Shown piece after piece: positions 1 through 64,000 of a DNA stretch of 64,000 bases. The notes beneath the pieces are model-generated. The model saw only the letters and a program-made list of their open reading frames with translations. It did no database searches and was not told where the DNA came from. This stretch comes from Gemmatimonadota bacterium (GTDB lineage Bacteria; Gemmatimonadota; Gemmatimonadetes; Gemmatimonadales; GWC2-71-9), in assembly GCA_003222055.1 (NCBI GenBank), contig QHUT01000054.1, positions 15,022 through 79,021 of the forward strand, read 5' to 3'. Numbering within the stretch: position 1 is the first letter of the stretch; every line of letters begins with the position of its first letter. The position numbers were made by a program, and so were the translations under genes.

Positions 1-158
1 TCGATGCGCACTCGCCACCCCTCCTCGCGGGCGGTGCCGAGCAGCAGCGCCACGGCATCGGGGGAGGCGGGCGCGACGCGCGGCACGCCGTCGGGCGTCG
101 CCGCGACCTCGACGGCTTCATCGCCCAGCAGGGCGCGGACGCGATCCAAGAGACTCAT
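1..158 (-). CDS. FAD-binding oxidoreductase, GlcE-like (N-terminal fragment; runs off the window)
   Basis: My own minus-strand translation from ATG 158..156 gives MSLLDRVRALLGDEAVEVAATPDGVPRVAPASPDAVALLLGTAREEGWRVRI. This resembles the N-terminus of a PCMH-type FAD-binding subunit. The ATG overlaps the TGA of the upstream glcD-like gene (ATGA). Confidence 0.45.
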   Translation of the reverse strand, partial: MSLLDRVRALLGDEAVEVAATPDGVPRVAPASPDAVALLLGTAREEGWRVRI

Positions 159-1657
159 CGAGCGGTTGCCTTCCGATCGATTGCGGATTGTGGATTGCGG
201 ATTGCGGATTGAGCCCCAGGGTTCGGCGCTCGCCCCATCCGCAATCCACTCCATTCCCGACACGCGTGCACCGGAACCACCTTCCCCGGGTTCACCCGCT
301 CCTCCGGGTCCCACACGTGGCGCACCGCGCGCATGGCGGCGAGCGAATCGCCGTCGAACAGGAGCGGCATGTAGCGGAGCTTGTCGAGCCCGATGCCGTG
401 CTCTCCCGTGATGGTCCCGCCGGCGGCGATGCACGTGGCCATGATTTCCGCGCTGGCCGCTTCCACCCGCTCGCGCAGGCCCGGCGTGCGGCCGTCGAAC
501 GAAATGTTGGGGTGCAGGTTGCCGTCGCCCGCGTGGAACACATTGCTGACCGTGAGCCCGTACTCGGCGGCGATCCGGGCGATCGTTTCCAGCACGTCGG
601 GGAGCGTGGAGCGGGGAACGACGGCGTCCTGGACCACCAGGTCGCGCGACAGCCGGCCCATGGCGCCGAAGGCTTTCTTGCGGCCGAGCCACAGCTTCTC
701 GCGCTGTTGCGCGTCCGCGGCCACGAGCACCGACCGCGCCCCGTGCGCGCGCAGCACGGCTTGGATCGTCTCGGCGTCCGCCGCGACCGCCGCCTCGTGC
801 GCGCCGTCGAGCTCGGCGAGCAGCACCGCCGCGGCATCGCGCGGGTAACCGGCCGCGTACACCGAGTCCTCCACTGCCTGGATGCACGACTGATCCATCA
901 TCTCGAGCGCGGCGGGCACGATCCCGCTGGCGATCACGGCGGACACGGCCTCACCGGCGGTACGCAATGAGGTGAAGTCGGCGAGCAAGGTGCGAACCGC
1001 CCGCGCGACGGGCAACAGCCGCACGGTGATGCGCGTCGCCACGCCGAAGTTGCCCTCCGAGCCGACGAACAGGCCGACCAGGTCGGGGCCCCACGGCTCG
1101 CCGCCGGGGCTGCCCAGCTCTACGACGCGTCCGTCCGCCAGCGCCACTTCCAGCGCGAGCACATGTGTCGCCGTCACCCCGTACTTGAGGCAGTGCGGGC
1201 CGCCCGCGTTTTCGGCCACGTTGCCGCCGATCGTACACGCGGTCTGACTCGAGGGATCGGGCGTATACTGCAGTCCGTGCGGTGCGGCGGCGACGGAGAG
1301 ACGGACGTTGACGACGCCGGGCTCGACCACGGCCAGCCTGTTGCGGGCGTCGATCTTGAGGATGCGGTTCAGCCGGGTCAGCACGATCAGCACCGCGTCG
1401 CCGTCGGCCAGCGCGCCCCCCGAGAGGCCGGTGCCCGCGCCACGTGGCACGAACGGCATGCCGAGCGCGCCGAGCAGCCGCACGACCGCGATCACCTCGT
1501 CCCGACTCCCCGGGAGCACGACCACGCCGGGCACGCGCCGGTGCGTGGGCAGCCCGTCCTTCGCGTACGTCACGCGCTCCGGCAGCGCCGTCCGCACGTG
1601 GCGCGGTCCGACGATCTCGGCGAGGGTGTCGACTAACGGCGCGAGGTCCCGTGCCAT
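155..1657 (-). CDS. glcD: FAD-linked oxidase, glycolate oxidase subunit GlcD / D-lactate dehydrogenase family
   Basis: Track ORF 155..1753. The likely start is ATG 1657 (MARDLAPLVDTLAEIVGPRHV). Motifs include VVLPGSRDEVIAVVRL, PRGAGTGLSGGA and C-terminal NPGKVVPVHACREWSG, which aligns with the E. coli GlcD tail. The last ~27 codons are encoded by repeat element A1. Confidence 0.85.
   Translation of the reverse strand: MARDLAPLVDTLAEIVGPRHVRTALPERVTYAKDGLPTHRRVPGVVVLPGSRDEVIAVVRLLGALGMPFVPRGAGTGLSGGALADGDAVLIVLTRLNRILKIDARNRLAVVEPGVVNVRLSVAAAPHGLQYTPDPSSQTACTIGGNVAENAGGPHCLKYGVTATHVLALEVALADGRVVELGSPGGEPWGPDLVGLFVGSEGNFGVATRITVRLLPVARAVRTLLADFTSLRTAGEAVSAVIASGIVPAALEMMDQSCIQAVEDSVYAAGYPRDAAAVLLAELDGAHEAAVAADAETIQAVLRAHGARSVLVAADAQQREKLWLGRKKAFGAMGRLSRDLVVQDAVVPRSTLPDVLETIARIAAEYGLTVSNVFHAGDGNLHPNISFDGRTPGLRERVEAASAEIMATCIAAGGTITGEHGIGLDKLRYMPLLFDGDSLAAMRAVRHVWDPEERVNPGKVVPVHACREWSGLRMGRAPNPGAQSAIRNPQSAIDRKATAR
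179..249. repeat. Heptamer-array palindromic element, family A (GCGGATT/AATCCGC), copy A1, one arm degenerate
   Basis: GATTGCGGATTGTGGATTGCGGATTGCGGATTG at 179..211, with partner CATCCGCAATCCAC at 236..249. It is translated as the GlcD-like C-terminus. Confidence 0.9.
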
Positions 1658-1674
1658 GGGTAAATAGTATACCG

Positions 1675-1790
1675 GCAGACGCCCAGACGCCGAGACGCCC
1701 AGCGGTGCGTAGCAGAGAGGGGCCAGGAATCCGTCTTCCTGGCCCCTTATCACGACATCCCGCTAGGCGTCTGAGCGTCTCGGCGTCTGC
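1675..1790. repeat. Composite palindrome: 30-nt arms of NNGCGTCT/AGACGCNN octamers around an inner 11-bp hairpin
   Basis: GCAGACGCCCAGACGCCGAGACGCCCAGCG (1675..1704) against CGCTAGGCGTCTGAGCGTCTCGGCGTCTGC (1761..1790), 26 of 30 complementary. The inner hairpin is GGGGCCAGGAA-TCCGTC-TTCCTGGCCCC at 1719..1746. Confidence 0.9.
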
Positions 1791-1791
1791 T

Positions 1792-2685
1792 CTATGCCGC
1801 TCTCCAGAACCCCCTGAGGGCCCGTCCGTCCGGCGACTCCCGCAGCTTCTCGAACGCGCGCTCTCGTATCTGTCTGATGCGCTCCCGCGTCACACCCATC
1901 AGCGCCCCGATCTTCTCGAGGGTCATGGCCTCGCTGCCCTCTTCGAGGCCGTAATAGAGATAGAGAATCTTGCGCTCGCGGGGCGTCAAGTACTTCTGGA
2001 AGATGCGGTCGATGAACTCGCGCATCAGCTTGCCGTCGGTCTTCTCCTCGATCTCGCCGCCTTCCTGGCCGGCGAAGCGCTCGCCCAGAGTAGCCGCGTC
2101 CTTGTCGCTCCGGTCCACCGGAGCGTCGAGCGACAGCTCCGCCGCCGTCATGCGACGCGCGGTGCGGACGTTCTCGACGGTGTCCTGGAGCGCCATCGCG
2201 ATCTCGTCGTCGGTCGGCTCGCGCCCGAGCTCCTGGGACAGATAGGTCTCGGTGCGGCTCATGCGGATCAGCTGCGAGTTCTGATTCAGCGGAATGCGCA
2301 CGCTGCGGGTCTGCTCGGCGAGTGCCTTCAACACCGCCTGCCGCACCCACCACACCGCATACGAGATGAACTTCACGCCTTGATCCGGATCGAATTTCTT
2401 GACCGCCTTGAGGAGCCCTTCGTTCCCGATCGCCACCAGCTCGGACAGGTCGAGACCGTGACCCTGATATTTCTTGACGTAGGAAATGACGAAGCGGAGG
2501 TTGGCGGTGACGAGCCGCTCGGCGGCTTTTTCATCGCCCCGCTGCACCCGTCGCGCGAGTCTGCGTTCTTCAGCGGGCTCTTTGATGAGGGGGAGCTTCT
2601 GAATGTCCTGCAGGTACTGGTCGAAGGCGCCGGAAGGATTGGCACGAAAAAACGCCTTGGCCTTGCCTCCGTTGGATCGCTCCAT
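1792..2685 (-). CDS. RNA polymerase sigma factor, sigma-70 family (RpoD/SigA-like short form, 297 aa)
   Basis: Region 2 is visible as RFVISYVKKY and FISYAVWWVRQAVLKAL. Region 4 is visible as LTPRERKILYLYYGL and MTLEKIGALMGVTRERIRQIRERAFEKLR. Confidence 0.9.
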   Translation of the reverse strand: MERSNGGKAKAFFRANPSGAFDQYLQDIQKLPLIKEPAEERRLARRVQRGDEKAAERLVTANLRFVISYVKKYQGHGLDLSELVAIGNEGLLKAVKKFDPDQGVKFISYAVWWVRQAVLKALAEQTRSVRIPLNQNSQLIRMSRTETYLSQELGREPTDDEIAMALQDTVENVRTARRMTAAELSLDAPVDRSDKDAATLGERFAGQEGGEIEEKTDGKLMREFIDRIFQKYLTPRERKILYLYYGLEEGSEAMTLEKIGALMGVTRERIRQIRERAFEKLRESPDGRALRGFWRAA

Positions 2686-2962
2686 GCTAGGGCTCCGACG
2701 GTGAAGACTTATGTTGAGCCAGTGGATAACTCTTTAAACGGCGCCCAATATAGGAGTTGCCCGCGAATGGTGCAAATCTACCCATTTTTCCACATCACAA
2801 ATTGTTAGAGCGTCGCACGACTGTCCCATTTGTCCACTATCCACATAGCATGTGGAAAAATACGTGTTGATGCCGCGTTGACGCTGGACCGTGCGCCATG
2901 TGGAGAGGTGGAGAGTAATGTGGGAAGTTGTTGACGCACTTGTAATTAGTCTCAACCCGCGA
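2686..2962 (-). promoter_or_regulatory. Low-GC upstream/leader region of the sigma factor gene with repeated CCACAT/ATGTGG motifs
   Basis: A 277-bp gap that is visibly less GC-rich than its flanks. It holds a perfect 12-nt inverted repeat ATTTTTCCACAT (2784..2795) / ATGTGGAAAAAT (2850..2861) and the palindrome CCACATAGCATGTGG (2841..2855). Further ATGTGG copies are at 2898 and 2918. Confidence 0.5.
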
Positions 2963-4066
2963 CTACCGCCCTGCCAGCACCTCGCGCACCACCCGCTCCG
3001 GTGCGGTCATCGTCCAGCTGCTGCCGTCGGCGTGCATGCGCCCCACCGCCTCCGGTAGCGCGAACCGCACCGTTCCGGCGCGTGCCTTCTTGTCGAGCTG
3101 CATCGTGGCGAGCAGGGCGTCCGCGGGCGCGCTCTTGGGGAGCTCGACCGGGAGACCGTAGCGCTCCAGCAGCTTGCGAATCCGATCGGCGGTTCCCGCT
3201 GCGGCGATCCCGAGCACCTCGGCGAGCCGCGCTTCGTACGCCATGCCGATCGCCACGGCCGCTCCGTGCAGCACGGCGAACTTGACGGTAGCCTCGACCG
3301 CGTGCGCCACGGTGTGACCGAAGTTGAGGATGGCGCGACGACCGGTCTCACGCTCGTCCGCGGCGACCACGCCCGCCTTGATTTCCACGGAGCGCCGCAC
3401 CAGCTGCTCGAGGGCGTCGGGTTGCCCGGTCGTCACGGCGTCGTGCTCGCGCTCCAGGAATGCGAAGTAGTCGGCGTCGGCGATCGCGGCGTGCTTGACC
3501 GCTTCGGCGACCCCCGCGGCGAGCTGCGGCGCCGGCAGGGTGCCGAGCAGGCCCAGGTCGGCCAGGACGAGCCGGGGTTGGTGAAAGGCACCCAGCAGGT
3601 TCTTGCCGGCGGGGACGTCGACACCCGTCTTGCCGCCGATCGACGAGTCGATCATCGCGAGCAGCGTCGTCGGTACCTGCACGTAGGGAACGCCCCGCAG
3701 GTAGGTGGCCGCGACGAACCCCGCCACGTCGCCCACGACGCCGCCGCCCAGCGCGATGACCCCGCAGTCGCGACCGAACTGACGCTGGAGCAGCCGATCC
3801 GAGAGGGACGCCCACGTTTCCCGCGTCTTGTTCGCTTCCCCTGCGGGAAACTCGAACAACTCCGCGTGCAACGTGGCGTCGTGGCATCGTGCCACGAGCT
3901 TCTTGCCGTACAGCGTCGCGACGTGCGAGTCGGTGATCACGGCGTAGCGGGCCGCGGGGCACGGGGCGTTCACCAAGGCGGGCAGATCCGCCAGCAGGCC
4001 GCGGCCGATCAGGATGTCGTACGAGGTGTTGCGCGGCTCTGCGATCGCGACGCGGATCGTCACCAC
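2963..4066 (-). CDS. aroB: 3-dehydroquinate synthase
   Basis: Contains GGGVVGDVAGFVAATYLRGVPYVQVPTTLLAMIDSSIGGKTGVD. The Arg-rich N-terminus of track ORF 2963..4213 overlaps the upstream gene and looks out of frame. The likely start is GTG 4066 or 4063 (GTGA overlap with the upstream stop). Confidence 0.85.
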   Translation of the reverse strand: MVTIRVAIAEPRNTSYDILIGRGLLADLPALVNAPCPAARYAVITDSHVATLYGKKLVARCHDATLHAELFEFPAGEANKTRETWASLSDRLLQRQFGRDCGVIALGGGVVGDVAGFVAATYLRGVPYVQVPTTLLAMIDSSIGGKTGVDVPAGKNLLGAFHQPRLVLADLGLLGTLPAPQLAAGVAEAVKHAAIADADYFAFLEREHDAVTTGQPDALEQLVRRSVEIKAGVVAADERETGRRAILNFGHTVAHAVEATVKFAVLHGAAVAIGMAYEARLAEVLGIAAAGTADRIRKLLERYGLPVELPKSAPADALLATMQLDKKARAGTVRFALPEAVGRMHADGSSWTMTAPERVVREVLAGR

Positions 4067-4611
4067 TTGACGTCGGGGCGCCCGGCGTGTGCGTTGGCGG
4101 CGCGCGCCAGGACGAACAGGAGATCCGACAGGCGGTTCAGATACCGCAGGATCGCGGGATTGATCTGCTCGTGGCGCGCCAGGGCGACGACGGCGCGCTC
4201 GGCCCGACGACACACCGTCCGCCCCAGGTGCAGGGCCGCGGCCTTGGGCGCTCCGCCCGGCAGGATGAAGTTCTTGAGCGGCTCGAGCCGCGATTCGTGA
4301 CCGTCAATGACATCCTCGAGCGCCGCGATGTCCGATTCGCCGATGGCCGCACCGCTCCGCGAGAGCGCTTTGTGCAGCTTGTCCGGATCGGGCGTCGCGA
4401 GCTCGGCCCCGACGGTGAACAGGTCGCGCTGGATAGTCTGGAGCAGCGAATCGGCGAACTCTGCGGGATCGAGTGTGCGTGCCAGCCCGAGCGCCGCGTT
4501 CAACTCATCCACCTCACCGTACGCCGCGACCCGGAGACTGTCTTTGGGCGTCCGCCCTCCACCAAACAGGCCCGTTTCCCCGCCGTCGCCGGTCTTGGTG
4601 TAGATCTTCAA
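4060..4611 (-). CDS. ATP:cob(I)alamin adenosyltransferase, PduO type
   Basis: MKIYTKTGDGGETGLFGGGRTPKDSLRVAAYGEVDELNAALG is a typical PduO/MMAB N-terminus. The start codon is TTG. Confidence 0.85.
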   Translation of the reverse strand: MKIYTKTGDGGETGLFGGGRTPKDSLRVAAYGEVDELNAALGLARTLDPAEFADSLLQTIQRDLFTVGAELATPDPDKLHKALSRSGAAIGESDIAALEDVIDGHESRLEPLKNFILPGGAPKAAALHLGRTVCRRAERAVVALARHEQINPAILRYLNRLSDLLFVLARAANAHAGRPDVKW

Positions 4612-4660
4612 CCGCGCCCCTCTCCCTTCTCTCCCGGGCTTCCGTTACGATTGAAAGCCC

Positions 4661-5683
4661 ATGCAGGACGTCAAAGATATCACGATAATCGGCGCCGGCC
4701 CGACGGGGTTGTTCGGCGCGTTTTACGCCGGCATGCGCGGGGCATCCTGCCGCCTCATCGACAACCTCGACCAGGTGGGCGGGCAGCTCACCGCGCTCTA
4801 TCCCGAGAAATACATCTTCGACGTGGCCGGCTTCCCGAAGGTCCTCGCCAAAGACCTCGTGAAGGGCATGGCCGAGCAGGCGCTGCAGTTCAAGCAGCCG
4901 GTCCATCTCGGCGAGAACGTGATGGGCCTGAAGCGCGACTCAGAGAACGGGAAGCCGGCCTTCACGGTGGTGACGGAGAAGGACGAGTACCCGTCGCGCA
5001 CGGTGCTGATCGCGGGGGGGATCGGCGCGTTCACCCCCCGCAAGCTGCCGCTCAAGGACGTGGACCGCTGGTACGGGAAAGGGCTGCACGATCGCGTCCT
5101 GGATCCGAAGGTGTTCAGCGGCAAGCGCGTCCTGCTGGTCGGGGGCGGTGATTCGGCGTTCGACTGGGCCGTGAACCTCCAGGGGATCGCGCGGTCCATC
5201 GTGATGATCCACCGCCGCGACGGCTTCCGCGCGCACGCCGCGACGGTACGTCAGGTGCAGGAGCTGTGCGCGGCGGGCAAAATGGAGCTCCGTACGTTCT
5301 GGGAGCTGAAGATGATCCACGGCGAGGACGTGATCGATGCCGTGACCATCTATAACAGCAAGACCAAGGTCGAGGAACGCCTGGCGGTCGACAGCGTGAT
5401 TCCGCAACTCGGCTTCATCTCCTCACTCGGCGCCATCGCGCAGTGGGGGCTCGACATCGAGAAGGGCGAGATCAAGGTCTCGCAGACCATGGCGACCAAC
5501 CTGCCGGGTGTGTTCGCGGCCGGGGACATCACCACCTATCCGGGCAAGCTCAAGCTGATTGCGACCGGCGCCGCCGAGGCGGCGATCGCCGTCAACCACG
5601 CGGTGCACTTCATCAATCCCGCGGTGAAGGTCGAGCCGGGGCACTCCTCGAACATGGCGCTGTTTGGGCAGACGGAAGACTGA
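4661..5683 (+). CDS. Ferredoxin-NADP+ reductase, thioredoxin-reductase-like type (YumC family)
   Basis: ITIIGAGPTGLFGAFYAGMRG...GGQLTALYPEKYIFDVAGFP and a second dinucleotide fold, VGGGDSAFDWA. Confidence 0.85.
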   Translation: MQDVKDITIIGAGPTGLFGAFYAGMRGASCRLIDNLDQVGGQLTALYPEKYIFDVAGFPKVLAKDLVKGMAEQALQFKQPVHLGENVMGLKRDSENGKPAFTVVTEKDEYPSRTVLIAGGIGAFTPRKLPLKDVDRWYGKGLHDRVLDPKVFSGKRVLLVGGGDSAFDWAVNLQGIARSIVMIHRRDGFRAHAATVRQVQELCAAGKMELRTFWELKMIHGEDVIDAVTIYNSKTKVEERLAVDSVIPQLGFISSLGAIAQWGLDIEKGEIKVSQTMATNLPGVFAAGDITTYPGKLKLIATGAAEAAIAVNHAVHFINPAVKVEPGHSSNMALFGQTED

Positions 5684-5721
5684 CGGTAGTGGCATGGTCC
5701 TCTACCGTCTTCTACCGCCCT
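5671..5721. terminator. Hairpin between convergent stops, arms made of two ~10-nt direct repeats (GACGGWAG / CTACCGYC)
   Basis: GACGGTAG (5682..5689) pairs with CTACCGTC (5702..5709). The outer units GACGGAAG (5671..5678) and CTACCGCC (5712..5719) pair 6 of 8. It sits exactly between the FNR TGA and the dacB TAG. There is no U-tract. Confidence 0.4.
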
Positions 5722-7235
5722 ATCTGTACCACCACCGAGTCAATCTGGTTGAGCATCTGCTGATACGGCACCGCGTGCCCGTTCGCCTGGACGCTGAACG
5801 TGACGGTCCGGCCGTTGGGCTGCTCGATGTAGCCCGACAGGCTGTTGACGCGGTCGATGCTGCCGGTCTTGGCGATCACGCGGCCTTCCAGGGGCGTGCC
5901 GACGAAGCGCTTGAGGAGCGAGCCCGGTTGTCCCGCGTGCGGCAGCGCGGCGACGAACGCCGCTCCCTTGGGATGGCGATGCATGTAGGCGAGGAGCTGC
6001 GCGAACGCGTGCGGGGTGACCAGGTTGCCGGCCGCCAGCCCCGACCCGTCCTCCAGTGCGAACGCGGTCGAGTCGATCTTCACCGAATCGATCAGGAAAC
6101 GGCGCTCCACGTCGAGCCCCGCCGCCCAGCTGCCCTCTCCCTTGATTTCGCGACCCAGCACCTTGAGCAGCATCTCCGCGAACCAGTTCTGGCTGGTGTT
6201 GAGGATCGGGAAGAGGACGTCGGGCAGCGGTCGCCCGCGGTATTCGACGAGCGGGGAGCCGCAGCAGCGGGCGGCCCGATAGGCGAGTGAATCCGTGGTG
6301 CTGATCGCGCCGCCCGCCACCGCGACGCCCTTGCGCCCGAGCGACGTCGCCAGGGCCCGCGCGGCGTAGAGATTCGGGTCCGGGACCGCGACGCTCTCCA
6401 CCCCGGGCTTCCTGCCGAGCGCGACCGTTCCCTCGGCCCGGATGCCCCACCCCCCGCCGCTGCGGAAGAAGTTGTCTCCGATGGTCGACGTCGAGTCCGC
6501 GGCTACGGTGCGGGCGCGGTTTTCGAACGTGATGAGCCCCAGGTCGGGCGACCAGGTGATCACGGGGGGCGCGTCCACGCCCGGCCCGGGCGCGATGTGG
6601 AAGTCCACGCTGTTGTCGTGGAACCCGAGGCCGGACACCGGCGCCGCGTACCACCACGTCAGGTCCCACGCATTCCAGCTGTAGTGAATCAGGGTCGGCT
6701 CGAAATACGATCCGTCGCCCACCAGTTTCCCCGTGATGCGCCGGATGCCGCGGCCGCGCACGGAGTCGGCGATGGCGTCGACGGCGGTGAACGCCGAATC
6801 ACACGCCCCGGGCGCGAGCGTGTCGACGGAGAAGCACCGCTCGGACCAGGTGGGATCGCCCCGCCCGTAGAAGATCAGGTCACCGTACAGCACGCCGCTG
6901 TCCACCCGCCCGTTCACGTACAGGCTGGTGGTCACGCGGTAATCCACCGGCAGCAGCACCGCCGCGGCCGCGGTGACCACGAGCTTCGTGTTGCTCGCCG
7001 GCACGGAGAAGTGATCGGCGTTGCGTCGATACAGGACGCGGCCGCGATCGTCGACGACGTAGAGCCCCCACGTGGCGCGGTCGAACGGCGGGGCGTCGAT
7101 CAGCTGCGCCAGCCGGTGCTCCAGAGAGCCGCGCAACGCCGCGGTGCGCGGTCGCGCGGCGGAGGGAGGCGCGGGGGACGACTGCGCCGCCAGGCCCGAG
7201 CTAATCGTAAGCGATGCGAGGATCAGCTTTCGCAT
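5712..7235 (-). CDS. dacB: D-alanyl-D-alanine carboxypeptidase/endopeptidase, PBP4 (peptidase S13)
   Basis: Signal peptide MRKLILASLTISSGLAAQ. SxxK motif in PASNTKLV. KTG motif in IAKTGSIDRVNSLSGY. Confidence 0.85.
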   Translation of the reverse strand: MRKLILASLTISSGLAAQSSPAPPSAARPRTAALRGSLEHRLAQLIDAPPFDRATWGLYVVDDRGRVLYRRNADHFSVPASNTKLVVTAAAAVLLPVDYRVTTSLYVNGRVDSGVLYGDLIFYGRGDPTWSERCFSVDTLAPGACDSAFTAVDAIADSVRGRGIRRITGKLVGDGSYFEPTLIHYSWNAWDLTWWYAAPVSGLGFHDNSVDFHIAPGPGVDAPPVITWSPDLGLITFENRARTVAADSTSTIGDNFFRSGGGWGIRAEGTVALGRKPGVESVAVPDPNLYAARALATSLGRKGVAVAGGAISTTDSLAYRAARCCGSPLVEYRGRPLPDVLFPILNTSQNWFAEMLLKVLGREIKGEGSWAAGLDVERRFLIDSVKIDSTAFALEDGSGLAAGNLVTPHAFAQLLAYMHRHPKGAAFVAALPHAGQPGSLLKRFVGTPLEGRVIAKTGSIDRVNSLSGYIEQPNGRTVTFSVQANGHAVPYQQMLNQIDSVVVQIGR

Positions 7236-8118
7236 AGAGGAGATCCGTCACCAGGTTGACCAGCACGAACACGATGGACATGAACAGAATACTTCCCTGG
7301 ATCGCGGGCAGGTCGCGCTTCTCGATCGCGGTCAGCACGTAGCGCCCCAGACCCGGCCAGCCGAAGATCGTCTCGGTGAGAATGCTGCCGGTCAAATAGC
7401 TCCCCGTGTCGAGACCCAACACGGTGATCACCGGGATCAGCGCGTTGCGGAGCCCGTGACGCAGCACCACGGCCGCCTCGCTCAGACCCTTCGCCCGCGC
7501 CGTGCGCACGAAATCGCTCGACAGCACGTCGAGCATGGCCGCGCGCGTGATGCGCGACAGGAATGCGATCGAGCGCATCCCGAGCGTGAGCGCCGGCAAG
7601 ACGAGATACGCGAGGCCGCCCGAGCCGGACGGGGGCAGCCAGTGGAGTCCCAGGGCGAACACGAGGATCAGGAGGAGCCCCACCCAGTACACGGGGAACG
7701 ACACTCCCACATACGACACCAGCATGGCGAGCCGGTCGACCGCGCCCCCCGGCTGCACCGCCGACACCGCTCCCAACGTGATGCCGCACAGCGCGGCGAG
7801 GAGCATCGCGGCCAAGGCGAGCTGGACCGTTTTGGGGAAGCGCTCCTCCAGGTCCCGGGTGATCGGTCGCTGCGTGATGTAGGAGCGCCCGAAGTCGCCG
7901 TGCAGCACGCCCCAGAGATAGTGCCCGAACTGAGCCGGGAGCGGATCGTCGAGGTGCAGCTCGGCCCGCAGCCGCGCGATCGTGGCCGAGTCGGCGCGCT
8001 CGCCCACCATCGCGGCGACGGGGTCGCCCGGTGCGACGTTCAGCAGCAGAAAGGCGACCACCAGCACCCCGAACAGCGTCGGCAGCGTCATGAGGAGGCG
8101 GCGCCCCACCAGTCGCAT
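7201..8118 (-). CDS. ABC peptide/nickel transporter permease (DppB/OppB-like)
   Basis: Only the C-terminal 305 aa of the spurious 1583-aa ORF 7201..11952 is real: MRLVGRRLLMTLPTLFGVLVVAFLLLNVAPGDPV...FVRTARAKGLSE. ATG 8118 overlaps the stop of the upstream binding-protein gene. Confidence 0.85.
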   Translation of the reverse strand: MRLVGRRLLMTLPTLFGVLVVAFLLLNVAPGDPVAAMVGERADSATIARLRAELHLDDPLPAQFGHYLWGVLHGDFGRSYITQRPITRDLEERFPKTVQLALAAMLLAALCGITLGAVSAVQPGGAVDRLAMLVSYVGVSFPVYWVGLLLILVFALGLHWLPPSGSGGLAYLVLPALTLGMRSIAFLSRITRAAMLDVLSSDFVRTARAKGLSEAAVVLRHGLRNALIPVITVLGLDTGSYLTGSILTETIFGWPGLGRYVLTAIEKRDLPAIQGSILFMSIVFVLVNLVTDLLYAKADPRIAYD

Positions 8119-9665
8119 CACCGGTCCCCGAGACGCGCGTGAGTCCAGCGCTGTCCGTTGAAGATGACCGGCAGGTCCCAGCCGCTCAGCTCGGGCCGGT
8201 GGGCCCACAGGTCCTTGGGGAACCAGAGGTAGAGCCACGGCGCCGCGGCGTACACGCGGTCGTCGATCCGCCGGTACAGCGCCGTGCGGGCGGCCTCGTC
8301 CACCGTGCGACGAGCGGCGAGGATCAGCGAGTCCGTCACCGCGTCCGCGTAGAACGCATAGTTGCCGCCCGGCCCGAAACTGCCGGAATTGAAGAGGGGA
8401 TAGAGGAAGTTGTCGGCGTCGGGATAGTCCGCCCACCAGTCGAGGATCACCATGTCGGCCTGACCCTTGCGGGCGGCCTCGCGTTGGCTCGAGGCGTCGC
8501 GCTCGACCAGCTCCACCCGCACTCCCACGCCGGCGAGCTGAGACTGGATCGCCTGCGCCGCGCGCGACAACTCGACATTGGCCGCCGTTCGCCACAGCTG
8601 CAAGTCGATACCCGTGGCGTAGCCGGCCTGGGCGAGCAGCCGCCGCGCCGCGGCCGGATCGTAGTCGTACGCGGGCCGCGTGGTGTCGCTCCCGGCCAGC
8701 GCCGGCGGGATCGCCCCGCGTGCCCGGATGCCGCGCCCGCCGTACACCGTGGCCAGGATCTCCGGAACGTTCACCGCCTGGTTGATGGCCCGACGCACCC
8801 GCACGTCGGAGAGCGGCCCGCGCCGGTTGTTGAGCGCGACGTATACCGCGCGCAGCGCCGGCTTCTCCACCAACCAGTGAGGGTGCTGCGCGCGCCACCG
8901 CGCCGTCTCGCCGAAGGGCACTTCGATCACGCTCAGCCGGCCCGCCTCGAACTCGGCGGCCCGGGTGAGCGGCTCGGGGATGATACGCACGATCAGCGTG
9001 TCCGTGAGCGGGGCGCCGCCCCAGTAATCGGGGTTGCGCGCGAACGTGAGCGCATCGTCGTGCTGCCACGCCACGAACCGCCACGGGCCCGTGCCGATCG
9101 GTCGCTCCGCCGGGTCCGCCGGGGGCGGGGGCACCACACTCGCCACCGGCATGGCGAGAAACTTGGGAAAAATGGCGAGCGGCTCGGTGAGCGTGAAGGC
9201 GAGCCCCGAGTCGCCCACGAGCGTCATGCCCGTGACGTCCCCGGCGCGCCCCGTCGCGTACGCCTCCGCCCCGGCGATCGGATAGAGCGGCCAGGGGCGA
9301 CCGCCTTTGGTCCCCGGGGCCAGCACCCGCAAAAAGCTCACGCGCACCGCCGCGGGGGTGAGCGGCGTCCCGTTGTGGAACTTGACACCCGCTCGCAGGT
9401 GAAACACGTAGCGTCGACCGTCGCGCGACGCGGTCCAGCGATCGGCCAGCGCCGGCTCGAGCCGGCCGTCGGGGTCGAACTGGGTCAACCGGTCGTAGGC
9501 GAGCGTCACCATCTCGCCGGTGGGCACGTCGGTCGAGAGCGCCGGATCGAGCGAGCGCGGGTCGTACGACTCGTAGTAGACCAGCCCGGCGCGCCCGGCC
9601 GCCGCGCGACTGCATGCGACGGCCGCAACGAGGGCGGTGTGGAGGAGGATGCAGCGCGCGCGCAT
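8118..9665 (-). CDS. ABC transporter substrate-binding protein, family 5 (DppA/OppA-like)
   Basis: Signal peptide, then LVYYESYDPRSLDPALSTDVPTGEMVTLAYDRLTQFDPDGRLEPALADRW...VKFHNG. Confidence 0.85.
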   Translation of the reverse strand: MRARCILLHTALVAAVACSRAAAGRAGLVYYESYDPRSLDPALSTDVPTGEMVTLAYDRLTQFDPDGRLEPALADRWTASRDGRRYVFHLRAGVKFHNGTPLTPAAVRVSFLRVLAPGTKGGRPWPLYPIAGAEAYATGRAGDVTGMTLVGDSGLAFTLTEPLAIFPKFLAMPVASVVPPPPADPAERPIGTGPWRFVAWQHDDALTFARNPDYWGGAPLTDTLIVRIIPEPLTRAAEFEAGRLSVIEVPFGETARWRAQHPHWLVEKPALRAVYVALNNRRGPLSDVRVRRAINQAVNVPEILATVYGGRGIRARGAIPPALAGSDTTRPAYDYDPAAARRLLAQAGYATGIDLQLWRTAANVELSRAAQAIQSQLAGVGVRVELVERDASSQREAARKGQADMVILDWWADYPDADNFLYPLFNSGSFGPGGNYAFYADAVTDSLILAARRTVDEAARTALYRRIDDRVYAAAPWLYLWFPKDLWAHRPELSGWDLPVIFNGQRWTHARLGDR

Positions 9666-9738
9666 GGGGTCGAGTGTCGAAAAGGTTGACAGTGTGGCGG
9701 GAGCGAGCCAACATAGGGAGGCAGCCCGACCGCGTCAA

Positions 9739-11847
9739 TTGCGTGCGTCTCTTCCGGTCCTCGTCGTCGCCGTATTCGCGGCGGCTCGCCTCGCCGCGCA
9801 GCAGGAGCCGCAGCGGGTAGTCCGTGGGCTTTCCTTCGAGGGCAATCACGCGATCGACCACTATACGCTGAGTGCCGCGATCGCGACCACCAATTCGAGC
9901 ACGTTCGCGACCAGCCCCTTCCTTCGCTGGCTCGGCCTCGGGGAAAAGCGGCCCTTCAACGAGCTCGAGTTCCGTCGCGACGTGGTGCGCCTGCTGCTGC
10001 TGTACCGCCAGAGCGGGTACATGAACGCGGTGATCGACACGGTGGTGCGCCGCGAGGCGAGAGACGTATACGTGAAGTTCCGGATCTACGAGGGCGACCC
10101 GGTGCGCCTCACCAGGCTCGACGTGTTGGGGGTCGACTCGATCCTCGACGTCCCGGCCGTGAAACGCGCGTTGCCGCTGCAGGTCGGGGACCCGTTCAAC
10201 CGGGCGCTGTTCCAGGCGTCCGCCGACACGATCGTGGGCCGGCTCAAGAACCGCGGGTACCCCTACGCCGACGTGTTGCGGAGCTACGACGTGGATGCCG
10301 CGGCGCTCCGGGCGGTGGCTGGGCTCGAGGGTGTCACGGGGCGGCGCATGCGGGTGGGCGAGGTGATCATCACGGGTGCCGGTCACGTCGACACGGGCAG
10401 CGTGCGGCGGATGCTCTCGGTGCGGCCGGGAGACTGGTTTCGGCAGGATCAGCTGTATGTGACACAGCGGGACCTGTACGGCCTCGGGATGTTCCGCTCG
10501 GTCAACGTGGTACTGGCCGACACGCTGCCGCGGTCCGGCGGCGACTCGACCGTGCGGGTGATGGTCCGTGTCGCCGAGGCGCCGCTGCGCCGCATCCGGA
10601 TCGGGGCGGGGTACGGCTCGCTCGACTGTTTCCGGGCGCAGAGCGGCTGGACGGCCTACGATTTCCTGGGCGGCGCGCGCTCGCTCGACTTGAGCGGCCA
10701 GGTCTCGAAGCTGGGCGTGGGCTTCCCGGCGGACGCCGGGTTCCGGGACAACGTGTGCCGCTTCCTGCAAAACGATCCGACATCCGATACCGCCAATTAC
10801 AACGCCACGCTCGCCCTGCGGCAGCCGGCGTTCCTGTCGCCGCGCCACACGGCGAGCCTCGCTCTGTTCGCGGAGCGGCGCTCGGAGTTCAGGGCGTACA
10901 CGCGGCAGGATATCGGTGTGAACGTGGGGGTCACGTTCAACGCCCGGCGCGAGATTCCCCTCACCGTCGCCTACAGCTACGCGGTGGGGCGCACGACGGC
11001 GGACCCGGTGCGGTACTGCAAGGAGTTTCTCGCGTGCAACCAGGCCGATCAGTCGTTTCTCGCCAACCGCCGGCGCTTCGGCGCCGTCACGATCTCGGGC
11101 GTCCGCGGTCGCGTGAACTCGGTGCTCGACCCCTCCGCGGGGAGCCTGATTCAGATGACGCTGGTCCACGCGTCGCGCTTGGTGCTCTCCGACACGTTGT
11201 ACGAGTTCAACCGCGGTGAGCTCGAGCTCTCGCGGTACTATCCGGTGTCGCGCCGGAGCGTGTTGGCGTGGCGGATCCGGGGCGGCACGATCCTGCCGCA
11301 ACGCATCACGCTCCTGGGGCAGAGTACGCAGTTCGTGCCGCCGGACCAGCGGTTCTACGCCGGGGGGCCGAATTCGGTGCGCGGGTACGCCCGCAACGAG
11401 CTGGGGCCCCGGGTGTACGTCGCCGACACGATTCTCCAAGTGAGCGGGGCCGACACGACCTATGGGGACATCAAAGCGTCCCCGACCGGCGGCAACACCG
11501 TGTTCACCGCCAACCTGGAGCTGCGCGTTCCTACGCCGATCTTTCCGGATCGCGTGCGACTCGGCTTGTTCGTGGACGCGGGGCAGGTGTGGGAGCGGGG
11601 AGACACGCTGAGCACGGTCAGTGGACTGCGCGTCACGCCCGGGGTGGGCTTGCGGTTCGTCACGCCGCTCGGGCCGGTGCGACTGGACGCCGCCTACAAC
11701 GGCTACCCGCCGGAGCCCGGACAGGTGTATTTCCTGAACAAGAGCGACAAGAGCATCCGGGCAACCGGGAAGACGCACGATCCCGGCCTGCCGCCCGGGT
11801 TCTGGCGCCGCGTCGTGGTGCAGTTCGCGGTGGGACAGGCGTTCTGA
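9739..11847 (+). CDS. Omp85 (BamA/TamA) family outer-membrane protein, TamA-like
   Basis: POTRA-like N-terminal part and a C-terminal barrel with QRFYAGGPNSVRGY. Track ORF starts at 9637 but that overlaps the divergent gene. TTG 9739 gives the signal peptide MRASLPVLVVAVFAAARLAAQQ. The start is uncertain (9664 is also possible). Confidence 0.8.
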   Translation: MRASLPVLVVAVFAAARLAAQQEPQRVVRGLSFEGNHAIDHYTLSAAIATTNSSTFATSPFLRWLGLGEKRPFNELEFRRDVVRLLLLYRQSGYMNAVIDTVVRREARDVYVKFRIYEGDPVRLTRLDVLGVDSILDVPAVKRALPLQVGDPFNRALFQASADTIVGRLKNRGYPYADVLRSYDVDAAALRAVAGLEGVTGRRMRVGEVIITGAGHVDTGSVRRMLSVRPGDWFRQDQLYVTQRDLYGLGMFRSVNVVLADTLPRSGGDSTVRVMVRVAEAPLRRIRIGAGYGSLDCFRAQSGWTAYDFLGGARSLDLSGQVSKLGVGFPADAGFRDNVCRFLQNDPTSDTANYNATLALRQPAFLSPRHTASLALFAERRSEFRAYTRQDIGVNVGVTFNARREIPLTVAYSYAVGRTTADPVRYCKEFLACNQADQSFLANRRRFGAVTISGVRGRVNSVLDPSAGSLIQMTLVHASRLVLSDTLYEFNRGELELSRYYPVSRRSVLAWRIRGGTILPQRITLLGQSTQFVPPDQRFYAGGPNSVRGYARNELGPRVYVADTILQVSGADTTYGDIKASPTGGNTVFTANLELRVPTPIFPDRVRLGLFVDAGQVWERGDTLSTVSGLRVTPGVGLRFVTPLGPVRLDAAYNGYPPEPGQVYFLNKSDKSIRATGKTHDPGLPPGFWRRVVVQFAVGQAF

Positions 11848-14800
11848 TGGTCCGGCGCTCGCTCGGCGTGGCATTGTGGATGCTCGCGGGGCTGCTCGCC
11901 TGCTTCCTGGGGGCACTCGCGTCGCTCGTGGGTACGGACGCGGGACGCGCACTGCTCACGCGCGTGACGGCGGGGGCCCTGCACCAGGTGTTCACGGGCA
12001 CCATCGAGATCGGCGACGTCGGAGGCTCGCTGCTCACCGGCCTCACCCTCTCCCAGGTCCGGTTGTTCGACGCCGACTCGACACTGGTCGCCTGGCTGCC
12101 GCGGGTCGACGTGAGCTACAACCCGTTCGATTTCGCCGCGGGGCGGGTGGTGCTGTTCGAGTTCGATCTGCGCCGACCCGTGATCAACATCGTACAGCAC
12201 CCGAGCGGGCGGCTGAACATCGAGGAGCTGTTGCGTTTGGGCGGGCCGGACACGGGCAAGCACGGGCCGGCGGCGCTGATCCTGCTCCGGAACGTGCGCG
12301 TCACGGACGGCAGCGTAACGCTGCGACTGCAGGCGCGCCACGCCGAGCCCGGCGATTCGGCGCTCGAGATCGCCGGTGGCGGCCCGAACGGGCGGCTGCG
12401 CGTGCGGCGCTTCGAGCATCTGGACGCGCACCTCGCGGCCCTGCAGGTCTCCTCGCCGCGCGAGCGCGGCATCCGCATCGACGTGTCGCGGCTCGCGTTC
12501 GAGAGCACCGACCCCGCGGTGCGCCTCGTCGACGTCGCGGGCCGGCTCCGCGTGATCGGCGACTCGATGGAGGTGCGCCTCGCCCGCGTGCAGCTGCCCG
12601 CGTCCGCGCTGCGGGACGCCCATGGCGCCGTCCGCTGGCCGCACGGCCCCCTGCTGTTCGATCTCCGGCTGCGTGCCGACTCGGCGACGCTCGGCGATTT
12701 CCCGTTCATTGATCGCCGCTTCACCGGCCCGCCCGCCACCGGAGTGCTCTCGGGAGACGTGCGGCTGCGCTCCCACGGGAGTCGGGTCTTGGAGGTAGGG
12801 TTGGATTCGCTGCGCTTGGCGTTTGCGGGGGGCACGGTCGCCGGCCGGCTGACCGCCTTGAGCGTCGCGGACTCGGGGCTCGTCGCGCTGCGCGACGCCG
12901 ACCTGGACGCCCGCGACTTCGACCTCGAATTCGCCCGGCCGTTTCTCGACACCCTGCCCTTTGCCGGACGGCTCACCGGGCGCACCATCGCCACGGGACC
13001 GCTCACCGCCCTCGCTCTGGAAACTGACTGGTCGTTCCGCGACTCGCTCGTACCGGCGTGGCCGCAGACACAGGTGCGGGGCAAGGGCGAGGTGAACCTC
13101 AGGGCGGCCGACGGCATCCGGTTCCAGCCGTTCGCCGTGGAGGCGGCGAGCGTCGATCTGGGTACACTGGCCCGGCTGGCGCCGGCGGTGCGACTGCACG
13201 GCACGCTCCTGGCCAACGGCAGCCTCGCGGGCCCGCTCAAGAACGCGCAGTTCACCGGCACCCTCGAGCATCGGGACGGCGAGCGGCCGCCGAGCCACTT
13301 CACGGGCGCCGTGCGCCTCGATACGCGCGGCCGGGTGCTCGGCATCTACGCCGACGTGACGGCCGACTCGCTCTCCTTCGACGGCCTCAGGGGCAGCTTT
13401 CCCACGCTCCCGTTGCGAGGAGCCGCGTCGGGGCCGCTGAAGCTGACGGGCCCGCTCGACGCGCTCGAAACCCACGCCGAGCTGTACGCCGGTGGAGAGG
13501 GAGGCGACGTGCGCGCCGACGGCGTGCTGATGCTCGATCTGCCGCACTATGGTGCGCGCGAGTTCGAGCTGGCCACGCGGGACTTGGATCTCGCGCACTG
13601 GCTCACCGGCGCCCCGCCCTCGCGCCTCGGCCTCACCGTCCGCGGCGCCTTGACGGGTGACAGCGGCGTCGCGCCCAGCGGCGCCGTCACCGCGCTGCTC
13701 GGGCCGTCGCTGTTCGCCGGCGCGGGGCTCGACTCGGGCGCCGTGCGCCTGCGCCTCGCCGACCGCCGGGTGTACGTCGACTCGCTGCGCCTGGCGCAAC
13801 CCGGGCTCGTCACCACCGGGTCGGGATCGCTCGGCTGGACGCGCGGCACGAGCGGCCAGCTGGCGCTCGATTTCGACGCCGACAGCTTGAGCGCCATCGA
13901 TTCCCTGGTGAGCTGGCTCGCGGGGAGCAACGCCGCGGCGCGCGCCGATCCCGACCCCGACCCCGAGCCGATCCGGCCGCTCGCGGGCTCGGCCCGCGTG
14001 GTCGCGACGCTCGGGGGGTCGCTCGACTCGCTCGGCGTCGAGGTGCGCGCCAGCGTGGAGCGGGTGGCGTGGCGTGGCTGGCAGCTCCCCGCCGGCCGCG
14101 CGCGCCTCCAATGGCGCCCCGGCCCCACGCCCGCGTTCGCGCTGGAGGCGACGCTCGACTCCCTCGCCTACGGCACGCTGGGGTTCTCGGGGGCGGCGGC
14201 GGTGGGGCGCGGGACGCTGGACTCGCTCACGTGGTTCGCGCGCTCCCGCATGGGCGGGGGGGGCGCCTTCCTCGCCGGCGGGCGCTTCGCCCGCCGCACC
14301 ACCGCGGCGGGCGGGCGTGTACTCGCCGTGGGTCTCGACTCGCTGGCGGTGCAGCTGCCGGGCGACGTCTGGGTGCTCGAGCGGCCGGCGGAGCTCAGCG
14401 TGACCGATTCGGCCGCTCGCGTGAGCCACCTGGCGCTACACAGCGTGTACGGGTCGGGCAAGCTCGCACTCGAGGGGGACCTCCCCACGCACGGCCGGGC
14501 CGACGCCCACCTGCAGCTCGAGGGTTTTCCGCTGGCGGGCGTGTATGCGCTGCTCGAGCGGGACACCGCGGGCGTCGGCGGGTCGGTCACCGCGACCGCC
14601 GGCCTCTCGGGGAGCCGGGCCGATCCGGTGTCGAGCGGCGCGTTCTCGCTCTCGAACGGACGGCTCGGCGAGTTCCGCGCCCCGTTCGTCGACGGCACCT
14701 TCGAGTACCGCGACCGCCGGCTGCGGACCGCCCTGCACCTCTGGCGCTCGGGGCAGCAGATCCTCGACGTGCAGGCATTTCTGCCGCTGGACCTCGCCCT

Positions 14801-16274
14801 CACGCGCGTGGAGCATCGTCAGCTCCCCGACACCCTGTCGGTACGCGCCACGGCGGACAGCGTGGATCTCTCGGTGCTCGAAGCGCTCACGCCGGCCGTG
14901 CGCCAGGTGACCGGGGTGTTCTCGACCGACCTGGGGATCGCCGGGACCTGGGACGCCCCCCGGCTGCGCGGCGCGCTGCAGATCGCCGACGCCGCTGCCA
15001 CGATTCCGACTCTGAACGTCCGCTACGAAAACCTGAACGGCCGACTGGCGCTCTCGGGGGACACGATCGCCGTCCAGTCGCTCTCGGCGTCGAGCGAGCG
15101 GGGCCGGGCCGACGTATCCGGCGTCGTGCGGCTCGAGCGGCTCACGCATCCCGTGCTCGATTTGCGGATCGCGGCCGACCAGTTCAAGGCCCTGGACCTG
15201 AAGAACAACGTGACGATCACGGCAAGCGGGCGGCTCACACTCCAGGGCCCCATCTTCGGCGCCGCGCTCACCGGCCAGGTCAACGTGACGTCGGGCGTCC
15301 TCTATTTCGCAGACCTCGTGCAGAAACGCATCGTGAACCTGGACGAGCTCGCCGACACGTCGCTCGCCTCGCTCATCGAGCAGCAACGCCTCGGCCCGGA
15401 GTTCCAGAACGTCTTCCTCGACAGCCTGCGGATCGACGATCTGGCGCTCGAGATGGGAAGCGACGTCTGGCTGCGCTCGAACGAGGCCAACATCCAGCTC
15501 GCCGGGTCGGTGCGACTCACCAAGCAGCGCAACCTGTATCTCGTGAGCGGCACGTTGCAGGCCGTGCGCGGCACGTATCGGCTCAAAGTCGGCCCGGTCT
15601 CGCGGGAGTTCGTCGTGTCGCAGGGAACCGTCCGGTACTTCGGTACCCCGGATCAGGACGCGGCCCTCGACATCGAGGCGAAGCATCTGGTTCATCCCGT
15701 GCCGACGCCCGGCGAGACTACCGAAGACATCAGTGTCGTGGCGCACATCACCGGTACGCTGCTCGTGCCGAAAGTGACCCTCGCGGCGGAGAAACAGGAC
15801 TTGTCGCAGACGGAGCTGATCTCGTACCTCCTGTTCGGCAAGCGGACCGTGGATCTGGGGGGCGACCAGGGCGGGATCGCGGATCAGCGAGCCGTCCTCC
15901 AGGGCGCGCTCTCGGTGCTGTCGGGCGAGATCGAGCAGACGATCGTGTCCGGGGGCGTGCCGGTGGACTACGTGGAGATCCGGCCCAGCGGCGGGGGACA
16001 GGGCACTGCGCTGCTGGGCTGGCAGCTCGCGGTGGGGCGACAACTCGGCCCCAAGACGTTTCTCGTGGTGAACGCCGGGTTCAACTCCGAGGTGTGCCAG
16101 GCGCAGCAGCAGGCGGGGGTCACCAACACGCTCGGACTGTCGCTGCAATTCCGCATCAGCCCGGAGTGGCGTACCGAGGCGAGCTTCGAGCCCGTGCAGA
16201 CGTGCGATCCCTACGGCACGCAGGCGCCCGCGCGGCAGCTCGGTCTGGACCTCTTTTGGGAGCGGCGCTACTAG
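11847..16274 (+). CDS. tamB: Translocation and assembly module protein TamB-like (AsmA/DUF490 family), about 1475 aa
   Basis: The real start is MVRRSLGVALWMLAGLLACFLGAL (TM anchor) inside track ORF 11268..16274. ATG 11847 shares one nt with the TGA of the Omp85 gene. The protein is long, beta-rich and repetitive. Confidence 0.75.
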   Translation: MVRRSLGVALWMLAGLLACFLGALASLVGTDAGRALLTRVTAGALHQVFTGTIEIGDVGGSLLTGLTLSQVRLFDADSTLVAWLPRVDVSYNPFDFAAGRVVLFEFDLRRPVINIVQHPSGRLNIEELLRLGGPDTGKHGPAALILLRNVRVTDGSVTLRLQARHAEPGDSALEIAGGGPNGRLRVRRFEHLDAHLAALQVSSPRERGIRIDVSRLAFESTDPAVRLVDVAGRLRVIGDSMEVRLARVQLPASALRDAHGAVRWPHGPLLFDLRLRADSATLGDFPFIDRRFTGPPATGVLSGDVRLRSHGSRVLEVGLDSLRLAFAGGTVAGRLTALSVADSGLVALRDADLDARDFDLEFARPFLDTLPFAGRLTGRTIATGPLTALALETDWSFRDSLVPAWPQTQVRGKGEVNLRAADGIRFQPFAVEAASVDLGTLARLAPAVRLHGTLLANGSLAGPLKNAQFTGTLEHRDGERPPSHFTGAVRLDTRGRVLGIYADVTADSLSFDGLRGSFPTLPLRGAASGPLKLTGPLDALETHAELYAGGEGGDVRADGVLMLDLPHYGAREFELATRDLDLAHWLTGAPPSRLGLTVRGALTGDSGVAPSGAVTALLGPSLFAGAGLDSGAVRLRLADRRVYVDSLRLAQPGLVTTGSGSLGWTRGTSGQLALDFDADSLSAIDSLVSWLAGSNAAARADPDPDPEPIRPLAGSARVVATLGGSLDSLGVEVRASVERVAWRGWQLPAGRARLQWRPGPTPAFALEATLDSLAYGTLGFSGAAAVGRGTLDSLTWFARSRMGGGGAFLAGGRFARRTTAAGGRVLAVGLDSLAVQLPGDVWVLERPAELSVTDSAARVSHLALHSVYGSGKLALEGDLPTHGRADAHLQLEGFPLAGVYALLERDTAGVGGSVTATAGLSGSRADPVSSGAFSLSNGRLGEFRAPFVDGTFEYRDRRLRTALHLWRSGQQILDVQAFLPLDLALTRVEHRQLPDTLSVRATADSVDLSVLEALTPAVRQVTGVFSTDLGIAGTWDAPRLRGALQIADAAATIPTLNVRYENLNGRLALSGDTIAVQSLSASSERGRADVSGVVRLERLTHPVLDLRIAADQFKALDLKNNVTITASGRLTLQGPIFGAALTGQVNVTSGVLYFADLVQKRIVNLDELADTSLASLIEQQRLGPEFQNVFLDSLRIDDLALEMGSDVWLRSNEANIQLAGSVRLTKQRNLYLVSGTLQAVRGTYRLKVGPVSREFVVSQGTVRYFGTPDQDAALDIEAKHLVHPVPTPGETTEDISVVAHITGTLLVPKVTLAAEKQDLSQTELISYLLFGKRTVDLGGDQGGIADQRAVLQGALSVLSGEIEQTIVSGGVPVDYVEIRPSGGGQGTALLGWQLAVGRQLGPKTFLVVNAGFNSEVCQAQQQAGVTNTLGLSLQFRISPEWRTEASFEPVQTCDPYGTQAPARQLGLDLFWERRY

Positions 16275-16276
16275 CC

Positions 16277-17203
16277 ATGACCCGGGCCCTGCTCATCGCC
16301 AACCCGGCGGCGGCGCGCACCGACGCGCGGGCGGTGACGGCGATCCGCGACACGCTGCGGCACGGCGGCTGGACCGTGGAGGTGCGCGCCACGGCGCAGG
16401 CAGGGGATGCGCGCCGCTTCGCGCGCGAGGCGGCCGACCAGGAGTTCGACGCCCTGGTGTGCTACGGCGGGGACGGCACGGCGATGGAGATCGCCGCCGG
16501 GGCGGTGAATGGCGGCATCCCGCTCGGCCTCGTGCCGGGCGGTACGGGAAACTTGCTGGCGGGGAACCTGCGGCTACCGCGAGACGCGGCGGCGGCGGCG
16601 CGCGTGATCCTCGCCGGCCAGACGGCGGCGATCGACTTGGGAACCGTGGAGCGCCCCGACGGCATGCATTACTTCGCGGTGTGCAGCGGCACCGGGTTCG
16701 ACGCCCGCCTCATGGCCCGCACGGGGGCGGCCGAGAAGCGCCGCTGGAAGATGGCCGCCTATGTGATGCACGCCTTCGCCACCCTCCCCGACGTCACGAG
16801 CCCGCTCCATCGCGTGACGGTAGACGGCGTGGCGCACGAGCTGCCGGCGGCGATGGTGCTGGTGGCGAACTGCGGCGAGCTGGTGCCCCCCTTTCTGCGG
16901 CTGCGCGACAACGTCGCCCCAGACGACGGCTGGCTCGACGTGCTGGTGCTCCGGGCGGACGGTGCACTGGAGAGCCTTGCCGCGTTCTACGAGCTGCTGC
17001 GGCGACCGCGCAATGGCGCGCGGCGGCTGTGGTTCGGCCGCGGCCGTACGGTGCGCGTGGACGTGCTCGAGGGCCCGCCGCGGCCGATGCAGCTCGACGG
17101 CGAGCCCGCGGGGAACGCTCCGTTCGAGGCCCGGCTGCTGCCGCACGCCTTGCGGGTGATCGTGGATCCGCGCACGGCGCCGCTCGGGAAGCGTCATGCC
17201 TGA
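16277..17203 (+). CDS. Diacylglycerol/lipid kinase family protein (YegS/BmrU type)
   Basis: MTRALLIANPAAARTD..., DALVCYGGDGTAMEIA and LVPGGTGNLLAGNL. It is the C-terminal part of the spurious ORF 14069..17203. Confidence 0.8.
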   Translation: MTRALLIANPAAARTDARAVTAIRDTLRHGGWTVEVRATAQAGDARRFAREAADQEFDALVCYGGDGTAMEIAAGAVNGGIPLGLVPGGTGNLLAGNLRLPRDAAAAARVILAGQTAAIDLGTVERPDGMHYFAVCSGTGFDARLMARTGAAEKRRWKMAAYVMHAFATLPDVTSPLHRVTVDGVAHELPAAMVLVANCGELVPPFLRLRDNVAPDDGWLDVLVLRADGALESLAAFYELLRRPRNGARRLWFGRGRTVRVDVLEGPPRPMQLDGEPAGNAPFEARLLPHALRVIVDPRTAPLGKRHA

Positions 17204-18539
17204 CAGCGTGCTCCTGATCGACGACGACGCCGATGTGCTGCGCGCGGTCGGCGATTACTTCGACCGCATCGGCTACGAGGTGGGCCGGGCGGCGACCGCC
17301 CAGGCGGGGCTCGACGCGTTCGACCGGCTCCGCCCCGACGTGGTGATTCTCGACCTGCATTTGCCCGACGTGGGTGGGCTCGAGGTGCTCGAGCGGCTCC
17401 GCTCGCACGGTGGCTCGGTCATTTTGCTCACGGGCCAGGGGGACATCGAAACGGCGGTGCGGGCCATGCAGCTCGGTGCCGAGCACTTCCTCACGAAGCC
17501 GGTCGATCTGAACCACCTCGCGGCCGCCACGGCGCGGGTGTCCGAGAAGATCCGCCTGGTGCGCCAGAACGCGATGCTGCGGGCGCGCGAGCACGAGGAC
17601 GAGGGGCTCGAGTCGCTGGGCGCGTCGCCGGCGATGCGCGAGCTGGGACGCCAGATCGAGCTGCTCGCGGCGAGCGAGCGCTCCACGGTGCTGCTCACGG
17701 GCGAGAGCGGCACGGGCAAGGGCTGGGTGGCGCGCATCATCCATCATCTCTCGCCGCGCGCGAGCGGTCCGTTCGTCGAGGTGAACTGCGGCGGCCTCTC
17801 GGCCACGTTCCTCGAGTCGGAGCTGTTCGGGCACGAGAAGGGCGCCTTCACCGACGCCAAGGACCGCCGCCAGGGCCTGTTCGAGCTCGCCGACCGCGGC
17901 ACCATCTTCCTCGACGAAATCGGTGATCTCGCGTCCGAGCTGCAGCCCAAGCTGCTGCACGTGCTCGAGACGAAGACGTTCCGACGGCTGGGCGGGAGCC
18001 GCGAGATTACGGTGGACGTGCGCCTCGTCGCGGCGACCAATCGCGATCTCGTGGCGGACGTGCACGCCGGACGGTTCCGCGAGGATCTGTACTACCGCTT
18101 GAGCGTCATGCCGCTGCGCCTGCCCGCCGTGCGCGAGCGGTCGCGCGACGACCGGCTCGCGCTCCTGACCCGCATCCTGGCCGACTTCGCCCCGCAGATG
18201 CCCGGGTGCCCCAGCGCCTGCAGCGCGGAGGCGCTGGACCGCTTGCTCTCCGCGCCCTGGCCCGGCAACGTGCGCGAGATGCGCAACGTGGTCGAGCGCG
18301 CGATGATCCTGGCCAGGGGCGCGGCGCAGCTCGGCGTCGAGCATCTTCCGGCCGACCTGCGCAAGGCCGGGGGCGGGGACAAGCGCCACCAGCCGCAGGC
18401 GCTCGCGGACGTGGAGCGGGTGCACATCGAGAAGACCCTCAGGTTCCACGGCGGCAACCGCACCCGCGCCGCCCTGGAGCTCGGCATTTCGCGGGCGACG
18501 CTGATCAATAAAATTAAGGTGTACGGGCTCGACCTCTGA
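17196..18539 (+). CDS. Sigma-54-dependent response regulator (NtrC family: REC + AAA+ + Fis HTH)
   Basis: Receiver domain LLIDDD...VVILDLHLPD. AAA+ motifs GESGTGKG and GAFTDA. C-terminal HTH RAALELGISRATLINKIKVYGL. Confidence 0.9.
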   Translation: MPDSVLLIDDDADVLRAVGDYFDRIGYEVGRAATAQAGLDAFDRLRPDVVILDLHLPDVGGLEVLERLRSHGGSVILLTGQGDIETAVRAMQLGAEHFLTKPVDLNHLAAATARVSEKIRLVRQNAMLRAREHEDEGLESLGASPAMRELGRQIELLAASERSTVLLTGESGTGKGWVARIIHHLSPRASGPFVEVNCGGLSATFLESELFGHEKGAFTDAKDRRQGLFELADRGTIFLDEIGDLASELQPKLLHVLETKTFRRLGGSREITVDVRLVAATNRDLVADVHAGRFREDLYYRLSVMPLRLPAVRERSRDDRLALLTRILADFAPQMPGCPSACSAEALDRLLSAPWPGNVREMRNVVERAMILARGAAQLGVEHLPADLRKAGGGDKRHQPQALADVERVHIEKTLRFHGGNRTRAALELGISRATLINKIKVYGLDL

Positions 18540-18546
18540 GGCGACC

Positions 18547-18735
18547 ATGACCGAGAAACCGAAACTGATGGAGCACGATGCGATGGTGTGCCGCTACTGC
18601 GGCAATGAAGAGCGTGCCTCGGAGGGATACCCCTGCGCGGACTGCGGGACCTTCATCTGTCTCATCTGCTCGTTTCGCGGGATCACGCGTTGCAAGGCGT
18701 GCGAGGACAAGGCGAAGGCGGCGAAGCAGGCCTAG
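18547..18735 (+). CDS. Small Cys-rich protein (four CxxC pairs, double zinc-ribbon-like), 62 aa
   Basis: The sequence reads CRYC...CADC...CLIC...CKAC. GAGG lies 5 nt before the ATG, 7 nt after the NtrC-like stop. Third codon positions are mostly G/C in this frame. Confidence 0.55.
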   Translation: MTEKPKLMEHDAMVCRYCGNEERASEGYPCADCGTFICLICSFRGITRCKACEDKAKAAKQA

Positions 18736-19352
18736 CCCGCCCCACGCCGCTTGCGGATCTCCCGCTGCACGTCGTCGGGCGAGGTCCCGAGCTCCTTCGC
18801 GAGCTTCTGCACCGCGTCGCCCACCCCCGCCCAATCGCCCGCGGCCGCTAGGGCGGTCAGGGCGATGTCTTCTACGACCGTCGTCCGCTCCTCCAGGTCG
18901 CGTGTCCGCACCGCGACTTCACGCGCCAGCCACTGCTCCAGCTCGCGCCGGTCGACCTCGAGCTGCCGCTGCCGCAATGCGCCCTGCAACGACAGCTCCA
19001 GCTCGTCCAGGTCGACTGGCTTGATGAGGTAATCGTACGCGCCCAGCTTCAGACACTCGATCGCGGTCCGTGGCTCGTCGATCGCCGTCAGCATGATGAT
19101 GGCGAGGTCGGAATCGGCGGCCAGCGCCTTGGGCACGAGCTCCACGCCGCTCATGTTCGGCATGCGGATGTCGGAGAGCATCACGTGCGGCTGCTCGGTC
19201 GCCTGGCGGTCGAGCGCTTCCGCACCGCTCGACGCCTGCAGCACGCGGTAGCCGAGTCGGGTCAGAAACCGGTGCAGCGCCTGGCGGATGCCGTCTTCGT
19301 CGTCGACCACCAGCACGGTGGTCGGCTGGTCTTGCGGTTGGGGGTTGGGCAT
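18732..19352 (-). CDS. Response regulator, receiver domain with a helical C-terminal region and no recognisable DNA-binding domain
   Basis: TVLVVDDEDGIRQAL...HVMLSDIRMPNMSG...YDYLIKP, followed by a coiled-coil-like tail. Confidence 0.8.
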   Translation of the reverse strand: MPNPQPQDQPTTVLVVDDEDGIRQALHRFLTRLGYRVLQASSGAEALDRQATEQPHVMLSDIRMPNMSGVELVPKALAADSDLAIIMLTAIDEPRTAIECLKLGAYDYLIKPVDLDELELSLQGALRQRQLEVDRRELEQWLAREVAVRTRDLEERTTVVEDIALTALAAAGDWAGVGDAVQKLAKELGTSPDDVQREIRKRRGAG

Positions 19353-19408
19353 GCGCTAACGTATGTACCCTCCACAAGGCCAGCAAGCCGAGCTATCTTC
19401 GCGCTCCC

Positions 19409-20386
19409 ATGACGTCGTCCGATCCCACCAGCATCACCGCCGTCCCCGGACTCACCGTGGGTCATTGGACCGACCTGCCGCGGGCGACCGGATGCACCGT
19501 CGTGCTCGCGCCCGAGGGCGGGATGCGCGCGGCCGGCGCGGTGCGCGGCCGCGCCACCGGCACCCGTGAGCTCGACGCCCTCAACCCGCGCCATCTGGTC
19601 GGCCATATCGACGCGATCCTGCTCACCGGCGGCTCGGCGTACGGACTCGGAGCCGCCGACGGCGTCATGCGCTGGCTGCGCGAGCGGCACCGCGGCCTGC
19701 CGCTCGGGCCGGCGGGGGTCGTGCCGATCGTGCCGACCGCCGTGATCTTCGACTTCGACCTGGCGCCGGGCGGGAAGGCAGACCGTTGGCCGACCGCGGA
19801 CGACGCGTATCGCGCGTGCGGCGCGGCGTCCGCCGACGTGCTCGAGGGGACGGTCGGCGCGGGCACGGGCGCGACGGTGGGCAAAGCGCTGGGGCCGCGC
19901 CGCGCCATGAAGGGCGGTGTGGGGACGTGGGCGGCGCGCGGTGGAGACATTGTGGTGGGGACGCTCGTGGTGCTGAACGCGGTGGGCAACATCCTCGACG
20001 GAACGGGGTCGATCGTCGCGGGCGCCCGCCGCCCGGACGGTCGGTTCGCGGACGCGCTCGCGCATTTCGCCGGGGGCGGCGCCCCGTTCGGCCGCGCCAA
20101 CACGACCCTCGCCGTGGTGGCGACCAACGCCACGCTCGATCGCCCGGCGCTCGAGAGCCTGGCCCATGCGGCGGGAGACGCGCTCGCCCGCCGCATCGTT
20201 CCCTACGGCACCCTGTTCGACGGCGACGTCGTCTTCGCCGTGAGCACCGCCGCGGCCGTGCCCGCCACGCCGCTCCAGGCGGAGGCGCTGGCCGCGCTGG
20301 CGGTCCCGGTGGCGGTGGAGCGCGCCGTGCGGCTGGCGCGCGGTCTCGGGGACGTGCCGGGATTGGCCGACGGCGCCAAGCCGTGA
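19409..20386 (+). CDS. P1 family peptidase (DmpA/S58 L-aminopeptidase-D-esterase family)
   Basis: SITAVPGLTVGHWTDLPRATGCTVVLAPEG...AGAVRGRATGTRE, typical of the DmpA/Ntn fold. Confidence 0.75.
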   Translation: MTSSDPTSITAVPGLTVGHWTDLPRATGCTVVLAPEGGMRAAGAVRGRATGTRELDALNPRHLVGHIDAILLTGGSAYGLGAADGVMRWLRERHRGLPLGPAGVVPIVPTAVIFDFDLAPGGKADRWPTADDAYRACGAASADVLEGTVGAGTGATVGKALGPRRAMKGGVGTWAARGGDIVVGTLVVLNAVGNILDGTGSIVAGARRPDGRFADALAHFAGGGAPFGRANTTLAVVATNATLDRPALESLAHAAGDALARRIVPYGTLFDGDVVFAVSTAAAVPATPLQAEALAALAVPVAVERAVRLARGLGDVPGLADGAKP

Positions 20387-21396
20387 CCGATCGTCTCGAG
20401 CGCGACGTCGGAGACGTCGCGCGCCAATGGGTGCCCGACCCGCGGCTGGGCGTGCTCGAGGTCGCCGTCCAGCCTGCGGCGCTCACGGGCTGTACCACGA
20501 GTCGCGACGCCCTGGAGCAGCTGCGTCGCATCGCCGCCGCGGCGCGCCGCGCGGCCGACATCCGCCTCCTGCCCGACGCGTCGGTGCGCGACGCGCCCGC
20601 CGCGGTGACGACGGCCGCCGTCGCGCCGCTGTTGCGGGAGCCGCGCATCGCGGCCGACCGTGTGAGCGAGGTGCTGCACGGCGAGCCCTTGACGCTGCTC
20701 GAGCGACGCGACGGGACATGGCTGCGCGTGCGCGTGCCCGACGGCTACCATGGCTGGCTGCACGCGGGCTACGTGCAGACCGGTCCGGACGACTGGGTGG
20801 AGGACTGGACGACGCGCGCCACGGCGCGATCGCTCGGCGCGGAGCTCAAGTTCGAAGATCGGCGCTTCCGCCTGGCCGTGGGGGCGCGCCTCGTGGTGCG
20901 GCGTGACGGGCTGGTGGACACCGCGGACGGGCGCGCGTGGACCGTCGCCTGGGGCGTGGTGCGGTCCGAGCTGGAGTATCGGGCCGAAGCGCGGCTCGTC
21001 GCCGCCCCGGAGTGGGCGCAACGCTGGTTTTCCGGCGCCCCGTACCGGTGGGGCGGACGCACCGAATGGGGCGTCGATTGCTCGGGGCTGGTCCAGGCGA
21101 CGTATGCGGCCCGGGGCGTCAGCCTCCCGCGCGACAGCGATCAACAGGCACTCACCGGCCGCGCGGTCGCGATCGACGCCGCCGGCGCCGGCTACAGCGC
21201 GGGAGACATTCTCTGCTTCGCCGACGGCCAGGGCATTTCTCATGTGGCCCTGTGGGCGGGGAGCGGTCACGTCGTGCACTCGGCGCTGGCGCGTGGAGGT
21301 GTGGCATCGGACGACTTGTTCGCGGACACGCCCGCCGCCCGGCGGCTGCGGGACATGCTTGTCGCCGTGCGGCGCCCCGAGACTTCGCGCGGCTGA
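20383..21396 (+). CDS. NlpC/P60 (C40) peptidase with SH3-like N-terminal region
   Basis: PYRWGGRTEWGVDCSGLVQATYAARGVSLPRDS...GDILCF...ISHVALW. The start is GTG 20383 (GTGA overlap with the upstream stop). No signal peptide is apparent. Confidence 0.8.
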   Translation: MTDRLERDVGDVARQWVPDPRLGVLEVAVQPAALTGCTTSRDALEQLRRIAAAARRAADIRLLPDASVRDAPAAVTTAAVAPLLREPRIAADRVSEVLHGEPLTLLERRDGTWLRVRVPDGYHGWLHAGYVQTGPDDWVEDWTTRATARSLGAELKFEDRRFRLAVGARLVVRRDGLVDTADGRAWTVAWGVVRSELEYRAEARLVAAPEWAQRWFSGAPYRWGGRTEWGVDCSGLVQATYAARGVSLPRDSDQQALTGRAVAIDAAGAGYSAGDILCFADGQGISHVALWAGSGHVVHSALARGGVASDDLFADTPAARRLRDMLVAVRRPETSRG

Positions 21397-21413
21397 CGGC
21401 GTATTTTTCGCGC

Positions 21414-22115
21414 ATGAAGCTCGTGCTCTTCGACATCGACGGCACCCTCCTCTGGACTGACGGCGCCGGGCGGCGGGCGATTCACCGCGCGCTCGTCGAC
21501 GAGGCGGGCACCGCGGGGCCGATCGAGGGCTACCGGTTCGACGGGAAGACCGATCCGCAGATCGTGCGCGACCTCCTCTCGCTGGCGGGCCATCCGGCGG
21601 CGGAGGATGCGAACCGCATCGACGCGGTGTGCCGCCGCTACGTGGAACACCTGCGCGCCGAGCTCGCCAACCCCGCCCAGACGACCATGCTCATGCCGGG
21701 TACCCGGCAGCTGCTCGCTGCCCTCGAGCCGCACGAGGCGCAGCAGCGCGCGCTCGTGGGACTATTGACTGGGAACATCGCGCCCGGCGCGGCGCTGAAG
21801 CTGCGCTCGGCGGGGCTCGACCCGGCGCGCTTCCGCGTCGGCGCCTACGGGTCGGATTCCGCGCGGCGGGCGGACCTGCCGGCGGTCGCGGCACAGCGCG
21901 CGGCGCAGCTCACCCGCCGCCCGTTCGCGGGCGCCGATGTGATCGTGATCGGGGACACGCCGGACGACGTCGCGTGCGGCCGGCCGATCGGCGCCCGCAG
22001 CGTGGCCGTCGCCACCGGCTCCTACGACGTCGCGGCCCTGCGCGCCGCCGGCGCCGCGTACGTGTTCGCGACGCTCGCCGACACGGCCGCGGTGCTCGAA
22101 GCGATCTTCGCATGA
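21414..22115 (+). CDS. HAD-superfamily hydrolase (phosphoglycolate phosphatase-like)
   Basis: MKLVLFDIDGTLLWTDGAG contains the DxDGT motif. IVIGDTPDDVACG lies near the C-terminus. Confidence 0.8.
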   Translation: MKLVLFDIDGTLLWTDGAGRRAIHRALVDEAGTAGPIEGYRFDGKTDPQIVRDLLSLAGHPAAEDANRIDAVCRRYVEHLRAELANPAQTTMLMPGTRQLLAALEPHEAQQRALVGLLTGNIAPGAALKLRSAGLDPARFRVGAYGSDSARRADLPAVAAQRAAQLTRRPFAGADVIVIGDTPDDVACGRPIGARSVAVATGSYDVAALRAAGAAYVFATLADTAAVLEAIFA

Positions 22116-22702
22116 GCCGGTCCCCCCCCGCCCCGCCAGCCCTAGACGAGCTCGAGGTCAAGGCGCGGGTGGAGGATCCCGACGCGCTGCGCGCCGCCCT
22201 GATGCGCGCCGGCGCGGTCCTCGAGTTCCGGGGCGACATGCTCGACCGGCGGTTCGACCGCGACGCCCCTCCCACCCTTGCGGAGCGCGACGAGGTCCTG
22301 CGGCTGCGCGTGTACCGGCAGGCCGACGGGGTGCCGGCGTACGGGATGCTCGGTTGGAAAGGGCCGCACTCGAAGCGCGGGCGCTACCGTCGCCGCGCCG
22401 AGACCGAGGTGCGAGTCGGCGATCCGGAAGGCGTCGTGACCATTCTCGCGCGGCTCGGTTTCGCCGTGTCGCTGCGCATCGATCGGCGGGTCGAGGTCTA
22501 CCGCTTGGGGGAAGCGGTGCTGCGGCTCGAGTGGTATCCGGAAATGGACGTCCTCCTCGAGGTGGAAGGTGAGCCGGCCGACATCGAGCGGGCGATCGCG
22601 GCGACCGGTCTGGCGCGCGCGAGCTTCCTCGCGGAGTCGCTGCCGTACTTCGTCGCCGCGTTCGAGCGGCGCACCGGCCGCGCCGCCCTGCTGGCACGAT
22701 GA
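22112..22702 (+). CDS. CYTH domain protein (class IV adenylyl cyclase / triphosphatase family)
   Basis: ELEVKARV carries the ExExK signature. The size is about 196 aa. ATGA overlap with the HAD gene stop. Confidence 0.7.
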   Translation: MSRSPPAPPALDELEVKARVEDPDALRAALMRAGAVLEFRGDMLDRRFDRDAPPTLAERDEVLRLRVYRQADGVPAYGMLGWKGPHSKRGRYRRRAETEVRVGDPEGVVTILARLGFAVSLRIDRRVEVYRLGEAVLRLEWYPEMDVLLEVEGEPADIERAIAATGLARASFLAESLPYFVAAFERRTGRAALLAR

Positions 22703-23433
22703 GCCCCGGTGTGAAGATCCCGATGCCGCTGCGCGTCCCGGAGCTCGCGTCTTCGCTGGGGCGTCTGCTGGTGCCGCGTCGCTTGGAAGAACCGTGGGTG
22801 CCGCTCGACGACCTGCGCGAAGAGCTGGCGACGCGCGTGATGGAGCTGGGAGGCCAGGCACGGGCCGCGGCGGCGGGCGAAGCGCGTGAGCAGGTGCTCG
22901 AGGCCGTAAGCCGCCGCGCGTGGCTGGCGGCGTGGGAAGCCGCGGTGCGGCAGGCGGCGGCACGGGTGACGGCCGCGCTCGACGGGGAGATCGAGCGCGC
23001 GGCGCGGCGCGTCCGGATGCCGGCACGGCGGCGGCGCCGGCGGCTGCTCACGGGATCCGAAAAGCGCGCGATCGCAGCCCGCCTCGCCGCCGGCGGCGAG
23101 GCGTTTGTGGCCGCGCTCGACGCCCTCGACGGCGCGGGCCTCCTGGTTCGGGACGCGGGGGTCCTCGACAAGACGCTGCACGCCGAATGGCAGGACGCGC
23201 TGCGGGCGGCGGCCCGGCGGCTGGAGGCGGCATGGCTCGCCCTCGAGACGGGTGTGGCCGAGGAGCGGCGGCGCTGGGCGGTCGAGACCGATGCCATCGC
23301 CCGGTGGCGGCCGTCCCTCTGGCCTGTGATCGTTGGGTTGACGCCACTCGCGGCCGGGCTGATTTGGCTGGGGCTGGTCCTCGGCGGCTACCTTCCCGCC
23401 CCGGCATGGCTCGCGGGCCGGCTCGGCTTCTGA
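22699..23433 (+). CDS. Hypothetical protein, helical, Ala/Arg-rich, with a C-terminal transmembrane segment
   Basis: ATGA overlap with the CYTH stop. C-terminal WPVIVGLTPLAAGLIWLGLVLGGYL. I recognise no family. Confidence 0.5.
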   Translation: MSPGVKIPMPLRVPELASSLGRLLVPRRLEEPWVPLDDLREELATRVMELGGQARAAAAGEAREQVLEAVSRRAWLAAWEAAVRQAAARVTAALDGEIERAARRVRMPARRRRRRLLTGSEKRAIAARLAAGGEAFVAALDALDGAGLLVRDAGVLDKTLHAEWQDALRAAARRLEAAWLALETGVAEERRRWAVETDAIARWRPSLWPVIVGLTPLAAGLIWLGLVLGGYLPAPAWLAGRLGF

Positions 23434-23816
23434 GCGCGATCGGCGTCGGCGTCGACCTCGTGGAAGTGTCGCGCGTCGCGGCAATCATCGCCGACAAGGG
23501 CGCACGTGTGTTCCAGCGCCTGCTCACACGCGACGAGCGCGCGTATTGCGAGAGCCGACCCGACCCCGCGACCCACGTGGCCGTACGACTCGCGGCCAAG
23601 GAGGCGGTCTACAAGGCACTGCAGGGCACCGCGGCGGCCCGTGGCATCGGCTGGCGGGAGATCGAGATCACGCGGGCGTCCGACGGCCGGCCCGACGTGC
23701 GGCTCAGCGGCACTGCGGCCGAGCGGGCGCACGAGCTCGGCGTGGGACGCGTGCTGCTGTCGCTCTCCCACACCCACCAGGCGGCCGTAGCGGTGGTTGT
23801 GCTGGAGCGAGTGTGA
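23406..23816 (+). CDS. acpS: Holo-[acyl-carrier-protein] synthase
   Basis: IGVGVDLVEVSRV...ERAYC...RLAAKEAVYKAL...EIEI...SLSHT. The ATG at 23406 lies inside track ORF 22920..23816. Confidence 0.85.
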   Translation: MARGPARLLSAIGVGVDLVEVSRVAAIIADKGARVFQRLLTRDERAYCESRPDPATHVAVRLAAKEAVYKALQGTAAARGIGWREIEITRASDGRPDVRLSGTAAERAHELGVGRVLLSLSHTHQAAVAVVVLERV

Positions 23817-23853
23817 CGGTTTGCCTTGCATTCCCGACAAAATCACTCTAGTA

Positions 23854-25965
23854 TTGAAACTCCCCCTTCTGAGAACAGTTCTCATCTACCGTAAGTCAAT
23901 TGTCGGCTTGCTGTTGGGCACGTGCGTGGCGGCCCCCGCCGGGGCGCAGGCGATGGATTCGCTGGCCGTGGCCCGGCGCATCGTGGCCGCGGCCTCGCTC
24001 GCTGCCAAGGAGTACGCCATCGGTGTTACGCCCCGCGGGGGCCAGGTGACGAATCCCGAGGAGGTCTCGGAAGCGAAGCAGTTTCTCGACCAGGCGCGCC
24101 TCGACGTGGGCTCGCTCCCTCGGGCCGTGCGGGCGACCGCCGACTCCGATCTCGCGGCGCTGCGCGCCATGCTCGACCGGGCCGCGGCGCCGGACTCGGT
24201 CGCCGCGCGGGCCGGACTGCTCGCGCAGCGTATTGCAAGGGTCGTGGGAGGCGCGCTCGAAAGCTTCCCGGCGCGCCCGCCGTCGCTGGTGCGCGGCGCG
24301 GCCGTGTACCAGGAGCAGTGCGCGCAGTGTCACGGTCCGACCGGGCGGGGTGACGGGCCGAAGGCGAAGCACCTGGAGGGTCCGTCGCCCGCGAGCCTCG
24401 CCGACCGGGAGGGCATGAGCACGGTCTCTCCGGTGGACGTGTACCGCAAGCTCACGATCGGGGTAGCGGGCACGGCCATGCCGCAGTTCGAGGAGACGCT
24501 CTCGCCCGAGGACCGCTGGGCCGTGGCCACGTACGTGGCGACGCTGCGCGCCGACGAAGGGCTGGTCCGCGAGGGCGAGGGGCGATACGCGACGACGTGC
24601 GCGTCGTGCCACGGCGCCACCGGCGGCGGCGACGGCCCGCTCGCCGCCACGCTCTCGGTCCGGCCGCCCGCGCTCCGCGACCTCGCCGTCCAGGGCCGAT
24701 TCACCGACCGCGAGCTCGAGGGTCTCATTCTGCGGGGCCGGCCGGGGACGGCGATGCCCGGGTTTGCGCGGACGCTCGATCCCGGGGACCCGGCCAAGAT
24801 CGTGGCGTTCCTGCGGGTGCTCCCCACGGCCGAACGGCAGAAGTACGAGGCGTCCCCCGCGGCCGCGACGTTCTCCGTGGTGCGACGCCAGCTCGACTCG
24901 GCCGTGGCGGTCAAGTCCGACAAGATCGCCTTCGACGCCTATCTCAGCTTCGAACAGGTGGAGACGGAGGTGCGGGTGAAGAACCCCGCTCTCGCCGGCG
25001 AGCTCGAGCAGGCATTCACCCTGCTGCGCGCCCGGACCGCGGCCGGCGCCGGCCCGGACGAGCTGGGCGCGATCCAGGCCCGGCTGCTCGCGGATCTGGA
25101 GCGCGCCGAGCGGCTCGTCGCCGACCGCAGCTCGGGCGCCAGCCTGTTCGTGCAATCGTTCGTGCTGCTCTTGCGGGAAGGCTTCGAGGCGATCCTCATC
25201 GTCGCGGCGCTCACGGCGTTTCTCTCGAAGGCCGGCGCCCTCGAGCGCCGGCGTCACGTCGCGCGAGGCGCCTGGGCCGCGGTCGCCGCGAGCGCCGCCA
25301 CCGCGATTGTGATCGAGCTGCTGTTCGAGATCACGCCCGGCCAGCGGGAAGCGCTCGAGGGTGGCACCATGCTCCTCGCTACCGCCGTGTTGTTCTACGT
25401 CAGCTATTGGCTGCTCTCGAAGATCGAGGTGGCCAAGTGGAATGCGTTCGTGAAGGGCCGGATGGAGGATGCGCTGTCGACCGGCTCGGGGTTCGCGCTC
25501 TCGTCGGTGGCCTTCCTCGCGGTGTATCGGGAGGGCTTCGAGACCATCCTGTTCTACAAGGCGCTGCTCTCCTCGGCGGGCTCCACCAGCGCCGCGGGAG
25601 TGGCGGGAGTTATGGCCGGGATCGCCGCGGGCGCGCTGGCGCTGGTGATCATCTACGTGGCGGTGAACCGCTTCGGGATGAAGGTGCCGCTCAAGCCGTT
25701 CTTCGCGGTGACGAGCGCGATGCTCTACTACATGGCGTTCGTGTTCGCGGGAAAGGGGATCGCGGACCTGCAGGAGTCCGGACTGGTGCGGGTGAGCGTG
25801 GTCCCATGGGCGCCTCGCATCCCGGTGCTCGGCATCTATCCGACCGTGCAATCGCTGGCGCTCCAGCTGCTGCTCCTCCTGCTGCTGCTGGTGGCCGTGG
25901 TGTGGTTGCAGCGGAACCGCTTGGGCGGAGCGGGGGGGGACCGCCGCCGGCCGTCGTTCCCGTAG
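23854..25965 (+). CDS. Cytochrome c / FTR1-family iron permease fusion (two CxxCH haem sites plus two REGFE motifs)
   Basis: CAQCHGPTGRGDGP and CASCHGATGGGDGP, then LLREGFEAILIV and VYREGFETILFY within a polytopic membrane region. A signal-like segment RKSIVGLLLGTCVAAPAGAQA is present. The start is uncertain (track ORF TTG 23797; TTG 23854 chosen). Confidence 0.8.
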   Translation: MKLPLLRTVLIYRKSIVGLLLGTCVAAPAGAQAMDSLAVARRIVAAASLAAKEYAIGVTPRGGQVTNPEEVSEAKQFLDQARLDVGSLPRAVRATADSDLAALRAMLDRAAAPDSVAARAGLLAQRIARVVGGALESFPARPPSLVRGAAVYQEQCAQCHGPTGRGDGPKAKHLEGPSPASLADREGMSTVSPVDVYRKLTIGVAGTAMPQFEETLSPEDRWAVATYVATLRADEGLVREGEGRYATTCASCHGATGGGDGPLAATLSVRPPALRDLAVQGRFTDRELEGLILRGRPGTAMPGFARTLDPGDPAKIVAFLRVLPTAERQKYEASPAAATFSVVRRQLDSAVAVKSDKIAFDAYLSFEQVETEVRVKNPALAGELEQAFTLLRARTAAGAGPDELGAIQARLLADLERAERLVADRSSGASLFVQSFVLLLREGFEAILIVAALTAFLSKAGALERRRHVARGAWAAVAASAATAIVIELLFEITPGQREALEGGTMLLATAVLFYVSYWLLSKIEVAKWNAFVKGRMEDALSTGSGFALSSVAFLAVYREGFETILFYKALLSSAGSTSAAGVAGVMAGIAAGALALVIIYVAVNRFGMKVPLKPFFAVTSAMLYYMAFVFAGKGIADLQESGLVRVSVVPWAPRIPVLGIYPTVQSLALQLLLLLLLLVAVVWLQRNRLGGAGGDRRRPSFP
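23870..23884. promoter_or_regulatory. Perfect 7-1-7 palindrome TGAGAAC-A-GTTCTCA upstream of, or at the 5' end of, the cytochrome c/FTR1 gene (candidate Fur-family operator)
   Basis: Read directly from the sequence. It lies in a short low-GC patch with TTGCAT (23826..23831), a 17-nt spacer and TAGTAT (23849..23854). Confidence 0.4.
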
Positions 25966-25972
25966 CCCGCAA

Positions 25973-26860
25973 CTACCGCGTGACTTGAGCCTGGGGTTGC
26001 GGCCTGAGTGCGGGGGGCACGGCCACGGTCGTGGGCTCGGGCAAGCGCAGCCGTTGCATCAGCCACACCCCCGCCGCGACGAGCAGCAGGCTGGTCACCT
26101 GTGCCAGCGTGAACGGTCCCAGCAGCCGATCGTCCTTGGCGCGCACGATCTCGACCAGGAAGCGCTCCGTCCCTGCCAGGACGAGATAGACGCCGAACCG
26201 CCAGCCCGTCCCGTGCCGGTGGTCACGCCAACGCCATAACAGGGCAAACGCCAGCAGCATCAGCGTCGTCTCGTAGATCTGCGTCGGGTGCACCGCCACG
26301 ATCTGCATGGGATCGGTACCGGGGGGAAAGCGCACGTGCATGTTGCTCAGCTCGGCCACCGTGGTGGGTGGGAGGCCGCGGGGGAACTTCATCGCCCAGG
26401 GCAAGCTCGACGGGATGCCGTAGTCGTCGTTGACGAGGAAGCACCCGACCCGCCCCAGCCCGTAGCCGAGGGCGAGGGGGGCAGCGGTGAGTTCCATGGT
26501 CCAGCGGGCGGGCACGCGCTTCCACCACCCGGTCGCCAGCACGGCCGCCACGCCGCCGAGAAAGCCCCCGTACCAAACGAACCCGCCGCGCCGCAGCAGC
26601 GCTTCCCATTCGCCCGTCAGCAACACGTACCAGATCTTCGCTCCCACGATGCCGCCGAGCACGGCGGCGAACACGATGTCGGCCGCGTACTCCTCGGCCA
26701 TCCCGCGGCGCCGCAGGTCGATCTGGATCGCCCACCCGGCCATAAGGAAGGCGACCATCATCATCAGCCCGTATCCCGTGACCTGCAGCGGACCGAGGTG
26801 GATGAACAGGAGGTCGATCCGGGGCAGCGGGATCGTGAAGCCGAAGGGATAAATCGTCAT
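25973..26860 (-). CDS. lgt: Prolipoprotein diacylglyceryl transferase
   Basis: The C-terminal 295 aa of track ORF 25973..27877: MTIYPFGFTIPLPRIDLL...GRVGCFLVNDDYG...HPTQIYE. ATGA overlap with the tsaD stop. Confidence 0.9.
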   Translation of the reverse strand: MTIYPFGFTIPLPRIDLLFIHLGPLQVTGYGLMMMVAFLMAGWAIQIDLRRRGMAEEYAADIVFAAVLGGIVGAKIWYVLLTGEWEALLRRGGFVWYGGFLGGVAAVLATGWWKRVPARWTMELTAAPLALGYGLGRVGCFLVNDDYGIPSSLPWAMKFPRGLPPTTVAELSNMHVRFPPGTDPMQIVAVHPTQIYETTLMLLAFALLWRWRDHRHGTGWRFGVYLVLAGTERFLVEIVRAKDDRLLGPFTLAQVTSLLLVAAGVWLMQRLRLPEPTTVAVPPALRPQPQAQVTR

Positions 26861-27909
26861 GGGTGGGCCGCGCCGAGGGTGGTGGGTGCCGGCTCCAGGC
26901 CGGGCAGCGGGAGGTCCGCACGGGCGTCCAGGGTCCAGTCGCTGCGCTCGCCCAGGCCGAGACGGTACCAACCCGCGCGGGCGATCATGGCGGCGTTGTC
27001 GGCGTTCAGGCGTGGGCTCGCAACGGCCACGCGGGCCAGCCCTCCGTCCGAGAGCCGCCGGGCGGCGAGGCCGGCAAGCGCCCGGCTGCACGCCACACCG
27101 CCGCCCAGCACGGCGGTGCGGTGGCCTGTCGCGCGGATCGCACGCTCGAGCTTGGTGATCAGCACGTCGAGCACCGCGTCCTGGAAGGCGCGGGCCAGAT
27201 GCGGACGGTCGCGCTCGAGATCGTCGCTCGAGCGCACCGCGCGCAGCACCGCGGTCTTCAGTCCGGAGAACGAGAACTCGTAGCCTTCGTCCCGCATGGG
27301 ACGCGGAAACGAGAAGCGGGTCGGATCGCCCTGAGGCGCGAGCCGCTCGATGGCCGGGCCGCCCGGGTACCCCAGGCCCAAGAGCGTCGCCACTTTGTCG
27401 AACGCCTCGCCGGCCGCGTCGTCGCGGGTCGCGCCCAGCAGGCGGTAACGCCCCCAGGCGGGAACGTCGAGCAGCAGCGTGTGACCCCCCGACACGAGCA
27501 GCGCGACGAACGGCGGTGCCAAGTCCGGATCCTCCACGAGCGGGGCGAAGAGATGCCCTTCCATGTGATGGACGCCGATCAGCTCGCGGTCGCCGGCGTA
27601 GGCCAACGCCTTGGCGTAGACGACGCCGACGAGCAGCGCGCCGACGAGCCCCGGGCCCTGCGTCACGGCGACGGCGTCCACCGCGCTCCAGCCGATGCCG
27701 GCCTCGGCGAGCGCCCGGTCCACGACCGCCGGCAACGCCGCCAGATGCGCCCGGCTCGCGAGCTCCGGCACGACGCCTCCGAACACTCGGTGCACGTCCT
27801 GCGACAGGATCACGAGCCCGGCGAGCTCGGGACGTCGGCGCTCGCCCACCAGCACCGCGGCCGAGGTCTCGTCGCACGACGTCTCGATCCCGAGGACGAC
27901 GTCAGCCAC
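26857..27909 (-). CDS. tsaD: tRNA N6-adenosine threonylcarbamoyltransferase
   Basis: VLGIETSCDETSAAV, HHMEGH and LLVSGGHT. The start is taken as GTG 27909, just before the conserved N-terminus. Confidence 0.9.
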   Translation of the reverse strand: MADVVLGIETSCDETSAAVLVGERRRPELAGLVILSQDVHRVFGGVVPELASRAHLAALPAVVDRALAEAGIGWSAVDAVAVTQGPGLVGALLVGVVYAKALAYAGDRELIGVHHMEGHLFAPLVEDPDLAPPFVALLVSGGHTLLLDVPAWGRYRLLGATRDDAAGEAFDKVATLLGLGYPGGPAIERLAPQGDPTRFSFPRPMRDEGYEFSFSGLKTAVLRAVRSSDDLERDRPHLARAFQDAVLDVLITKLERAIRATGHRTAVLGGGVACSRALAGLAARRLSDGGLARVAVASPRLNADNAAMIARAGWYRLGLGERSDWTLDARADLPLPGLEPAPTTLGAAHP

Positions 27910-28837
27910 GTCCGGTCTTGCGTCTGAGGGAGACGGAGTCGGGCACGGCGTGTGCGACGATTCCGGGAGGGGCGTTGACCGTGAGGCGGGCATAGCCGCC
28001 CGGGCCGGCCTTGCCCACGAGGTGCGCCACCACCCGCACGCTGTCGCGTGTCAGTGTGTTCACCTTCGATTCGGGGCCCCGCACGGTCACCGCCACCCGC
28101 TCCACCGACAGCAGGAACCCCGTGAAGCCCGACGCCGCCGCGGTGATCGGGACGCCCGAGAGCGAGCGCTCGACGATCGCCGCGACTTCGCCCGCCATGC
28201 GCACCTCTTTGGGAACGATGCGCACGATGCCGAGCGGGGCCGTATCGAGCGGGACGGTGCGGAAGAAGGGGCCGTTCACGCTCGAGATGACGGTCGGCAG
28301 GGTGGTCACGGAGTCGATCAGCGCCAGGCTCTTCTCCGGGCCGATGACGCGCGCCATGCTCGGCGTGATGGACAGCCCTCGCATCACGTACCCCGACTCG
28401 GCCTCGACCCGCACCCGCGCCACGATCCGAACCTCCTTGTGCACCACCGAATCCAGCATCACCTCGACGTCGCGCGGGCGGATGTCGGCGACCTGGACGT
28501 CGCTCCCCTTGGGGAGCTCGACATCGGTCGGCTGCAGCTGTACGCGCCACGCCGCCGCCGAGAAGGTGTCGGGGATGACCTTGCGGATCACGCGTGGGAA
28601 GGTGCGGAGCTTGAGGATCTCGCTGCCCTTTCCGGTAATGACCACGGTCACGCCCGCGGGTTGCTGGCGTACGGTGCGTCCGGGCGGGACGACGACGGCG
28701 AGCCGCATGGCGAAGCTCTGCGCCAGCGGCTGCTGCGCCGCGACCGCCACGTACAACATGGCGGCGAAGAAGCCGGCCGCCAGCTTGATCGGCCAGTTGC
28801 GCACCAGCAGCTGCCCCACGCTAGCGCGAACGCTCAT
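27902..28837 (-). CDS. YbbR-like domain protein (CdaR family), N-terminal TM anchor
   Basis: N-terminal TM segment NWPIKLAAGFFAAMLYVAVAA, followed by repeated beta-rich modules. The family call is by resemblance only. Confidence 0.5.
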   Translation of the reverse strand: MSVRASVGQLLVRNWPIKLAAGFFAAMLYVAVAAQQPLAQSFAMRLAVVVPPGRTVRQQPAGVTVVITGKGSEILKLRTFPRVIRKVIPDTFSAAAWRVQLQPTDVELPKGSDVQVADIRPRDVEVMLDSVVHKEVRIVARVRVEAESGYVMRGLSITPSMARVIGPEKSLALIDSVTTLPTVISSVNGPFFRTVPLDTAPLGIVRIVPKEVRMAGEVAAIVERSLSGVPITAAASGFTGFLLSVERVAVTVRGPESKVNTLTRDSVRVVAHLVGKAGPGGYARLTVNAPPGIVAHAVPDSVSLRRKTGRG

Positions 28838-29363
28838 CCATGAGCCGCCCGATGAGGGTTTCGTTGACCGGGCTGTCCCACTCGGAGGGCCCGATCACCT
28901 TCTTGATGATCACGCCGTCGGGGCTGATGACCCAGGTCTCGGGGACGCCCGTGGCCTGGTACGTTTGCTTCATGGCCCCCGTCTGGTCGTGCAGGATGTC
29001 GAAGCTGAGCCCCAGGTCGCGCGCGAACGCGGCGACGACCGAGTCGCCGTCCTCGTCGATGCTCACCGCCACGACCGTGAAGCCGCCGCCCCCGAGCTTG
29101 CGGGACAGCCGCTCGAGCGATGGCATCTCGACCCGGCACGGCTCGCACCACGTCGCCCAGAGATTCAGCAGCACCACCCGGCCGCGATAGTCCGCGAGCG
29201 TGGCGGGGCGCCCGGTGGCCAGGTTCCGGGCATGGAAATCCGGCGCCCGCGATCCGACGCCGAGCAGGTCGATCTGGGGACGGATCTTCACCGCCAGCGC
29301 GGTCCCGAATAGCAGCGTCATGGCGACGCCGACCGCGAACGCCCGGCGCCGCGCGTCGCTCAT
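28821..29363 (-). CDS. TlpA/ResA-family thiol-disulfide oxidoreductase (thioredoxin fold)
   Basis: GRVVLLNLWATWCEPCRVEMPSL (WCxxC) after a signal anchor. The C-terminal 180 aa of track ORF 28821..29936. Confidence 0.85.
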   Translation of the reverse strand: MSDARRRAFAVGVAMTLLFGTALAVKIRPQIDLLGVGSRAPDFHARNLATGRPATLADYRGRVVLLNLWATWCEPCRVEMPSLERLSRKLGGGGFTVVAVSIDEDGDSVVAAFARDLGLSFDILHDQTGAMKQTYQATGVPETWVISPDGVIIKKVIGPSEWDSPVNETLIGRLMDERSR

Positions 29364-30040
29364 ACCGTCACCAGGCAGCGGCGCTTCAGGTCGCGCACCT
29401 CGCGCGCCGGGTCGGGGCTCGCGAAAATCGCGTTCCCCACGACGAACGTGTCGGCGCCCGCCGCGTGCGCGGTGGCGATGGTCTGCGCGGTGATGCCGCC
29501 GTCCACCTCGAGGAACGCGCCCGACCCGTGCGTCGTGAGCAGCTCGCGCGCGCGGCGGATCTTGTCGTCCGCCGAGGCAAGATACGACTGGCCCCCGAAC
29601 CCCGGGTTCACGGTCATCACGAGCAGCAGATCCAGGTCGGCGATCACCTCTGCGGCGAGCGCGAGCGGCGAGCCGGGGTTGAGCGCCAGTCCCGCGAGCA
29701 TGCCGCGGCTCCGCGCCTCGGCCAGCTGGCGCTGGACGTGCACCGTCGCCTCGGGGTGGAACGTGAACACCGACGCGCCCGCCGCCGCGAAGGGCTCGAG
29801 GTAGCGCTCCGGCTCGACCACCATCAGATGCACGTCGATCGGCTTGTCCGTGAGCCGGCGCAGCGCTTCGATCATGTTGGCACCGAACGTGAGATTCGGC
29901 ACGAACCGTCCGTCCATCACGTCGACGTGCAGCCAATCGGCGCCCGCCTCGAGCACCTGACCCACCTGCTCGGCGAGGCGGGTGAGATCGGCCGCCAAGA
30001 GGCTGGGCGCGATGCGGATGCCGTTCATCCTCTTGATCAT
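29360..30040 (-). CDS. rpe: Ribulose-phosphate 3-epimerase
   Basis: IAPSLLAADLTRLAEQV...DWLHVDVMDGRFVPNLTFG...VMTVNPGFGGQ...EVDGGI. Confidence 0.9.
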   Translation of the reverse strand: MIKRMNGIRIAPSLLAADLTRLAEQVGQVLEAGADWLHVDVMDGRFVPNLTFGANMIEALRRLTDKPIDVHLMVVEPERYLEPFAAAGASVFTFHPEATVHVQRQLAEARSRGMLAGLALNPGSPLALAAEVIADLDLLLVMTVNPGFGGQSYLASADDKIRRARELLTTHGSGAFLEVDGGITAQTIATAHAAGADTFVVGNAIFASPDPAREVRDLKRRCLVTV

Positions 30041-30810
30041 CACGGGCTCCGGGCCACGACGACGTCCACCACGGTGCCGGGGGCGGCCAGCGTACCCGCC
30101 GCCGGCCGCTGCGCGATCACGGTGCCCGGCGTCGCTTCGCCCGAGCGGCGCCGCGTCACGGTACCCAGCGCGAGCCCCTCCTGCTCCAGACGGGTGCGAG
30201 CATCCGCCTGCGACAGGCCGAGCAGGCCCGGCACCGCGATGGTCGGGGCGCCCCGGCTCACCACCACCGTCACCGGCGCCCCCGGGGCCAGGAGCGTCGT
30301 GGCGGCCGGCCGGGTGAGCATCGTCACGCCGGGGGCCGCCGCGGCCTGCACCGACTCCACCTGCGCCACGGTGAGCCCGGCCGCGACGATCAGCTGCTGC
30401 GCCAGCGGTCCATCCAGGCCGGCCACGTGCGGTACCGGAATCTTGGGGGGACCGTCGCTCGACACCAGGGTCACCCGCAGCCCCGCCGGCGCGCTCACGC
30501 CGGCAGGCGGGTCCTGCCAAATGATGCTGCCCTGTGGGGCGCTGGGGTGCGACTCTGAGCCGCCGTCCTGCACCTGCAGCCCCGCCTTGCGGAGCGCGGC
30601 CGAGGCCTCCTGCAGCGACAGACCCAGCACGCGTGGTACGACATCGTGTCCGTGCAGGATGGGGGCGGGAAAGAGAACGAGGTACGCCGTCAGATACCCT
30701 ATCACGATGGCTCCGACGAGGGCGAGTCCCCAACGTCGCGCCCCGGACAGGTCGCCGAAGGCGGGCAGCTTCCATTCCTGCAGCGGCGGGACGTGACGGC
30801 GGAGCTGCAT
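30040..30810 (-). CDS. Membrane-anchored PASTA-domain protein (three PASTA-like repeats, no kinase or PBP domain)
   Basis: One TM segment (WGLALVGAIVIGYLTAYLVLF), then three repeats ~65-70 aa long of the type VPxVxGLsxxxAxxxLxxaGL...V. Confidence 0.7.
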   Translation of the reverse strand: MQLRRHVPPLQEWKLPAFGDLSGARRWGLALVGAIVIGYLTAYLVLFPAPILHGHDVVPRVLGLSLQEASAALRKAGLQVQDGGSESHPSAPQGSIIWQDPPAGVSAPAGLRVTLVSSDGPPKIPVPHVAGLDGPLAQQLIVAAGLTVAQVESVQAAAAPGVTMLTRPAATTLLAPGAPVTVVVSRGAPTIAVPGLLGLSQADARTRLEQEGLALGTVTRRRSGEATPGTVIAQRPAAGTLAAPGTVVDVVVARSP

Positions 30811-32060
30811 CAGCGCGTCCGCGCGAAGCGCGCCGCGTATGCACCGTCGATTCCGTCGCGCTGTGGCAGGGACTGCAGGTCGCCGTCCGGAGTGAGCAGG
30901 GCAGCCGGCACCGCGGCCGGCACGGGCGCGCGCCCGAACTCAGGGTGGCAGGCGAGGAACTCGGTCACGATGTCGTCGTTCTCCTCCGGCTCGAGCGAGC
31001 AGGTACTGTAGACGAGCAGTCCTCCCGCACCGACGAGCGTTGCGGCGGCCGCGAGCAGCGCCCGCTGCCGCCGGGCGGCGTGTACGATCGTGCGCGGCGT
31101 GATCCGCCAGCGGGCGTCCGGATGCCGGGCCATGGTGCCGGTAGCGGAGCACGGGGCGTCCACCAACACGGCGGATGCGGTTCCCGGCGCGAGCGGTGCC
31201 GACAGAAGATCGGCGACCGTCACCCGGATCGCCACTCCCGCCCGTCGCGTCGTCTCGGCCAGCCGGCGCATGCGCTCCGGCCGGGCGTCCCCCGCCACGA
31301 CTCGAGCGCCGCCCCGCTCCAGCATCACGGCCTTGCCGCCCGGCGCGGCACAGGCGTCGTACACGAGCGCTCCCGGGGGGATCGCGGCGTAGCGGCAGAC
31401 GAGGGCGTGGGCGGGGTCCTGGACGATAAAGCCGCCTTCCGAATACCCCGGCAACTGCACGGGAAACGGGAAACGGGAAACGTGGTCGAGGCGTGACACC
31501 CGCAGGCCGGCTCCATGGGGCGCTTCTTCTACACCAAACCCGACCTTCCGGAGCTCGAGCGCGAGCACATCGGCGGACCAACGGGCAGGCTGAAGCGTGA
31601 GATTCGGCTTCGTGTCATTCCAGGCGACCAGCCGGGTTGTGTCGGTCGCCCCAAAGAGGCGCCGCCAGCGCTCGACGAGCCACGACGGGTGCGTGTTCTC
31701 GCCCGTTTCCCGTTTCCGGTTTCCCGTTTCCCGAGCGAGCCTTCGCAGCGCCTGGTTCACATACCTCGCTGCCGCGTCGCCCGCCGCTTCCCGCGCCAGC
31801 TCCACGCTGGTGGCGACCGCCGCGTAGGCCGGCACGCGGGCCAATGCGGCCAGCTGGTAGGCGCCAAGACGGAGGACATCGTGCAGGCGCGGGTCGGCGT
31901 GGCGCAGCCGCAGCCGGCGGTCGAGATCCGCTCGCCCCCGCAGCACGCCGGCGGCGAGCTCATAGGCGAGCCGGCGGTCCCGCCCGGCGAGCGTGGGAAG
32001 CACCCGGTCCCGCGCCGCCTGGAACGTGCCGCCGGAGCGCACCGCCTGGAGGATGTGCAA
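30810..32060 (-). CDS. rsmB: 16S rRNA (cytosine967-C5)-methyltransferase
   Basis: HPSWLVERW, FIVQDPAHALV, DACAAPGGK, DAPCSATGT and YSTCSLEPEEN. It contains two in-frame heptamer arrays (see repeats). Confidence 0.9.
   Translation of the reverse strand: MHILQAVRSGGTFQAARDRVLPTLAGRDRRLAYELAAGVLRGRADLDRRLRLRHADPRLHDVLRLGAYQLAALARVPAYAAVATSVELAREAAGDAAARYVNQALRRLARETGNRKRETGENTHPSWLVERWRRLFGATDTTRLVAWNDTKPNLTLQPARWSADVLALELRKVGFGVEEAPHGAGLRVSRLDHVSRFPFPVQLPGYSEGGFIVQDPAHALVCRYAAIPPGALVYDACAAPGGKAVMLERGGARVVAGDARPERMRRLAETTRRAGVAIRVTVADLLSAPLAPGTASAVLVDAPCSATGTMARHPDARWRITPRTIVHAARRQRALLAAAATLVGAGGLLVYSTCSLEPEENDDIVTEFLACHPEFGRAPVPAAVPAALLTPDGDLQSLPQRDGIDGAYAARFARTR
31459..31482. repeat. (GGGAAAC)x3 heptamer array inside rsmB
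   Basis: ACGGGAAACGGGAAACGGGAAACG. It is translated on the minus strand as SRFPFP. Confidence 0.9.
31702..31733. repeat. (CCCGTTT)x4 heptamer array inside rsmB, inverted partner of 31459..31482
   Basis: CCCGTTTCCCGTTTCCGGTTTCCCGTTTCCCG. It is translated on the minus strand as RETGNRKRETG. Confidence 0.9.
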
Positions 32061-32088
32061 CGCCGCGCGCCGGGCGGCGGTGGCGTCG

Positions 32089-32886
32089 CTAATCCAGCAT
32101 TCCTTCGAGCGGCGACGACGGCACGGCGACCTCGCGCTTGGGCATGCGGCCCGCGAGGTAGGCGGTCCGGCCGGCCTCGACGGCCAGCCGCATCGCGTGC
32201 GCCATGCCCACGGGGTCTCGGGCCGCCGCCAGTGCGGTGTTCATCAGGATTCCGTCCACGCCCTGCTCCATCGTCACGCAGGCATCCGAGGCGGTCCCGA
32301 CGCCGGCGTCCACCACGACCGGCACCGTGAGCCGGTGCTTGATCGTCCGGACCCCGTACGGATTCAGGAGCCCCAGCCCGCTGCCGATCGGCGACGCCAG
32401 CGGCATCACGGCGGCGCACCCCGCGTCCTCGAGACGCAACGCGGTGACGAGATCCTCGTTGGTATAGGCCAGTACTTTGAAGCCGTCCTTGACCAGGGTG
32501 CGCGCTGCGTCCAGCAAACCCTGGACGTCGGGGAGCAGCGTCTCCTGGTCGCCGATCACCTCGAGCTTGACGAACTCGTTGAACCCGGCTTCGCGCGCCA
32601 GGCGGGCGTAGCGCACGGCGTCGTCGGCCGTGAAGCAGCCCGCGGTGTTCGCGAGCAGGACATAGCGGTTCGGATCGAGGTGGTGCAGGATCCCCGTCTC
32701 TTTCGAGCGATCGAGGTCCACGCGGCGCACCGCCACGGTCACGACCTCGGCCCCCGAGGCCTCGATTGCGCGAGCCATCGTTTCATTGTCGCGATACTTG
32801 CCCGTGCCCACCATGAGGCGCGAGTGGAACGTGCGACCGCCCACGACGAACGGCGTGTCCCGGACGGCGTCTACGGCCATGGTCAT
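32089..32886 (-). CDS. thiG: Thiazole synthase
   Basis: FHSRLMVGTGKY...VTVAVRR...LANTAGC...VMPLASPIGSGLG. Confidence 0.9.
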   Translation of the reverse strand: MTMAVDAVRDTPFVVGGRTFHSRLMVGTGKYRDNETMARAIEASGAEVVTVAVRRVDLDRSKETGILHHLDPNRYVLLANTAGCFTADDAVRYARLAREAGFNEFVKLEVIGDQETLLPDVQGLLDAARTLVKDGFKVLAYTNEDLVTALRLEDAGCAAVMPLASPIGSGLGLLNPYGVRTIKHRLTVPVVVDAGVGTASDACVTMEQGVDGILMNTALAAARDPVGMAHAMRLAVEAGRTAYLAGRMPKREVAVPSSPLEGMLD

Positions 32887-32891
32887 GCGTG

Positions 32892-33104
32892 TCAGCCCCC
32901 TCCCACGAAATGCACCAGCTCGATCGCGTCGCCTGCGGCCACGGTCACGTCGCCCAGCCTGGGGCGCCGCACGATCGCGCGGTTGTGCTCGACCACGACG
33001 GCGCGGGGGTCGAGCTCGAGCGCGCGGAGCAGCTCGAGCAGCGTGGCGCCGCGCGCCACCGTTCGGGGCTCCCCGTTCACCATCACGTCGATCGAATCGT
33101 TCAC
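32892..33104 (-). CDS. thiS: Sulfur carrier protein ThiS
   Basis: VNGEPRTV...IELVHFVGGG with a C-terminal GG. GTG 33104 forms a GTGA overlap with the thiE stop. ATG 33083 is an alternative start. Confidence 0.8.
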   Translation of the reverse strand: MNDSIDVMVNGEPRTVARGATLLELLRALELDPRAVVVEHNRAIVRRPRLGDVTVAAGDAIELVHFVGGG

Positions 33105-33733
33105 GACTGCCACTCCTCGAGCATCAGCCGCGCTGCGTCCGCGGGATCGCCTGCATCCCACAGCGCCCGGATCGCGGCGACACCGTAAGCTCCCGCGCCC
33201 CGCACCTCCGCCACCCGCTGGGGCGTCACACCGCCGATCGCGATCACCGGGAGGCCTAGGCCAACAATGGGCCCGAGCCGCGCGAGTCCCAGGGGCTCGC
33301 GGTCGGGATGGGTGGCGGTGCCGTACAGCGGTCCTGCTAAAAGATAGTCAGCTCCGCTGGCGCGCGCGGCTTCCGCCTCGGCCAAGTCGTGCACCGACTT
33401 GCCGATCCACCACCTGGGTTCGAGCCGGCGGGCGTCCTGCGGATCGAGACTCGCCGCTCCGAGCTGAACGCCCGCGGCTCCGACGGCGAGCGCCACGTCG
33501 AGGCGGTCGTTGATAAAGAGTCGGGTAGGCGGATAGACGGCCAGACGGGTAGCGAGTTCGTAGTGCTCTCGTCCCGACAGACCGCGGCCGCGCGCGTGCA
33601 GGGCGAGGCGCTCACCGCCGCCTGCCGCCAGCGCGCGGGCGACATCGTCCATGTCGGGCCTGCGGGCGATGCGCTCATCCGTAATGGCGTGCAGCCGCGG
33701 CAGCGCCCCCCCCTTCTCTCCGGCGCGCGTCAC
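33101..33733 (-). CDS. thiE: Thiamine-phosphate synthase
   Basis: LHAITDE...LHARG...INDRLDVALA...GVQLG...IAIGGV. The start is taken as GTG 33733 (GTGA overlap with the fmt stop). The track ORF starts at 33775. Confidence 0.85.
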   Translation of the reverse strand: MTRAGEKGGALPRLHAITDERIARRPDMDDVARALAAGGGERLALHARGRGLSGREHYELATRLAVYPPTRLFINDRLDVALAVGAAGVQLGAASLDPQDARRLEPRWWIGKSVHDLAEAEAARASGADYLLAGPLYGTATHPDREPLGLARLGPIVGLGLPVIAIGGVTPQRVAEVRGAGAYGVAAIRALWDAGDPADAARLMLEEWQS

Positions 33734-34653
33734 GCGAACCGCTGGCCCGCTCGCACCCCGCGCCCGCGCAGCCATTCCGCGGCGGCCATGCGCGGCTTTC
33801 CGGCCGCCTGGACTTCTTCCACCGCCACCGCGCCTCGGCCCGTCGTGATGCGTAATTCGTCATCCGTCGTCCGGACCTCTCCGGGGGCACCGCGATCCTC
33901 CACGACGCGGGCGCCGAACAGCTTTACCTCGCGACCGTCCAGCTCGGTCCACGCGCCGGGTTTGGGGTCGAGGCCGCGGATCACGCGCGCCACTCGCTCG
34001 GCGGGCTCGTCCCACGGGATCCGCGCCGCCTCACGGGTGAGCTTGGGGGCATAGGTGGCGCGGGAGTGGTCCTGGGGGCGCGGCTCGAGGCCGTCGGTCT
34101 CGAGCAGCGCAAGGGCCTCGACGAGCGCCTGCGCCCCCATTTCCGAGAGGTGCTCGGACAGCTCGCCGCCTGTGGCCTCCGGGTCGACGTGGTGCGGGAT
34201 CTGATGGAGGATCGGGCCTGAGTCGAGTCCCGCGTCCATGAGCATGATCGTGACGCCGGTCTGCTCGAGACCGTTCAAGATGGCCCATTCGACGGGAGCC
34301 GCACCGCGCAACTCGGGGAGGAGCGAAGGGTGGACGTTGATCATGCCGCGGCGCGGGACCGCAAGCAGGTCGGGCTTGAGGATGTGCCCATAGGCGACCA
34401 CGACCCCCACGTCGGGGCTGAGGGCGCGGACCCGGGCGACGAACTCGGGGTCGGAGGGCCGCACGGGCTGGAGCACCGGGATGCCTTCGGCCTCGGCGGC
34501 CCGCTTCACGGGCGGCGGCACGGCGGTCGAGCGCGACCGTCCCTGCGGCTTGTCGGGCTGCGTGACCGCCGCCACGACGTCGAAGCCCTCGCCCAGGAGC
34601 GCCTCGAGCGGCGGGACCGCGAACTCGGGCGTTCCGAAGAAGACGACGCGCAC
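33730..34653 (-). CDS. fmt: Methionyl-tRNA formyltransferase
   Basis: MRVVFFGTPEFAVPPLEAL...NVHPSLLPELRGAAP. Confidence 0.92.
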   Translation of the reverse strand: MRVVFFGTPEFAVPPLEALLGEGFDVVAAVTQPDKPQGRSRSTAVPPPVKRAAEAEGIPVLQPVRPSDPEFVARVRALSPDVGVVVAYGHILKPDLLAVPRRGMINVHPSLLPELRGAAPVEWAILNGLEQTGVTIMLMDAGLDSGPILHQIPHHVDPEATGGELSEHLSEMGAQALVEALALLETDGLEPRPQDHSRATYAPKLTREAARIPWDEPAERVARVIRGLDPKPGAWTELDGREVKLFGARVVEDRGAPGEVRTTDDELRITTGRGAVAVEEVQAAGKPRMAAAEWLRGRGVRAGQRFA

Positions 34654-35202
34654 CTAGAGTTCGCCCGCCGGCTCCGGCGTGACCTCCTTCAGGTAGCCCG
34701 ACTGCCCCTTCCGCGCTTTCTTCCATTTGGCCAACAGCAGGCCGCGCTTCACGGCGCTGAGATGGTCGAGGAACAGCACGCCGTCGAGGTGATCGATCTC
34801 GTGCTGCACGGCCCGCGCCTTGAAGCCCGACAGCTGGGTGCGGTAGGGCCGGCCGTCGCGGTCCAGGGCTTCGAGCGTCATGGTGAGGGCGCGCTCGACA
34901 TCACCGTAGATATCGGGGATGGAGAGACAGCCCTCTTCCGCCGTCTCGCGCTCGTCCGACGCGGTGACGATCCGCGGGTTGACGAGGACCAGGGGTGGGG
35001 GATCGTCCTCGCCGACATCCACCACCGCCACCCGGCGCGCGATCCCCACCTGATTGGCGGCGAGGCCCACGCCCTTGGCCGCCCGCATCGTGTCGAACAG
35101 GTCGTCCACCAGCTGGCGCACCTCGTCGTCGACGGCGGCGACGGGCGCCGCGCGCTGCCGCAGCACTGGCGAGCCGAGCAGGTGGAGCTTGCGGACCGTC
35201 AC
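34654..35202 (-). CDS. def: Peptide deformylase
   Basis: GVGLAANQVG, EGCLSIP and QHEIDHLDG. The start GTG 35202 forms a GTGA overlap with the yajC stop. Confidence 0.92.
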   Translation of the reverse strand: MTVRKLHLLGSPVLRQRAAPVAAVDDEVRQLVDDLFDTMRAAKGVGLAANQVGIARRVAVVDVGEDDPPPLVLVNPRIVTASDERETAEEGCLSIPDIYGDVERALTMTLEALDRDGRPYRTQLSGFKARAVQHEIDHLDGVLFLDHLSAVKRGLLLAKWKKARKGQSGYLKEVTPEPAGEL

Positions 35203-35534
35203 TGGGGCTTGGCTTCGATCGACCGGTTGAGGATGTTGGCGATGTTGGTGCGCATCACGACGACGCGCGACTCGCCGCTCTTCACGGTCACTTCGTCGTC
35301 CTTCAGATGCACCACTTCGCCGATGATGCCGCCCGAGGTCACGACTTTGTCGCCGCGCTGCAGCGAGGCGAGCAGCTGGCGGTGGCGCTCCTGCTGCTTG
35401 CGCTGGGGTCGGATGAGCATGACGTAGAAGATCGCGATCAGCGCGGCGATCTGGACCAGGAAAATGGTGAGCCCGCCCGAAGCGTTCTGGCCCGAGGGGG
35501 CGAACAGCAGCGCCAGCATGGGGTGCGCGGTCAT
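35199..35534 (-). CDS. yajC: Preprotein translocase subunit YajC
   Basis: IFLVQIAALIAIFYVMLIRPQRKQQERHRQLLASLQRGDKVVTSGGIIGEV. ATGA overlap with the tgt stop. Confidence 0.88.
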   Translation of the reverse strand: MTAHPMLALLFAPSGQNASGGLTIFLVQIAALIAIFYVMLIRPQRKQQERHRQLLASLQRGDKVVTSGGIIGEVVHLKDDEVTVKSGESRVVVMRTNIANILNRSIEAKPQ

Positions 35535-36727
35535 GCGGATCCCGATCGCAGGTAGCGGCGGCGCCAGGCATCGGCCCACGGGCCGAAGGCGTTCCGCCGG
35601 ATCGCGGCCCGCATGTCCTGCGCGAGCCGGATCAGGTAGCGGACGTTGTGCAGCGACAACAGTCTCAGGCCCAGCAGCTCTTCCGCTACGAACAGGTGCC
35701 GGAGGTACCCCCGCGAGAACGTGGTGCACGCCTCGCAGTCGCACGAGTCGTCGAGCGGCCGCGGGTCCTCGCGGTGCTCGGCGTTGCGAATGTTCACGGG
35801 GCCGTCGGGCGTGAAGGCCGAGCCGTTTCGCCCGTTGCGCGTCGGCGCCACGCAGTCGAACAGATCCAGCCCGCGCTCCACCGCCGCCACCAGGTCCTCG
35901 GGAAACCCCACGCCCATAAGATAACGCGGCAGGGCGGGGGGGAGCCGCGGCTCGAGCGCGTCGAGCATCGCGTACATCGCCGCCTTGGGCTCGCCGACCG
36001 AGAGGCCGCCGATCGCGAGACCGGTCCAGTCGCGCATGTCGCAGATCCGGCGCAGTCCTTCCTCCCGCAGCGCGAGATGGACGCCGCCCTGGAGAATGGG
36101 CCACAAGGTCTGGTTGCACGACGCTACGACGCCACGTTGCAAGGAGTGCCCGGCGTCAGTCGTGGAACGTGGCGTCGTAGCGTCGTGTGACGCTTTCAGT
36201 TCCTCATGCCGCTTCCGGCACCGCTCCAACCATCTCAGCGTTCGCTCGAGGGCGTCCCTGGCCGCGCTCTCGTCCGCGCCCCCGGGGACCACGTGGTCGA
36301 ACGCCATCGCGACGTCGGCGCCCAGGGTCCACTGGATCTCCGTGGCGCGCTCGGGCGTGAGCCGGCGACGGCCGCCGTCCACGTGGCTCTGGAACTCGAC
36401 GCCGTCGTCGTCCACGCGCCGGAAGCCCTCGAGCGAGAATACCTGGAAGCCGCCCGAGTCCGTGAGCAGCGGTCGATCCCAGCCCATGAAGCGGTGCAGC
36501 GCGCCGAGCGTCGCCACCACCTCCTCGCCCGGGCGCACGTGCAGGTGATAGGTGTTCGCGAGCACGAGCGTCGCGCCCGCGGCGCGGAGGTCGTTGGGCG
36601 AAAGCGCCCGCACGGTGCCTTGAGTCCCGACCGGCATGAAGACCGGCGTTTCGACGCTACCGTGCGGGAGGGTGAGGGTGCCGGCGCGGGCGGGGCCGGA
36701 GGTCGCGTCGACCTTGAACTCGAACAC
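35531..36727 (-). CDS. tgt: Queuine tRNA-ribosyltransferase (tRNA-guanine transglycosylase)
   Basis: The start GTG 36727 gives (M)FEFKVDATSGPARAGTL, which aligns with E. coli MKFELDTTDGRARRGRL. Also LTDSGGFQVFSL, GLAIGGLSVGE and CDCEAC. The ~25-aa loop HDATTPRSTTDAGHSLQRGVVAS is encoded by palindrome B1. The track ORF N-terminus (to 36811) runs through repeat A2 and is rejected. Confidence 0.92.
   Translation of the reverse strand: MFEFKVDATSGPARAGTLTLPHGSVETPVFMPVGTQGTVRALSPNDLRAAGATLVLANTYHLHVRPGEEVVATLGALHRFMGWDRPLLTDSGGFQVFSLEGFRRVDDDGVEFQSHVDGGRRRLTPERATEIQWTLGADVAMAFDHVVPGGADESAARDALERTLRWLERCRKRHEELKASHDATTPRSTTDAGHSLQRGVVASCNQTLWPILQGGVHLALREEGLRRICDMRDWTGLAIGGLSVGEPKAAMYAMLDALEPRLPPALPRYLMGVGFPEDLVAAVERGLDLFDCVAPTRNGRNGSAFTPDGPVNIRNAEHREDPRPLDDSCDCEACTTFSRGYLRHLFVAEELLGLRLLSLHNVRYLIRLAQDMRAAIRRNAFGPWADAWRRRYLRSGSA
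36117..36187. repeat. Octamer-array palindromic element, family B (CACGACGC/GCGTCGTG), copy B1, inside tgt
   Basis: Perfect 22-bp inverted repeat: CACGACGCTACGACGCCACGTT (36117..36138) and AACGTGGCGTCGTAGCGTCGTG (36166..36187), with a 27-nt loop. Confidence 0.95.
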
Positions 36728-36734
36728 GGGCGTT

Positions 36735-36812
36735 ATTGCGGATTGCGGATTTCGGATTGCGGATTCGAAAGTCGGGCGTCCAATCCGCAATCCACAATCC
36801 GCAATCCGCAAT
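36735..36812. repeat. Heptamer-array palindromic element, family A, copy A2
   Basis: Left arm ATTGCGGATTGCGGATTTCGGATTGCGGATT (36735..36765). Loop CGAAAGTCGGGCGTCC. Right arm AATCCGCAATCCACAATCCGCAATCCGCAAT (36782..36812). 29 of 31 positions are complementary. It fills the queA-tgt gap. Confidence 0.95.
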
Positions 36813-37864
36813 CAGAGTACCGCCATTGCATCCCCATACGAGTAAAACCGGTATCCCTCCCTTACCGCTTCCCCGTACGCCCGCATGACGTTGTCATAGC
36901 CCCCGAACGCGCACACCAACATTAGCAGGGTCGAGCGCGGCAGGTGGAAGTTCGTGAGCAGCCGGTCGACCGCGCGGAACGAGTACGGGGGGTGAATGAA
37001 GAGCCGGGTCTCGCCGGCGCCCGGAGCGATGCGGCCGCGCTCGCCGGCAAGCGTTTCGAGCGTGCGCACGACCGTGGTCCCGACCGCCCAGACGCGACCT
37101 CCCGCTTCCCGTCGCTCGTTGATGATCCCGGCCGCGCTGTCGCTCACCCGGTACGGCTCGTCGTGCATCGCATGGCGCGCGAGGTCGTCGGTCTCGACCG
37201 GCTTGAAGGTGCCGGGGCCGACGTGCAGGTCCACTTCCGCGAGCGCCACGCCCTTGTCGCGCAGCCGGTCCAACAGGTCGCGCGTGAAATGCAATCCGGC
37301 CGTGGGAGCGGCGACGCTGCCGTCGTGTGCCGCGTACACCGTCTGGTAGCGCTCGCGATCCTCGGGGCGCGGCGCGCGGCGGATGTAGGGCGGCAGTGGC
37401 ACCTCGCCGTACTTGGCGAGCGTGGCCGGGGCGTCGAGCGCGCCGACGAACCGCACCCGGCGGAGGCCGCCTCCCAACGCCTCGACGATCTCCGCGGTGC
37501 TGTCGGGGCCGAACGTCACGCGGCGTCCCGACTTGAGCTTGCCTCCGGGATGCCCCATGGCGAGCCAGGTCCCATCGGGTAGCTCCCGGACGAGCAAGAG
37601 TTCGGCCTTGCCGCCGGACCCGCCCATCCCGCTTCCCGCAAGCCGCATCCCGTGCAGTCTCGCCGGAATCACGCGTGACACGTTGACGACGAGCACGTCC
37701 TCCGGCGCCACCAGATCGACGACGTCGACGAACCGCCCGTGGCGGATCGCCCCGCTGGCGCGATCGAGCACCAGGAGGCGACTCCCGCCCCGATCGGGGA
37801 GCGGGTCTTGGGCGATCTGCTCGGCTGGCAGACTGTAGTCGAAGTCTGAAGTTCGGTAGAGCAC
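36812..37864 (-). CDS. queA: S-adenosylmethionine:tRNA ribosyltransferase-isomerase
   Basis: The start GTG 37864 gives (M)LYRTSDFDYSLPAEQIAQDPL, which aligns with E. coli MRVTDFSFELPESLIAHYP. Also TRVIPARL-like VSRVIPARL, AAPTAGLHFT and FRFYSYGDAM. The track ORF N-terminus runs through repeat A3. Confidence 0.92.
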   Translation of the reverse strand: MLYRTSDFDYSLPAEQIAQDPLPDRGGSRLLVLDRASGAIRHGRFVDVVDLVAPEDVLVVNVSRVIPARLHGMRLAGSGMGGSGGKAELLLVRELPDGTWLAMGHPGGKLKSGRRVTFGPDSTAEIVEALGGGLRRVRFVGALDAPATLAKYGEVPLPPYIRRAPRPEDRERYQTVYAAHDGSVAAPTAGLHFTRDLLDRLRDKGVALAEVDLHVGPGTFKPVETDDLARHAMHDEPYRVSDSAAGIINERREAGGRVWAVGTTVVRTLETLAGERGRIAPGAGETRLFIHPPYSFRAVDRLLTNFHLPRSTLLMLVCAFGGYDNVMRAYGEAVREGYRFYSYGDAMAVL

Positions 37865-37870
37865 GCCGAG

Positions 37871-37952
37871 AATTGCGGATGGCGGATTTCGGATTGCGGA
37901 TTCGAAGGTCGTGGGTCCAATCCGCAATCCGCACTCCACAATCCGCAATCCG
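37871..37952. repeat. Heptamer-array palindromic element, family A, copy A3
   Basis: AATTGCGGATGGCGGATTTCGGATTGCGGATT, loop CGAAGGTCGTGGGTCC, then AATCCGCAATCCGCACTCCACAATCCGCAATCCG. It fills the ruvB-queA gap. Confidence 0.95.
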
Positions 37953-37954
37953 TG

Positions 37955-38995
37955 TTAGCCGTCAAACATCGTCGGCTGGTCCGCGCTTCGGGGCGGCGTG
38001 AAGCCGAAATGCTTGTACGCGCCTGCCGTGGCGCAGCGGCCGCGCGGCGTGCGCGCCAGGAACCCCTGCTGCATCAGGAACGGCTCGTACACTTCTTCGA
38101 GCGTGCCGGCGTCCTCCCCCACGGCGGCGGCGATGGTGGTGAGTCCCACCGGGCCCCCGTCGAACTGCTCGATGATCGTCTTGAGGATACGCCCGTCCAT
38201 GTCGTCGAGACCGAACTCGTCTACGTCCAGGCGTTGGAGGGCCTCCCCCGCTACCTGCGCCGTGATCTTGCCGCCGGCGCGCACCTGGGCGTAGTCGCGG
38301 ACCCGCTTCAGCAGCCGGTTCGCGACGCGGGGCGTCCCGCGACTGCGGCGGGCGATTTCGGCGATGCCTGCGACGTCCGCGGGGACGCCCAGGATCCCGG
38401 CCGAGCGGCTGATGATCTGCGCCAGGTCGTCCGGCGGATAGTAGGAGAGGCGCTCTACCAGCCCGAAGCGCGCGCGCATCGGCGGCGTCAGCAGGCCGAA
38501 TCGGGTGGTCGCCCCGATCAGCGTGAACCGCTCGAGCGCCATCGGAATGGTCTGCGCGTGCGGACCCTCGGCGACGCGGACGTCGACCCGGTAGTCCTCC
38601 ATCGCGGGGTAGAGGAATTCCTCGAGCGCCGGGCGCAGGCGGTGCACTTCGTCGATGAACAGGATGTCGTTCGCCTGGAGCGACGTGAGCAGGCCCACCA
38701 GGTCTCCCGGCCGCTCGAGCACCGGGCCCGAGGTCGTGCGGACGCTCACGCCCAGCTCCTTCGCCATGAGCAGCGCGAGGGTCGTTTTGCCGAGTCCCGG
38801 GGGCCCGAAGAACAGCGTGTGGTCGAGGGGCTCCCGCCGCTGCTTCGCTGCGTCGATGGCGATTTGGAGCGACTCCTTCACCTTCGCCTGGCCGACGAAC
38901 TCGTCCAGCCCCGACGGCCGCAGCGCGGCGTCGGTGAGCCGCTCGTCGGGCAGGGCGTCCGGCGTGGTGACCTGGGTCCGCGCGCGCGTGCTCAC
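37955..38995 (-). CDS. ruvB: Holliday junction branch migration helicase RuvB
   Basis: [19 protein letters not shown]...[14 protein letters not shown]...IDEVHRL. The start GTG 38995 forms a GTGA overlap with the small ORF stop. The Arg-rich extension to 39154 is judged off-frame. Confidence 0.92.
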
Positions 38996-39177
38996 GCCGC
39001 CTTGTTCCCCAGGGGCCGCGCGCGCCACCGCACCGGTCGCGCGTCGGCTTCGAGCGCATGCCTGGTGTGGCAGGCGACGCACTCGTCCGTGGCGCGCGTC
39101 GCGCCGTCGGGCACGAGGAGCCGGTTGGTCGAGCCGCAGCGTGTGCAGATCCACTCAGCGGTGAGGGCCATGGTCAT
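38992..39177 (-). CDS. Small zinc-ribbon protein (CxxC...CxxC), 61 aa, between ruvA and ruvB
   Basis: [40 protein letters not shown]... Its ATG overlaps the ruvA stop (ATGA) and its TGA overlaps the ruvB GTG (GTGA). Nearly all third codon positions are G/C in this frame. Confidence 0.65.
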
Positions 39178-39779
39178 CCTTTGGTGAGCAGTTGCAGGGC
39201 GCGCCGCACCAGCGTCTCCGGGTCGACACCGCTTCCACCGTCCGCGGCGAGCACGTGGCGCAACGCGCGGTCGGCCTCGACGGTCGCGTACCCGAGCCGC
39301 TCGAGTGCGTGGAGCGCCGCTTCTGCCGCCCCCGCCGCTCCTCCCGCCACCATCGCTCCCCCCGCTTCCTCAAACTCGCCGAGCTTGTCGGCCAGTTCAA
39401 GCGCCAGCCGCTCGGCCGTCTTCTTCCCGATCCCGCTCACCGACGCGAGCAACGCGATGTTCCGCTCCTTCACCGCCCGCGCCCCACGCTCCACCCCCAG
39501 GGCGGACATCAAGGCGATCGCGATCTTCGGCCCCACGCCGCTCACGCCGATGAGCCGCTGGAAGAAGCGGCGGCCGGCGTCGTCGTGAAACCCGTAGAGC
39601 GACCAGCCGTCCTCGCGCACCACCAGCTCGGTGGCGAGGGTGACCGTCTCGCCCACCGCGGGCAGTCGCTCCATCACGCCCAGCGGCACCACGATCTCGT
39701 AGCCGACGCCGCCCGCGGTGTGGATCAGGACGCGGTCCGCCTGCTTGGCGGCGAGGCGCCCGGCGACCTGAGCGATCAC
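39174..39779 (-). CDS. ruvA: Holliday junction DNA-binding protein RuvA
   Basis: MIAQVAGRLAAKQADRVLIHTAGGVGYEIVVP...LIGVSGVGPKIALALM-like...GIGKKTAERL. Confidence 0.92.
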   Translation of the reverse strand: MIAQVAGRLAAKQADRVLIHTAGGVGYEIVVPLGVMERLPAVGETVTLATELVVREDGWSLYGFHDDAGRRFFQRLIGVSGVGPKIAIALMSALGVERGARAVKERNIALLASVSGIGKKTAERLALELADKLGEFEEAGGAMVAGGAAGAAEAALHALERLGYATVEADRALRHVLAADGGSGVDPETLVRRALQLLTKG

Positions 39780-40270
39780 GTCCGCAGGATGTGGGTGAGC
39801 GCCACGGCCACGCCGTCGGCCGCGTCGGCGGGTCGGGGGGCCTCTTTGAGCCGCAACAGCCGGGCGACCACGCTGCCGATCTGCGCCTTCGGGGCCCCGC
39901 CCGCCCCCGCCACCGTTTTCTTGACCGTCGCCGGCGGATACTGCGCGATGGCGAGGCCCGCCTGCTCGGCGGCGAGCAGGATGACGCCCCGGGCGTGCCC
40001 GAGGACCAGCGTGGTATGGACGTTCTTCGCGTAGAAGGCGTTCTCCAGCGCCAGCGTGCCGGGGCGATGCCGCGCGATCAGGCCGGTGATGTGCTCATGG
40101 AGGGCGCGCAGCCGCTCGGGGAGGGGGCTCTTGGCGGCGAAGCGGATCACGCCACACTCGATCAGCCGGGCCACCCGGTCCGGCCGGTCCCGTGCGGAGC
40201 CGCCGTTCCCGGTCTCGATCACGCCATAGCCGGTGACCGCCGTGCCCGGGTCGACGCCCAGGACCTTCAC
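39776..40270 (-). CDS. ruvC: Crossover junction endodeoxyribonuclease RuvC
   Basis: MKVLGVDPGTAVTGYGVIE...ALENAFYAKN...ADAADGVAVAL. Confidence 0.92.
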   Translation of the reverse strand: MKVLGVDPGTAVTGYGVIETGNGGSARDRPDRVARLIECGVIRFAAKSPLPERLRALHEHITGLIARHRPGTLALENAFYAKNVHTTLVLGHARGVILLAAEQAGLAIAQYPPATVKKTVAGAGGAPKAQIGSVVARLLRLKEAPRPADAADGVAVALTHILRT

Positions 40271-40271
40271 G

Positions 40272-41021
40272 TCACGCCGTCGCCGCCGCCAGCGCCTCGG
40301 CGTCGATGTCGAAGTTGGATGACACCTTGGCGACGTCGTCCATTTCTTCGAGCGCGTCGATCAGCGAGAGCAGCTGCTTCGCGTCCCTGCCGTCCACCTT
40401 CACGGTGCTCTTGGGGAGCAGCGCGATCTCGGCGGCCTGTACCGCGATTTTCTTCGCCTTGAGCCGCTCGCTGATCAGATGCAGCCGGCCCGCGGGTCCG
40501 GTGATGAGAAACACCTCGCCCTCGCGCACCATGTCTTCCGCGCCGGCATCGAGCGCCGCCTCCATCACCGCGTCCTCGTCGGCACGCGTCGCGTCCACGG
40601 TGATCTGGGCCTTGCGGTCGAACATCCACGCCACCGAGTTCGCGGCACCGAGGTTGCCGCCGTGGCGCTGGAACACGTGGCGAATCTCCGCGACGGTGCG
40701 GTTGGCGTTGTCCGTGGTCGCTTCGATGAGCAGCGCCGCGCCGCCGGGACCGTACCCCTCGTAGGTGACCTCTTCGTAGGTCACGCCTTCGAGCTCGCCG
40801 GTCCCCTTCTTGACGGCGCGCTCGATATTGTCGAGCGGCATGTTCTCCGCCTTGGCGGCGTCGATGGCGGTGCGGAGCCGGGCGTTGCCCGCGGGATCGC
40901 CGCCGCCCTGCTTGGCGGCGATCGTGATCTCGCGGATCAGCTTGGTGAAGAGCGCGCCCCGCCGCGCGTCGGTGACGGCCTTCTTCCGCTTGATCTGTTT
41001 CCACTTACTGTGGCCGGCCAT
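40272..41021 (-). CDS. YebC/PmpR family DNA-binding transcriptional regulator
   Basis: MAGHSKWKQIKRKKAVTDARRGALFTKLIREITIAAKQGGGDPAGNARLR. Confidence 0.92.
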   Translation of the reverse strand: MAGHSKWKQIKRKKAVTDARRGALFTKLIREITIAAKQGGGDPAGNARLRTAIDAAKAENMPLDNIERAVKKGTGELEGVTYEEVTYEGYGPGGAALLIEATTDNANRTVAEIRHVFQRHGGNLGAANSVAWMFDRKAQITVDATRADEDAVMEAALDAGAEDMVREGEVFLITGPAGRLHLISERLKAKKIAVQAAEIALLPKSTVKVDGRDAKQLLSLIDALEEMDDVAKVSSNFDIDAEALAAATA

Positions 41022-41039
41022 GGCCCTAACCTACACGTT

Positions 41040-41930
41040 TCACCGATCCGGGTCGAGCATATCCTCGAACCGCATCCAGCGTCGATAGAAGTACAGGTCG
41101 ACGAAGCCGGTCGGCCCGTTGCGGTTCTTGAGCACGATCAATTCCGTGGCGCCGTCCACGCCGTAGCCCGGGTTGTACATCTCCTCCCGGTACAGCCCGA
41201 GCACCAGATCGGCGTGCTGCTTGATCGCGCCCAGGTGTCCGAAGTCGTCGAGCGCGGGCCTGGCGTTGGGGCGCTTGGCGTCGAACCGGGGCAGCTGCGA
41301 CACCACGACGAGCGCCACCTGGCGCTCGAGCGCCAGCGCCTTGAGCCGCTGCAGCACCAGCGCCAGGTCCTCGTCCTGCGTCGAGCGGGCCACACCCGAA
41401 GGCGACGGCACGAGCTGCAGGTAGTCCACGATCACGAGACCCAGCGGTGGCAGGGGCTCGAGCCGCCGGGCGACGGACTCGAAATCCGGGGCCGCGAGGG
41501 ACAGCGTGGTGAGCGGGAGGTCGCGCAGCCGCACGGCCGCACCGCCGATGCCGGCGCGCGTCTCGTCGTTGAGCTTGGCGCCGCGCAGCTCGTCCACGGC
41601 CACCCGCCCCTCGATCGCGAGCGCGCGCTCCATGAGGCGCTCTTGGTCCATCTCTCCCGAGAACAGCGCGACCGCGGTGCCGCGCTGCGCCACGCGCAGG
41701 GCCAGTCCCAGCGCGAGCGCCGACTTGCCGGAGCCGATGTCGCCTCCCAGCACCACGAGGTCGCGGCGACGCACCCCACCCCCCAACAGCCGGTCGATGG
41801 ACGGGAAGCCCGTGGGGATCGTGTCGCTCGGGACGTCGCCCGGGCGCTGCTGATCCACCCGCGCGACGAGGGACTCGGGTGAGGGTGAAGAGGACTGGGA
41901 CAGGCGTTTCGGGAACCGACGGCTCGGCAT
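41040..41930 (-). CDS. DnaB-helicase C-terminal (RecA-fold) domain protein lacking the N-terminal domain, about 296 aa
   Basis: PTGFPSIDRLLGGGVRRRDLVVLGGDIGSGKSALALGLAL (Walker A), LVIVDYLQLV (Walker B), VVVSQLPR, ADLVLGLYREEMY and LKNRNGPTGFVDLYF. The start is ATG 41930. The track ORF extension to 42005 crosses repeat E. Confidence 0.75.
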   Translation of the reverse strand: MPSRRFPKRLSQSSSPSPESLVARVDQQRPGDVPSDTIPTGFPSIDRLLGGGVRRRDLVVLGGDIGSGKSALALGLALRVAQRGTAVALFSGEMDQERLMERALAIEGRVAVDELRGAKLNDETRAGIGGAAVRLRDLPLTTLSLAAPDFESVARRLEPLPPLGLVIVDYLQLVPSPSGVARSTQDEDLALVLQRLKALALERQVALVVVSQLPRFDAKRPNARPALDDFGHLGAIKQHADLVLGLYREEMYNPGYGVDGATELIVLKNRNGPTGFVDLYFYRRWMRFEDMLDPDR

Positions 41931-41943
41931 GACGGCCCCTCCT

Positions 41944-41989
41944 GTGCGTCTGTGCGTCTGTGCGTCTAGCCTACTATAGATGTAGACGC
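41944..41989. repeat. (GTGCGTCT)x3 octamer array ending in a 7-bp hairpin
   Basis: GTGCGTCTGTGCGTCTGTGCGTCT at 41944..41967. GCGTCTA (41962..41968) pairs with TAGACGC (41983..41989). The GCGTCT core is the same as in element 1675..1790. Confidence 0.85.
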
Positions 41990-42351
41990 GCCGAGCGCGC
42001 TGCAACCGCGATGGCGTCGCCCGCCTCGGCGCCGAGCACCTCGCGGGCCGGCGCGACCAGCTGGGAGAGGACCATCGCGGCGGCGGCGGGTGTGGCGGGC
42101 TCGAGCTGCTGGCGCGCCGCGGCCAGCGCCCGCCGCAGCGGCCCCGACAGGGCGAGGCTCGTGAGGCGGGCCTCGAGGGCTTGGAGCCGGCGACGGTGGT
42201 TCCTCCCCGTCACGGGGTGCGGCGGCAGCAGCGCCTCGGCGCAGCGCACGACCAGCCAGAGCGCGAACAGGTCCTGGCGCGCGGGTCCGCGGACGGCGTC
42301 GGCCACGAGACCGATCAACCGCTCTTCCGCCGGCGTGGTGGCGCGGCTCAC
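41974..42351 (-). CDS. Hypothetical protein, about 125 aa
   Basis: GTG 42351 forms a GTGA overlap with the GT9 stop. G/C-rich third positions. The upstream Arg-rich part of track ORF 41974..42864 is rejected. I recognise no family. Confidence 0.45.
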   Translation of the reverse strand: MSRATTPAEERLIGLVADAVRGPARQDLFALWLVVRCAEALLPPHPVTGRNHRRRLQALEARLTSLALSGPLRRALAAARQQLEPATPAAAAMVLSQLVAPAREVLGAEAGDAIAVAARSARLHL

Positions 42352-43343
42352 GCGACCAGGCGATCCACCGCGGCGGCCACGTCCGCGGGCGTGATGTCGG
42401 CGAGGCAGCGATGGTGCCCGAGGGGGCAGGCGGCCGTGCCGGTGGCCGAGCAGGGACGGCAGTCGAGCTCGCGTTCGAGCACCACGGAGGGGGCCACGTA
42501 CGGGAAGAAGCCGAACTGCGCGACCGTAGGCCCGAACAGCGCGACGACCGGCGTGTCGACGCCGGTCGCCATGTGCATGATGCCCGTGTCCCCCGATACG
42601 ACGACGCGGGCGCATTGCAGCAGGGCGCCCGTCTCCTGGAGCGAGAACTCTCCGGCGGCGCTCGCCGCTGCGCCTCCCGCCACGAGCTGCTGGGCGAGGC
42701 CGCGGTCTTCCGGCCCGCCGACCACGACGGCCCGGTACCCGGCCGTGCGCAGGCGTTCGGCCAGGGCAGCCCAATGCGCGATGGGCCAGCGCTTGGTGGC
42801 GTGGGCGGCGCCGGGCCCGAGCGCCGCGAGCGGCGCGTCGGCGAGGCCGCGCTCCGCGAGCCACTGCGCCACCCGTGCGGTGGCGCCCGCGCCGAGCCAG
42901 AACTCAGGGGGACCGCCGTCGGGGCGGGCGTCGAGCCGGCGCGCGGCCTCGAAGTAGCGCTCGGCCACGGGCGTGGGGCGGCGGTAGGCGTCGAGCTTGG
43001 TGGAGATGAGCAGCGAGCGGGCCAGCTTCCGCTTGCGGTACCCCGACCAGCGGCAGCGCACCAGCAGGCGCAGCCCGGCGCTGCGGATGCTGCCGTGGAG
43101 GTCGAGCCCGTGGGTCGGCGCCAGTGTTCGCAGCCGCCGGGCCAGGTGGCGCAGCGGCTCGTCCTGCTCGAGCGCGACGACTGCGGCGACGTAGGGGTTG
43201 TCGGCGACGAGCGGCGCCATCGCGCGCTTCGTCACATACACGAGCTTCGCCTCGGGGTGGCGGCGGGCGAGCGCCCGCACGAGCGGCGTGGTGAGCAGGA
43301 TGTCGCCGATGGAGCTGAACCGGACGAGGAGGACGCACAGCAC
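42348..43343 (-). CDS. Glycosyltransferase family 9 (LPS heptosyltransferase-like)
   Basis: VLLVRFSSIGDILLTTPLVRALARRHPEAKLVYV...SGDTGIMHMA. GTG start. Confidence 0.85.
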   Translation of the reverse strand: MLCVLLVRFSSIGDILLTTPLVRALARRHPEAKLVYVTKRAMAPLVADNPYVAAVVALEQDEPLRHLARRLRTLAPTHGLDLHGSIRSAGLRLLVRCRWSGYRKRKLARSLLISTKLDAYRRPTPVAERYFEAARRLDARPDGGPPEFWLGAGATARVAQWLAERGLADAPLAALGPGAAHATKRWPIAHWAALAERLRTAGYRAVVVGGPEDRGLAQQLVAGGAAASAAGEFSLQETGALLQCARVVVSGDTGIMHMATGVDTPVVALFGPTVAQFGFFPYVAPSVVLERELDCRPCSATGTAACPLGHHRCLADITPADVAAAVDRLVA

Positions 43344-43399
43344 GTGCCAAATAAGTCCTGCGTTGCCCGGGTTCGCCAGTCGCCATTAGCTTAGGCCTT

Positions 43400-45001
43400 A
43401 TGGCGCGGCCCAAGACCATTCTGTGGGTGGACGACGAAGTGGAGGGGCTCGCCGCCCACCGTCGCTTTCTCGAAGCCCAGGGGTTCAGCATCGCGTCGGC
43501 GGCGCACGGCGACGACGCTCTCGCGCTCCTGCGGCGCCAGTCCTACAGCATCGTGCTGCTCGACGAGCAGATGCCGGGGCGGCGCGGGCTCGAGCTGATC
43601 GGCGAGATCCGGGCGATCGACGCCGGCGTCCCGGTGGTGATGGTCACCCAGAGCGAGGACGAAGGCACGCTGCGCGAAGCGATCGGCATCGAGGTGGACG
43701 ATTACTTGGTCAAGCCGGTCCAGCCGCGCCAGATCCTCTCGGTCGTGACGCGCCTGCTCGAGGGCGACCGCATCCGCCAGCAGCGGCTGGCACGCGACTT
43801 CGTCACCCGGTTCCGCGAGCTCGAAGGGCGCCGCGGCGCGACGCTCGCCTGGCGCGAATGGATCGAGCTGGTCGCCGAGCTGGCCCGCTGGGAGGTGCGG
43901 CTGGCGGCCGCCAACGAGCCCGGGCTGTCGGAGGCGCTGCGCGCGCTGCAGCGGTCGCTTCGCAAGGACTTCGCCGAGTACGTGGCGCGCCAGTATCCCC
44001 GCTGGCTCGCCGCCCCGGAAGGCGACCGGCCGCCGCTCTCGGTCGACGTGGGAGCGGAGTTCCTGGTGCCGGTGCTCAAGGCCGAGGGACGCGCGCTGTT
44101 CGTCGTGATCGACTGCCTCCGGCTCGACCAGTGGGAGGTGCTGCGCGATCTGGTGACGCCGCTGTTCGACGTCGAGGAGTCGCACTACTACAGCATCCTC
44201 CCGACCGCGACGCCGTTCGCGCGCAACGCCATCTTCTCCGGGATGTTCCCGATGGAGATCGCGGCACGGCATCCTGCGTGGTGGGGGCAGCCGTCCGACG
44301 AGGAGAGTCTCAACGCGCACGAGGGTGAGCTGCTCGCCGAGCAGCTGGCGGAGCTCATCGGACGACCGGTCGCGGTGCGTTACGAGAAGCTGTTCAGCTC
44401 GGGCGAGGGGGACCTGGTGCGCCGGCTCCCGGCGCACCTCGCGCAGGACGGCGTCACGGCCCTGGTGTTCAACTTCGTGGACCAGCTCACGCACGGGCGC
44501 TCCGAGAGCGCGATCCTGTACGAGGTCGCGCGCGACGAGGCCGCGCTGCGGAGCCTCACGCGCACCTGGTTCGAGCGCTCCCCCGTGCTCGCGGCGCTGC
44601 GTGAGGCCGAGCGCCGCGGCGTGACGGTGCTGCTCACCACCGACCACGGCTCGATTCACTGCGAGACGCCGGCCACGGTGTACGCCAAGCGCGACGCGAC
44701 GGCCAACCTGCGCTACAAGTTCGGCGAAGATCTCCGCAGCGAGGATCCGGAGGCCGCGATCGCCGTGGAGGAGCTGAAGGCCTTCGGGCTGCCGGGCATG
44801 GGGCTCGGCGTCCGGCTGCTGCTGGCCACGTCGGACCGCTTCTTCGTCTATCCCACCAAGCTGCGCGAGTATCAGGCCCGCTACCGCGGGTCGTTTCTGC
44901 ACGGCGGCGTGACGCCGGAAGAAGTGATTCTCCCGGTCGCCCTGCTCACGCCGCGCGGGCGGTCGGGAGGCGGGCGCGCGGGCGGGGGAGGGACACGCTG
45001 A
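43400..45001 (+). CDS. Response regulator receiver fused to a PglZ/alkaline-phosphatase-superfamily domain (PorX-like)
   Basis: REC domain: ILWVDDEVEG...IVLLDEQMPGRRG...DDYLVKP. C-terminal domain: LFVVIDCLRLDQWEVL...ATPFARNAIFSG...FNFVDQLTHGRS...LLTTDHGS. Confidence 0.8.
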   Translation: MARPKTILWVDDEVEGLAAHRRFLEAQGFSIASAAHGDDALALLRRQSYSIVLLDEQMPGRRGLELIGEIRAIDAGVPVVMVTQSEDEGTLREAIGIEVDDYLVKPVQPRQILSVVTRLLEGDRIRQQRLARDFVTRFRELEGRRGATLAWREWIELVAELARWEVRLAAANEPGLSEALRALQRSLRKDFAEYVARQYPRWLAAPEGDRPPLSVDVGAEFLVPVLKAEGRALFVVIDCLRLDQWEVLRDLVTPLFDVEESHYYSILPTATPFARNAIFSGMFPMEIAARHPAWWGQPSDEESLNAHEGELLAEQLAELIGRPVAVRYEKLFSSGEGDLVRRLPAHLAQDGVTALVFNFVDQLTHGRSESAILYEVARDEAALRSLTRTWFERSPVLAALREAERRGVTVLLTTDHGSIHCETPATVYAKRDATANLRYKFGEDLRSEDPEAAIAVEELKAFGLPGMGLGVRLLLATSDRFFVYPTKLREYQARYRGSFLHGGVTPEEVILPVALLTPRGRSGGGRAGGGGTR

Positions 45002-46804
45002 ATGGGCCGCAGCACCCGGCTGCTGCTGCTGCTCCGTCCGTACACGCCGCTGTTCATCGTCAACCTCGTCGCCACCGTCGTGGCCTCGGTGCTCGATGGC
45101 GTCACGTTCGTGCTGCTCATCCCGTTCCTGCGCACGCTGTTCGGGCAAGAGGCGCTGCCCGCGTCGGGCGGCTCCGCCGTGGAGCGGCTGCTCGCCGCGG
45201 TCGTGGGCCCGGTGCTCGGGGCCGGGGCGCCCCACACCGCGCTGGGCAGCGTCGTGCTGGTGCTCCTGGGCACGCTGGTGCTCAAGAACGTGCTGGCCTA
45301 CGTCGCGGCGCTCACGAGCGTGTCCATCCAGGAGAACGTGGTGCGCGACCTGCGGGTGCGCCTGTTCGAGCACCTGCAGACGCTCTCGCTCGGATTCTTC
45401 CAGCGCACGCGCGGCGGGCAGCTCCTGGCGCGGGTGATCAACGACACCGACCAGGTGAAGACGGCGATCACCGCCGCGCTCGCGTCGCTGCTGCAGAACG
45501 CCAGCCTCATCGTCGTCTACGTCGGGATTCTCGTCGGTCTGTCCTGGCGCCTGACGCTCGTGGCCCTGGTGTGCGCGCCGCTCCTGGTGCTCATCGTGCG
45601 GCCGATGGTCGGCAAGGTGCGCCGCCGCTCGCGCGAGCAGGCCGACCAGCGCGGCGAGCTCACGAGTCTCGTGAGCGAGCTCGTCGCCTCCATCAAACTG
45701 GTACGGGCGTACGTGGCGGAGCGGTTCGAGGCCGATCGGTTTCGCGCGCTCGCCGACCGCTACCGCAAGGGGGTGTTGCGGGCGCAGCGCTATGCGTTGC
45801 TCACGAGCCCGGTGAGCGAGGTGTTTGGCGGGGGAGTCATCGTGTTGATTTTCGCGGTCGGTACGCGACTCGCGCTCGGGCAAACCGCCGTCCTGCGACC
45901 CGAAGTGTTGATCGCGTTCATCGCGGTGGCGCTGCGCCTCATGTCCCCGGTCAAGTCCGTGGCGAATTACCCCACGGCGATGGCCGGCGCGCTCGCGGCC
46001 GCGGATCGCGTGTTCGAGGTGCTCGACCTGAGCCCCGAGGAAGGGGATCGGCCCGGCGAGGTGCCCGCGCGCTTCGAGCGGTGCATCGAATACCGCGGCG
46101 TCACGTTCTCCTACAACGGCCAGGCGCCCGTGCTGCACGGCATCGACCTGGAGGTCCGGCGCGGTCAGGTGGCGGCGGTCGTGGGTCCGTCCGGGGCGGG
46201 GAAGACCACGCTGGTGGACCTGCTGCCGCGCTTCTACGAGCCGACGGGCGGCACGATCCTCGTGGACGGCGTTCCGATCTCACGGTTCACGCGCTCCAGC
46301 CTGCGGTCGCTGATGGGCATCGTCTCTCAGGAGACGATTCTCCTGAACGACACGGTGTTCGCGAACATCGCCTACGGGCGGAGCGATTTCACGCTCGCCC
46401 AGGTGCAGGCCGCGGCCCGCGCGGCCAACGCGGACGCCTTCGTCTCGCAGCTCCCCGACGGCTACGACACGCTCCTGGGGGAACGCGGCACGCGGCTCAG
46501 CGGGGGCGAGCGTCAGCGGATCGCCATCGCACGCGCCCTGCTGCGGGACCCGCCGATCCTGATTCTGGATGAGGCGACCAGCGCCCTGGACATGGAGTCC
46601 GAGCGTCTGGTGCAGGAGGCGATCGACCGGCTGATGGCGCACCGCACGACGTTCGTCATCGCCCATCGGCTCGCCACCGTGCAGCACGCCGACCTGATCG
46701 TGGTGCTCGCCGACGGGCGGGTCGTCGAGCACGGGACGCACGCCACGCTGTACGCGGCGGGCGGGTTGTATCGGCGCCTGCACGACATGCAGTTCCGCCC
46801 CTGA
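45002..46804 (+). CDS. ABC transporter permease/ATP-binding fusion, MsbA-like lipid exporter family
   Basis: Six-TM domain, then GPSGAGKTT, LSGGERQRIAIARAL and ILILDEATSALD. The ATG immediately follows the REC-PglZ stop. Confidence 0.88.
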   Translation: MGRSTRLLLLLRPYTPLFIVNLVATVVASVLDGVTFVLLIPFLRTLFGQEALPASGGSAVERLLAAVVGPVLGAGAPHTALGSVVLVLLGTLVLKNVLAYVAALTSVSIQENVVRDLRVRLFEHLQTLSLGFFQRTRGGQLLARVINDTDQVKTAITAALASLLQNASLIVVYVGILVGLSWRLTLVALVCAPLLVLIVRPMVGKVRRRSREQADQRGELTSLVSELVASIKLVRAYVAERFEADRFRALADRYRKGVLRAQRYALLTSPVSEVFGGGVIVLIFAVGTRLALGQTAVLRPEVLIAFIAVALRLMSPVKSVANYPTAMAGALAAADRVFEVLDLSPEEGDRPGEVPARFERCIEYRGVTFSYNGQAPVLHGIDLEVRRGQVAAVVGPSGAGKTTLVDLLPRFYEPTGGTILVDGVPISRFTRSSLRSLMGIVSQETILLNDTVFANIAYGRSDFTLAQVQAAARAANADAFVSQLPDGYDTLLGERGTRLSGGERQRIAIARALLRDPPILILDEATSALDMESERLVQEAIDRLMAHRTTFVIAHRLATVQHADLIVVLADGRVVEHGTHATLYAAGGLYRRLHDMQFRP

Positions 46805-46805
46805 C

Positions 46806-47672
46806 ATGCTCTCGGGTTTCACCATCGTCCGCAACGCGGTCACGCTCGACTACCCGATCGTGCCCGCGATTCGCTCGATCCTCGACATCTGCGACGAGGT
46901 GGTGGTCAACGTGGGATGCTCGGAGGACGGGACGCGCGACCTCGTCGCCGGCATCGGAGACCCGCGGGTGCGCATCCTCGACCGCGTGTGGGACTTCTCG
47001 CGTGGCGGCGGTACGCTGTCGTTCGAGACCAATCAGGCGATGGCGGCCTGCGGCGGGACGTGGGGCGTCTACATCCAGGCCGATGAGGTGCTACACGAGA
47101 CGGGGGCGGCGCTGATCCGTGATCGCCTGCGCGAATGGGACGCGGACTCGCGAGTCGAGGGTCTGCTGGTCGATTACCTGCACTTCTACGGTGACTTTTC
47201 CACGATCGCGACGGACCGGCATTGGTACCGCCGCGAAGTGCGCGTCGTGCGGCTCGGTGGACAGATCCACTCGTTCCAGGACGCCCAGGGGTTTCGGGTG
47301 GGGGCCGGAGACCGGCGCGTGCGGGCGCGGGTCACGGGCGCCAGGATGTTCCATTACGGGTGGGCGCGGCCGCCGGCATCCATCCGCACCAAGATCCTGG
47401 CCTCCAAGGCGATCTTCACCTCGCCCGTGGACCGGCTGGAGCGCCGGGCGGCGCAAGAAGGGCTCAACTGGCAGCCGTTGCTACGACGGTTCGCCGACGG
47501 CCATCCGCGGGTGGCGCAGCCGTGGATCGCCGCGCGGCGTGCCGCCTGGACCGGCCCCCCCATCCGCCCACGTCGTCTGTACCTGGGCCATGTGCGACTC
47601 TATCTGTCTCACTGGATCGAGCGGCTCACGGGGCACCGCCCGTTCGAATACCGGAACTACGTCGAGGTGTGA
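46806..47672 (+). CDS. Glycosyltransferase (GT2-like, A-type fold)
   Basis: MLSGFTIVRNAVTLDYPIVPAIRSILDICDEVVVNVG...YIQADEV. The family call is by resemblance. Confidence 0.6.
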   Translation: MLSGFTIVRNAVTLDYPIVPAIRSILDICDEVVVNVGCSEDGTRDLVAGIGDPRVRILDRVWDFSRGGGTLSFETNQAMAACGGTWGVYIQADEVLHETGAALIRDRLREWDADSRVEGLLVDYLHFYGDFSTIATDRHWYRREVRVVRLGGQIHSFQDAQGFRVGAGDRRVRARVTGARMFHYGWARPPASIRTKILASKAIFTSPVDRLERRAAQEGLNWQPLLRRFADGHPRVAQPWIAARRAAWTGPPIRPRRLYLGHVRLYLSHWIERLTGHRPFEYRNYVEV

Positions 47673-48643
47673 CGCGCGGGGCCGCTCACGGTCCCCCCTG
47701 TGGCAGCGACCCGGGGCGCGGACCGGCCCGGCGGCAGCCGTCCCGTCTCGAGCAGGCCCCGGTACATGCGCAAGTATTCCTGAGTCATCACGAGGTGTGA
47801 GAAGTGCCGCTCCGCATGCGCGCGGCAGGCGTGCGGGTCCCAGCCGGCCAGGCGGCGGCGCAGCTCCACCAACTCGTCCAGGGTCGTTCCCAATCCGCCG
47901 GTCTCGGCGGATACCAGCTCCGGCAGCGAGCCGCGGGGAGATCCGATGATCGGTGTACCGCTGGCGAGCGCCTCGAGGACGTTCACCGGGCAGGGATCTT
48001 CCCAGCGGACCGGCATCCACAGGCAGCGTGCTCCCGCCAGCAGGTCGCGCTTCCTCGTGCCTCCGACTTTGCCCACGAACTTCACAAAGCGCGAGAGACT
48101 CGGGCGCCATCCGCCCGCGAGTACCAGACGCACGCGACACCGCTTCGCGGCCGCGATGGCCACCTGCCAGCCCTTCACGCTGTGCAATCGGGCCAGGAAG
48201 AGGTCGTAGTCGTCCTTCTGGACGCGGAATTCGTATTCGTCGAGGCGAACGCCGTTGCGCACGAACGCGTCGGTTCCATGACGCCGTGCGTGGTCCTGAC
48301 TGACGCAGATAGTGCGGTCATCGGCCCGCTGCCCGCCGCTCAGGTTTCCGTGCAGCGTCCACACGCTGGGCACGCCGGCTGGAGGGTGTCGAAGCGTGCA
48401 GTGAAAGTGCATGAGGTCGACCGGCTCGCTGACGTAGCGGCGCAGCTCGAACTGCGGCGTCAGCACGTCTTCGGGCGACACTTCGACGACCCGTACGCCG
48501 GCGACGTGACTACCCTTTGGGGCGAGCAGAGTGACCTGGTGACCAAGCTCGATGAGTCCCTGACACAACCACACGACGATGCGCTCCGCGCCCCCGTACT
48601 TCGGAACGGGGAGCCGCACATGATGGAATTGGACGATGTGCAT
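47657..48643 (-). CDS. Glycosyltransferase family 4 (GT-B)
   Basis: MHIVQFHHVRLPVPKYGGAERIVVWLCQGLIELGHQVTLLAP...EALASGTPIIGSPRGSLPELV. It is a paralogue of the next gene. The C-terminal 328 aa of track ORF 47657..48970. Confidence 0.85.
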   Translation of the reverse strand: MHIVQFHHVRLPVPKYGGAERIVVWLCQGLIELGHQVTLLAPKGSHVAGVRVVEVSPEDVLTPQFELRRYVSEPVDLMHFHCTLRHPPAGVPSVWTLHGNLSGGQRADDRTICVSQDHARRHGTDAFVRNGVRLDEYEFRVQKDDYDLFLARLHSVKGWQVAIAAAKRCRVRLVLAGGWRPSLSRFVKFVGKVGGTRKRDLLAGARCLWMPVRWEDPCPVNVLEALASGTPIIGSPRGSLPELVSAETGGLGTTLDELVELRRRLAGWDPHACRAHAERHFSHLVMTQEYLRMYRGLLETGRLPPGRSAPRVAATGGTVSGPARHTST

Positions 48644-48648
48644 GGCCG

Positions 48649-49599
48649 TCAGGCCGGAACGCGTGACGTGGACCTTCCGGCCGGTAGCGTGCCGGTCTCG
48701 AGCAAGTGGCGGTACATGCGCAGGTATTCCTCCGCCATCACCAGGTGCGTGAAGAACCGCTCGGCGTGCGCCCGGCACGCCGCGGGGTCGCGCGTGTGGA
48801 TCTGCTCCGCGGCGGCAATGATCTCTTCCATCGTGTCGCACAGCGCGCCCACGTCGGACGATATCAGCTCCGGCAGCGCGCCGCGTCGCGTGCCCAGCAC
48901 CGGCGTGCCCGAGAGCAGCGCCTCGACGGTGACGAGGCCGAACGGCTCGTCCCATTGCGCCGGGTTCCACAGACAGCGAGCGCGCGCCAGCAGCGCGGCC
49001 TTGGTCGTGCCGTCCACTTCACCGACGTACTGCACCGATCCCGTGAAGCTGGGCCGCCAGCCGCCCGCCACGATCAGGCGGTGCCCGCTGTGCTTCGCGG
49101 CCTCGACCGCCCAGTGATAGCCCTTGGCGCTGTGCAGCTTGCCGAGGAACAGGTCGTACTGCGATACGCGCTTCGGAAACCGGCGGAAGACATAGTCGGC
49201 CGGATCGAGCCCGTTGTACACGAAGGTGTCGCTCTGGTGGCGGCGCGCGTGATCGTGGGACAGAAAGATGCTGTTGGGGGACGGAGGCGCGCCTCCCTTC
49301 AGGTTGCCGTGCACCGTCTGTACCAGCGGCGGGGAGGCGGGCGCGCGGCGCACCGGGAAGTGCACGTGCACCAGGTCGGCGTCACGCGGGACGTACGGCG
49401 CGAGCGCGGCGCCGTCGCCGAACTTGCGGGGCGGCACCGCCACGACCGTCGCCTCCGGGACGCGCGAGCCGGGGGGCGCGAGCAGCGTGACGCGCGCCCC
49501 CAGCGCCGCGAGCCCGCGTACCAGCGCCATGACCACGCGTTGTGGACCGCCGTAACCCTTCGCCGGCAGCGGCTGATGGGAGGCGACCGCGATGTGCAT
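48649..49599 (-). CDS. Glycosyltransferase family 4 (GT-B), tandem paralogue
   Basis: MHIAVASHQPLPAKGYGGPQRVVMALVRGLAALGARVTLLAP...EALLSGTPVLGTRRGALPELI. Confidence 0.85.
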   Translation of the reverse strand: MHIAVASHQPLPAKGYGGPQRVVMALVRGLAALGARVTLLAPPGSRVPEATVVAVPPRKFGDGAALAPYVPRDADLVHVHFPVRRAPASPPLVQTVHGNLKGGAPPSPNSIFLSHDHARRHQSDTFVYNGLDPADYVFRRFPKRVSQYDLFLGKLHSAKGYHWAVEAAKHSGHRLIVAGGWRPSFTGSVQYVGEVDGTTKAALLARARCLWNPAQWDEPFGLVTVEALLSGTPVLGTRRGALPELISSDVGALCDTMEEIIAAAEQIHTRDPAACRAHAERFFTHLVMAEEYLRMYRHLLETGTLPAGRSTSRVPA

Positions 49600-49628
49600 G
49601 GGCGAAATAGTATAACTACCTTTGTCGC
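49600..49628. promoter_or_regulatory. 29-bp divergent intergenic region with a single AT-rich block (AAATAGTATAAC)
   Basis: This is the only non-coding DNA between two divergently transcribed GT4 genes. TATACT (minus sense) lies 9 nt from one ATG, and TATAAC (plus sense) lies 12 nt from the other. Confidence 0.4.
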
Positions 49629-50723
49629 ATGCCAGGCCGGTCGCTCACGATCCTGCAGCTGACGCATCAGGGTGGTGGCTCCGGCTCGACGGTGGCGATC
49701 GCGAACCTGAGCCGGCAGCTCGCGCGGCGCGGGCATCGCGTGCTGATCGGCTGCCGGCCCGGCACCATGCTCGCGGGCCTCGCGCGCGACGCGGGGCTCG
49801 AGGTCGTGCCGCTCGACTTCCGCCGACTCGGGCCCCTGGCCACGGCGCTCGACGCCGTGATGGTGCGCGAGGCCGTCGACGTGGCGAACAGCAACGCCAC
49901 CCGCGACCGCCGCGCGCTCACCTGGCTGCGGTGGCGGCGGCGGCTGCCGCGCCCCTTCGTCGTGACGCGCCACACGATGCCCCTCACGCTGGCGCCGGAG
50001 CTGATCGCGGTGGCGCTCTCGGCCGATCGCACCATCGCCGTGAGCCCCGCGGTGGCGCGCGCGCTGCGCCGGCGCCTGCACCCGGGCGCCCGGCTCCGCG
50101 TCGTACCGAACGGCATCGACTGCGAACGGGTCGACGCGCCGCCTTCGCCCGCGGACCTTACCGCCGCGCGCGCGACCCTGGGCGACCTGGCCGGCCGGCC
50201 GGTCGTGCTCGTGCTGGCGCGCCGCAAGGACCAGCACATCCTGCTGGAGAGCCTCGCGGCCTTGCAGCAGCCGGTCGTGGTTGCGTGCGTGGGCATCGAA
50301 GGTGACGCCGAGCTGCGTGCGATCGAGCGGCGCCTGCCGGCGCGCCATCGCGTCGTGTACGTGCCCTTCACCGACCGGCCCCTCGCCTTCGCCCGCCTCG
50401 CGGACGTCTCCGCTCTGCCGTCGCGCATCGAGGGGCTCTCCATCGCGCTGCTCGAGACCATGGCCCTGGGATTGCCCGCGGTGGCCTCGCGTGCCGGGGG
50501 CAACCCGGACGTCATCACGTCGGGAGAGACCGGCGTGTTGGTGCCGCCGCTCGATGCGCTCGGCTGGGCCCGGGCGCTCGAGCGCGTGCTGGCGGATCGC
50601 GAGTTCGCGCGGCGCATCGCGCGGGCCGGGCGAGACCGCGTGCGGCATGAATTCACGCTGGAGCGTGCCGCCGAGCGGACCGAGGCGGTGTACGGCGAGG
50701 CCCTGGAGCGACGGCGCGGTTGA
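49629..50723 (+). CDS. Glycosyltransferase family 4 (GT-B)
   Basis: LTILQLTHQGGGSGSTVAIANLSRQLARRGHRV...EGLSIALLETMALGLPAVASRAGGNPDVI. Confidence 0.85.
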   Translation: MPGRSLTILQLTHQGGGSGSTVAIANLSRQLARRGHRVLIGCRPGTMLAGLARDAGLEVVPLDFRRLGPLATALDAVMVREAVDVANSNATRDRRALTWLRWRRRLPRPFVVTRHTMPLTLAPELIAVALSADRTIAVSPAVARALRRRLHPGARLRVVPNGIDCERVDAPPSPADLTAARATLGDLAGRPVVLVLARRKDQHILLESLAALQQPVVVACVGIEGDAELRAIERRLPARHRVVYVPFTDRPLAFARLADVSALPSRIEGLSIALLETMALGLPAVASRAGGNPDVITSGETGVLVPPLDALGWARALERVLADREFARRIARAGRDRVRHEFTLERAAERTEAVYGEALERRRG

Positions 50724-51895
50724 GTCCGACGCTCCTCCTCGCCCTCAATTTTCCGCCGTTCGGCGGCGGCATCGCCCGCATGATGGGGGAGGTCGCGCTC
50801 CGCTATCCGGAGCACGCCCTGCTGGTTTCCACGGGAACCTGGCCGGGGAGCGACGCCACCGACCCGCGGGTCCCCCAGACCGTCGACCGGGTGGCGGTGG
50901 GCGCGAAGCGGCTGCGCACCCTGAACGGGCTATTCCGCTGGACCCGGCGCGCCGCCACCCTGGCACGCGGGACGGACCCGGGATTCGCCTGGTGCGACGA
51001 GATCAAGCCCGCGGGGTACGCGGCGGCCTGGCTGCACGCCCGCCGCGGTCTCCCGTTCGGCGTGCTGGCGCACGGGGCGGACTTCCTGCTGCTCCAGGCG
51101 AAGGCACGACGCTCGCGCTTCAAGGGCTGGACGGCGAGGCGGATCCTCGAGCGCTGCGCGGTGGTCGTCGCCAACAGTCGCTGGACTGCGGACCTCGTCC
51201 GAGGGGTCCTCGAGTCCCTCGGCTGCCACGCCCTCGCCGCCGACGTGCGGGTCGTCCACCTCGGGACCACTCCCTCTCGTTTCCGGCCGGGAATCGATCC
51301 GGCGCCGGTGCGGCACAAGTATGGGCTCGACGGAGGCCCGTGGCTGCTCACGGTCGCCCGGCTCGACTTCCACAAGGGGGTCGACACGGTCATCCGTGCG
51401 CTCCCCGCAATCCGGGACGCCGTTCCGGGGACGCGCTATGCCATCGCGGGGATCGGAAGCCGGCGCGGCGCGCTCGAAGCGCTCGTCGCGGAGCTTGGTC
51501 TGGGCGACGCGGTTCGCCTGCTCGGCTTCGTGCCCGACGAGGAGCTGCCGGCGCTGTACAACGCGGCCGACCTGTTCGTGCTCGCCTCCCGGCGACACGA
51601 CCTGCTGGTGGAGGGATTCGGGATCTCGTGTGTAGAGGCATCCGCGTGCGGCCTTCCGGTGATCGGCAGCCGCTGCGGGGGCATTCCCGAGGCCATCCTC
51701 GAGGGGGAAACGGGGCTCCTCGTCGAGCCGGAGGATCCGGCCGCGGTGACGGCGGCGACGGTGCGGGTGCTCGAGGACGAGGCGCTGCGCCACCGCCTGG
51801 GCGCCGCCGGGCGCGCCGCGGTCGAGGGCTACTACAACTGGGACCGGGTCACGGCCGATCTGGTCCGGATCGACCGGGAATTCCGGCGACCGTGA
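50720..51895 (+). CDS. Glycosyltransferase family 4 (GT-B)
   Basis: LLLALNFPPFGGGIARMMGEVALRYP...EGFGISCVEASACGLPVIGSRCGGIPEAI. 4-nt overlap with the upstream gene. Confidence 0.85.
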   Translation: MSPTLLLALNFPPFGGGIARMMGEVALRYPEHALLVSTGTWPGSDATDPRVPQTVDRVAVGAKRLRTLNGLFRWTRRAATLARGTDPGFAWCDEIKPAGYAAAWLHARRGLPFGVLAHGADFLLLQAKARRSRFKGWTARRILERCAVVVANSRWTADLVRGVLESLGCHALAADVRVVHLGTTPSRFRPGIDPAPVRHKYGLDGGPWLLTVARLDFHKGVDTVIRALPAIRDAVPGTRYAIAGIGSRRGALEALVAELGLGDAVRLLGFVPDEELPALYNAADLFVLASRRHDLLVEGFGISCVEASACGLPVIGSRCGGIPEAILEGETGLLVEPEDPAAVTAATVRVLEDEALRHRLGAAGRAAVEGYYNWDRVTADLVRIDREFRRP

Positions 51896-51902
51896 CCGTA
51901 GA

Positions 51903-53096
51903 TTGTTCTCGATGACCACGCTGCTCCTGGCGCAGGACTTCCCTCCGATGGGCGGCGGCATCGCCCGGTTGCATGGCGAGCTGGCCAAGCGGTTTCCTCG
52001 TGGCGACCTCGTCGTCTCCACGCCGGCGGATCCCGATGCGTCGGAGGTCGACGCGGGGTTTGCGGCCGCCGTCGATCGTCTCCCGATCGGCGTACGACGC
52101 ACCAAGACGCTGCCGGCCGTCCTCTTCTGGTCGCGGCGCGCGGCCAGCCTGGCGCGCCAGCATCGCGTCCGCTTCGTGCATTGTGGCAACGTGAAGCCGG
52201 CGGGGTATCCGGCCCGCTGGGTCCACGAGCGCCTGCACATTCCCTACGGGATCTTTTTCCACGGAGCCGACCTGCTCAGCGAGCAGCACAAGATCCGGCA
52301 CTCGCGCCTCAAACGCCGCACGGCCCGCATCATTTTCGGCGGGGCGGCGGTCTTGATGACCAACAGCGCCTGGACCCGCGACCTCGCGCTCTCGCTGCTC
52401 GGCGATTTGGGCCTCGACGGGCACGGCCGGCGGCTCCGCGTCGTGCACCTGGGCACGGACCCGACGTACTTCCGTCCCGGTGTCGATGCGCGCGCGCTGC
52501 GTGACAAGTTCGACCTCCCCGACAACGGCACCCGCTGGCTCGTGACCGTCGCCCGCCTGCAGCAGCACAAAGGCATGGACACGGTGATCGAGGCCCTGCC
52601 GGCCATCCTCGAGCGTGAGCCGGACGTGCGTTACGCGGTTGCCGGAACCGGTCCCGACCGCGAGCGGCTGGAGAAACGGGCACAGCAGCTGCGCCTCGGC
52701 GACCGCGTGCGCTTCCTGGGCGGCGTCGGCGATCGGGACCTGCCGGCGTTCTATAATCTCGCGTCCGTGTACGTCGGCGCGTCGCGGCGCGCCGAGCGGC
52801 TGGGCGTGGAGGGGTTCGGGATCTCGCTGGTGGAAGCCTCCGCGTGCGGGCTGCCGGTGGTAGCGGGCGACTCAGGCGGCGTGTCGGACGCCGTGCGCGA
52901 CGGCGAGACGGGCATTCTCGTGCCTCCCGAGGAGCCAGCGGCCATCGCCGACGCCATCTGCCGTCTGCTGGCGGACCCCGCGGCGGCCAAACGAATGGGA
53001 CAGAACGGCCGCCGGGCGGTGGAGACCTACTTCAACTGGGACCGCGTGGTGCGCGATCTCCGCGACATCGAATCCCAGGCCGTGTCCGGCGCTTGA
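51903..53096 (+). CDS. Glycosyltransferase family 4 (GT-B), tandem paralogue of 50720..51895
   Basis: LLLAQDFPPMGGGIARLHGELAKRFP...EGFGISLVEASACGLPVVAGDSGGVSDAV. Confidence 0.85.
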   Translation: MFSMTTLLLAQDFPPMGGGIARLHGELAKRFPRGDLVVSTPADPDASEVDAGFAAAVDRLPIGVRRTKTLPAVLFWSRRAASLARQHRVRFVHCGNVKPAGYPARWVHERLHIPYGIFFHGADLLSEQHKIRHSRLKRRTARIIFGGAAVLMTNSAWTRDLALSLLGDLGLDGHGRRLRVVHLGTDPTYFRPGVDARALRDKFDLPDNGTRWLVTVARLQQHKGMDTVIEALPAILEREPDVRYAVAGTGPDRERLEKRAQQLRLGDRVRFLGGVGDRDLPAFYNLASVYVGASRRAERLGVEGFGISLVEASACGLPVVAGDSGGVSDAVRDGETGILVPPEEPAAIADAICRLLADPAAAKRMGQNGRRAVETYFNWDRVVRDLRDIESQAVSGA

Positions 53097-53139
53097 GCCG
53101 TCCTGTGGTTCCCGGGCGTCCGGTCTGACGTCTGGTGCG

Positions 53140-54102
53140 ATGGACGACATCCGCTGGTTCGCTCCGGAAGGGTTCTTCGCGCTCGTGGTGCCGCGCCTGC
53201 GGCAGCGGGGCGTCGCGATCGCGCTGGATGGCGACCGGCCCGCGCGACTCGCGATCGCGATGGACGCGCGGGTCGCGGCGCGAGCGTACGCGTACGCGGC
53301 GCGGGCCCGGTGCCCACTGATCCATTACCTGTGGGATCTTCCGCCCTGGCGGTTGGGGCGAGGCCGACACGACTGGGTCTGGCACGTGTTCGGGCGGTAT
53401 CTGCGGGTCCCGCGTTTGGGACGGCGTTACGCGGAACGACCGGGGTACTACAGCCGGCTACGCTTCGTCGCGTCGCACGCCCGGGAGGTGTGGGTGCCGA
53501 GCGCGCAGACCGCCGCCAGCGTGCGGGAGCATTGGGGAATGCAATGCCGCCGGGTGCCGTTCTGCTTCGATTCGGATCGGTTCACCCCCGCGCCGGCGGC
53601 GCGGGCGCGCGGCCTGCTCAGCGTATCCCGTCTGACCGCTCACAAGGACCACGCCGCCGTGATTCGCGCCGCGGCGCGGTTCGTCCCCGAGCTGCCGGTG
53701 CGGATCGTGGGCAGCGGTCCCGAACGCGCCGGGCTCGAGCGGCTGGCGGCGGACCTCGGCGTGGCGTGCACGATCGAGTCCGGGCTGTCGGACGACGACA
53801 TGGTGATGGCCTACCGTAGGGCGGAGGTGGTGGTCTGCCCCAGTCGGTTCGAAGGCTTCGGGCTCACGCCGATGGAGGCCATCGCGTGTGGGAGGCCGGT
53901 GGTCGCGTCCGACATTCCGCCGCACCGGGAGTTTCTGGGGACGGCCCCCCACTTTTTCACAGTGGACGACGACGACAGTCTCGCGGCGGCCATCGCCGCA
54001 GCGCGCGCTGGCCCCGTCCCGACCGACGCGGTGTTGCGCCCGCTGCGCATCGAAGCGGCCGTGGAGCGCTTCAGCGCCGGGCTCGCGCCTTATCTCGGCT
54101 AA
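53140..54102 (+). CDS. Glycosyltransferase (GT-B, GT4-like)
   Basis: SVSRLTAHKDHAAVIRAAARF...PSRFEGFGLTPMEAIACGRPVVASDIPPHREF. Confidence 0.75.
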   Translation: MDDIRWFAPEGFFALVVPRLRQRGVAIALDGDRPARLAIAMDARVAARAYAYAARARCPLIHYLWDLPPWRLGRGRHDWVWHVFGRYLRVPRLGRRYAERPGYYSRLRFVASHAREVWVPSAQTAASVREHWGMQCRRVPFCFDSDRFTPAPAARARGLLSVSRLTAHKDHAAVIRAAARFVPELPVRIVGSGPERAGLERLAADLGVACTIESGLSDDDMVMAYRRAEVVVCPSRFEGFGLTPMEAIACGRPVVASDIPPHREFLGTAPHFFTVDDDDSLAAAIAAARAGPVPTDAVLRPLRIEAAVERFSAGLAPYLG

Positions 54103-55181
54103 CCCGCAGCGTCAGCGGCCTTGGGCGCGGCCGCGGGGCGCGCGCTGATCGCGTACGTGGGACAATGCCGGATGAACTCGCCGTCGATGGGCGACCATTC
54201 CTGTTCGGGTCGCGTGACGACCGCCTTGCCTTGCGCGTCGAGCACGAACATCCCCGGGGGTGCCTGCACCAGGCACGCCCCGCACCCGATGCAGCGTTCC
54301 CGCTGGACCCGGATGGTCACGGCGCGGCGCGGATAGACGCCCGCGTCCCCCGGGGCCGGCCACTCGGCCGGGCGATCGAGCCCGGCAACGGTGGCGCGAT
54401 ATCCTTCCTCGACGATCTCGCGCAAATGGTCGAAGTCGAAGGCCGAAATGTGCTCGACGCGCGGGTGGATGTAATAGATCGGCGGCGTGGTCCACTCGCG
54501 CATTCGCAACTCGAGCAGCGATTGCATCGCGATCTCCGTGGCGCGCGCGAACACCGCCGAGAAGCCGTCCTCCTGTGTGTCCGCGCGAAACGCGTTCGAC
54601 GCGGACACGTCGATCGCGAGGATCACGTCGGCGCCCAGGATGCGTGCCGTGCCGACCGGAAGGTTGTCCACGGTGGCGCCGTCCACGTAGAAGCGCCCCC
54701 GGATCTCGCGCGGCGGCAAAAAGCCGGGAATGGCGCACGAGGCGAACACGGCGTCTTTCACCGGCGCCTCGTCCAGCCCCTCGAGCCCCCAGAAGACCTG
54801 CATCCCCGAGTTCACGTCCACGGTGTTCACGATGAGCGGAAGGTGCAGGTCTTGGAAGGTGGCGTCGCCGACGAGGCGGTGGATCAGGAGGTCGAGGGGC
54901 TCGCGCCGGAACAGCGCGGGGGAGCGCATTCGCTTGAAAGCCATGTCGGCGTGGGCGACCACGAACACGTCCTTGCGGCGCAGCTTGACCGCGACATCGC
55001 GCAGCTCGGCGATGCTCCGCCCCGCGGACCAGGCGGCGCCCACCAACGCGCCCACGCTCGAGCCGACGATCTGCGCCGGCACGAGACCGCGCTCGGTGAG
55101 CGCCTGCAGCACGCCGATGTGGGCGACGCCCTTCATGCCGCCGCCGCCCAACACGAGGGTGAATCGCGTTTGGCTGTCCAC
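54099..55181 (-). CDS. Patatin-like phospholipase with a C-terminal single-cluster ferredoxin-like domain
   Basis: LVLGGGGMKGVAHIGVLQAL (GxGxxG), VGSSVGALVG (GxSxG) and a DGA/DGG-type Asp region. The C-terminus is RCIGCGACLVQAP...RHCPTYAI (CxxCxxC...CP). Confidence 0.75.
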   Translation of the reverse strand: MDSQTRFTLVLGGGGMKGVAHIGVLQALTERGLVPAQIVGSSVGALVGAAWSAGRSIAELRDVAVKLRRKDVFVVAHADMAFKRMRSPALFRREPLDLLIHRLVGDATFQDLHLPLIVNTVDVNSGMQVFWGLEGLDEAPVKDAVFASCAIPGFLPPREIRGRFYVDGATVDNLPVGTARILGADVILAIDVSASNAFRADTQEDGFSAVFARATEIAMQSLLELRMREWTTPPIYYIHPRVEHISAFDFDHLREIVEEGYRATVAGLDRPAEWPAPGDAGVYPRRAVTIRVQRERCIGCGACLVQAPPGMFVLDAQGKAVVTRPEQEWSPIDGEFIRHCPTYAISARPAAAPKAADAAG

Positions 55182-55228
55182 GTGAACCCGCCGCTTGCCC
55201 GGAAGGTGAGCCTCCGAGTAACGTAGTC

Positions 55229-56068
55229 GTGATCCCCAGCCCCGCGCTACTCATGTACCACCGCGTCGTGCGCAGTCGTTGGACTCTGACCGGTCTCGCC
55301 GTCGTCGTCGCACTCGCGCTCGCTGCGCTGGCGGCGCCGCTCATCGCGCCGGGCGATCCCTATCACGGACACCTCGCCGCCGCGTTGCAGGCGCCGTCGC
55401 GCGCCTTCCCGCTCGGCACCGACGCGCAGGGACGCGACGTCCTGAGCCGGCTGCTGTTCGGCGCCCGGTTGTCGCTCGCCGTCGGGCTCGCGAGCCAGGT
55501 GATCGCCCTCGCGGTCGGGCTCACGCTGGGTCTGGCGGCGGGCTTCTACGGGCGCTCCGTGGACGCGGTGGTGATGCGCGCCGCCGATGTGACCCTCGCC
55601 TTCCCGTCCCTCCTCCTGCTCATCGCCGTCGCCGCCGCCGTGAAGCCCACGCTGCCGGTCGTGTGCGTGGTGATCGGCATCGTGGGCTGGGCGGGCATGG
55701 CCCGCCTGGTGCGCGCCCAGGTCCTCGTGGTGCGTCGTCTCGACTACGTCCACGCGGCGCGCGCGTTCGGCGCCTCCGACGCACGCCTCGCCGCGCGCCA
55801 CGTGCTCCCCAACGTGCTGGGCCCGGTGATCGTCGCCGCCACCCTCGGTGTCGGTGGTGCGATCATGGCCGAAGCCGCGCTCTCGTTCGTGGGGCTGGGC
55901 GCGCCACCGCCCACGCCCTCGTGGGGCGCGATGGTGGCCGAGGGCCGCGACCTGCTGCGGGTGGCGCCGTGGGTGTCGCTCTTTCCCGGGCTCGCGATCG
56001 GCCTGACTGTGCTAGCCGTCAATCTCATCGGCGACGGCTTACGTGACGCCCTGGATGTGCGGGCATGA
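55229..56068 (+). CDS. ABC peptide/nickel transporter permease (DppC/OppC-like)
   Basis: LAAPLIAPGDPY...GTDAQGRDVLSRLLFGARLSL...YVHAARAFGAS. Confidence 0.85.
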   Translation: MIPSPALLMYHRVVRSRWTLTGLAVVVALALAALAAPLIAPGDPYHGHLAAALQAPSRAFPLGTDAQGRDVLSRLLFGARLSLAVGLASQVIALAVGLTLGLAAGFYGRSVDAVVMRAADVTLAFPSLLLLIAVAAAVKPTLPVVCVVIGIVGWAGMARLVRAQVLVVRRLDYVHAARAFGASDARLAARHVLPNVLGPVIVAATLGVGGAIMAEAALSFVGLGAPPPTPSWGAMVAEGRDLLRVAPWVSLFPGLAIGLTVLAVNLIGDGLRDALDVRA

Positions 56069-57252
56069 CCGACATCGCCTACCACCCGACGCGCCTGCGC
56101 GCCTTGCGCGACCAGTTCCGCGCGCTGCGCGCCGCCGAGTTTCCCTGGACCGCGGACACCGTCTATTTGAACAACGCGTCCATCGGGCCCATCCCGGAGC
56201 GCACCCGCCGCGTACTCGACGAGTTCACCGCCAAGCGCACCGCCCCACACCTCCTCCCGGACCGCGAGCTGCAGGCGGGGCTGCAGGCGGCGCGCGCGGC
56301 GGTCGCCCGCCTGCTCAACGCGGAGCCGGCCGAGATCGCGCTCGCCACCAACACCAGTCACGGGCTGAACCTCGCGGCGCGCGCCCTGCCGCTCAAGCGC
56401 CGCGACGTGGTGCTCGTGTCCGATCGCGAGTTCCCTGCCAACGTGTACCCGTGGCTGCTGCTCAAGAAGCAGGGGATCGAAGTGGAGCTCGCTCCGTGCG
56501 CCGGCGAAGGCTGGCCCGACGAGGACTATCTGGTCGAGCGTCTGCATGACCCGCGCGTGCGCGTGCTCGCCGTCTCGTTCGTCCAGTTCGCCAACGGGTA
56601 CCGCGCAGACCTGGGGCGCCTCGGGGCCGCCTGCCGTGCCAACGGGACGTTTCTCGTGGTGGATGGGATTCAGGGCGTAGGAAACTCGACCCTCGACGTG
56701 CGCGAGACCCCCGTGGACATCCTCGCGTGCGGCGGCCAGAAGTGGCTGCTCTCCCCCTGGGGCTCGGGCTTCGTGTACGTGCGGCGCGAGCTCATCTCGG
56801 CGCTCGAGCCCGCCGTCACCGGCTGGATGGCGTTCGAAGGGACCGACGACTTCTCCCGCCTCACCGAGTACAACCCCACCTTCCGCGCCGACGCCCGCCG
56901 CTTCGAAATGGTCACCCTGCCGTTCCAGGACTTCCACGGCATGACGACATCAGTCGGCATGCTCGCCGAGCTGGGCGTCGACGACATCGCGCAGTACGCC
57001 CGTACACTGCACGAGCCGGTGCTCCACTGGGCCGAGGAGAACGGCATCCGCGTCGTCTCACCCTCGGACGATGCGCACCGCTCGGCCATCGTCTGCCTCG
57101 CACCCCAGCATCCCGCCGAGGCGTATCACGCGCTCAAGCGCGCGCACGTCGTCTGCTCGTTGCGCGAGGGCGCCATCCGCCTGGCTCCGCATTGCTACAA
57201 CACCGTCGAAGAGATGGAGCGGGTGGTCGACGTACTCGACCAGTTAGAGTAA
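56065..57252 (+). CDS. Class V aminotransferase-fold PLP enzyme (cysteine desulfurase/selenocysteine lyase-like)
   Basis: VYLNNASIGPIPERT...TNTSHGLN...DGIQGVG...GGQKWLLSPWGSGF. 4-nt overlap with the dppC-like stop. Confidence 0.8.
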   Translation: MTDIAYHPTRLRALRDQFRALRAAEFPWTADTVYLNNASIGPIPERTRRVLDEFTAKRTAPHLLPDRELQAGLQAARAAVARLLNAEPAEIALATNTSHGLNLAARALPLKRRDVVLVSDREFPANVYPWLLLKKQGIEVELAPCAGEGWPDEDYLVERLHDPRVRVLAVSFVQFANGYRADLGRLGAACRANGTFLVVDGIQGVGNSTLDVRETPVDILACGGQKWLLSPWGSGFVYVRRELISALEPAVTGWMAFEGTDDFSRLTEYNPTFRADARRFEMVTLPFQDFHGMTTSVGMLAELGVDDIAQYARTLHEPVLHWAEENGIRVVSPSDDAHRSAIVCLAPQHPAEAYHALKRAHVVCSLREGAIRLAPHCYNTVEEMERVVDVLDQLE

Positions 57253-57259
57253 AGCGTTA

Positions 57260-57330
57260 CACGACGCCACGACGCCACGACGCCACGTTGCGAGAGCCTC
57301 TTTCGTGGAACGTGGCGTCCTGCCGTCATG
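57260..57330. repeat. Octamer-array palindromic element, family B, copy B2 (between convergent genes)
   Basis: (CACGACGC)x3 + CACGTT at 57260..57289, with partner AACGTGGCGTCCTGCCGTCATG at 57309..57330 (19 of 22 complementary). The loop starts GCGAG and ends TCGTGG, like B1. Confidence 0.9.
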
Positions 57331-57982
57331 CAACGCTCTCTCGGTGCTTATCCCCCCACCACGCCCACGCCACAAACAGCCACCCGAAGATGATACCGCC
57401 GATGGCGAGCGCGACGCGCGTCGTCGGCGGTGGCGGACTGAACAGCGAGCCGACGTACGACAGCAGCAGCACCGCGACGAGCGCCCAGAATCCGTAGCTC
57501 CCCGCGCGGTCGCGGGCTCGCGTGGCGGTGGCGTAGAGCCAGACGCCCGCGACGAACATCACTCCCTCGACGACCACCGTGCCGGCGACGGAGTTCCAGA
57601 GACCGAGCCCCAGCGGCGTGCCGCCCGGGTACAGCGGCATGTCGGGGCGATGGGTGACGTAGTCGAGCACCCAGTGGCTCACGACGAGGAGCGCGATCAC
57701 GACCCCTCCGCGGTCGTCCAGCGTGCGCGCGCGGTACACCAACCCGAACAGCGCGCCCCATCCGATCAGGGTGACGAGGCTGTGCGAGATCGGGATCGAG
57801 TCGAGCCACAGCGTCAGGAACGGATTCGGCCCCGGCACGACGTGGGCCTGCTCCCAGCCGAGCAGCAGGAACACCGGCCACAGCAGATCGGCGAGCGACG
57901 TGGCGGCGAACAGCGTGCCCAGCGAGGCTCGCGGCGCGGCACGCTTCGCGGCCAGGGCGACGGCGTAGTGGCCGATGAACAT
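57326..57982 (-). CDS. Integral membrane protein (putative membrane-bound metal-dependent hydrolase-like)
   Basis: MFIGHYAVALAAK... with about six hydrophobic segments and conserved His residues. The family is uncertain. The last codons lie in repeat B2. Confidence 0.5.
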   Translation of the reverse strand: MFIGHYAVALAAKRAAPRASLGTLFAATSLADLLWPVFLLLGWEQAHVVPGPNPFLTLWLDSIPISHSLVTLIGWGALFGLVYRARTLDDRGGVVIALLVVSHWVLDYVTHRPDMPLYPGGTPLGLGLWNSVAGTVVVEGVMFVAGVWLYATATRARDRAGSYGFWALVAVLLLSYVGSLFSPPPPTTRVALAIGGIIFGWLFVAWAWWGDKHRESVA

Positions 57983-57984
57983 GT

Positions 57985-59247
57985 CTAGCGCGCCCGCCGC
58001 AGCAATCCGTAATCCTTCTTTCCCTTGCGCAGCAGCAGGTTGCCGCCTCGGAGCCAGTCCGCGGGGCCGAGCGTGCGGGCCGCGTCTTTCACGCGCTCCT
58101 GGTTCACGTAGATCCCGCCCTGCTCGATCGCACGCCGCGCTTCGCTCTTCGACTTCGCCAGGCCTGCCTGGATGACGGCGTCGACGAGCGTCAGCCCGTC
58201 GGGGCTCTCCAGCGCCACCGTGGGGATCTCCTGCGCGAGCGCGTCGAATGCGCTCGGTTCCACCTCGCGCGGGCTGAATTCGTCGAACAGGATCGCGCTT
58301 GCGGCGACGGCGCTGTAACGGGCCTGCTCACCGTGCACGAGCTGGGTGACCTCGATCGCGAGCCTCTTCTGCGCCTGGCGTCGGCTCGCGTCCTGGTGAT
58401 GCATCTTGAGCAAGGCCTTGATGTCGTCCTGCGGGAGCAGCGTAAACACCTTCAGATACCGCTCCACGTCCCGGTCGTCCGTGTTGATCCAGAACTGGTA
58501 GAACTGGTACGGGGAGGTGAGGGTCGGGTCGAGCCAGATGGCTCCGGCTTCGCTCTTGCCGAACTTGGCGCCCGAGGCGGTCGTGACGAGCGGCCCGACG
58601 AGCCCGTGCGCGTCGCCGCCCTCGACGCGCCGGATCAGGTCGATGCCCGCGGTGATGTTGCCCCACTGATCGCTCCCGCCCACCTGGATGCTGCACTGCT
58701 TGTTGCGGAACAGATGGAGGAAGTCGTAAGCCTGCAGCAACATGTAGCTGAATTCGGTGTAGGAGATGCCACTCTCGAGCCGCGCCTGGACCGATTCCTT
58801 CTGCAGCATGACGTTGACCGTGAAATGCTTCCCGATGTCGCGCAGGAAGTCCACCAGGCGTTGCTCGACGAGCCACTCGGCGTTGTTCAAGACCAGAGCC
58901 TGCGCCGGCCCGGGATCGAAGTCGAGCAGTCGCGCCATCTGGTCGCGCTGGCGGTGCACATGCTCGCGTGCTTGTTCCTTCGAGAGCAGCGGGCGCTCAC
59001 CGGGTTTGCCGCTCGGATCCCCGATCAGGCCGGTGCCGCCGCCCATGAGCGCGATCGGCCGGTGGCCGGCCAGCTGGAAATGTCGCAGCAGCATGACCGG
59101 CATGAGATTGCCGAGCTGCAGGCTCGGGGCCGTGGGGTCGAACCCGCAGTACACGGTGCGGCGGCCGCCCGCGAGGTGTGCGTGCAGCTCGCGCGTGGCG
59201 TGATGCACGAGGCCCCGCCACTCGAGCTCGGCAAGGAGGTCCGGCAT
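57985..59247 (-). CDS. tyrS: Tyrosine--tRNA ligase
   Basis: VYCGFDPTAPSLQLGNLM (HIGH region), KFGKSEAG (KMSKS) and a C-terminal S4-like domain. The start is ATG 59247, inside track ORF 57985..59334. Confidence 0.92.
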   Translation of the reverse strand: MPDLLAELEWRGLVHHATRELHAHLAGGRRTVYCGFDPTAPSLQLGNLMPVMLLRHFQLAGHRPIALMGGGTGLIGDPSGKPGERPLLSKEQAREHVHRQRDQMARLLDFDPGPAQALVLNNAEWLVEQRLVDFLRDIGKHFTVNVMLQKESVQARLESGISYTEFSYMLLQAYDFLHLFRNKQCSIQVGGSDQWGNITAGIDLIRRVEGGDAHGLVGPLVTTASGAKFGKSEAGAIWLDPTLTSPYQFYQFWINTDDRDVERYLKVFTLLPQDDIKALLKMHHQDASRRQAQKRLAIEVTQLVHGEQARYSAVAASAILFDEFSPREVEPSAFDALAQEIPTVALESPDGLTLVDAVIQAGLAKSKSEARRAIEQGGIYVNQERVKDAARTLGPADWLRGGNLLLRKGKKDYGLLRRAR

Positions 59248-59315
59248 GGCGCGGAATCGTACGAGAACCCCCAACCGCTGGCAAGCGCCCGGCGACCTCA
59301 CTAGGTTGTAATCCG

Positions 59316-61475
59316 ATGGCGTCCATCCCTGCACCCGTCACTCTGCCCGGACCGCTCTCCTGGTGGCACAATCCGAAGACGCGTCGCCGCGTGATCGCGG
59401 CCGCGGTGCTCGCCGCCGCCTACGGCGTGGGATTGACGTATGGCGCGTGGACCCGCGTGTGCGCCGGGGAGCACTGCCCCAGCATCTCGCGGCTGGTGGC
59501 AAATCCCAACCATCAGGTGCAGACCTCCAAGGTGTACGCCGCCGACGGACGCTTGATCAGCGAGCTCGGTGCCGAGCGGCGCACGGTGCTGCCGCTCAGC
59601 GCCATTCCCGTGTCGGTGCGCCAGGCGTTCATCGCCACCGAAGACAAGCGCTTCTACGAGCATCACGGGATCGACTTCTTACGCATCCTCGGCGCTATCA
59701 AAGCCAACGTGTTTTCGCTCGGGTTCGCGCAGGGCTTCTCGACCATCACGATGCAGCTGGCCCGCAACATCTTTCCCGACGACATCAGCCGCGAGAAGAC
59801 GCTCACGCGCAAGCTCAAGGAAGCCCGCGTCGCCGTGGAGATCGAGCGCAACTTCGTCAAGGACACGATCCTGCAGCTCTACCTGAACCAGATCAACCTG
59901 GGGGCTGGGGCGCACGGGGTGGAGGCCGCGGCGCTGATCTACTTCGGCAAGTCGGCGCGCCAGCTCAATGTCGCGGAGGCCGCGATGCTGGCCGCGCTTC
60001 CCAAGCTGCCCGCGTTCTACAATCCGCGCACCCACCCCGACCGCGCCGTCCGCCGTCGCAACGTCGTGCTGGGTCTCATGCGCGACCAGGGTTTCCTCAC
60101 GCCGGAGGAGTGCGAGCTGTGGCGCTCCTACCCCCTCGTGCTCACCGGGAACCGCACCAACTACGGCGACGTGGCGCCGTATTTCGTCGAATGGCTGCGC
60201 GTGCAGATGGACGCGAAGTTCGGGCGCGATCTGTACGAGGGTGGCCTGCGCATCTACACCACGCTCGATCTCGACATGCAGGAGGCGGCGGAACGCGCCC
60301 TGCAGTCCCAGCTCGACGCCATCGAAGCCGGCGTGTACTCGAATGGCAAGTTCCCCGGGCGCATCACCTACCGTGAATACCTCGAGTCGTCCAAGGCGTC
60401 CGGGCAGGACCACGGAGACTACACGCCCTACCTCCAGGGCGCGCTCGTATCGCTCGAGGCGAACACCGGCTACATCCGCGCCATGATCGGGGGCCGCGAC
60501 TTCGACGACTCGAAGTACAACCGCGCCACCCAGGCGGTCCGCCAGCCGGGCTCCACGTTCAAGCCGTTCGTCTATTCCGCGGCCGTCCGGGCCGGCCACC
60601 CCGTGACCGAGATGCTCGACGACTCGCCGCTCAACCCGCCGGTGATCCAGCTCGACTCCACGCTGTGGCAGCCGAAGGACGACGACGACACGACGCTGGG
60701 GATGATCCCGATGCGCGAGGCCCTCTATCTCTCGCGCAACCTCGCGACGATCAAGCTCGGCCAGACGCTGGGCGAGCAGACGGTCATCGGCGAAGCCCGC
60801 AACTACGGCATCACCACGCCGCTCCCCGCATATCCGTCCATCTTCATCGGGGCGAAGGGAGTCAAGCCCTACGAGATCATCGGCGCCTACACCGCGTTCG
60901 CCACGCTCGGCACGCGCGCCGAGCCCGTGGGCATCCTGCGCGTCGAAGACCGTCAGGGGAACATCCTGTGGCAGCCCGCCGTGCGCCGCGAGACCGTGAT
61001 GGACTCCTCGCACGCCTGGCTCATGGTCGACATGATGAAAGACGTGATCCGCCGCGGCACCGCGTTCACGGCCGTGTGGAAAGCCGGCTTCACCCTGCCG
61101 GCGGCCGGCAAGACCGGCACGACCGACGACTACACCGACGCCTGGTTCATCGGGTACACGCCCGAGCTCGTGACCGGGATCTGGGTCGGCTACGACATCC
61201 AGCAGCGGATCCTCGAGCACAACGCGGGCGGCGGCCGCATCGTCGCCCCCGCCTGGACCGCGTTCATGCGCGACGTGTACGACCGCCGGCCGGCGCCCCC
61301 GGACTGGGTACGCCCCGACTCGCTCGTGACGCGCGAGGTCGATTGGTCGAACGGCTATCTCGCCACGGCGTTCTGCCCGCAGGAAGTGCGGCACTGGGAC
61401 TGGTTCTATCCCGGCACTGAGCCGTCGCAGGCCTGCCCAGTACACCCGCCGTTCGGCACGGGGATCTCGCCGTGA
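59316..61475 (+). CDS. Penicillin-binding protein 1A (bifunctional glycosyltransferase/transpeptidase)
   Basis: GT51 motifs FIATEDKRFYEHHGID, GFSTITMQLARN and RKLKEARVA. Transpeptidase motifs QPGSTFKPFVY (SxxK) and KTGTTDD. The start is ATG 59316. Confidence 0.9.
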   Translation: MASIPAPVTLPGPLSWWHNPKTRRRVIAAAVLAAAYGVGLTYGAWTRVCAGEHCPSISRLVANPNHQVQTSKVYAADGRLISELGAERRTVLPLSAIPVSVRQAFIATEDKRFYEHHGIDFLRILGAIKANVFSLGFAQGFSTITMQLARNIFPDDISREKTLTRKLKEARVAVEIERNFVKDTILQLYLNQINLGAGAHGVEAAALIYFGKSARQLNVAEAAMLAALPKLPAFYNPRTHPDRAVRRRNVVLGLMRDQGFLTPEECELWRSYPLVLTGNRTNYGDVAPYFVEWLRVQMDAKFGRDLYEGGLRIYTTLDLDMQEAAERALQSQLDAIEAGVYSNGKFPGRITYREYLESSKASGQDHGDYTPYLQGALVSLEANTGYIRAMIGGRDFDDSKYNRATQAVRQPGSTFKPFVYSAAVRAGHPVTEMLDDSPLNPPVIQLDSTLWQPKDDDDTTLGMIPMREALYLSRNLATIKLGQTLGEQTVIGEARNYGITTPLPAYPSIFIGAKGVKPYEIIGAYTAFATLGTRAEPVGILRVEDRQGNILWQPAVRRETVMDSSHAWLMVDMMKDVIRRGTAFTAVWKAGFTLPAAGKTGTTDDYTDAWFIGYTPELVTGIWVGYDIQQRILEHNAGGGRIVAPAWTAFMRDVYDRRPAPPDWVRPDSLVTREVDWSNGYLATAFCPQEVRHWDWFYPGTEPSQACPVHPPFGTGISP

Positions 61476-61477
61476 GA

Positions 61478-61564
61478 GAGGGGCTAGGGGTCGGGGGCTA
61501 GGGGCTGGGGACTGCGCTGCCATCCCGAATCCCTGACCCCTGACCCCTGATCCCTGACCCCTGA
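61478..61564. repeat. G-tract / C-tract heptamer palindrome (GGGGCTA-type arm against CCCTGAC-type arm)
   Basis: GGGGCTAGGGGTCGGGGGCTAGGGGCTGGGG at 61480..61510 and CCCTGACCCCTGACCCCTGATCCCTGACCCCTGA at 61531..61564. The right arm ends at the ATG of the amidohydrolase gene. Confidence 0.9.
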
Positions 61565-62772
61565 TGTTGCGCATCCGCGCAGGGTCCGTGCACCCCGTCA
61601 CGGCGCCGCCCATCACGGACGGCGCCGTTCTCGTTGCGGACGATGGCCGGATCGCGGCGGTCGCGGCGCATGCGCAATTGCCCGACCCTCCAGGATCCCG
61701 CCGGGTCGAGTTTCCCGACGCCGTCCTCGTCCCGGGCCTCGTCAACACGCACACCCACCTCGAGCTCACCCATCTCGCCGGTCGCAATCCGGAGCGCGAG
61801 TTCTCCCGCTGGATCCGCACCATCCGGGCGCTGAAGGACGCGACCACGCCCGAAGAGTTCGATCACTCGGCCGAGCAGGGCGTGCGGGACTGCTGGACGG
61901 CGGGCGTCACCTGCGTCGCGGACACGGGAAGTACCGGAGCGCCCCTCAGGGCGCTCGCCCGCCTCGGCGCGCGCGGGATCTATTATCAGGAGGTATTCGG
62001 CCCCGATCCGGCGGACCGGGCGGTGAGCCTGGCCGACCTGCAGGCCGCCGTGGTCCGGCTCGGTCCCGTCGCCTCCGCCCGCGCACGGCTCGGCGTGTCG
62101 CCGCACGCGCCGTACACCGTGAGCGAGCCGCTCTATCGCGCGGTCGCCGATTTTGCACGGCGCGAAACGCTCCCCGTCGCGATGCACCTGGCCGAGTCGC
62201 GCGATGAGACGGCGCTGGTACGCGACGGGGCGGGCTCGTTCGCCCAGGCGCTGCGCGCGCGCGGTATCCCCGTGCAAGCGCACCACTGCTCGCCGGTGCA
62301 GTATCTCCTGCAACTTGGCGTCTTAGAACATGCAACGGGGTGGCTCTTCATCCACTGCGTTCAAGTGGACGCACGGGACATCGCGATTCTGCGGGACTCG
62401 GGTGGGGCGGTGGCCGCCTGCCCCCGTTCCAACCGCGCCCACGGGCACGGCACGGCGCCCCTGGCTGCATTCCGGGCCGCCGGCATCCCGGTCGGGCTCG
62501 GCACCGACTCGGTGGTCAGCGCGGGCGATGTCAACCTGTGGGCCGAGGCGGCGGCCGCCGGACTGCACGGGGAGGACGCGATCCGCATGCTCACGATCGA
62601 GGGAGCGCGGGCGCTCGGGCTCGACGGCGAGATCGGCTCGCTCGAGGTCGGGAAGCAGGCCGACCTCGCGGTTTTTCCCTCTGCCGCCCTCGCCCGCCCT
62701 TTGCCGCCATCTGCCGCCCTTCTCACCCTCGTCGCCGGACGGGTCGTTCGCGGCTACATTCCCGCCCCATGA
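61564..62772 (+). CDS. Amidohydrolase-family protein (chlorohydrolase/deaminase-like)
   Basis: VLVPGLVNTHTHLELT (HxH metal site), MHLAES and GLGTDS. The C-terminal part contains tandem decamers. Confidence 0.8.
   Translation: MLRIRAGSVHPVTAPPITDGAVLVADDGRIAAVAAHAQLPDPPGSRRVEFPDAVLVPGLVNTHTHLELTHLAGRNPEREFSRWIRTIRALKDATTPEEFDHSAEQGVRDCWTAGVTCVADTGSTGAPLRALARLGARGIYYQEVFGPDPADRAVSLADLQAAVVRLGPVASARARLGVSPHAPYTVSEPLYRAVADFARRETLPVAMHLAESRDETALVRDGAGSFAQALRARGIPVQAHHCSPVQYLLQLGVLEHATGWLFIHCVQVDARDIAILRDSGGAVAACPRSNRAHGHGTAPLAAFRAAGIPVGLGTDSVVSAGDVNLWAEAAAAGLHGEDAIRMLTIEGARALGLDGEIGSLEVGKQADLAVFPSAALARPLPPSAALLTLVAGRVVRGYIPAP
62671..62730 (+). repeat. Tandem decamers (CTGCCGCCCT-like, about 5-6 units) in the 3' part of the amidohydrolase CDS
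   Basis: GTTTTTCCCT CTGCCGCCCT CGCCCGCCCT TTGCCGCCAT CTGCCGCCCT TCTCACCCTC, read in register from 62671. No inverted partner was seen. Confidence 0.75.
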
Positions 62773-63227
62773 AAACGCAGCGCCACGCCGCGATCCTGAA
62801 GATCGTCCGCTCGCTGACCGTCGCGAGCCAGGAACAGCTGCGCGAGCTGCTCAAGGCCGAGGGGTTCGACGTCACCCAGGCGACGCTGTCGCGGGACATC
62901 CGGGACTTGGGGCTGGCCAAGGTCGCGGCGCCGGACGGAGGCTCGCACTACGCTCCGCCGCCCGAGGCCGGGGCGGCGATCCGGCCGCAGCTGCAGCAGC
63001 TCCTGCCCACGACCCTCGTGTCGTTGGACGGGGTGGGCCCGTTGCTCGTGCTGAAGACACCGGCGGGGAGCGCCCAGGCACTCGGGCTCGCGCTCGATGC
63101 CGCCGGGTGGACCGAGATCATCGGGACCGTGGCGGGAGACGACGCCGTGCTCGTCATCACGCGGAGCGAGCGGGCGCGACGCGCCGTCGAGACCCGGCTC
63201 AAAGAGACGGCGGGCATGCCGGACTGA
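62769..63227 (+). CDS. argR: Arginine repressor
   Basis: MKTQRHAAILKIVRSLTVASQEQLRELLKAEGFDVTQATLSRDIRDLGLAKV...GTVAGDDAVLVI. ATGA overlap with the upstream stop. Confidence 0.88.
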   Translation: MKTQRHAAILKIVRSLTVASQEQLRELLKAEGFDVTQATLSRDIRDLGLAKVAAPDGGSHYAPPPEAGAAIRPQLQQLLPTTLVSLDGVGPLLVLKTPAGSAQALGLALDAAGWTEIIGTVAGDDAVLVITRSERARRAVETRLKETAGMPD

Positions 63228-63244
63228 GCCGGCGTCGCGCCGGC
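63228..63244 (+). terminator. Short GC hairpin after argR (GCCGGCG-TCG-CGCCGGC)
   Basis: A 7-bp stem immediately after the argR stop. There is no clear U-tract, so support is weak. Confidence 0.3.
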
Positions 63245-63324
63245 GCAACGCACCGAGCGCCCCTTGAACTTCCGATTCCACGTACGGGTGGTAGGGTTGA
63301 ACCATCGTTTCTACAGGAGACACC

Positions 63325-64000
63325 GTGACACACGCAAGGCTGGTGACCGCTCTGGCGAGCGGTCTCTTACTCGCGGTGACCGCCGTCGCGGCGCCGCGCA
63401 TCGTCCTCGCTCAAACCGCCACGGGGAGCGCCACCGAGCGGCTCAACATCTTGACCCCGGAAGAGCGCGCCGCGGGTTGGCGCCTGCTGTTCGACGGCCA
63501 CAGCACCGTCGGCTGGCGGGGCTGGAAGATGGACACCATCCCGTCGGGATGGGGAGTTCGGGAAGGCGCGCTCACGCGCGTGCGACCCGCCGCGGACATC
63601 ATCACCACCGAGAAGTTCAAGAACTTCGAGCTCACGCTCGAATGGAACGTCTCCCCGAAAGGCAACAGCGGCATCTTCTACCGCGTGAGCGAGGACACTG
63701 CCGACGACGCCATCTATTGGAGCGGTCCGGAGATGCAGGTGCTCGACGACGCGGGGCACGCCGACGGCCAGTCGCGCTTGACGGCCGCGGGCTCCGACTA
63801 CGGTCTCTATCCTTCGCCGGCCGGCGTCGTGAAGCCCGCGGGTCAGTGGAATGCGGTGCGTCTGGTGGTGAACGGGCACCACGTCGAGCACTGGCTCAAC
63901 GGCGTCAAGGTCGTCGAGTACGAGCTGGGCAGCCCCGATTGGGAGGCGAAGGTGAAAGACAGCAAGTTTGCCACCCACCCACGCTACGGGCGCAATGCCG
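63325..64000 (+). CDS. DUF1080 / 3-keto-disaccharide hydrolase-like secreted protein (partial; runs off the window)
   Basis: My own translation from GTG 63325 (AGGAGA at 63315..63320) gives VTHARLVTALASGLLLAVTAVAAP...GWRLLFDGHSTVGWRGWK...FELTLEWNVSPKGNSGIFYRV...VVNGHHVEHWLNGVKVVEY. It is not in the ORF track because there is no stop in the window. Confidence 0.7.
   Translation, partial: MTHARLVTALASGLLLAVTAVAAPRIVLAQTATGSATERLNILTPEERAAGWRLLFDGHSTVGWRGWKMDTIPSGWGVREGALTRVRPAADIITTEKFKNFELTLEWNVSPKGNSGIFYRVSEDTADDAIYWSGPEMQVLDDAGHADGQSRLTAAGSDYGLYPSPAGVVKPAGQWNAVRLVVNGHHVEHWLNGVKVVEYELGSPDWEAKVKDSKFATHPRYGRNA

Follow-up and report, generated by a model that had tools for sequence, protein, structure and literature searches.

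A Heptamer-Array Palindromic Repeat in the Predicted C-Terminal Tail of a Gemmatimonadales glcD-Like Gene, Directly before an Overlapping Stop and Start

The window, meaning the whole 64-kb stretch of DNA analysed, comes from a free-living soil member of the Gemmatimonadales with 70% GC and begins with two overlapping minus-strand genes. The upstream gene (positions 155 to 1657) codes for a 500-aa glycolate oxidase FAD-linked subunit; its open reading frame spans 155 to 1753, with the ATG at 1657 as the likely true start. The product contains Pfam FAD_binding_4 and FAD-oxidase_C domains, is 77 to 93% identical to its orthologues, and matches the NCBIfam GlcD profile (E = 5.6e-147) with a score below the curated equivalog cutoff, so that glcD-like is the safe name. 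The downstream gene, whose 5' part lies at 1 to 158 before it runs off the window, codes for a protein beginning MSLLDRVRALLGDEAV; its orthologue in related loci is the glcE-like FAD_binding_4 gene. The glcD-glcE-glcF operon, which with the two domains characterizes GlcD, is seen syntenically in the related locus L083, where the orthologous glcE-like gene codes for 402 aa with PF01565 and a Fer4/CCG glcF comes next.

Homology of the glcD product ends before its stop codon. The FAD-oxidase_C match stops at residue 460 and the NCBIfam match at residue 474 of 500, and W469 is the final invariant column in an alignment of 52 GlcD sequences. The last conserved residues, NPGKVVPVHACREW, are encoded at 292 to 251, homology among orthologues runs two codons further (SG, 250 to 245), and tails diverge past CREW[SA]G. 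The remaining stretch, SGLRMGRAPNPGAQSAIRNPQSAIDRKATAR (250 to 158), precedes a TGA at 157 to 155 and has no in-frame stop; an earlier note, made from the sequence alone, had described homology up to CREWSG and a frame that then enters a palindromic element, A1, and stays open across it, and both the coordinates and the profile limits agree with this.

A1 (179 to 249) is a palindrome of heptamer arrays with the unit GATTGCG. Its short arm, on the mRNA-5' side (237 to 249; coding strand GTGGATTGCGGAT), has about 1.7 heptamers left, and an inverted repeat search finds these 13 nt 100% complementary to 190 to 202. The long arm, on the mRNA-3' side (179 to 211), encodes QSAIRNPQSAI and holds 4.7 tandem heptamers, reading CAATCCG on the coding strand and GATTGCG on the plus strand (TRF: period 7, 4.7 copies, 92% matches). 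The spacer or loop between them (212 to 236) encodes GRAPNPGA, and the sequence 3' of the repeat (158 to 178) encodes DRKATAR, of which the last two codons are GCT CGA. The fold is a 13-bp stem (z = -4.1), and the predicted extension of GlcD that A1 encodes is hydrophilic and about 24 residues long. Between the repeat and glcE, GGAAGG at 169 to 174 precedes the glcE ATG by 10 nt and is possibly Shine-Dalgarno-like.

A1 belongs to a repeat family, family A, that has three copies in the 64 kb and an array carried by at least 119 metagenome contigs. The 12-mer GATTGCGGATTG occurs 19 times in the window with at most one mismatch, versus 0.28 expected (0/100 shuffles), and its matches include two full copies with both arms intact. 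A2 (36734 to 36813) fills the queA-tgt spacer, 84 nt from the queA stop (36812 to 36814) to the tgt GTG (36727), and A3 (37872 to 37952) fills the ruvB-queA spacer, 89 nt from the ruvB stop (37955 to 37957) to the queA GTG (37865); window copies exactly fill such stop-to-start spacers between co-directional genes (84, 89, and 88 nt). The arms of A2 and A3 contain 4.4 to 5.0 heptamer units each, forming stems of a 31-bp class (folding z = -8.8 and -8.2). The heptamer arrays of A1 are identical to those of intergenic A2 and A3, and a GATTGTG variant unit is also common to all three; the A1 loop is unlike the 14-nt loop common to A2 and A3, and the loop GAAATGCAGGCGTC is characteristic of the family, being found again in A2 and in the L016 glcF copy. 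Of 47 GATTGCG arrays on metagenome contigs of high GC content, only 1 to 3 appear translated. An Rfam scan of the repeat yields nothing at the gathering threshold, just chance miRNA-like hairpin matches (E > 0.1), by which a known RNA family is rejected, and literature searches returned no match to the exact repeat or its encoded peptide and nothing specific on Gemmatimonadetes repeats.

The earlier note credited the element with both the tail and the stop codon of glcD, and on the second point comparison with orthologues indicates otherwise. The ATGA at 155 to 158 is real and retained as the note had it, with the glcE ATG (158 to 156) over the glcD TGA (157 to 155), and 4-nt glcD/glcE overlaps are present in independent JGI, ENA, and NCBI gene calls. 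A stop/start overlap occurs at 67 of 68 orthologous Gemmatimonadales loci (ATGA in 52, GTGA in 14, and TTGA in 1), including all 50 with short tails. The element-free relative L084 ends TGG AGT GGC GTG CTC GCC CGA TGA (...W-SGVLAR-TGA), and both sides of the insert in the window are preserved relative to it, as TGG AGT GG...GCT CGA TGA (SG...AR-TGA); the terminal GCT CGA and stop match the element-free ancestral tail in comparison with SGVLAR of L084 and DAEAGVR of L081. Because the L084 flanks match those of the window on both sides, the final glcD codons and stop are ancestral, and the stop is older than the repeat, leaving to the element most of the tail.

Element-free orthologues, in an alignment of the kind the note had proposed, end 3 to 17 residues after CREW and lack the tail peptide; among the Gemmatimonadales orthologues compared, the same peptide was not seen in any element-free close relative, where element-free or remnant tails read SGVLAR, AGVA, AGTRNAEV, and AGVRTNPELVR. 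Tails are short and element-free at all 43 deep-branching loci, and 17 of the 30 loci in the closer subclade carry long palindromic tails at the glcD end. The units at this site vary in a common register (GGATTGC, GGAATGC, GGAGTGC, and GGAACGC), some loci instead having an unrelated GC-rich hairpin, and the tails are unalignable between lineages and wholly unlike even where GlcD cores are ∼93% identical. AlphaFold assigns pLDDT of <50 to GlcD residues 467 to 500, which is weak evidence, the mean pLDDT of the model being 66.

The insertion had also been called old, with one eroded arm, and occupation of the site is indeed old and subclade-wide; the arm is more exactly described by a 21-nt loss relative to P0053. 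This relative is 99% identical to the window glcD over the first 240 residues and keeps both arms, and the window has a 7-codon gap at the short arm, equal to 21 nt or three heptamers. The two tails differ by three substitutions and the 7-residue indel, a higher density of differences than the second aligned stretch of the core shows, and an indel between the tails of P0004 and P0002 is likewise in units of 7 codons.

Each of the 17 long tails keeps the frame, contains no stop, and runs through to the ancestral overlap. Their shifted frames are mostly free of stops within the tail (23 of 34), so many frameshifts would run 37 to 2,497 nt into glcE or fuse the genes. The absence of stops at glcD reflects survivorship. 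Only 12 of 21 hairpin heptamer units are stop-free on both strands versus 80% of random genomic 7-mers, and this count rejects the idea that the elements are coding-adapted, stop-free in all six frames. At the control junction glcE-glcF, where most loci have an overlap of this kind but the tail is conserved, an element is present in 0 of 21 loci, and the idea that any overlapping stop/start junction attracts elements is rejected.

These features are probably best explained by a passively translated REP/MITE-like repeat in a permissive glcD C-terminal tail, with the frame held by selection for glcD-glcE coupling. A1 is one member, partly decayed, of a dispersed family of non-coding hairpin repeats, each made of two inverted GATTGCG arrays with a short loop. 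It sits in apparently dispensable final codons, with the conserved ...CREWSG on one side and the ancestral ...AR-TGA on the other. The ATGA overlap leaves no intergenic space between glcD and glcE, so that an element landing there is automatically coding, and the survivors would be only in-frame, stop-free versions still ending at the overlapping stop/start, their survival presumably reflecting preserved termination-reinitiation coupling of glcE. The ribosome would read the repeat passively, adding ∼24 residues that are likely neutral and have no function of their own. Array length could change without loss of frame only three heptamers at a time (21 nt, 7 codons), and the missing A1 arm of the window would be one such step.

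Occupancy of 17 of 30 subclade loci is high against a background of ∼0.1 strong hairpins per kb (strict hairpin search over 1.4 Mb), and counts against a purely neutral passenger. Across lineages, pairing at variable heptamer positions of the hairpin is kept in 85.6% of cells versus 76% in shuffles, with 30 double-sided (compensatory) changes versus 11.4 ± 2.5, and 0 of 500 shuffles reach either observed value. A kept hairpin with compensatory differences is also what selection on structure would produce, which counts against passive translation as the whole account; the same pattern is equally expected from simple replacement by paralogous palindromes.

Passive translation of the repeat is compatible with more than one history, and to a choice between independent hot-spot insertions after GGNGTGC (codons G-V) and one ancient insertion, with arms later changed in concert or overwritten by paralogous gene conversion, we give somewhat less than even confidence. 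Hot-spot insertion or replacement is favored by the window and L081 having the same 3' flank (CGGAAG...TCGATGA) with different heptamer units and unrelated loops, by the GC-rich, non-heptamer hairpin that L005, L007, and L019 have at this position, and by the recurrence of the GAAATGCAGGCGTC loop as a family feature. The identical register speaks for a single origin, as do the left end [SA]GVRNAE in many N, W, and F tails, the right end SAL.. common to most tails, and the composition of the arrays as mosaics of unit variants. Either history may hold: the neighbor-joining (NJ) tree of GlcD cores leaves the shallow clade unseparated, and the flanks are just 5 to 20 nt.

It is fairly unlikely that the hairpin is instead under selection as a cis-acting RNA element where glcD meets glcE, with the predicted peptide a mere by-product; such an element might pause ribosomes before the stop/start, be an RNase III/E processing or stabilizing site, or set the GlcD:GlcE ratio. 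The high and persistent occupancy across the subclade agrees with this, as does retention of register and stem with compensatory differences while the unit changes, but covariation is expected anyway when one palindrome replaces another, and unrelated palindromes are found at the same place. The spacer-filling copies in the window fit a role at cistron boundaries, and there are reports that REPs function as RNA elements 3' of coding sequences (PMC3733652); however, many close relatives have lost the element or have only remnants, decay has left the copy in the window with a stem of 13 bp, and there is no Rfam match.

A functional tail peptide recruited from the repeat, for example to contact GlcE/GlcF or the membrane, is very improbable: the heptamer-type tails are all hydrophilic, arginine-rich, and in frame, but they are entirely unlike between lineages ∼93% identical in the core, many relatives are tailless, near-identical relatives differ by a 7-residue indel, and the tail is modeled with low confidence. 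Hardest of all to credit is an assembly or sequencing artefact, with an earlier true stop or a misjoined repeat, for although repeats are error-prone in metagenome assemblies and P0053 and P0086 have odd internal deletions or frameshifts, at least 17 assemblies, independent of one another and drawn from different projects, have the same architecture, with flanks intact and the same overlap.

Palindromic repeats lying in frame within genes have been described before (Rickettsia RPE, REPs, and Coxiella QMITE2), and the glcD case is a further example. Rickettsia palindromic elements (RPE) were reportedly described by Ogata et al. in 2000 as inserted in frame in protein-coding genes. Such insertions are summarized in PMC3733652 and mentioned in PMC1779305, and A1 resembles them as an in-frame, stop-free palindromic repeat in a housekeeping open reading frame that adds a peptide at a structurally permissive place. 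The repeat sequences are presumably unrelated, and so are the hosts: the RPE host has a reduced intracellular genome, whereas that of A1 is a free-living soil bacterium of high GC content, and A1 differs in having arms of tandem heptamers and a C-terminal site directly before an overlapping stop/start; only the in-frame insertion behavior is shared, and host phylum and GC content make RPE membership implausible.

REPs with GTAG or CGTC tags are short hairpin repeats found for the most part in spacers of convergent or co-directional genes (Di Nocera et al. 2013, PMC3733652), some being within open reading frames or at their ends and some contributing to the 3' end, and different REPs occupy about the same recB site in two Xanthomonas species (PMC3733652). 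The glcD stop, by contrast, is not provided by the repeat, the A1 arms are ∼33 nt of heptamers versus 20 to 40 bp for a whole REP, and A1 to A3, with ends GATTGCGG... and ...CCGCAAT, have neither the GTAG nor the CGTC tag of REPs and REPINs. Wachter et al. (2018, PMC5896051) describe QMITE2 as an in-frame 3'-end insertion in enhC of Coxiella burnetii Dugway that encodes the C-terminal ∼33 residues of the product and, like A1, places a stable stem within coding mRNA. QMITE2 belongs to the MITEs, has terminal inverted repeats, and is closely followed by a stop, whereas A1 has arms and a loop and an ancestral stop overlapping the glcE start; the passages describing QMITE2 give no many-species comparison of the site. 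A1 to A3 consist of arms and loop only, without the consistent flanking direct repeats of MITEs, and the copy in L081 may be flanked by a GGNGT(G/T)C duplication, in this one instance only.

Cyanobacterial heptanucleotide repeats go under the name STRR. In Xanthomonas, GGGAATC heptamer tandem repeats occur in convergent pairs, and a Nostoc heptamer repeat is intergenic, between pecE and pecF, and not coding (Rehm et al. 2015, PMC4692102). These repeats typically have about four units and are abundant and mostly intergenic, and A1 is like them in its inverted 7-nt arrays; it has more than the two tandem 7-nt units that define a heptamer array (4.7 at 179 to 211), with a nearby inverted array able to form a stem-loop (237 to 249), as in A2 and A3. 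It differs in its unit, GATTGCG and relatives, and in its phylum, and the Xanthomonas and cyanobacterial repeats have been studied as G-quadruplex formers (PMC4692102).

An unlikely reading is that the glcD-glcE hairpin and the spacer-filling copies form a selected, continually renewed cistron-boundary device, with the Gemmatimonadales as a free-living counterpart of Rickettsia. If so, the stem would place the downstream start close to the upstream stop, so that coupling survives an insert of 80 to 90 nt, and heptamer families across the genome would renew the device, through gene conversion or through insertion targeted to hairpins. This would explain hairpin retention at orthologous sites despite unit switching between lineages ∼93% identical in the core, and the Gemmatimonadales would be high-GC, free-living bacteria with palindromes routinely in housekeeping proteins (the glcD tail, tgt, and the rsmB and glcF linkers).

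Comparative support is unusually good for a selfish or structural repeat persisting in the coding sequence of an essential operon at a permissive tail, where operon architecture, a 4-nt stop/start overlap, dictates the surviving variants as in frame, stop-free, and stepped by 21 nt in length. Many "variable C-termini" and hypothetical peptides in soil metagenomes that resemble ...SAIRNPQSAI... are likely translated repeats, a caution for annotation. Heptamer variant turnover at one orthologous site provides a natural series for palindrome replacement or co-evolution. More than one variant can be present in a genome, L001 having GGAACGC at glcD and a GGAATGC type in glcF, and one variant per genome through genome-wide homogenization is thus unsupported.

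The glcD-like open reading frame lies on the minus strand from 1753 to 155, with its likely true start at the ATG at 1657, and codes for a protein that contains FAD_binding_4 and FAD-oxidase_C domains in a domain search and matches the NCBIfam GlcD models (E = 5.6e-147), with the profile aligned up to residue 474 of 500. Conserved sequence ends with NPGKVVPVHACREW (292..251, minus strand), after which the frame continues as a tail, SGLRMGRAPNPGAQSAIRNPQSAIDRKATAR (250..158, minus strand), and the TGA stop (157..155) shares its TG with the ATG (158..156) of the next minus-strand ORF, which starts MSLLDRVRALLGDEAV; as the earlier note proposed, the frame is open across the palindrome and ends in an ATGA overlap. 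Because the downstream gene in related contigs codes for a 402-aa FAD_binding_4 protein and is followed by one for a Fer4/CCG protein, the operon is assigned as glcD-glcE-glcF. The end of glcD is also a repeat as claimed: element A1 (179..249) contains a tandem GATTGCG array of 4.7 copies at 179-211, positions 237-249 are a perfect 13-nt complement of 190-202, and the 12-mer GATTGCGGATTG occurs 19 times in the window with at most one mismatch, against 0.28 expected. The two full copies, A2 (36734-36813) and A3 (37872-37952), have 4-5 heptamers in both arms and a 14-nt loop, with RNA folding energies of -54 and -52 kcal/mol (z = -8.8 and -8.2); of this structure only a 13-bp stem remains in A1 (z = -4.1).

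Among thousands of GlcD relatives from a protein search, the best 120 (77-95% identical, every source-named one labelled Gemmatimonadales or Gemmatimonadetes) agree as far as the CREW motif plus about two residues and diverge completely thereafter. Orthologous loci comprise 80 from Gemmatimonadales, found by a scan of species-representative genomes, and 4 from exact protein look-up; tails and overlaps were counted in the 68 loci, including the window, in which the CREW motif and stop could be located. The glcD stop overlaps the glcE start in 67 of these (ATGA in 52, GTGA in 14, and TTGA in 1), and in the remaining locus, L080, glcD and glcE are fused. Tails are 3-21 residues long in 50 loci, including all deep-branching ones (63-71% identity), and longer tails (25-52 residues), which fold as strong hairpins, occur in 17 loci, all of them within a subclade of 75-95% identity. 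The element-free locus L084 (89% identical) reads TGG AGT GGC GTG CTC GCC CGA TGA (W SGVLAR stop), and the window has TGG AGT GG[element]...GCT CGA TGA at the equivalent site; since these flanks match around the element, the insert interrupts an ancestral tail that was short, about 6 codons. The overlap is present in short-tailed and deep-branching loci alike, so the stop is ancestral and not element-borne. The observation in the earlier note is confirmed in full and its interpretation partly supported, in that the element encodes the tail, whose peptide is missing from element-free relatives, and does not supply the stop codon. L080 is from a deep-branching Gemmatimonadales MAG, in which glcD and glcE form one ORF (11383-12616) through loss of the overlapping stop, as a shift into the glcE frame would be expected to produce.

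The related protein P0053, whose first 240 residues are 99% identical to those of the window protein, has the tail SGLRIADFGLRSARAPDPEAQSAIRNPQSAIDRKAAA; in the BLAST alignment the window protein has a 7-residue gap exactly at the 5' arm. A gap of seven codons (21 nt, three heptamers) is the shortest step by which the array can change length in frame, and a 7-residue step also separates the related proteins P0004 and P0002. Judged from these equal steps, the shortened arm of A1 is a single slippage-type in-frame deletion rather than slow decay, which refines the earlier note's description of an old insertion with one full and one eroded arm.

The palindromes at this site differ among lineages. 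Ten of 11 aligned heptamer-type tails are gapless when set in heptamers from a point 3 nt past the Trp codon, the exception, L082, having a loop 9 nt longer. The units are GGATTGC in the window, L082, L083, and L025, GGAATGC in L015 and L016, GGAGTGC in L081, and GGAACGC in L001-L004, and the 3' arm holds the complementary unit in each lineage. The closest genome relatives of the window, L002 (95%) and L001 (93%), have GGAACGC units, L081 (93%) has GGAGTGC units despite a 3' flank common to the window, and an unrelated GC-rich hairpin (CCCCGGGCGCGAGCCCGGGG...) occupies the same glcD point in L005, L007, and L019. The site may have received a single ancient insertion that later changed by conversion and co-evolution, in line with the identical register and the outer units in common; alternatively, a hot spot after GGNGTGC may have taken up insertions repeatedly, with the different loops on identical flanks pointing to replacement. 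Directly 3' of the repeat in the window (169-174), L025, L081, and L083 is a forward unit like GCGGA(A/G)G (GGAAGG or GGAG), 8-10 nt upstream of the glcE start in several lineages with the element, and may be either Shine-Dalgarno-like or a piece of the element terminus.

Each of the 17 long tails stays in frame as far as the ancestral overlap, and 23 of their 34 shifted frames have no stop within the tail, so many frameshifts would continue for 37-2497 nt within glcE or join GlcD and GlcE in one protein. The glcE-glcF junction, examined as a control, has no element at any of 21 loci; it is mostly an ATGA overlap too, but its tail is conserved. The best-supported reading is that A1 is a passively translated repeat in the permissive tail of glcD, and that purifying selection would keep the reading frame through it, since the glcD stop and the glcE start share nucleotides. 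What is demonstrated is that A1 belongs to a repeat family, that the stop is ancestral, that element-free relatives lack the peptide, that every long tail is read through in frame, and that indels come in 21-nt steps. Selection would probably protect termination-reinitiation coupling, and the tail peptide is likely neutral, for which hypervariability and low confidence at residues 467-500 of a mediocre GlcD structure model (mean pLDDT of 66) provide limited support.

Passive translation has one main rival, an RNA hairpin under selection at the boundary between the cistrons, which the high occupancy and conserved pairing favour. For a 29-pair stem in an alignment of 11 sequences, with the caveats that the structure was taken from one member and that the sequences share ancestry, 85.6% of cells are paired, compared with 76% in shuffles and 26-48% with partner columns slid, and double-sided changes affect 30 cells versus 11.4 ± 2.5 in shuffles; none of 500 shuffles equals either observed value. 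Strong hairpins occur at only ∼0.1 per kb in the 1.4 Mb examined. Arguing against a selected hairpin, the element is often lost, remnants persist in relatives, the window's own copy is decayed, and unrelated palindromes occupy the same site. A broader reading, in which such a hairpin is both selected and continually renewed and a free-living soil lineage carries repeats embedded in its proteins much as Rickettsia does, is unlikely.

Elsewhere in the window, A2 fills the entire 84-nt spacer from the queA stop to the tgt GTG (36728-36811), A3 the entire 89-nt spacer from the ruvB stop to the queA GTG (37866-37954), and a different heptamer hairpin the 88-nt spacer from the PBP1A gene to the ATG of an amidohydrolase-like gene (61476-61563). 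At all three, the flanking genes are co-directional, the downstream start is 0-6 nt from the repeat end, and no obvious Shine-Dalgarno sequence precedes that start. The exact array GATTGCGGATTGCGGATTG (GATTGCG x 2.7) was found by contig search in at least 119 metagenome contigs (L085-L164 among them), where the arrays are frequently inverted pairs; because contig GC spans 37-72%, they are probably present in several phyla. In L162 (55% GC), as in the window, one array begins directly after a queA stop. Of the 47 arrays from high-GC contigs, just 1 resembles C-terminal read-through and 2 look internal, so family A is normally intergenic, and A1 is an exception because the glcD-glcE junction has no spacer.

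Rickettsia RPEs and the REPs of several genera are established examples of palindromic repeats lying in frame within genes, REP termini can supply stop codons, and two Xanthomonas species have different REPs at the same recB site (PMC3733652). A QMITE2 copy in Coxiella codes for the C-terminal 33 residues of EnhC (PMC5896051), and Xanthomonas GGGAATC repeats are heptamer arrays in inverted pairs (PMC4692102). Unlike REPs, the element here has no GTAG/CGTC tag, and unlike MITEs it has no TIR/TSD anatomy; an Rfam search found no family for it, and a literature search found no published report of its sequence or peptide. A1 is a clean and instructive case and not a new kind of system, and what is new is the comparative series at one orthologous site, an overlapping stop shown to predate the insert, and a length step of three heptamers.

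Other repeats are also located inside genes. Within the tgt coding sequence (36113-36191), an in-frame hairpin (z = -6.9) built on the octamer CACGACGC has a perfect stem of 22 bp and encodes SHDATTPRSTTDAGHSLQRGVVASC; the TGT Pfam match spans ∼27 residues more than the profile, which fits an insertion, and a second copy at 57271-57327 appears intergenic. The rsmB coding sequence (minus strand) contains inverted heptamer arrays, TTCCCGT/ACGGGAA, ∼230 nt apart (31459-31484 and 31702-31733), in the two linkers flanking the ferredoxin-like domain, with the peptides RETGNRKRETGE and SRFPFPVQ. A GGAATGC-type heptamer palindrome forms a translated part of the GMLAATK-LFRGC linker of glcF in L001 (13137-13265) and L016 (13125-13241), and its loop resembles that of family A/F copies elsewhere; other relatives have different 19-32-residue sequences in this linker, some of which also look repeat-derived. 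Also of note are the glcF linkers of L067, L070, and L071, that of L067 containing the peptide CHPERSEGS, probably the translation of another widespread soil-bacterial palindromic repeat.

Follow-up and report, generated by a model that had tools for sequence, protein, structure and literature searches.

Palindromic arrays of tandem heptamers and octamers form a lineage-wide hairpin class in Gemmatimonadales

G-rich heptamer repeats have been described in Xanthomonas (GGGAATC, GGGANTN) and Nostoc (GGGGA(C/T)T) (Rehm et al. 2015, PMC4692102). In Xanthomonas, 70–75 cases per genome consist of a convergent pair of arrays, one on each strand, that could form a stem-loop. The arrays occur no more than 50 bp from stop codons and seldom between divergent genes. 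They are under-represented in coding DNA and are conserved in position and variable in length and sequence among sister species; they show no association with mobile elements, and a G-quadruplex has been proposed (PMC4692102). The RAYT-REPs of Xanthomonas (GTAGGAGCGCGC...) are a sequence class separate from its heptamer arrays. The elements reported here were found in a 64,000-nt stretch of DNA (the window) from a soil bacterium of the Gemmatimonadota and in its relatives. Their arms are built of a 7–8-base unit in tandem, and the opposite arm is the reverse complement. They share with the Xanthomonas arrays the tandem heptamers, the G-rich core with few free positions, the number of units (about four) and the G-rich arm placed first. 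Unlike those arrays, the units here are very diverse (7–12 nt), a three-tetrad G-quadruplex is possible in only 11 of 69 elements, and about one third of the detected elements are read in frame within housekeeping genes. The arms of our elements can also enclose a terminator or a protein domain and show covariation across 198 nt; there are dispersed, discrete families (the 78-nt family A), and the host lineage differs. The preliminary description had not recognised this combination as a described family. The elements matched no Rfam family, but convergent heptamer arrays had been reported; the class is thus partly described, with the Xanthomonas arrays as its nearest published description, and otherwise mostly undescribed.

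The elements also resemble REP, BIME and REPIN sequences, which are abundant short palindromes too, mostly outside genes, and lie between cistrons or at the 3′ ends of genes. Both form larger hairpins from inverted doublets, carry lineage-specific sequence at persistent positions and have a proposed role as mRNA 3′-end stabilisers. Unlike REP-type sequences, the present elements have no GTAG/CGTC head, their arms are unit arrays and not one imperfect palindrome, and some copies are coding and in frame. Rickettsia palindromic elements (RPE), which Ogata and colleagues are said to have described in 2000, reportedly lie in frame in protein genes at surface-exposed positions with function kept. 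The in-frame palindromes are common to both; unlike our elements, RPE are conserved families of 100–150 bp without tandem-unit arms, occur only in Rickettsia and are not concentrated after stop codons. Mycobacterial interspersed repetitive units (MIRU), attributed to Supply and colleagues in 1997, are reportedly intercistronic repeats in operons whose reading frames share bases with the neighbouring stop and start codons. The GlcD tail encoded by element E1 similarly ends in an ATGA overlap with glcE, but MIRU are direct tandem units of 40–100 bp, are not palindromic and contain no 7–8-nt units. Like intrinsic terminators, our elements are GC-rich stem-loops right after stop codons, and several enclose a true terminator-type hairpin; they differ in having far longer stems (25–35 bp) and no T-run after the 3′ arm. 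The TAACTGA repeats of Beggiatoaceae occur as 169 direct sets versus one inverted set, upstream of start codons (PMC4679880). The cyanobacterial STRR and TAACTGA arrays are comparable to our elements as intergenic heptamers in 2–6 copies with a fixed orientation to the neighbouring genes, some of them overlapping stop codons. Unlike our elements, they are nearly all direct, and TAACTGA has stops in all frames and therefore cannot be translated.

The window contains nine stable hairpin loci with arms of 2–5 tandem units of 7–10 nt (Table 1). Their fold z-scores, computed against 200 dinucleotide shuffles, range from −3.4 to −9.7. The units named in the preliminary description are present in the sequence, and its estimate of at least eight loci with one architecture stands as far as these nine are concerned; the array that it had listed at 41944 is one-armed, as is another at 62677–62725, where its stated range ends. 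The arrays at 31459 and 31702, listed there as separate elements, are the two arms of one pair (E4) with 198–221 nt of coding DNA between them, and this duplex has an energy of −56.6 kcal/mol. The inner hairpin enclosed by E2 is of terminator type, belongs to the sigma gene and is conserved; relatives without the arrays have it too. E3 is the weakest member among the window elements. Two independent assemblies (L001 and L002) match the window at 99.9% identity, gap-free over the first three elements, so the element loci are not an assembly artefact.

Table 1. Tandem-unit arrays and associated hairpins in the window. Coordinates are window positions; z, fold z-score.
Feature	Coordinates	Strand	Units and fold	Context
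E1	179..250	−	GCGGATT, about 4.7 units in 3′ arm (gene strand), 5′ arm decayed; z −4.35	Translated as GlcD C-terminal tail (GlcD 155..1657); ends just before overlapping glcE start at 158
E2	1675..1790	−	Outer arms of 3 octamers each, CAGACGCC at 1675–1702 and GGCGTCTN at 1767–1790; −92.6 kcal/mol, z −9.74	Between sigma-70 gene stop (1792) and glcD start (1657)
Inner GC-rich hairpin	1719..1746	−	GGGGCCAGGAA-6 nt-TTCCTGGCCCC	Bracketed by E2 arms
E3	5671..5721	.	About 2 units per arm (GACGGWAG.. / CTACCGTC..); z −3.35	Overlaps stop codons of convergent genes 4661..5683 (+) and 5712..7235 (−)
E4, 3′ arm on gene strand	31457..31484	−	(GGGAAAC)3.4 on + strand	In frame in RsmB (..VSRFPFPV..), linker after ferredoxin-like domain
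E4, 5′ arm on gene strand	31702..31736	−	(CCCGTTT)4.6 on + strand	RsmB, read as ..RETGNRKRETG.., linker before ferredoxin-like domain
E5	36117..36187	−	Family B, unit CACGACGC; z −6.68	Insert of 69 nt, in frame, within a tRNA-guanine transglycosylase (TGT) loop, read as HDATTPRSTTDAGHSLQRGVVAS
E6	36735..36812	−	Family A, GCGGATT ×4.4 per arm, 78 nt; z −9.24	Entire queA-tgt spacer; first base overlapped by queA stop codon
E7	37872..37949	−	Family A, 78 nt; z −8.82	Occupies ruvB-queA spacer
One-armed array	41942..41967	−	AGACGCAC ×3.2 on gene strand; z +0.24	Between TATAGT box and ribosome-binding site of DnaB_C-like gene
E9	57253..57337	.	Family B, CACGACGC ×3.5; z −4.77	Between convergent genes 56065..57252 (+) and 57326..57982 (−)
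E10	61476..61564	+	GGGGCTA-type units ×4.6, CCCTGAC units ×4.9; z −4.15	Between PBP1A stop (61475) and amidohydrolase start (61588)
One-armed C-rich period-10 array	62677..62725	+	CCCTCTGCCG ×4.4	3′ part of amidohydrolase gene

The tandem-unit hairpins are real and abundant across Gemmatimonadales and constitute a lineage-wide class. A strict detector, defined as a tandem array with a reverse-complement partner within 300 nt, found 5 elements in the window versus 0 in 10 second-order Markov simulations. The search was widened to 80 Gemmatimonadales loci, with relatives sampled as 20-kb pieces, which together with the window amount to 1.39 Mb. This census yielded 72 elements, predominantly of period 7 or 8, and the class is therefore not restricted to the window. 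Among the arrays found by TRF, 46% of those with period 7 and 36% of those with period 8 serve as arms of pairs; the figures for other periods are 8/165 (period 9) and 3/78 (period 6). The typical layout is a G-rich unit (7–8 nt, rarely 9–12 nt) repeated three to five times, a spacer, and then C-rich reverse-complement units. In 63 of the 72 elements, G-rich units make up the 5′ arm and C-rich units the 3′ arm, a rule that is identical when read from either strand. Copy number is narrow, with 3–5 units in 48/69 arms. Dozens of different unit sequences occur, each with a constant core (GCGGA.., GGGA..C, AGACG..) and 2–3 variable positions.

The elements are most frequent between convergent gene pairs and least frequent between divergent ones. 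They occupy 22% of convergent, 8.9% of co-directional and 3.9% of divergent gaps of at least 50 nt (p = 0.003 and 0.0006). In 17 of the 23 co-directional cases, the 5′ arm begins 0–11 nt past the stop codon. Within the minus-strand gene array of the window, three of the four intergenic gaps longer than 40 nt are filled, in line with the preliminary description. Some elements bracket a classical terminator-type hairpin. Units without stop codons are translated within GlcD, GlcF, TGT and RsmB, including essential genes, and the in-frame reading proposed for the arrays at 179 (GlcD tail), 36117 (TGT) and 31459/31702 (RsmB) is borne out. In-frame presence is tolerated if the unit contains no stop codon. 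RNA fold stability showed no sense-strand bias (24 vs 30 elements, p = 0.18), nor did G·U pairs (116 sense vs 126 antisense). None of the elements has a U-tract or T-run after the 3′ arm, and a terminator consensus scan flagged none of them.

Sequence comparison shows that whole elements recur at unrelated sites. Family A is represented by eight copies in six organisms (that of the window and five others) at four sites, and the copies align without gaps over 78 nt. Compensatory double changes affect 11 of its 31 pairs, a number reached in 0 of 500 shuffles. Every unit has changed at its variable positions, and the mismatch at pair 18–61 is retained in all eight copies. Free slippage homogenisation should erase this mismatch, so its persistence speaks for selection or for master elements as the source of the copies. 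E6 and E7 both have ATTTCGG and a CGAA..GTCC loop. The family B elements E5 and E9 share loop-proximal sequence, their loops starting with GC(A/G)AG and ending with TCGTGG. The shared variants and loop ends first noted in the preliminary description are thus present, and they support dispersal, acting alongside local slippage. Its stronger claim, dispersal rather than slippage, does not hold throughout: discrete insertions cannot account for arms that enclose native DNA and change in concert at one site.

At orthologous sites, arm complementarity is kept while the unit sequence changes. Among 24 close species, 18 have a GlcF linker hairpin with z < −3, and at least 10 unrelated units are used there. 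In rsmB the arms are made of GGGAAAC, GGGGCTC, GGTGTCG or GGGATGC, four heptamers across species, and in each case they are complementary to each other across an interval of exactly 198 nt of domain-coding DNA (−57 to −65 kcal/mol). This pattern can also arise via recombinational exchange of whole arm-domain-arm cassettes. The arrays at the sigma-glcD site have an AGACGNN core in common, and within every species the two arms match. In close relatives, the tgt and glcD-tail sites can be empty, partly deleted or held by other families. Most species lack a significant hairpin at the glcD-glcE junction, where short tails give z of about 0. When empty, the tgt site (ACGTCG|GG) and the glcD tail (GCGGGGGTGG) each resemble one unit of the element that is found there elsewhere, and in filled sites that motif stands at each of the two junctions. 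These two filled/empty comparisons would fit insertion at microhomology and deletion between direct repeats alike. In another relative, L003, an A-type element occupies the place that a GGAGGT 10-mer element holds in its nearest relatives, and a remnant of the earlier arm survives.

Several explanations can be weighed against these data. The elements could be non-autonomous mobile elements of REPIN or MITE type, discrete hairpins whose excision or copying and insertion depend on a dedicated enzyme encoded elsewhere in the genome, such as a RAYT/IS200-IS605-type HUH transposase or a hairpin-targeting IS110-type recombinase, with which the families co-evolve. Family A, with its discrete length, fixed arms, 15–16-nt loop, conserved internal mismatch and four unrelated sites, is what such elements would look like; the non-repeat loop flanks common to E5 and E9, the re-occupied site in L003 and the 6-nt direct repeats around the tgt insert point the same way. 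The persistent positions with lineage-specific sequence also resemble what is reported for REPIN populations. We nevertheless consider this reading distinctly unlikely. Apart from the missing REP head, no conserved terminal motif is present and the flanks are unrelated, the apparent target duplications look like a single unit of the element, and dozens of unrelated units stand side by side. The window encodes neither RAYT nor any other transposase, and Pfam identifies all its genes as housekeeping genes; the Xanthomonas arrays are likewise unlinked to mobile elements and distinct from RAYT REPs. As the other genomes were covered in 20-kb pieces, an enzyme acting in trans may still be encoded outside the sampled DNA. 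Arms that bracket a terminator and a 198-nt protein-domain segment are impossible for a discrete insert.

Somewhat less doubtful, but still improbable in our judgement, is that the elements have no cellular role and result, as neutral or mildly selfish side products, from a mutational bias specific to the lineage (7–8-nt slippage plus palindrome correction). They would then build up wherever sequence is unconstrained: behind stop codons, in linkers and in the tails of proteins. The absent sense-strand signature, the variable occupancy of the tgt and glcD-tail sites, the non-significant glcD-glcE hairpins and the clade-specific GlcF hairpin fit such a view. The elements take up the free space from the stop codon to the next ribosome-binding site, and their depletion in divergent gaps is explicable by purifying selection on promoters. 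Against this, occupancy in GlcF and rsmB persists over species of 75–95% GlcD identity despite complete unit turnover, the family-A mismatch is conserved, copy number is narrow, the polarity rule demands a mechanistic cause or selection, and very stable stems in essential mRNAs are expected to be costly. The constant core with 2–3 variable positions could reflect a sequence-specific ligand, beyond stem stability alone. The G-rich arm would then be the active part, as a G-quadruplex or a row of protein sites (one subunit of a ring-shaped or OB-fold nucleic-acid-binding protein per 7–8 nt), and the C-rich arm a competing antisense, giving a structural switch. The typical 3–5 units, comparable to the strong preference for four in Xanthomonas, and the fixed polarity of the G-rich strand relative to the neighbouring gene agree with this, as do the (GCGGATT)n arrays present in contigs of 41–73% G+C, just 19 of 75 of which are strictly paired. 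Heptamer footprints of cold-shock proteins have also been noted (PMC4679880). Four G3+ runs in an arm occur in just 11/69 elements, however, many ligands would be needed because many cores coexist in one genome, no candidate binding protein was identified, and a near-perfect complement 10–20 nt away would out-compete a two-tetrad G-quadruplex or a weak protein site. Ligand-binding arrays are the least probable of these readings.

The reading that we tentatively favour, at a probability of about 0.4, is that the elements are self-maintaining palindromic microsatellites that evolve at the DNA level and behave as REP-type stem-loops when transcribed. Judging from the end states, replication slippage would even out the units inside one arm, and gene conversion or intrastrand template switching would carry changes from one inverted arm to the other. 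Through this copying, a pair may repair itself and outlast single arrays. New copies and replacements may come from template switching that is primed at microhomology resembling a unit, without a dedicated transposase. Once transcribed, the elements are predicted to fold into very stable stem-loops (about −40 to −90 kcal/mol) lacking a U-tract, which we conjecture act as intercistronic and 3′-end hairpins of REP type, as a barrier to 3′ exonucleases and read-through. With the G-rich arm first, no C-rich Rho-loading stretch would be exposed in either direction of transcription. The proposed homogenisation between arms is the same process as quasipalindrome correction, which Ripley in 1982 and the Lovett laboratory reportedly described in E. 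coli: intrastrand template switching is said to copy a change between the arms of an imperfect palindrome, and to do so in an enzyme-independent way. That process is a mutational mechanism for single short palindromes and not an element family, and it is not known to operate in Gemmatimonadota or over a span of about 200 nt. The rsmB pair would require template switching over 198 nt, longer than in the classic quasipalindrome cases.

The two one-armed arrays of the window stand apart from the hairpins. For the array at 62677–62725, no distinctive partner arm was found. The array at 41942–41967, which had been described as palindromic, was rejected as a hairpin, as it folds no better than shuffles; a single inverted unit (41984–41990) is the only one upstream of it. 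Through its unit, this array is related to E2.

The palindromic tandem-unit elements of the window are real and abundant, and they represent a form of the bacterial heptamer-repeat phenomenon that is largely undescribed. We use "element" for a hairpin whose arms are tandem copies of a 7–10-nt unit and of its reverse complement. Every array named in the preliminary description was recovered with TRF and an inverted-repeat finder, and folds were compared with 200 dinucleotide shuffles (table). Nine hairpin elements lie in the 64-kb window; a strict detector found five elements there and none in 10 Markov simulations. The single architecture ascribed to all loci holds for the hairpin loci and fails for the array at 41944, which has one arm. 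The arrays at 31459 and 31702 had been listed as separate loci; both are real, and they form the two arms of a single long-range pair. At the end of the range first described, the array at 62677 is again real, yet it is one-armed, C-rich and inside a gene. It has a period of 10 (CCCTCTGCCG, 4.4 copies), lies within the 3′ end of an amidohydrolase gene and is without a convincing partner. The G-rich left arm of E10, 1.15 kb upstream, was rejected as that partner: the best duplex is −55 kcal/mol, and other G-rich windows reach −48, so the pairing is not distinctive.

Hairpin elements and one-armed arrays of the window, with fold z-scores against dinucleotide shuffles
Feature	Position (nt)	z-score	Remark
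E1	179–250	−4.4	
E2	1675–1790	−9.7	
E3	5671–5721	−3.4	
E4, one arm	31457–31484		rsmB
E4, other arm	31702–31736		rsmB
E5	36117–36187	−6.7	tgt; family B
E6	36735–36812	−9.2	family A
E7	37872–37949	−8.8	family A
E9	57253–57337	−4.8	family B
E10	61476–61564	−4.2	
Array	41942–41967	+0.24	one arm
Array	62677–62725		one arm

The window has a G+C content of approximately 70% and stems from a soil Gemmatimonadales bacterium; homologues of its proteins carry Gemmatimonadales names. Two independent metagenome contigs, JGI 3300005187 and ENA ERZ27315202, match positions 1014–12685 and 1–8571, respectively, without gaps at 99.9% identity, and since independent assemblies are identical, an assembly artefact was rejected. 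Genes were mapped with a codon log-odds model and Pfam. All are housekeeping genes: glcDE, a sigma-70 gene, BamA/TamB, ruvABC, queA, tgt, rsmB, thiGS, def/fmt, a GT4 glycosyltransferase cluster, tyrS, PBP1A and argR. Pfam identified no transposase, RAYT or reverse transcriptase among the window genes, and there are no tRNAs in the window. A catalogued repeat family with its RAYT had been raised as the alternative to a new class; Rfam returned no match at the gathering threshold on either strand of the window.

The class extends beyond the window. A GlcD scan of species-representative genomes provided 80 Gemmatimonadales loci, and a census of TRF arrays with a reverse-complement partner over these loci and the window (1.39 Mb) gave 72 non-redundant elements. 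The period is 7 in 37 of them and 8 in 23 (60/72 together). Such pairs account, through their arms, for 46% of the period-7 and 36% of the period-8 arrays in the census; at other periods, 8/165 arrays (period 9) and 3/78 (period 6) are paired. Copy number is 3–5 units in 48 of 69 arms. In 63/72 elements the 5′ arm is rich in G and the 3′ arm in C, a polarity that reads alike on either strand. Locus L066 places such elements in the genus Gemmatimonas as well. The units are highly diverse and include GCGGATT, CACGACGC, GGCTATC, AGTGAGA, GACGGTC, GGGGTTG and many more. We rejected a strict genome-specificity of units: GCGGAGT and GCGGAAC elements are neighbours at one locus (L203), so a unit variant goes with its element and not strictly with its genome. 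A general G-quadruplex role was also dropped, as one arm holds at least four G3+ runs, the capacity for a three-tetrad structure, in only 11/69 elements.

Of the gaps that measure 50 nt or more, elements occupy 22% where the flanking genes converge, 8.9% where they are co-directional and 3.9% where they diverge (chi-square p = 0.003 by count, 0.0006 by length). The 5′ arm starts 0–11 nt past the stop codon in 17 of the 23 co-directional cases; the distance from the 3′ arm to the next start is usually 10–40 nt. A T-run 3′ of the arms was never seen, and a consensus terminator scan flagged none of the elements; on these grounds we rejected canonical intrinsic terminators, which differ in having a U-tract directly after the stem. 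T-rich tails are confined to the inner hairpins of long-"loop" elements, which often enclose a classical terminator hairpin with such a tail (loci L073, L056 and L010; window 1719–1746). The sigma–glcD site is laid out in the order stop codon, (AGACGNN)n array, terminator, (NNCGTCT)n array, −10 box. The arms at this site are matched within each species and differ at 2–3 unit positions between species, and some relatives have a single arm only or the terminator only.

AGACG-type arrays at window 1640–1675 and 41925–41995 both adjoin a −10-like box at their end. The former reads GCGTCT-N5-TATACT, with the glcD ATG 7 nt further on; the glcD mRNA is probably leaderless. The latter reads GCGTCT-N5-TATAGT and lies upstream of a DnaB_C-like gene. 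The same ..GCGTCTAGTATATAGTATG layout of array and −10-like box is present in relatives.

Of the 72 elements, 24–25 lie in frame inside genes, at no fewer than five distinct sites (GlcD, GlcF, TGT, RsmB and an N-terminal signal region). The GlcD tail past the conserved HACREW motif is encoded by E1. Orthologues end in GVRNAEWGVRSG..SALRTPHSAL, RNAERGTRNES..FRVPTSAL or LRITDRGLRIE..QSAIGNPKSAI, or lack the tail. That a hairpin is always needed at the glcD–glcE junction was rejected, as short tails fold like shuffles and only 10/38 tails, all long, have z < −2. In-frame or intercistronic structures of another kind were noted at the same sites in some relatives, namely in L007 (2555–2642) and L009 (11383–11470), both GlcD tails, and in L204 upstream of tgt. 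They take the form of double palindromes rich in G+C (CCCCGGGC-gcga-GCCCGGGG two times over, within an outer stem; z −6 to −7) or, alternatively, of a small CCCGGG-type palindrome.

TGT carries a 69-nt insert where solved TGT structures show a gap, and its homologues include empty alleles (ELKAS directly followed by CNQTLW), partial deletions and inserts of other units. In the public gene calls of three homologues (P0125, P0137, P0162; window 36728–36811), the TGT N-terminus is about 28 residues too long. The extensions read through the upstream hairpin element (MNAERGTRNAEQKD..FRVPTSAF, MRNGWANFDSPFHIPHSAL) and are annotation artefacts that arise because the units are stop-free. The linker of GlcF, which lies just beyond the window (L002), is a 100–126-nt hairpin with z < −3 in 18/24 close species, where at least 10 unrelated units are used, and in only 1/20 distant species. 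In three further loci (L046:1238–1388, L079:2087–2219 and L049:1307–1433), an orthologous gene begins ATGACTGA.. and continues directly as a G-rich array. A hydrophobic stretch resembling a signal peptide appears to be encoded by the "loop" and a Pro-rich segment by the C-rich arm, and therefore the whole element seems to be translated at the protein N-terminus.

The strongest case of conserved structure with replaced sequence is rsmB, which has one arm in each linker flanking the ferredoxin-like domain. At the DNA level, the arms of four orthologous genes are built from GGGAAAC, GGGGCTC, GGTGTCG or GGGATGC. They are mutually complementary in 4/4 genes, with duplex energies of −57 to −65 kcal/mol, and are spaced by exactly 198 nt of domain-coding DNA in every gene. 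The RsmB orthologues are also mosaic (window 30810–32060; P0242–P0274). There are two independent backbones (P0243/P0257/P0263 and P0242/P0272/P0274); identity within each is 93–98% in the flanks and 52–64% in the arm–domain–arm segment, which has different arm units. The same cassette across different backbones shows 96% identity versus 86–88% for the flanks. Thus, the inverted arms bound an exchangeable or recombination-isolated cassette.

The preliminary description had argued for dispersal from variants shared between copies, and both of its pairs bear this out: E6 and E7 are 78-nt copies with a variant unit and loop ends in common, and E5, inside tgt, shares loop-proximal sequence with the intergenic E9, 21 kb off. 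Family A (GCGGATT) aligns without gaps over 78 nt in eight copies that come from six organisms, the window's included, and from four unrelated sites. In this alignment, 88.9% of cells are paired (slid controls, 23–45%), and 11/31 pairs show compensatory double changes, a value matched by 0/500 shuffles; pair 18–61 is unpaired in 8/8 copies. A locus whose GlcD is 93% identical to that of the window (L003) has an A-type element at the GlcF site, where its nearest relatives have a GGAGGT 10-mer element; a remnant of the old arm, CCCCCGTC, is still present.

Filled and empty alleles could be compared at two sites, tgt and the glcD tail. The empty site resembles one element unit, and the filled site has the motif at both junctions, as direct repeats of 6 nt (tgt) or approximately 9 nt (glcD tail) that look like the unit itself. 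Read from these junctions, the pattern would fit microhomology-primed copying, and deletion between direct repeats would give an identical one. No target-site duplication, which MITEs have at a fixed length, was seen at E6, E7 or E9. RNA folds are as stable in sense as in antisense (24 versus 30 elements, Wilcoxon p = 0.18), and G·U pairs number 116 and 126 on the two strands. Because neither measure is biased, the sense transcript shows no mark of selection, and RNA-level selection on that strand was rejected.

The data fit palindromic microsatellites maintained at the DNA level. We infer that slippage would act within arms, that copying would occur between arms, and that elements would spread and overwrite through template switching on unit microhomology. 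As RNA, an element would fold into a very stable stem-loop that lacks a U-tract, REP-like between cistrons and at 3′ ends; with the G-rich arm first, it would expose no C-rich Rho-loading stretch in either transcription direction. The conserved mismatch of family A, the constant unit cores and the 198-nt rsmB span do not fit easily with maintenance at the DNA level in this form. Three other readings therefore stay alive: a trans-acting enzyme that mobilises the elements, a sequence-specific ligand, and pure neutrality.

The closest description concerns the (GGGANTN)n heptamer arrays of Xanthomonas, typically of about four units. There, 70–75 cases per genome are convergent array pairs with stem-loop potential; arrays lie at most 50 bp from stop codons and rarely between divergent genes, different species have sites in common but differ in the sequence there, no link to mobile elements was found, and the authors suggested a G4 role (Rehm et al. 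2015, PMC4692102). The over-representation of bacterial heptamer repeats is cited there as noted since 2007 (as cited in PMC4692102). Our elements resemble such Xanthomonas/Nostoc-type pairs in unit length, copy number and convergent, G-first polarity, and in being near stop codons, depleted between divergent ORFs, and constant in position with variable sequence. Unlike those pairs, which are under-represented within coding sequence, they also lie in frame inside genes, and a GGGNATC-type quadruplex unit with four G3+ tracts is not general among them. High copy number (9 in 64 kb; 72 in 1.39 Mb) and a mostly extragenic position at 3′ ends or between cistrons recall REP/REPIN–RAYT systems, but the GTAG or CGTC head by a 20–40-nt imperfect palindrome is absent from element ends and flanks. 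RAYT-associated REPs of Xanthomonas are a separate sequence class (PMC2817692), and nearly all TAACTGA repeats of Beggiatoaceae are direct (PMC4679880). As with Rickettsia palindromic elements, a palindrome lies in frame in a protein gene, the TGT insert falling in a structural gap with empty alleles; the tandem-unit arms and the host phylum differ. Our literature searches returned nothing on such repeats in Gemmatimonadota and, for follow-ups on GGGAATC, only primer noise.

Exact matches to GCGGATTGCGGATT were sought in metagenome contigs and occur in more than 119 of them, with 41–73% G+C; the arrays often lie directly past a stop codon, and 19/75 are strictly paired. This G+C range points to many organisms for the (GCGGATT)n arrays (L083–L162). 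One contig (L159) has a long one-armed array with more than 15 copies of the 8-mer GGCGGATT, and two others (L096, L140) have composite direct repeats of array plus spacer.

We consider it improbable that the arrays are the footprint of an unrecognised replication mode or enzyme system that occurs in several phyla and also delimits gene cassettes. As a replication mode, they may be transposase-free "template-switch replicators" that spread and overwrite each other via unit microhomology. As an enzyme system, a dedicated activity, for instance a hairpin-targeting recombinase or a reverse transcriptase of telomerase-like or snap-back type, may write 7–8-nt units that extend outward from the boundaries of genes. 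If true, such a system would span Gemmatimonadota, Xanthomonas, cyanobacteria and the organisms behind the metagenome contigs, and exchangeable arm–domain–arm cassettes inside genes would be delimited as in rsmB.

With its dozens of unit families, its occupied as well as empty alleles and its arms that co-vary at long range, the Gemmatimonadales lineage makes array maintenance a testable comparative and genetic question. The elements are a route to new protein sequence: essential enzymes (GlcD, GlcF, TGT, RsmB) owe linkers and tails to them that are Gly/Arg-rich and Pro-rich. They also cause annotation errors, as in the TGT extensions, and show where the mosaic segments of rsmB have their borders. 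To our knowledge, almost nothing is known of gene expression in the phylum Gemmatimonadota; intercistronic stems of −40 to −90 kcal/mol must influence mRNA processing and translation if they are transcribed.

Upstream of the sigma-70 gene, an AT-rich gap of 277 nt (window 2686–2962) contains four of the five sites in the window that differ from the DnaA box TTATCCACA by no more than one mismatch (2721−, 2786+, 2837+ and 2851−). The cumulative GC-skew minimum of the window lies at approximately 2–4 kb. The gap may be an oriC-like or DnaA-titrating cluster.

Follow-up and report, generated by a model that had tools for sequence, protein, structure and literature searches.

Introduction

The intervening sequence (IVS) of the Coxiella burnetii 23S rRNA is regarded as a selfish element with a 28-bp terminal stem and an S23p ORF; its tandem heptamers differ in number from strain to strain, its stem is cut by RNase III at the first repeat, and ORF-less IVSs are also known (PMC4990558). 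S23p is a four-helix-bundle protein, listed as family PF05635 under the name '23S rRNA intervening sequence protein'. Where the rRNA IVSs and the very large PF05635 family come from, how they move and what they do have been questions since the 1990s.

Short tandem repeats outside rRNA genes form a second group of described systems. In Xanthomonas, arrays of the heptamer GGGAATC are often found between co-directional ORFs, paired in convergent orientation, and have been read as quadruplex formers (Rehm et al. 2015, PMC4692102). The cyanobacterial STRR heptamers and the TAACTGA repeats of Beggiatoaceae are direct arrays situated just upstream of gene starts, with 1 inverted case among 170 sets (PMC4679880). 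What the over-represented heptamer arrays of Xanthomonas and cyanobacteria signify is likewise a long-standing question.

Here we analyzed a 64,000-nt stretch of a Gemmatimonadota contig (QHUT01000054.1), referred to as the window, whose source was placed as a soil Gemmatimonadales with a genome of 71% G+C. Between a sigma factor gene and glcD, it contains a palindromic element with features of both groups. We found no description of this element family in Gemmatimonadota in the literature.

Results

Architecture of the element between the sigma gene and glcD

Both genes are encoded on the minus strand. In the sense direction, the sigma stop codon is followed by 1 nt, the element, 17 nt and the glcD ATG. 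The features of the locus are as follows, in sense order.

1792..2685, minus strand: sigma-70 family gene, RpoD/RpoS-like, 297 aa; stop codon TAG at 1792-1794
1760..1790, minus strand: 5' arm, on the sigma side, GC-AGACGCCG-AGACGCTC-AGACGCCT-AGCGG; in register with the arms that flank PF05635 genes
1747..1759, minus strand: 5' spacer, with low conservation between orthologs (identity 0.54)
1718..1747, minus strand: inner hairpin, putative intrinsic terminator of the sigma gene; 12-bp stem, 6-nt loop, -25.5 kcal/mol (z = -4.6)
1711..1718, minus strand: U-rich tail UCUCUGCU, immediately 3' of the inner hairpin
1675..1705, minus strand: 3' arm, on the glcD side, CCGCT-GGGCGTCT-CGGCGTCT-GGGCGTCT-GC; covers the -35 region of the putative glcD promoter
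1664..1671, minus strand: -10-like box TATACT (or TACTAT) of a putative leaderless promoter, located 8 (or 6) nt ahead of the ATG of glcD
155..1657, minus strand: glcD, 500 aa, first gene of glcDEF; ATG at 1657-1655, followed by glcE

As read on the forward strand, positions 1675-1705 consist of AGACGCCC/AGACGCCG/AGACGCCC followed by AGCGG, and positions 1760-1790 of CCGCT followed by inverted GGCGTCT units. Each outer arm is thus made of three AGACGCNN octamers and an AGCGG/CCGCT junction, and the four mismatches between the arms all fall at the NN positions. The 56-nt spacer between the arms holds the inner hairpin, whose perfect stem (GGGGCCAGGAA, 1719-1729, and TTCCTGGCCCC, 1736-1746, with a 6-nt loop) is lengthened from 11 to 12 bp by a flanking A-T pair (1718-1747) and is the longest perfect hairpin of the window. 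A sequence-only reading of this DNA had described a nested composite hairpin at 1675-1790 between the two genes, built from two arms of three octamers, a 56-nt spacer and a perfect 11-bp inner hairpin at 1719..1746; every one of these features was recovered where it had been placed.

Neither the repeats nor the folding is expected by chance. The pattern of three consecutive AGACGCNN units has 3 matches in the window for 0.02 expected. The sense RNA of the whole element folds at -92.6 kcal/mol, compared with -52.8 ± 4.2 kcal/mol for shuffled sequences (z = -9.6), and the single-stranded DNA folds at -50.5 kcal/mol (z = -9.6). An Rfam scan of the whole window returned no match at the gathering score, including no rRNA; relaxed scoring matched the element to miRNA precursors of plants and animals, a simple reflection of its long hairpin. 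This copy has no ORF between its arms, and no PF05635 homolog was found anywhere in the window. An identical element is present on two metagenome contigs.

Conservation and covariation

Orthologous contigs were gathered via glcD homologs, which provided eight further distinct sigma-downstream regions and an alignment of nine sequences. All 8 further orthologs share the three-part design: their arms follow AGACG(C/G)NN, their central hairpin follows GGGGYCAGGA...TCCTGRYCCC, and a T-rich tail comes after it. In the nine-sequence alignment, the outer helix comprises 27 pairs, of which 11 are changed on both sides, and 90% of the cells are paired; the orthologous arms carry compensatory unit variants, namely AGACGCC/GGCGTCT, AGACGCAC/GTGCGTCT and AGACGGG/CCCGTCT. 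The inner helix, present in all nine sequences, comprises 13 pairs with 95% pairing and 3 compensatory changes. None of 500 shuffles reached the observed pairing and covariation values, and pairing falls to 37-47% when the 3' partners are slid.

Within the element, mean pairwise identity is highest in the inner stems, at 0.84; the arms reach 0.74-0.76, the spacers 0.54 and the loop 0.41. The sigma gene itself is 98-99% identical at codon positions 1 and 2 (9 relatives), and its third codon positions show a mean pairwise identity of 0.67, below that of the arms. Because the stems and arms are more identical than the sigma third positions, the spacers and the loop, both helices are, as judged from this alignment, maintained in evolution. 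The compensatory changes further indicate that the hairpin itself is what is maintained.

Strand asymmetry (G-U versus A-C, and stability of the sense versus the antisense strand) was taken as an indicator of a role at the RNA rather than the DNA level. For the window element and its orthologs, the sense strand is more stable than the antisense strand by 1-10 kcal/mol. Across the whole class of related elements described below, the sense strand is favoured in 32 of 49 cases, which is not significant (p = 0.16); a role at the RNA level is therefore no more than a possibility.

The inner hairpin as a likely terminator of the sigma gene

The inner hairpin begins 45 nt past the sigma stop codon and is followed by the tail UCUCUGCU, in which 4 of 8 nucleotides are U, about three times the background of T (~15%). 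A consensus terminator scan, which requires at least 5 U of 8, did not call it. In the orthologs, 4-6 of 8 tail nucleotides are T, an enrichment confined to the sense side (tails TCTCTGCT, TCTTTGCT, TGTTTGCT, TGTTTCTT, TCTGTGCT, TTTTTCCT and TTTGTGTT, TTTTTCCT being that of L208); on the plus strand, the sequence beyond the hairpin has 3 T of 8 and no T-rich tail. Standard signals are in use in this clade, as seen in the tRNA operon of L028, L029 and L100, which has a TTGACA-17-TAAGAT promoter and U-tract terminators.

Given that the hairpin is conserved, lies just past the stop codon and has a one-sided U-rich tail, the sequence evidence points to the inner hairpin and its tail as most likely the intrinsic (Rho-independent) terminator of the sigma gene. 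The sequence-only reading had stated that the structure lacks a U-tract on either strand and that, if it terminates transcription, it is not a canonical intrinsic terminator. The first statement was too strong, with 4 U of 8 in the window and up to 6 of 8 in orthologs, and the second is better replaced by that of a somewhat degenerate intrinsic terminator whose tail is canonical in relatives (UUUUUCCU in L208). Its broader proposal of a terminator or insulator agrees with our results for the inner hairpin, which is conserved, covarying, just past the stop codon and followed by a U-rich tail, but not for a composite role of the arms, as discussed below.

The glcD start

The glcD gene has no Shine-Dalgarno sequence and is preceded by TATACT at 8 nt, or TACTAT at 6 nt, from its ATG. 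In the window, at least 9 genes have a TAnnnT box 5-8 nt ahead of their ATG, often with a TTGCCA-like -35 box, and these include two divergent pairs; such boxes at this distance are a signature of leaderless mRNAs. The -10 box is kept in L203, L208, L210, L215 and L216. In relatives, the TATACT box serves a LON_substr_bdg gene that precedes glcD. This gene is missing in the window and in L203, where glcD starts with MARDLA, which is the N-terminus of the LON gene in the relatives. No -35 box is recognisable for glcD because the 3' arm occupies its position, and a consensus promoter scan did not call a glcD promoter.

From its upstream sequence, glcD thus appears to have its own leaderless promoter, consisting of TATACT, 8 nt and the ATG. 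Since this -10 box is conserved at a leaderless distance and there is no Shine-Dalgarno sequence, sigma and glcD appear to be separate transcription units.

A class of repeat-armed palindromes

The window contains 17 tandem arrays with units of 7-10 nt, 8 of which have an inverted partner, compared with 2.2 and 0, respectively, in 30 dinucleotide shuffles of the window. The other members and related arrays are the following.

179..250, minus strand: GATTGCG arms, within the glcD ORF, in its non-conserved 3' tail
31459-31482 and 31702-31733: ACGGGAA and its complement
36117..36187, minus strand: CACGACGC octamer arms, in frame inside tgt
36735..36813, minus strand: GATTGCG heptamer arms, in the queA-tgt spacer
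37872..37952, minus strand: GATTGCG heptamer arms, in the spacer between ruvB and queA; homologous to the copy at 36735
41942..41967, minus strand: single arm of three AGACGCAC units, without inverted partner, just upstream of the RBS of a gene encoding only a DnaB_C domain
57253..57337, plus strand: CACGACGC arms, starting right past the stop codon of an aminotransferase/kynureninase-like gene
61479..61564, plus strand: AGGGGCT/CCCTGAC heptamer arms, filling the spacer from a PBP1A-type gene to an amidohydrolase gene

Several of these elements lie within coding sequences. In an alignment to solved Tgt structures, about 22 inserted residues coincide exactly with the tgt hairpin, the glcD ORF tail that carries the GATTGCG hairpin still ends in an ATGA overlap with glcE, and a further intragenic member is found in frame inside rsmB. 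Elements also occur between the tRNA genes of one operon and in both spacers of ruvB-queA-tgt.

We then considered 80 loci of related genomes, in which the elements were common in Gemmatimonadota and nearly absent from Bacteroidota, with a density of 36 elements per 0.98 Mb of GC-rich loci. These elements form a widespread, fast-evolving palindromic repeat family in soil Gemmatimonadales. Among 67 orientable elements, the flanking genes are co-directional in 49 cases, convergent in 17 and divergent in 1. Canonical terminators are nested in several members (L093, L138 and L156).

These observations bear on the possibility that the whole 116-nt palindrome is one extended, perhaps bidirectional terminator or insulator, with arms that are needed for termination. 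Such a role would suit an extremely stable structure located 1 nt past a stop codon, the near absence of the class from divergent intergenic regions (1/67) and the nested canonical terminators. On the other hand, RNA polymerase meets the hairpin and the U-rich tail before the 3' arm is made, and the structure, with no upstream A-tract and a plus-strand tail of only 3/8 T, is not bidirectional. In addition, arm-only elements occur in a tRNA operon, in operon spacers and in ORFs, where termination would be lethal to expression. We consider an extended terminator improbable. The outer arms are not terminators in themselves, because similar hairpins inside the tRNA operon, the ruvB-queA-tgt operon and ORFs cannot terminate. 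The in-frame copy in tgt also implies that such stems are tolerated in mRNA, and therefore that their cleavage by RNase III cannot be obligatory.

The units themselves are highly diverse, with about 40 unrelated kinds and no common motif. Two elements have a unit in common in 39% of within-locus pairs, compared with 3.4% of pairs between genomes. At equivalent sites of different genomes, the units differ: GGCGGTCA, TATCAGC, GACGGAAG and GGGAGAA were found at the sigma-downstream site, and GATTGCG, AGACGCC and GCGGAAC in the tRNA Met-Val spacer. In the glcD tail, the unit is GATTGCG in the window and GAGTGCG in L203, for GlcD proteins that are 93% identical. The supply of stop codons in all three frames, which we considered as a property of the units, holds for the TAGACGC type and fails for the units of the window, and was rejected as a rule for the class. 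A metagenome scan for three consecutive AGACGCNN units matched at least 120 contigs; among the matches listed, which were mostly hairpins, the G+C content ranges from 39% to 72%, and one low-GC contig with AGACGC-type arms belongs to Chlamydiota. The idea of a split DnaB at a second AGACGC site was dropped, the upstream 123-aa ORF having no Pfam hit.

The octamer arrays could also be binding sites of a DNA- or RNA-binding regulator of glcDEF or of the sigma gene, a reading suggested by the 3' arm, which covers about -12 to -45 of the putative glcD promoter, by single arms just upstream of the DnaB_C gene and of tRNA-Ser genes, and by the recurrence of the AGACGC core across phyla, including Chlamydiota. 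Nevertheless, the orthologs swap the unit (AGACGCC, AGACGCAC or AGACGGG) and keep the pairing rather than the sequence, an 8-bp period sets successive sites on different faces of the helix, and a single genome can carry many unrelated units, with elements also inside ORFs. Regulator sites are therefore very unlikely in our view, and a single sequence-specific binder is ruled out by the absence of a motif common to the ~40 units. The formation of a G-quadruplex, as proposed for the Xanthomonas GGGAATC arrays, is hardly credible here: the architecture and gene context match those of the Xanthomonas inverted heptamer pairs (PMC4692102) and the element at 61479-61564 has GGGG-containing units, but AGACGCC, GATTGCG and CACGACGC have no G-runs, so that this explanation fails for the present element and for most of the class.

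The sigma-glcD locus, the ABC2-gidA locus, tRNA spacers and further loci all carry homologous arms. The centres of such copies are unrelated to each other, which is unusual for copy-and-paste elements, and conservation of the internal parts is confined to subfamilies (L120, L147, L150 and L199). We found no target-site duplication, sharp ends or transposase for the window element, in comparisons of filled and empty tRNA spacers, or in the glcD tail; the filled and empty tRNA spacers have no flanks in common, and the CTAG ends of the element are palindromic in themselves.

Relatives that carry a PF05635 gene

In some relatives, the arms enclose a gene. In L144, arms of the AGACGCC family enclose a 125-aa PF05635 gene (E = 8e-29), with arm junctions (AGACGCCTAGCGG ... 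CCGCTAGGCGTCT) that match those of the window. At the ABC2-S23p-gidA locus (L219, L229 and L238), AGACG(C/G)NN arms bracket the S23p gene and show compensatory AGACGG/CCGTCT variants. The arms of the window element align in register with these S23p-flanking arms, including the TAGCGG/CCGCT junction. The sampled S23p genes are orthologs at one locus rather than many dispersed copies. PF05635, which is not a known transposase, is the sole cargo that we found.

Two further cases connect these elements to shorter forms. L147 has a truncated PF05635 gene between CTAAGGNG octamer arms, and L219 has a U-tract terminator between the 5' arm and the S23p gene. With the terminator in this position, deletion of the S23p gene would yield the architecture of the window. 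On the basis of this sequence comparison, we read the window element as a probable ORF-less relative of PF05635-bearing intervening sequences.

A different origin would be a neutral mutational by-product, in which a short direct repeat expands by slippage in a hairpin stem and is then mirrored in the other arm by template switching, so that palindromes grow around terminators already present, with neither mobility nor function. The dozens of unrelated units, the occurrence of different units at the same site in different genomes, the variable and unequal copy numbers (e.g. 4 and 11 in L011) and a 1.5-unit 'proto-element' in the Met-Val spacer of L029 are consistent with such a process, and units of 7-8 nt would escape mismatch repair. 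In contrast, this process does not account for arms that are conserved above synonymous sites with many compensatory changes, for homologous arms, junctions and variant-unit order at non-orthologous loci and around a PF05635 gene, or for the tenfold higher frequency of shared units within a genome compared with between genomes. We find a purely neutral origin unlikely, although less so than the other alternatives considered above.

Discussion

We favor a two-layer interpretation of the sigma-glcD element, to which we assign a probability of about 60%: a terminator of the sigma gene would lie inside the arms of a dispersed palindrome family related to PF05635 intervening sequences, and glcDEF would have its own leaderless start. 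Most sigma transcripts would end at the inner hairpin, at about 1711-1718. The outer arms would be the inverted ends of a dispersed palindromic family of Gemmatimonadales whose full-length relatives carry a PF05635 gene. The window copy may be a MITE-like member without an ORF, in which a terminator is all that is left between the arms. Either selection or homogenisation on a folded single strand could keep the arms complementary. In read-through RNA, pairing of the arms would give a helix of about 27 bp with interruptions. By analogy with rRNA intervening sequences, this helix would presumably be cut by RNase III, parting the sigma RNA from the glcDEF RNA. The glcDEF genes would be transcribed alone, as a leaderless mRNA, from the -10 box located 6-8 nt before the ATG.

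The structure, conservation and covariation of the element, its membership of the family and the PF05635 cargo of its relatives are observed directly in these genomes. Termination, the leaderless start, cleavage by RNase III and mobility are what we infer from them.

A much broader view is that the repeat-armed palindromes and the classical 23S rRNA IVSs are one kind of mobile element. Such an element would have a PF05635 gene within inverted arrays of 7-8-nt units and would spawn ORF-less derivatives on terminators, in tRNA and operon spacers, and in frame within genes. It would spread within genomes and across phyla (Gemmatimonadota, Chlamydiota and the Xanthomonas-type arrays) with no transposase, in a process that is possibly hairpin-templated and possibly S23p-dependent. 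We propose this view tentatively, as a possibility that we hold to be less probable than not and well below the two-layer interpretation.

This locus connects the rRNA IVSs, the PF05635 family and the heptamer arrays within a single lineage, in which the same arms occur around a PF05635 gene, a decayed PF05635 gene, a bare terminator or nothing. It constitutes a system for asking whether such stems are processed by RNase III in mRNAs and tRNA precursors, whether the arms are bound by S23p, and by what route the elements spread. There are also practical consequences, as the elements extend ORFs, insert peptides in conserved enzymes, and probably seed spurious ORFs and break metagenome assemblies.

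Comparison with known systems

The inner part of the element resembles an intrinsic terminator in its GC-rich 12-bp stem, 6-nt loop and U-rich tail, which are conserved with covariation, and differs from it by the degenerate tail and by the nesting of the hairpin in a 27-bp helix that is foreign to canonical termination.

Among mobile or repeated sequences, the 23S rRNA IVSs of Coxiella and Leptospira (PMC4990558) have in common with the present elements the terminal inverted repeats with a stem of about 28 bp (27 pairs here), the variable tandem heptamer or octamer repeats in an arm, the PF05635 gene of the full-length relatives, and the existence of ORF-less short forms and of ORF decay. The elements described here differ in that they occupy intergenic, tRNA-spacer and intragenic sites outside rRNA, that the window copy is without ORF, and that the tandem repeats are mirrored in both arms.

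The Xanthomonas arrays also consist of tandem units in nearby inverted pairs, mostly between co-directional ORFs near stop codons, and with variable copy number. They are built from one G-rich 7-nt unit, whereas the units of the sigma-glcD element are 8 nt long and the class as a whole uses many unrelated 7-8-nt units; hairpin covariation, nested terminators and PF05635 cargo are found on the side of the present elements. The STRR and TAACTGA repeats are comparable in being tandem heptamers that are abundant between genes and unevenly spread over phyla, but they almost always occur without an inverted partner (PMC4679880).

REP, BIME and REPIN sequences are likewise genome-specific intergenic palindromes, found at 3' ends and within operons, with a two-armed hairpin as unit. 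Their REP arms are imperfect palindromes of 20-40 nt with a conserved GTAG-type head and are mobilised by RAYT, whereas the arms here are tandem direct octamers and no RAYT was seen at the loci analyzed. Like MITEs, the elements are short and non-coding, have terminal inverted repeats, occur as multiple dispersed homologous copies and, as illustrated by L147, appear to derive by deletion from a longer element that carries a gene. Unlike for MITEs, no target-site duplication or transposase partner was found, and the internal sequence differs among copies. With the Rickettsia palindromic elements (RPE), they share in-frame insertion into ORFs, here tgt, rsmB and glcD.

None of these nearest published parallels combines all the features found here: many unit families, mirrored and covarying tandem arms, nested terminators, in-frame insertions in ORFs, and a PF05635 gene outside rRNA.

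Promoters and gene starts around glcD

Comparison with loci from related genomes or metagenomes (numbered with the prefix L) bears on the origin of the glcD start. In relatives (L204-L216, about 1812-2504), a LON_substr_bdg gene whose product begins MARDLPIF lies between the sigma factor gene and glcD. This gene is missing between the two in the window (1640-1657) and in L203, and in both of these GlcD begins with MARDLA. A deletion seems to have joined the LON gene's opening codons, along with its leaderless promoter, to glcD.

Other promoter-like sites in the window are the following:

2686-2960: ~270 nt, unusually rich in A+T, ahead of the sigma gene
49599/49629 and 59247/59316: two pairs of divergently oriented genes, with TAnnnT 6-8 nt before both ATGs

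The AT-rich stretch contains a promoter-like site, TTTGCA-18-TATATT, and GTGGAGAG/TGTGGAAAA repeats; in relatives, an ORF of 55-56 aa is called on the opposite strand of the region upstream of the sigma gene. Both divergent pairs also carry -35 boxes resembling TTGCCA/TGGCAA and, judged by these motifs, look like back-to-back leaderless promoters, suggesting that leaderless mRNAs are common in this organism.

Repeats beside genes and in tRNA spacers

Two repeat-associated sites lie elsewhere in the window, and a further feature is found in the related loci L219 and L229, where repeat arms enclose a gene for S23p, the 23S rRNA intervening-sequence protein:

41931-41973: lone AGACGCAC x3 array without an inverted arm
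62643-62720: terminator-like hairpin, then GGTTTTTCC, followed directly by a 10-mer repeat
L219 600-700 and L229 600-700: U-tract terminator 3' of the 5' arm, within the S23p-carrying elements

The lone array is flanked on one side by a 123-aa ORF without a family match and on the other by an AGGAGG ribosome-binding site serving a 296-aa protein, whose only domain is DnaB C-terminal. The 10-mer, CCCTCTGCCG, is present in 4.4 copies, close to where the amidohydrolase ORF ends. The gene for S23p itself seems to be leaderless (in L229, TATCTT, 7 nt, then ATG).

In the tRNA operon Ala-Gly-Met-Val-Arg-Pro of L028, L029 and L100, spacers between the same tRNA genes go from 16 nt, with no element, to ~98 nt, with a repeat-armed hairpin, and the unit families differ from genome to genome. 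The Met-Val spacer of L029 holds a minimal hairpin with AGACGCCGAGAC arms of 1.5 units.

Repeats within coding sequences

Repeat arms are also read as protein:

L103 356-1261, L197 548-1228 and L192 14-802: AAAGACGC/GCGTCTTT arms translated in ORF N-termini
179-250: repeat-armed hairpin forming the final ~30 codons (3' tail) of glcD
31459-31482 and 31702-31733: inverted AAACGGG/TTCCCGT heptamer arrays inside rsmB (30810-32060, minus strand)
36117-36187, minus strand: palindrome with CACGACGC arms, in frame within tgt (35531-36697), encoding tRNA-guanine transglycosylase

L103, L197 and L192 are low-GC contigs (L197 is from Chlamydiota), in which the arms translate as ...QRRKDAKTQR...ASLRLCVFAL..., a charged and then hydrophobic peptide that looks like a signal peptide. 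Arms of this kind probably cause some predicted proteins to be spurious or extended.

With its hairpin tail, glcD still retains the ATGA overlap with glcE. L203, whose GlcD is 93% identical to that of the window, carries another unit family, GAGTGCG, at the same position (3856-3937); the site is also recorded for L211, L215 and L217, and the glcD tails of L204 and L208 are without a repeat there.

Both arrays in rsmB, separated by ~220 nt, are in frame in this 16S rRNA methyltransferase; they encode RETGNRKRETGEN and RFPFPV, which bracket a conserved RsmB segment. In Tgt, alignment with solved Tgt structures is broken at query residues 169-194 (chain residues 191-194), indicating an insertion of ~22 residues exactly at the position of the hairpin.
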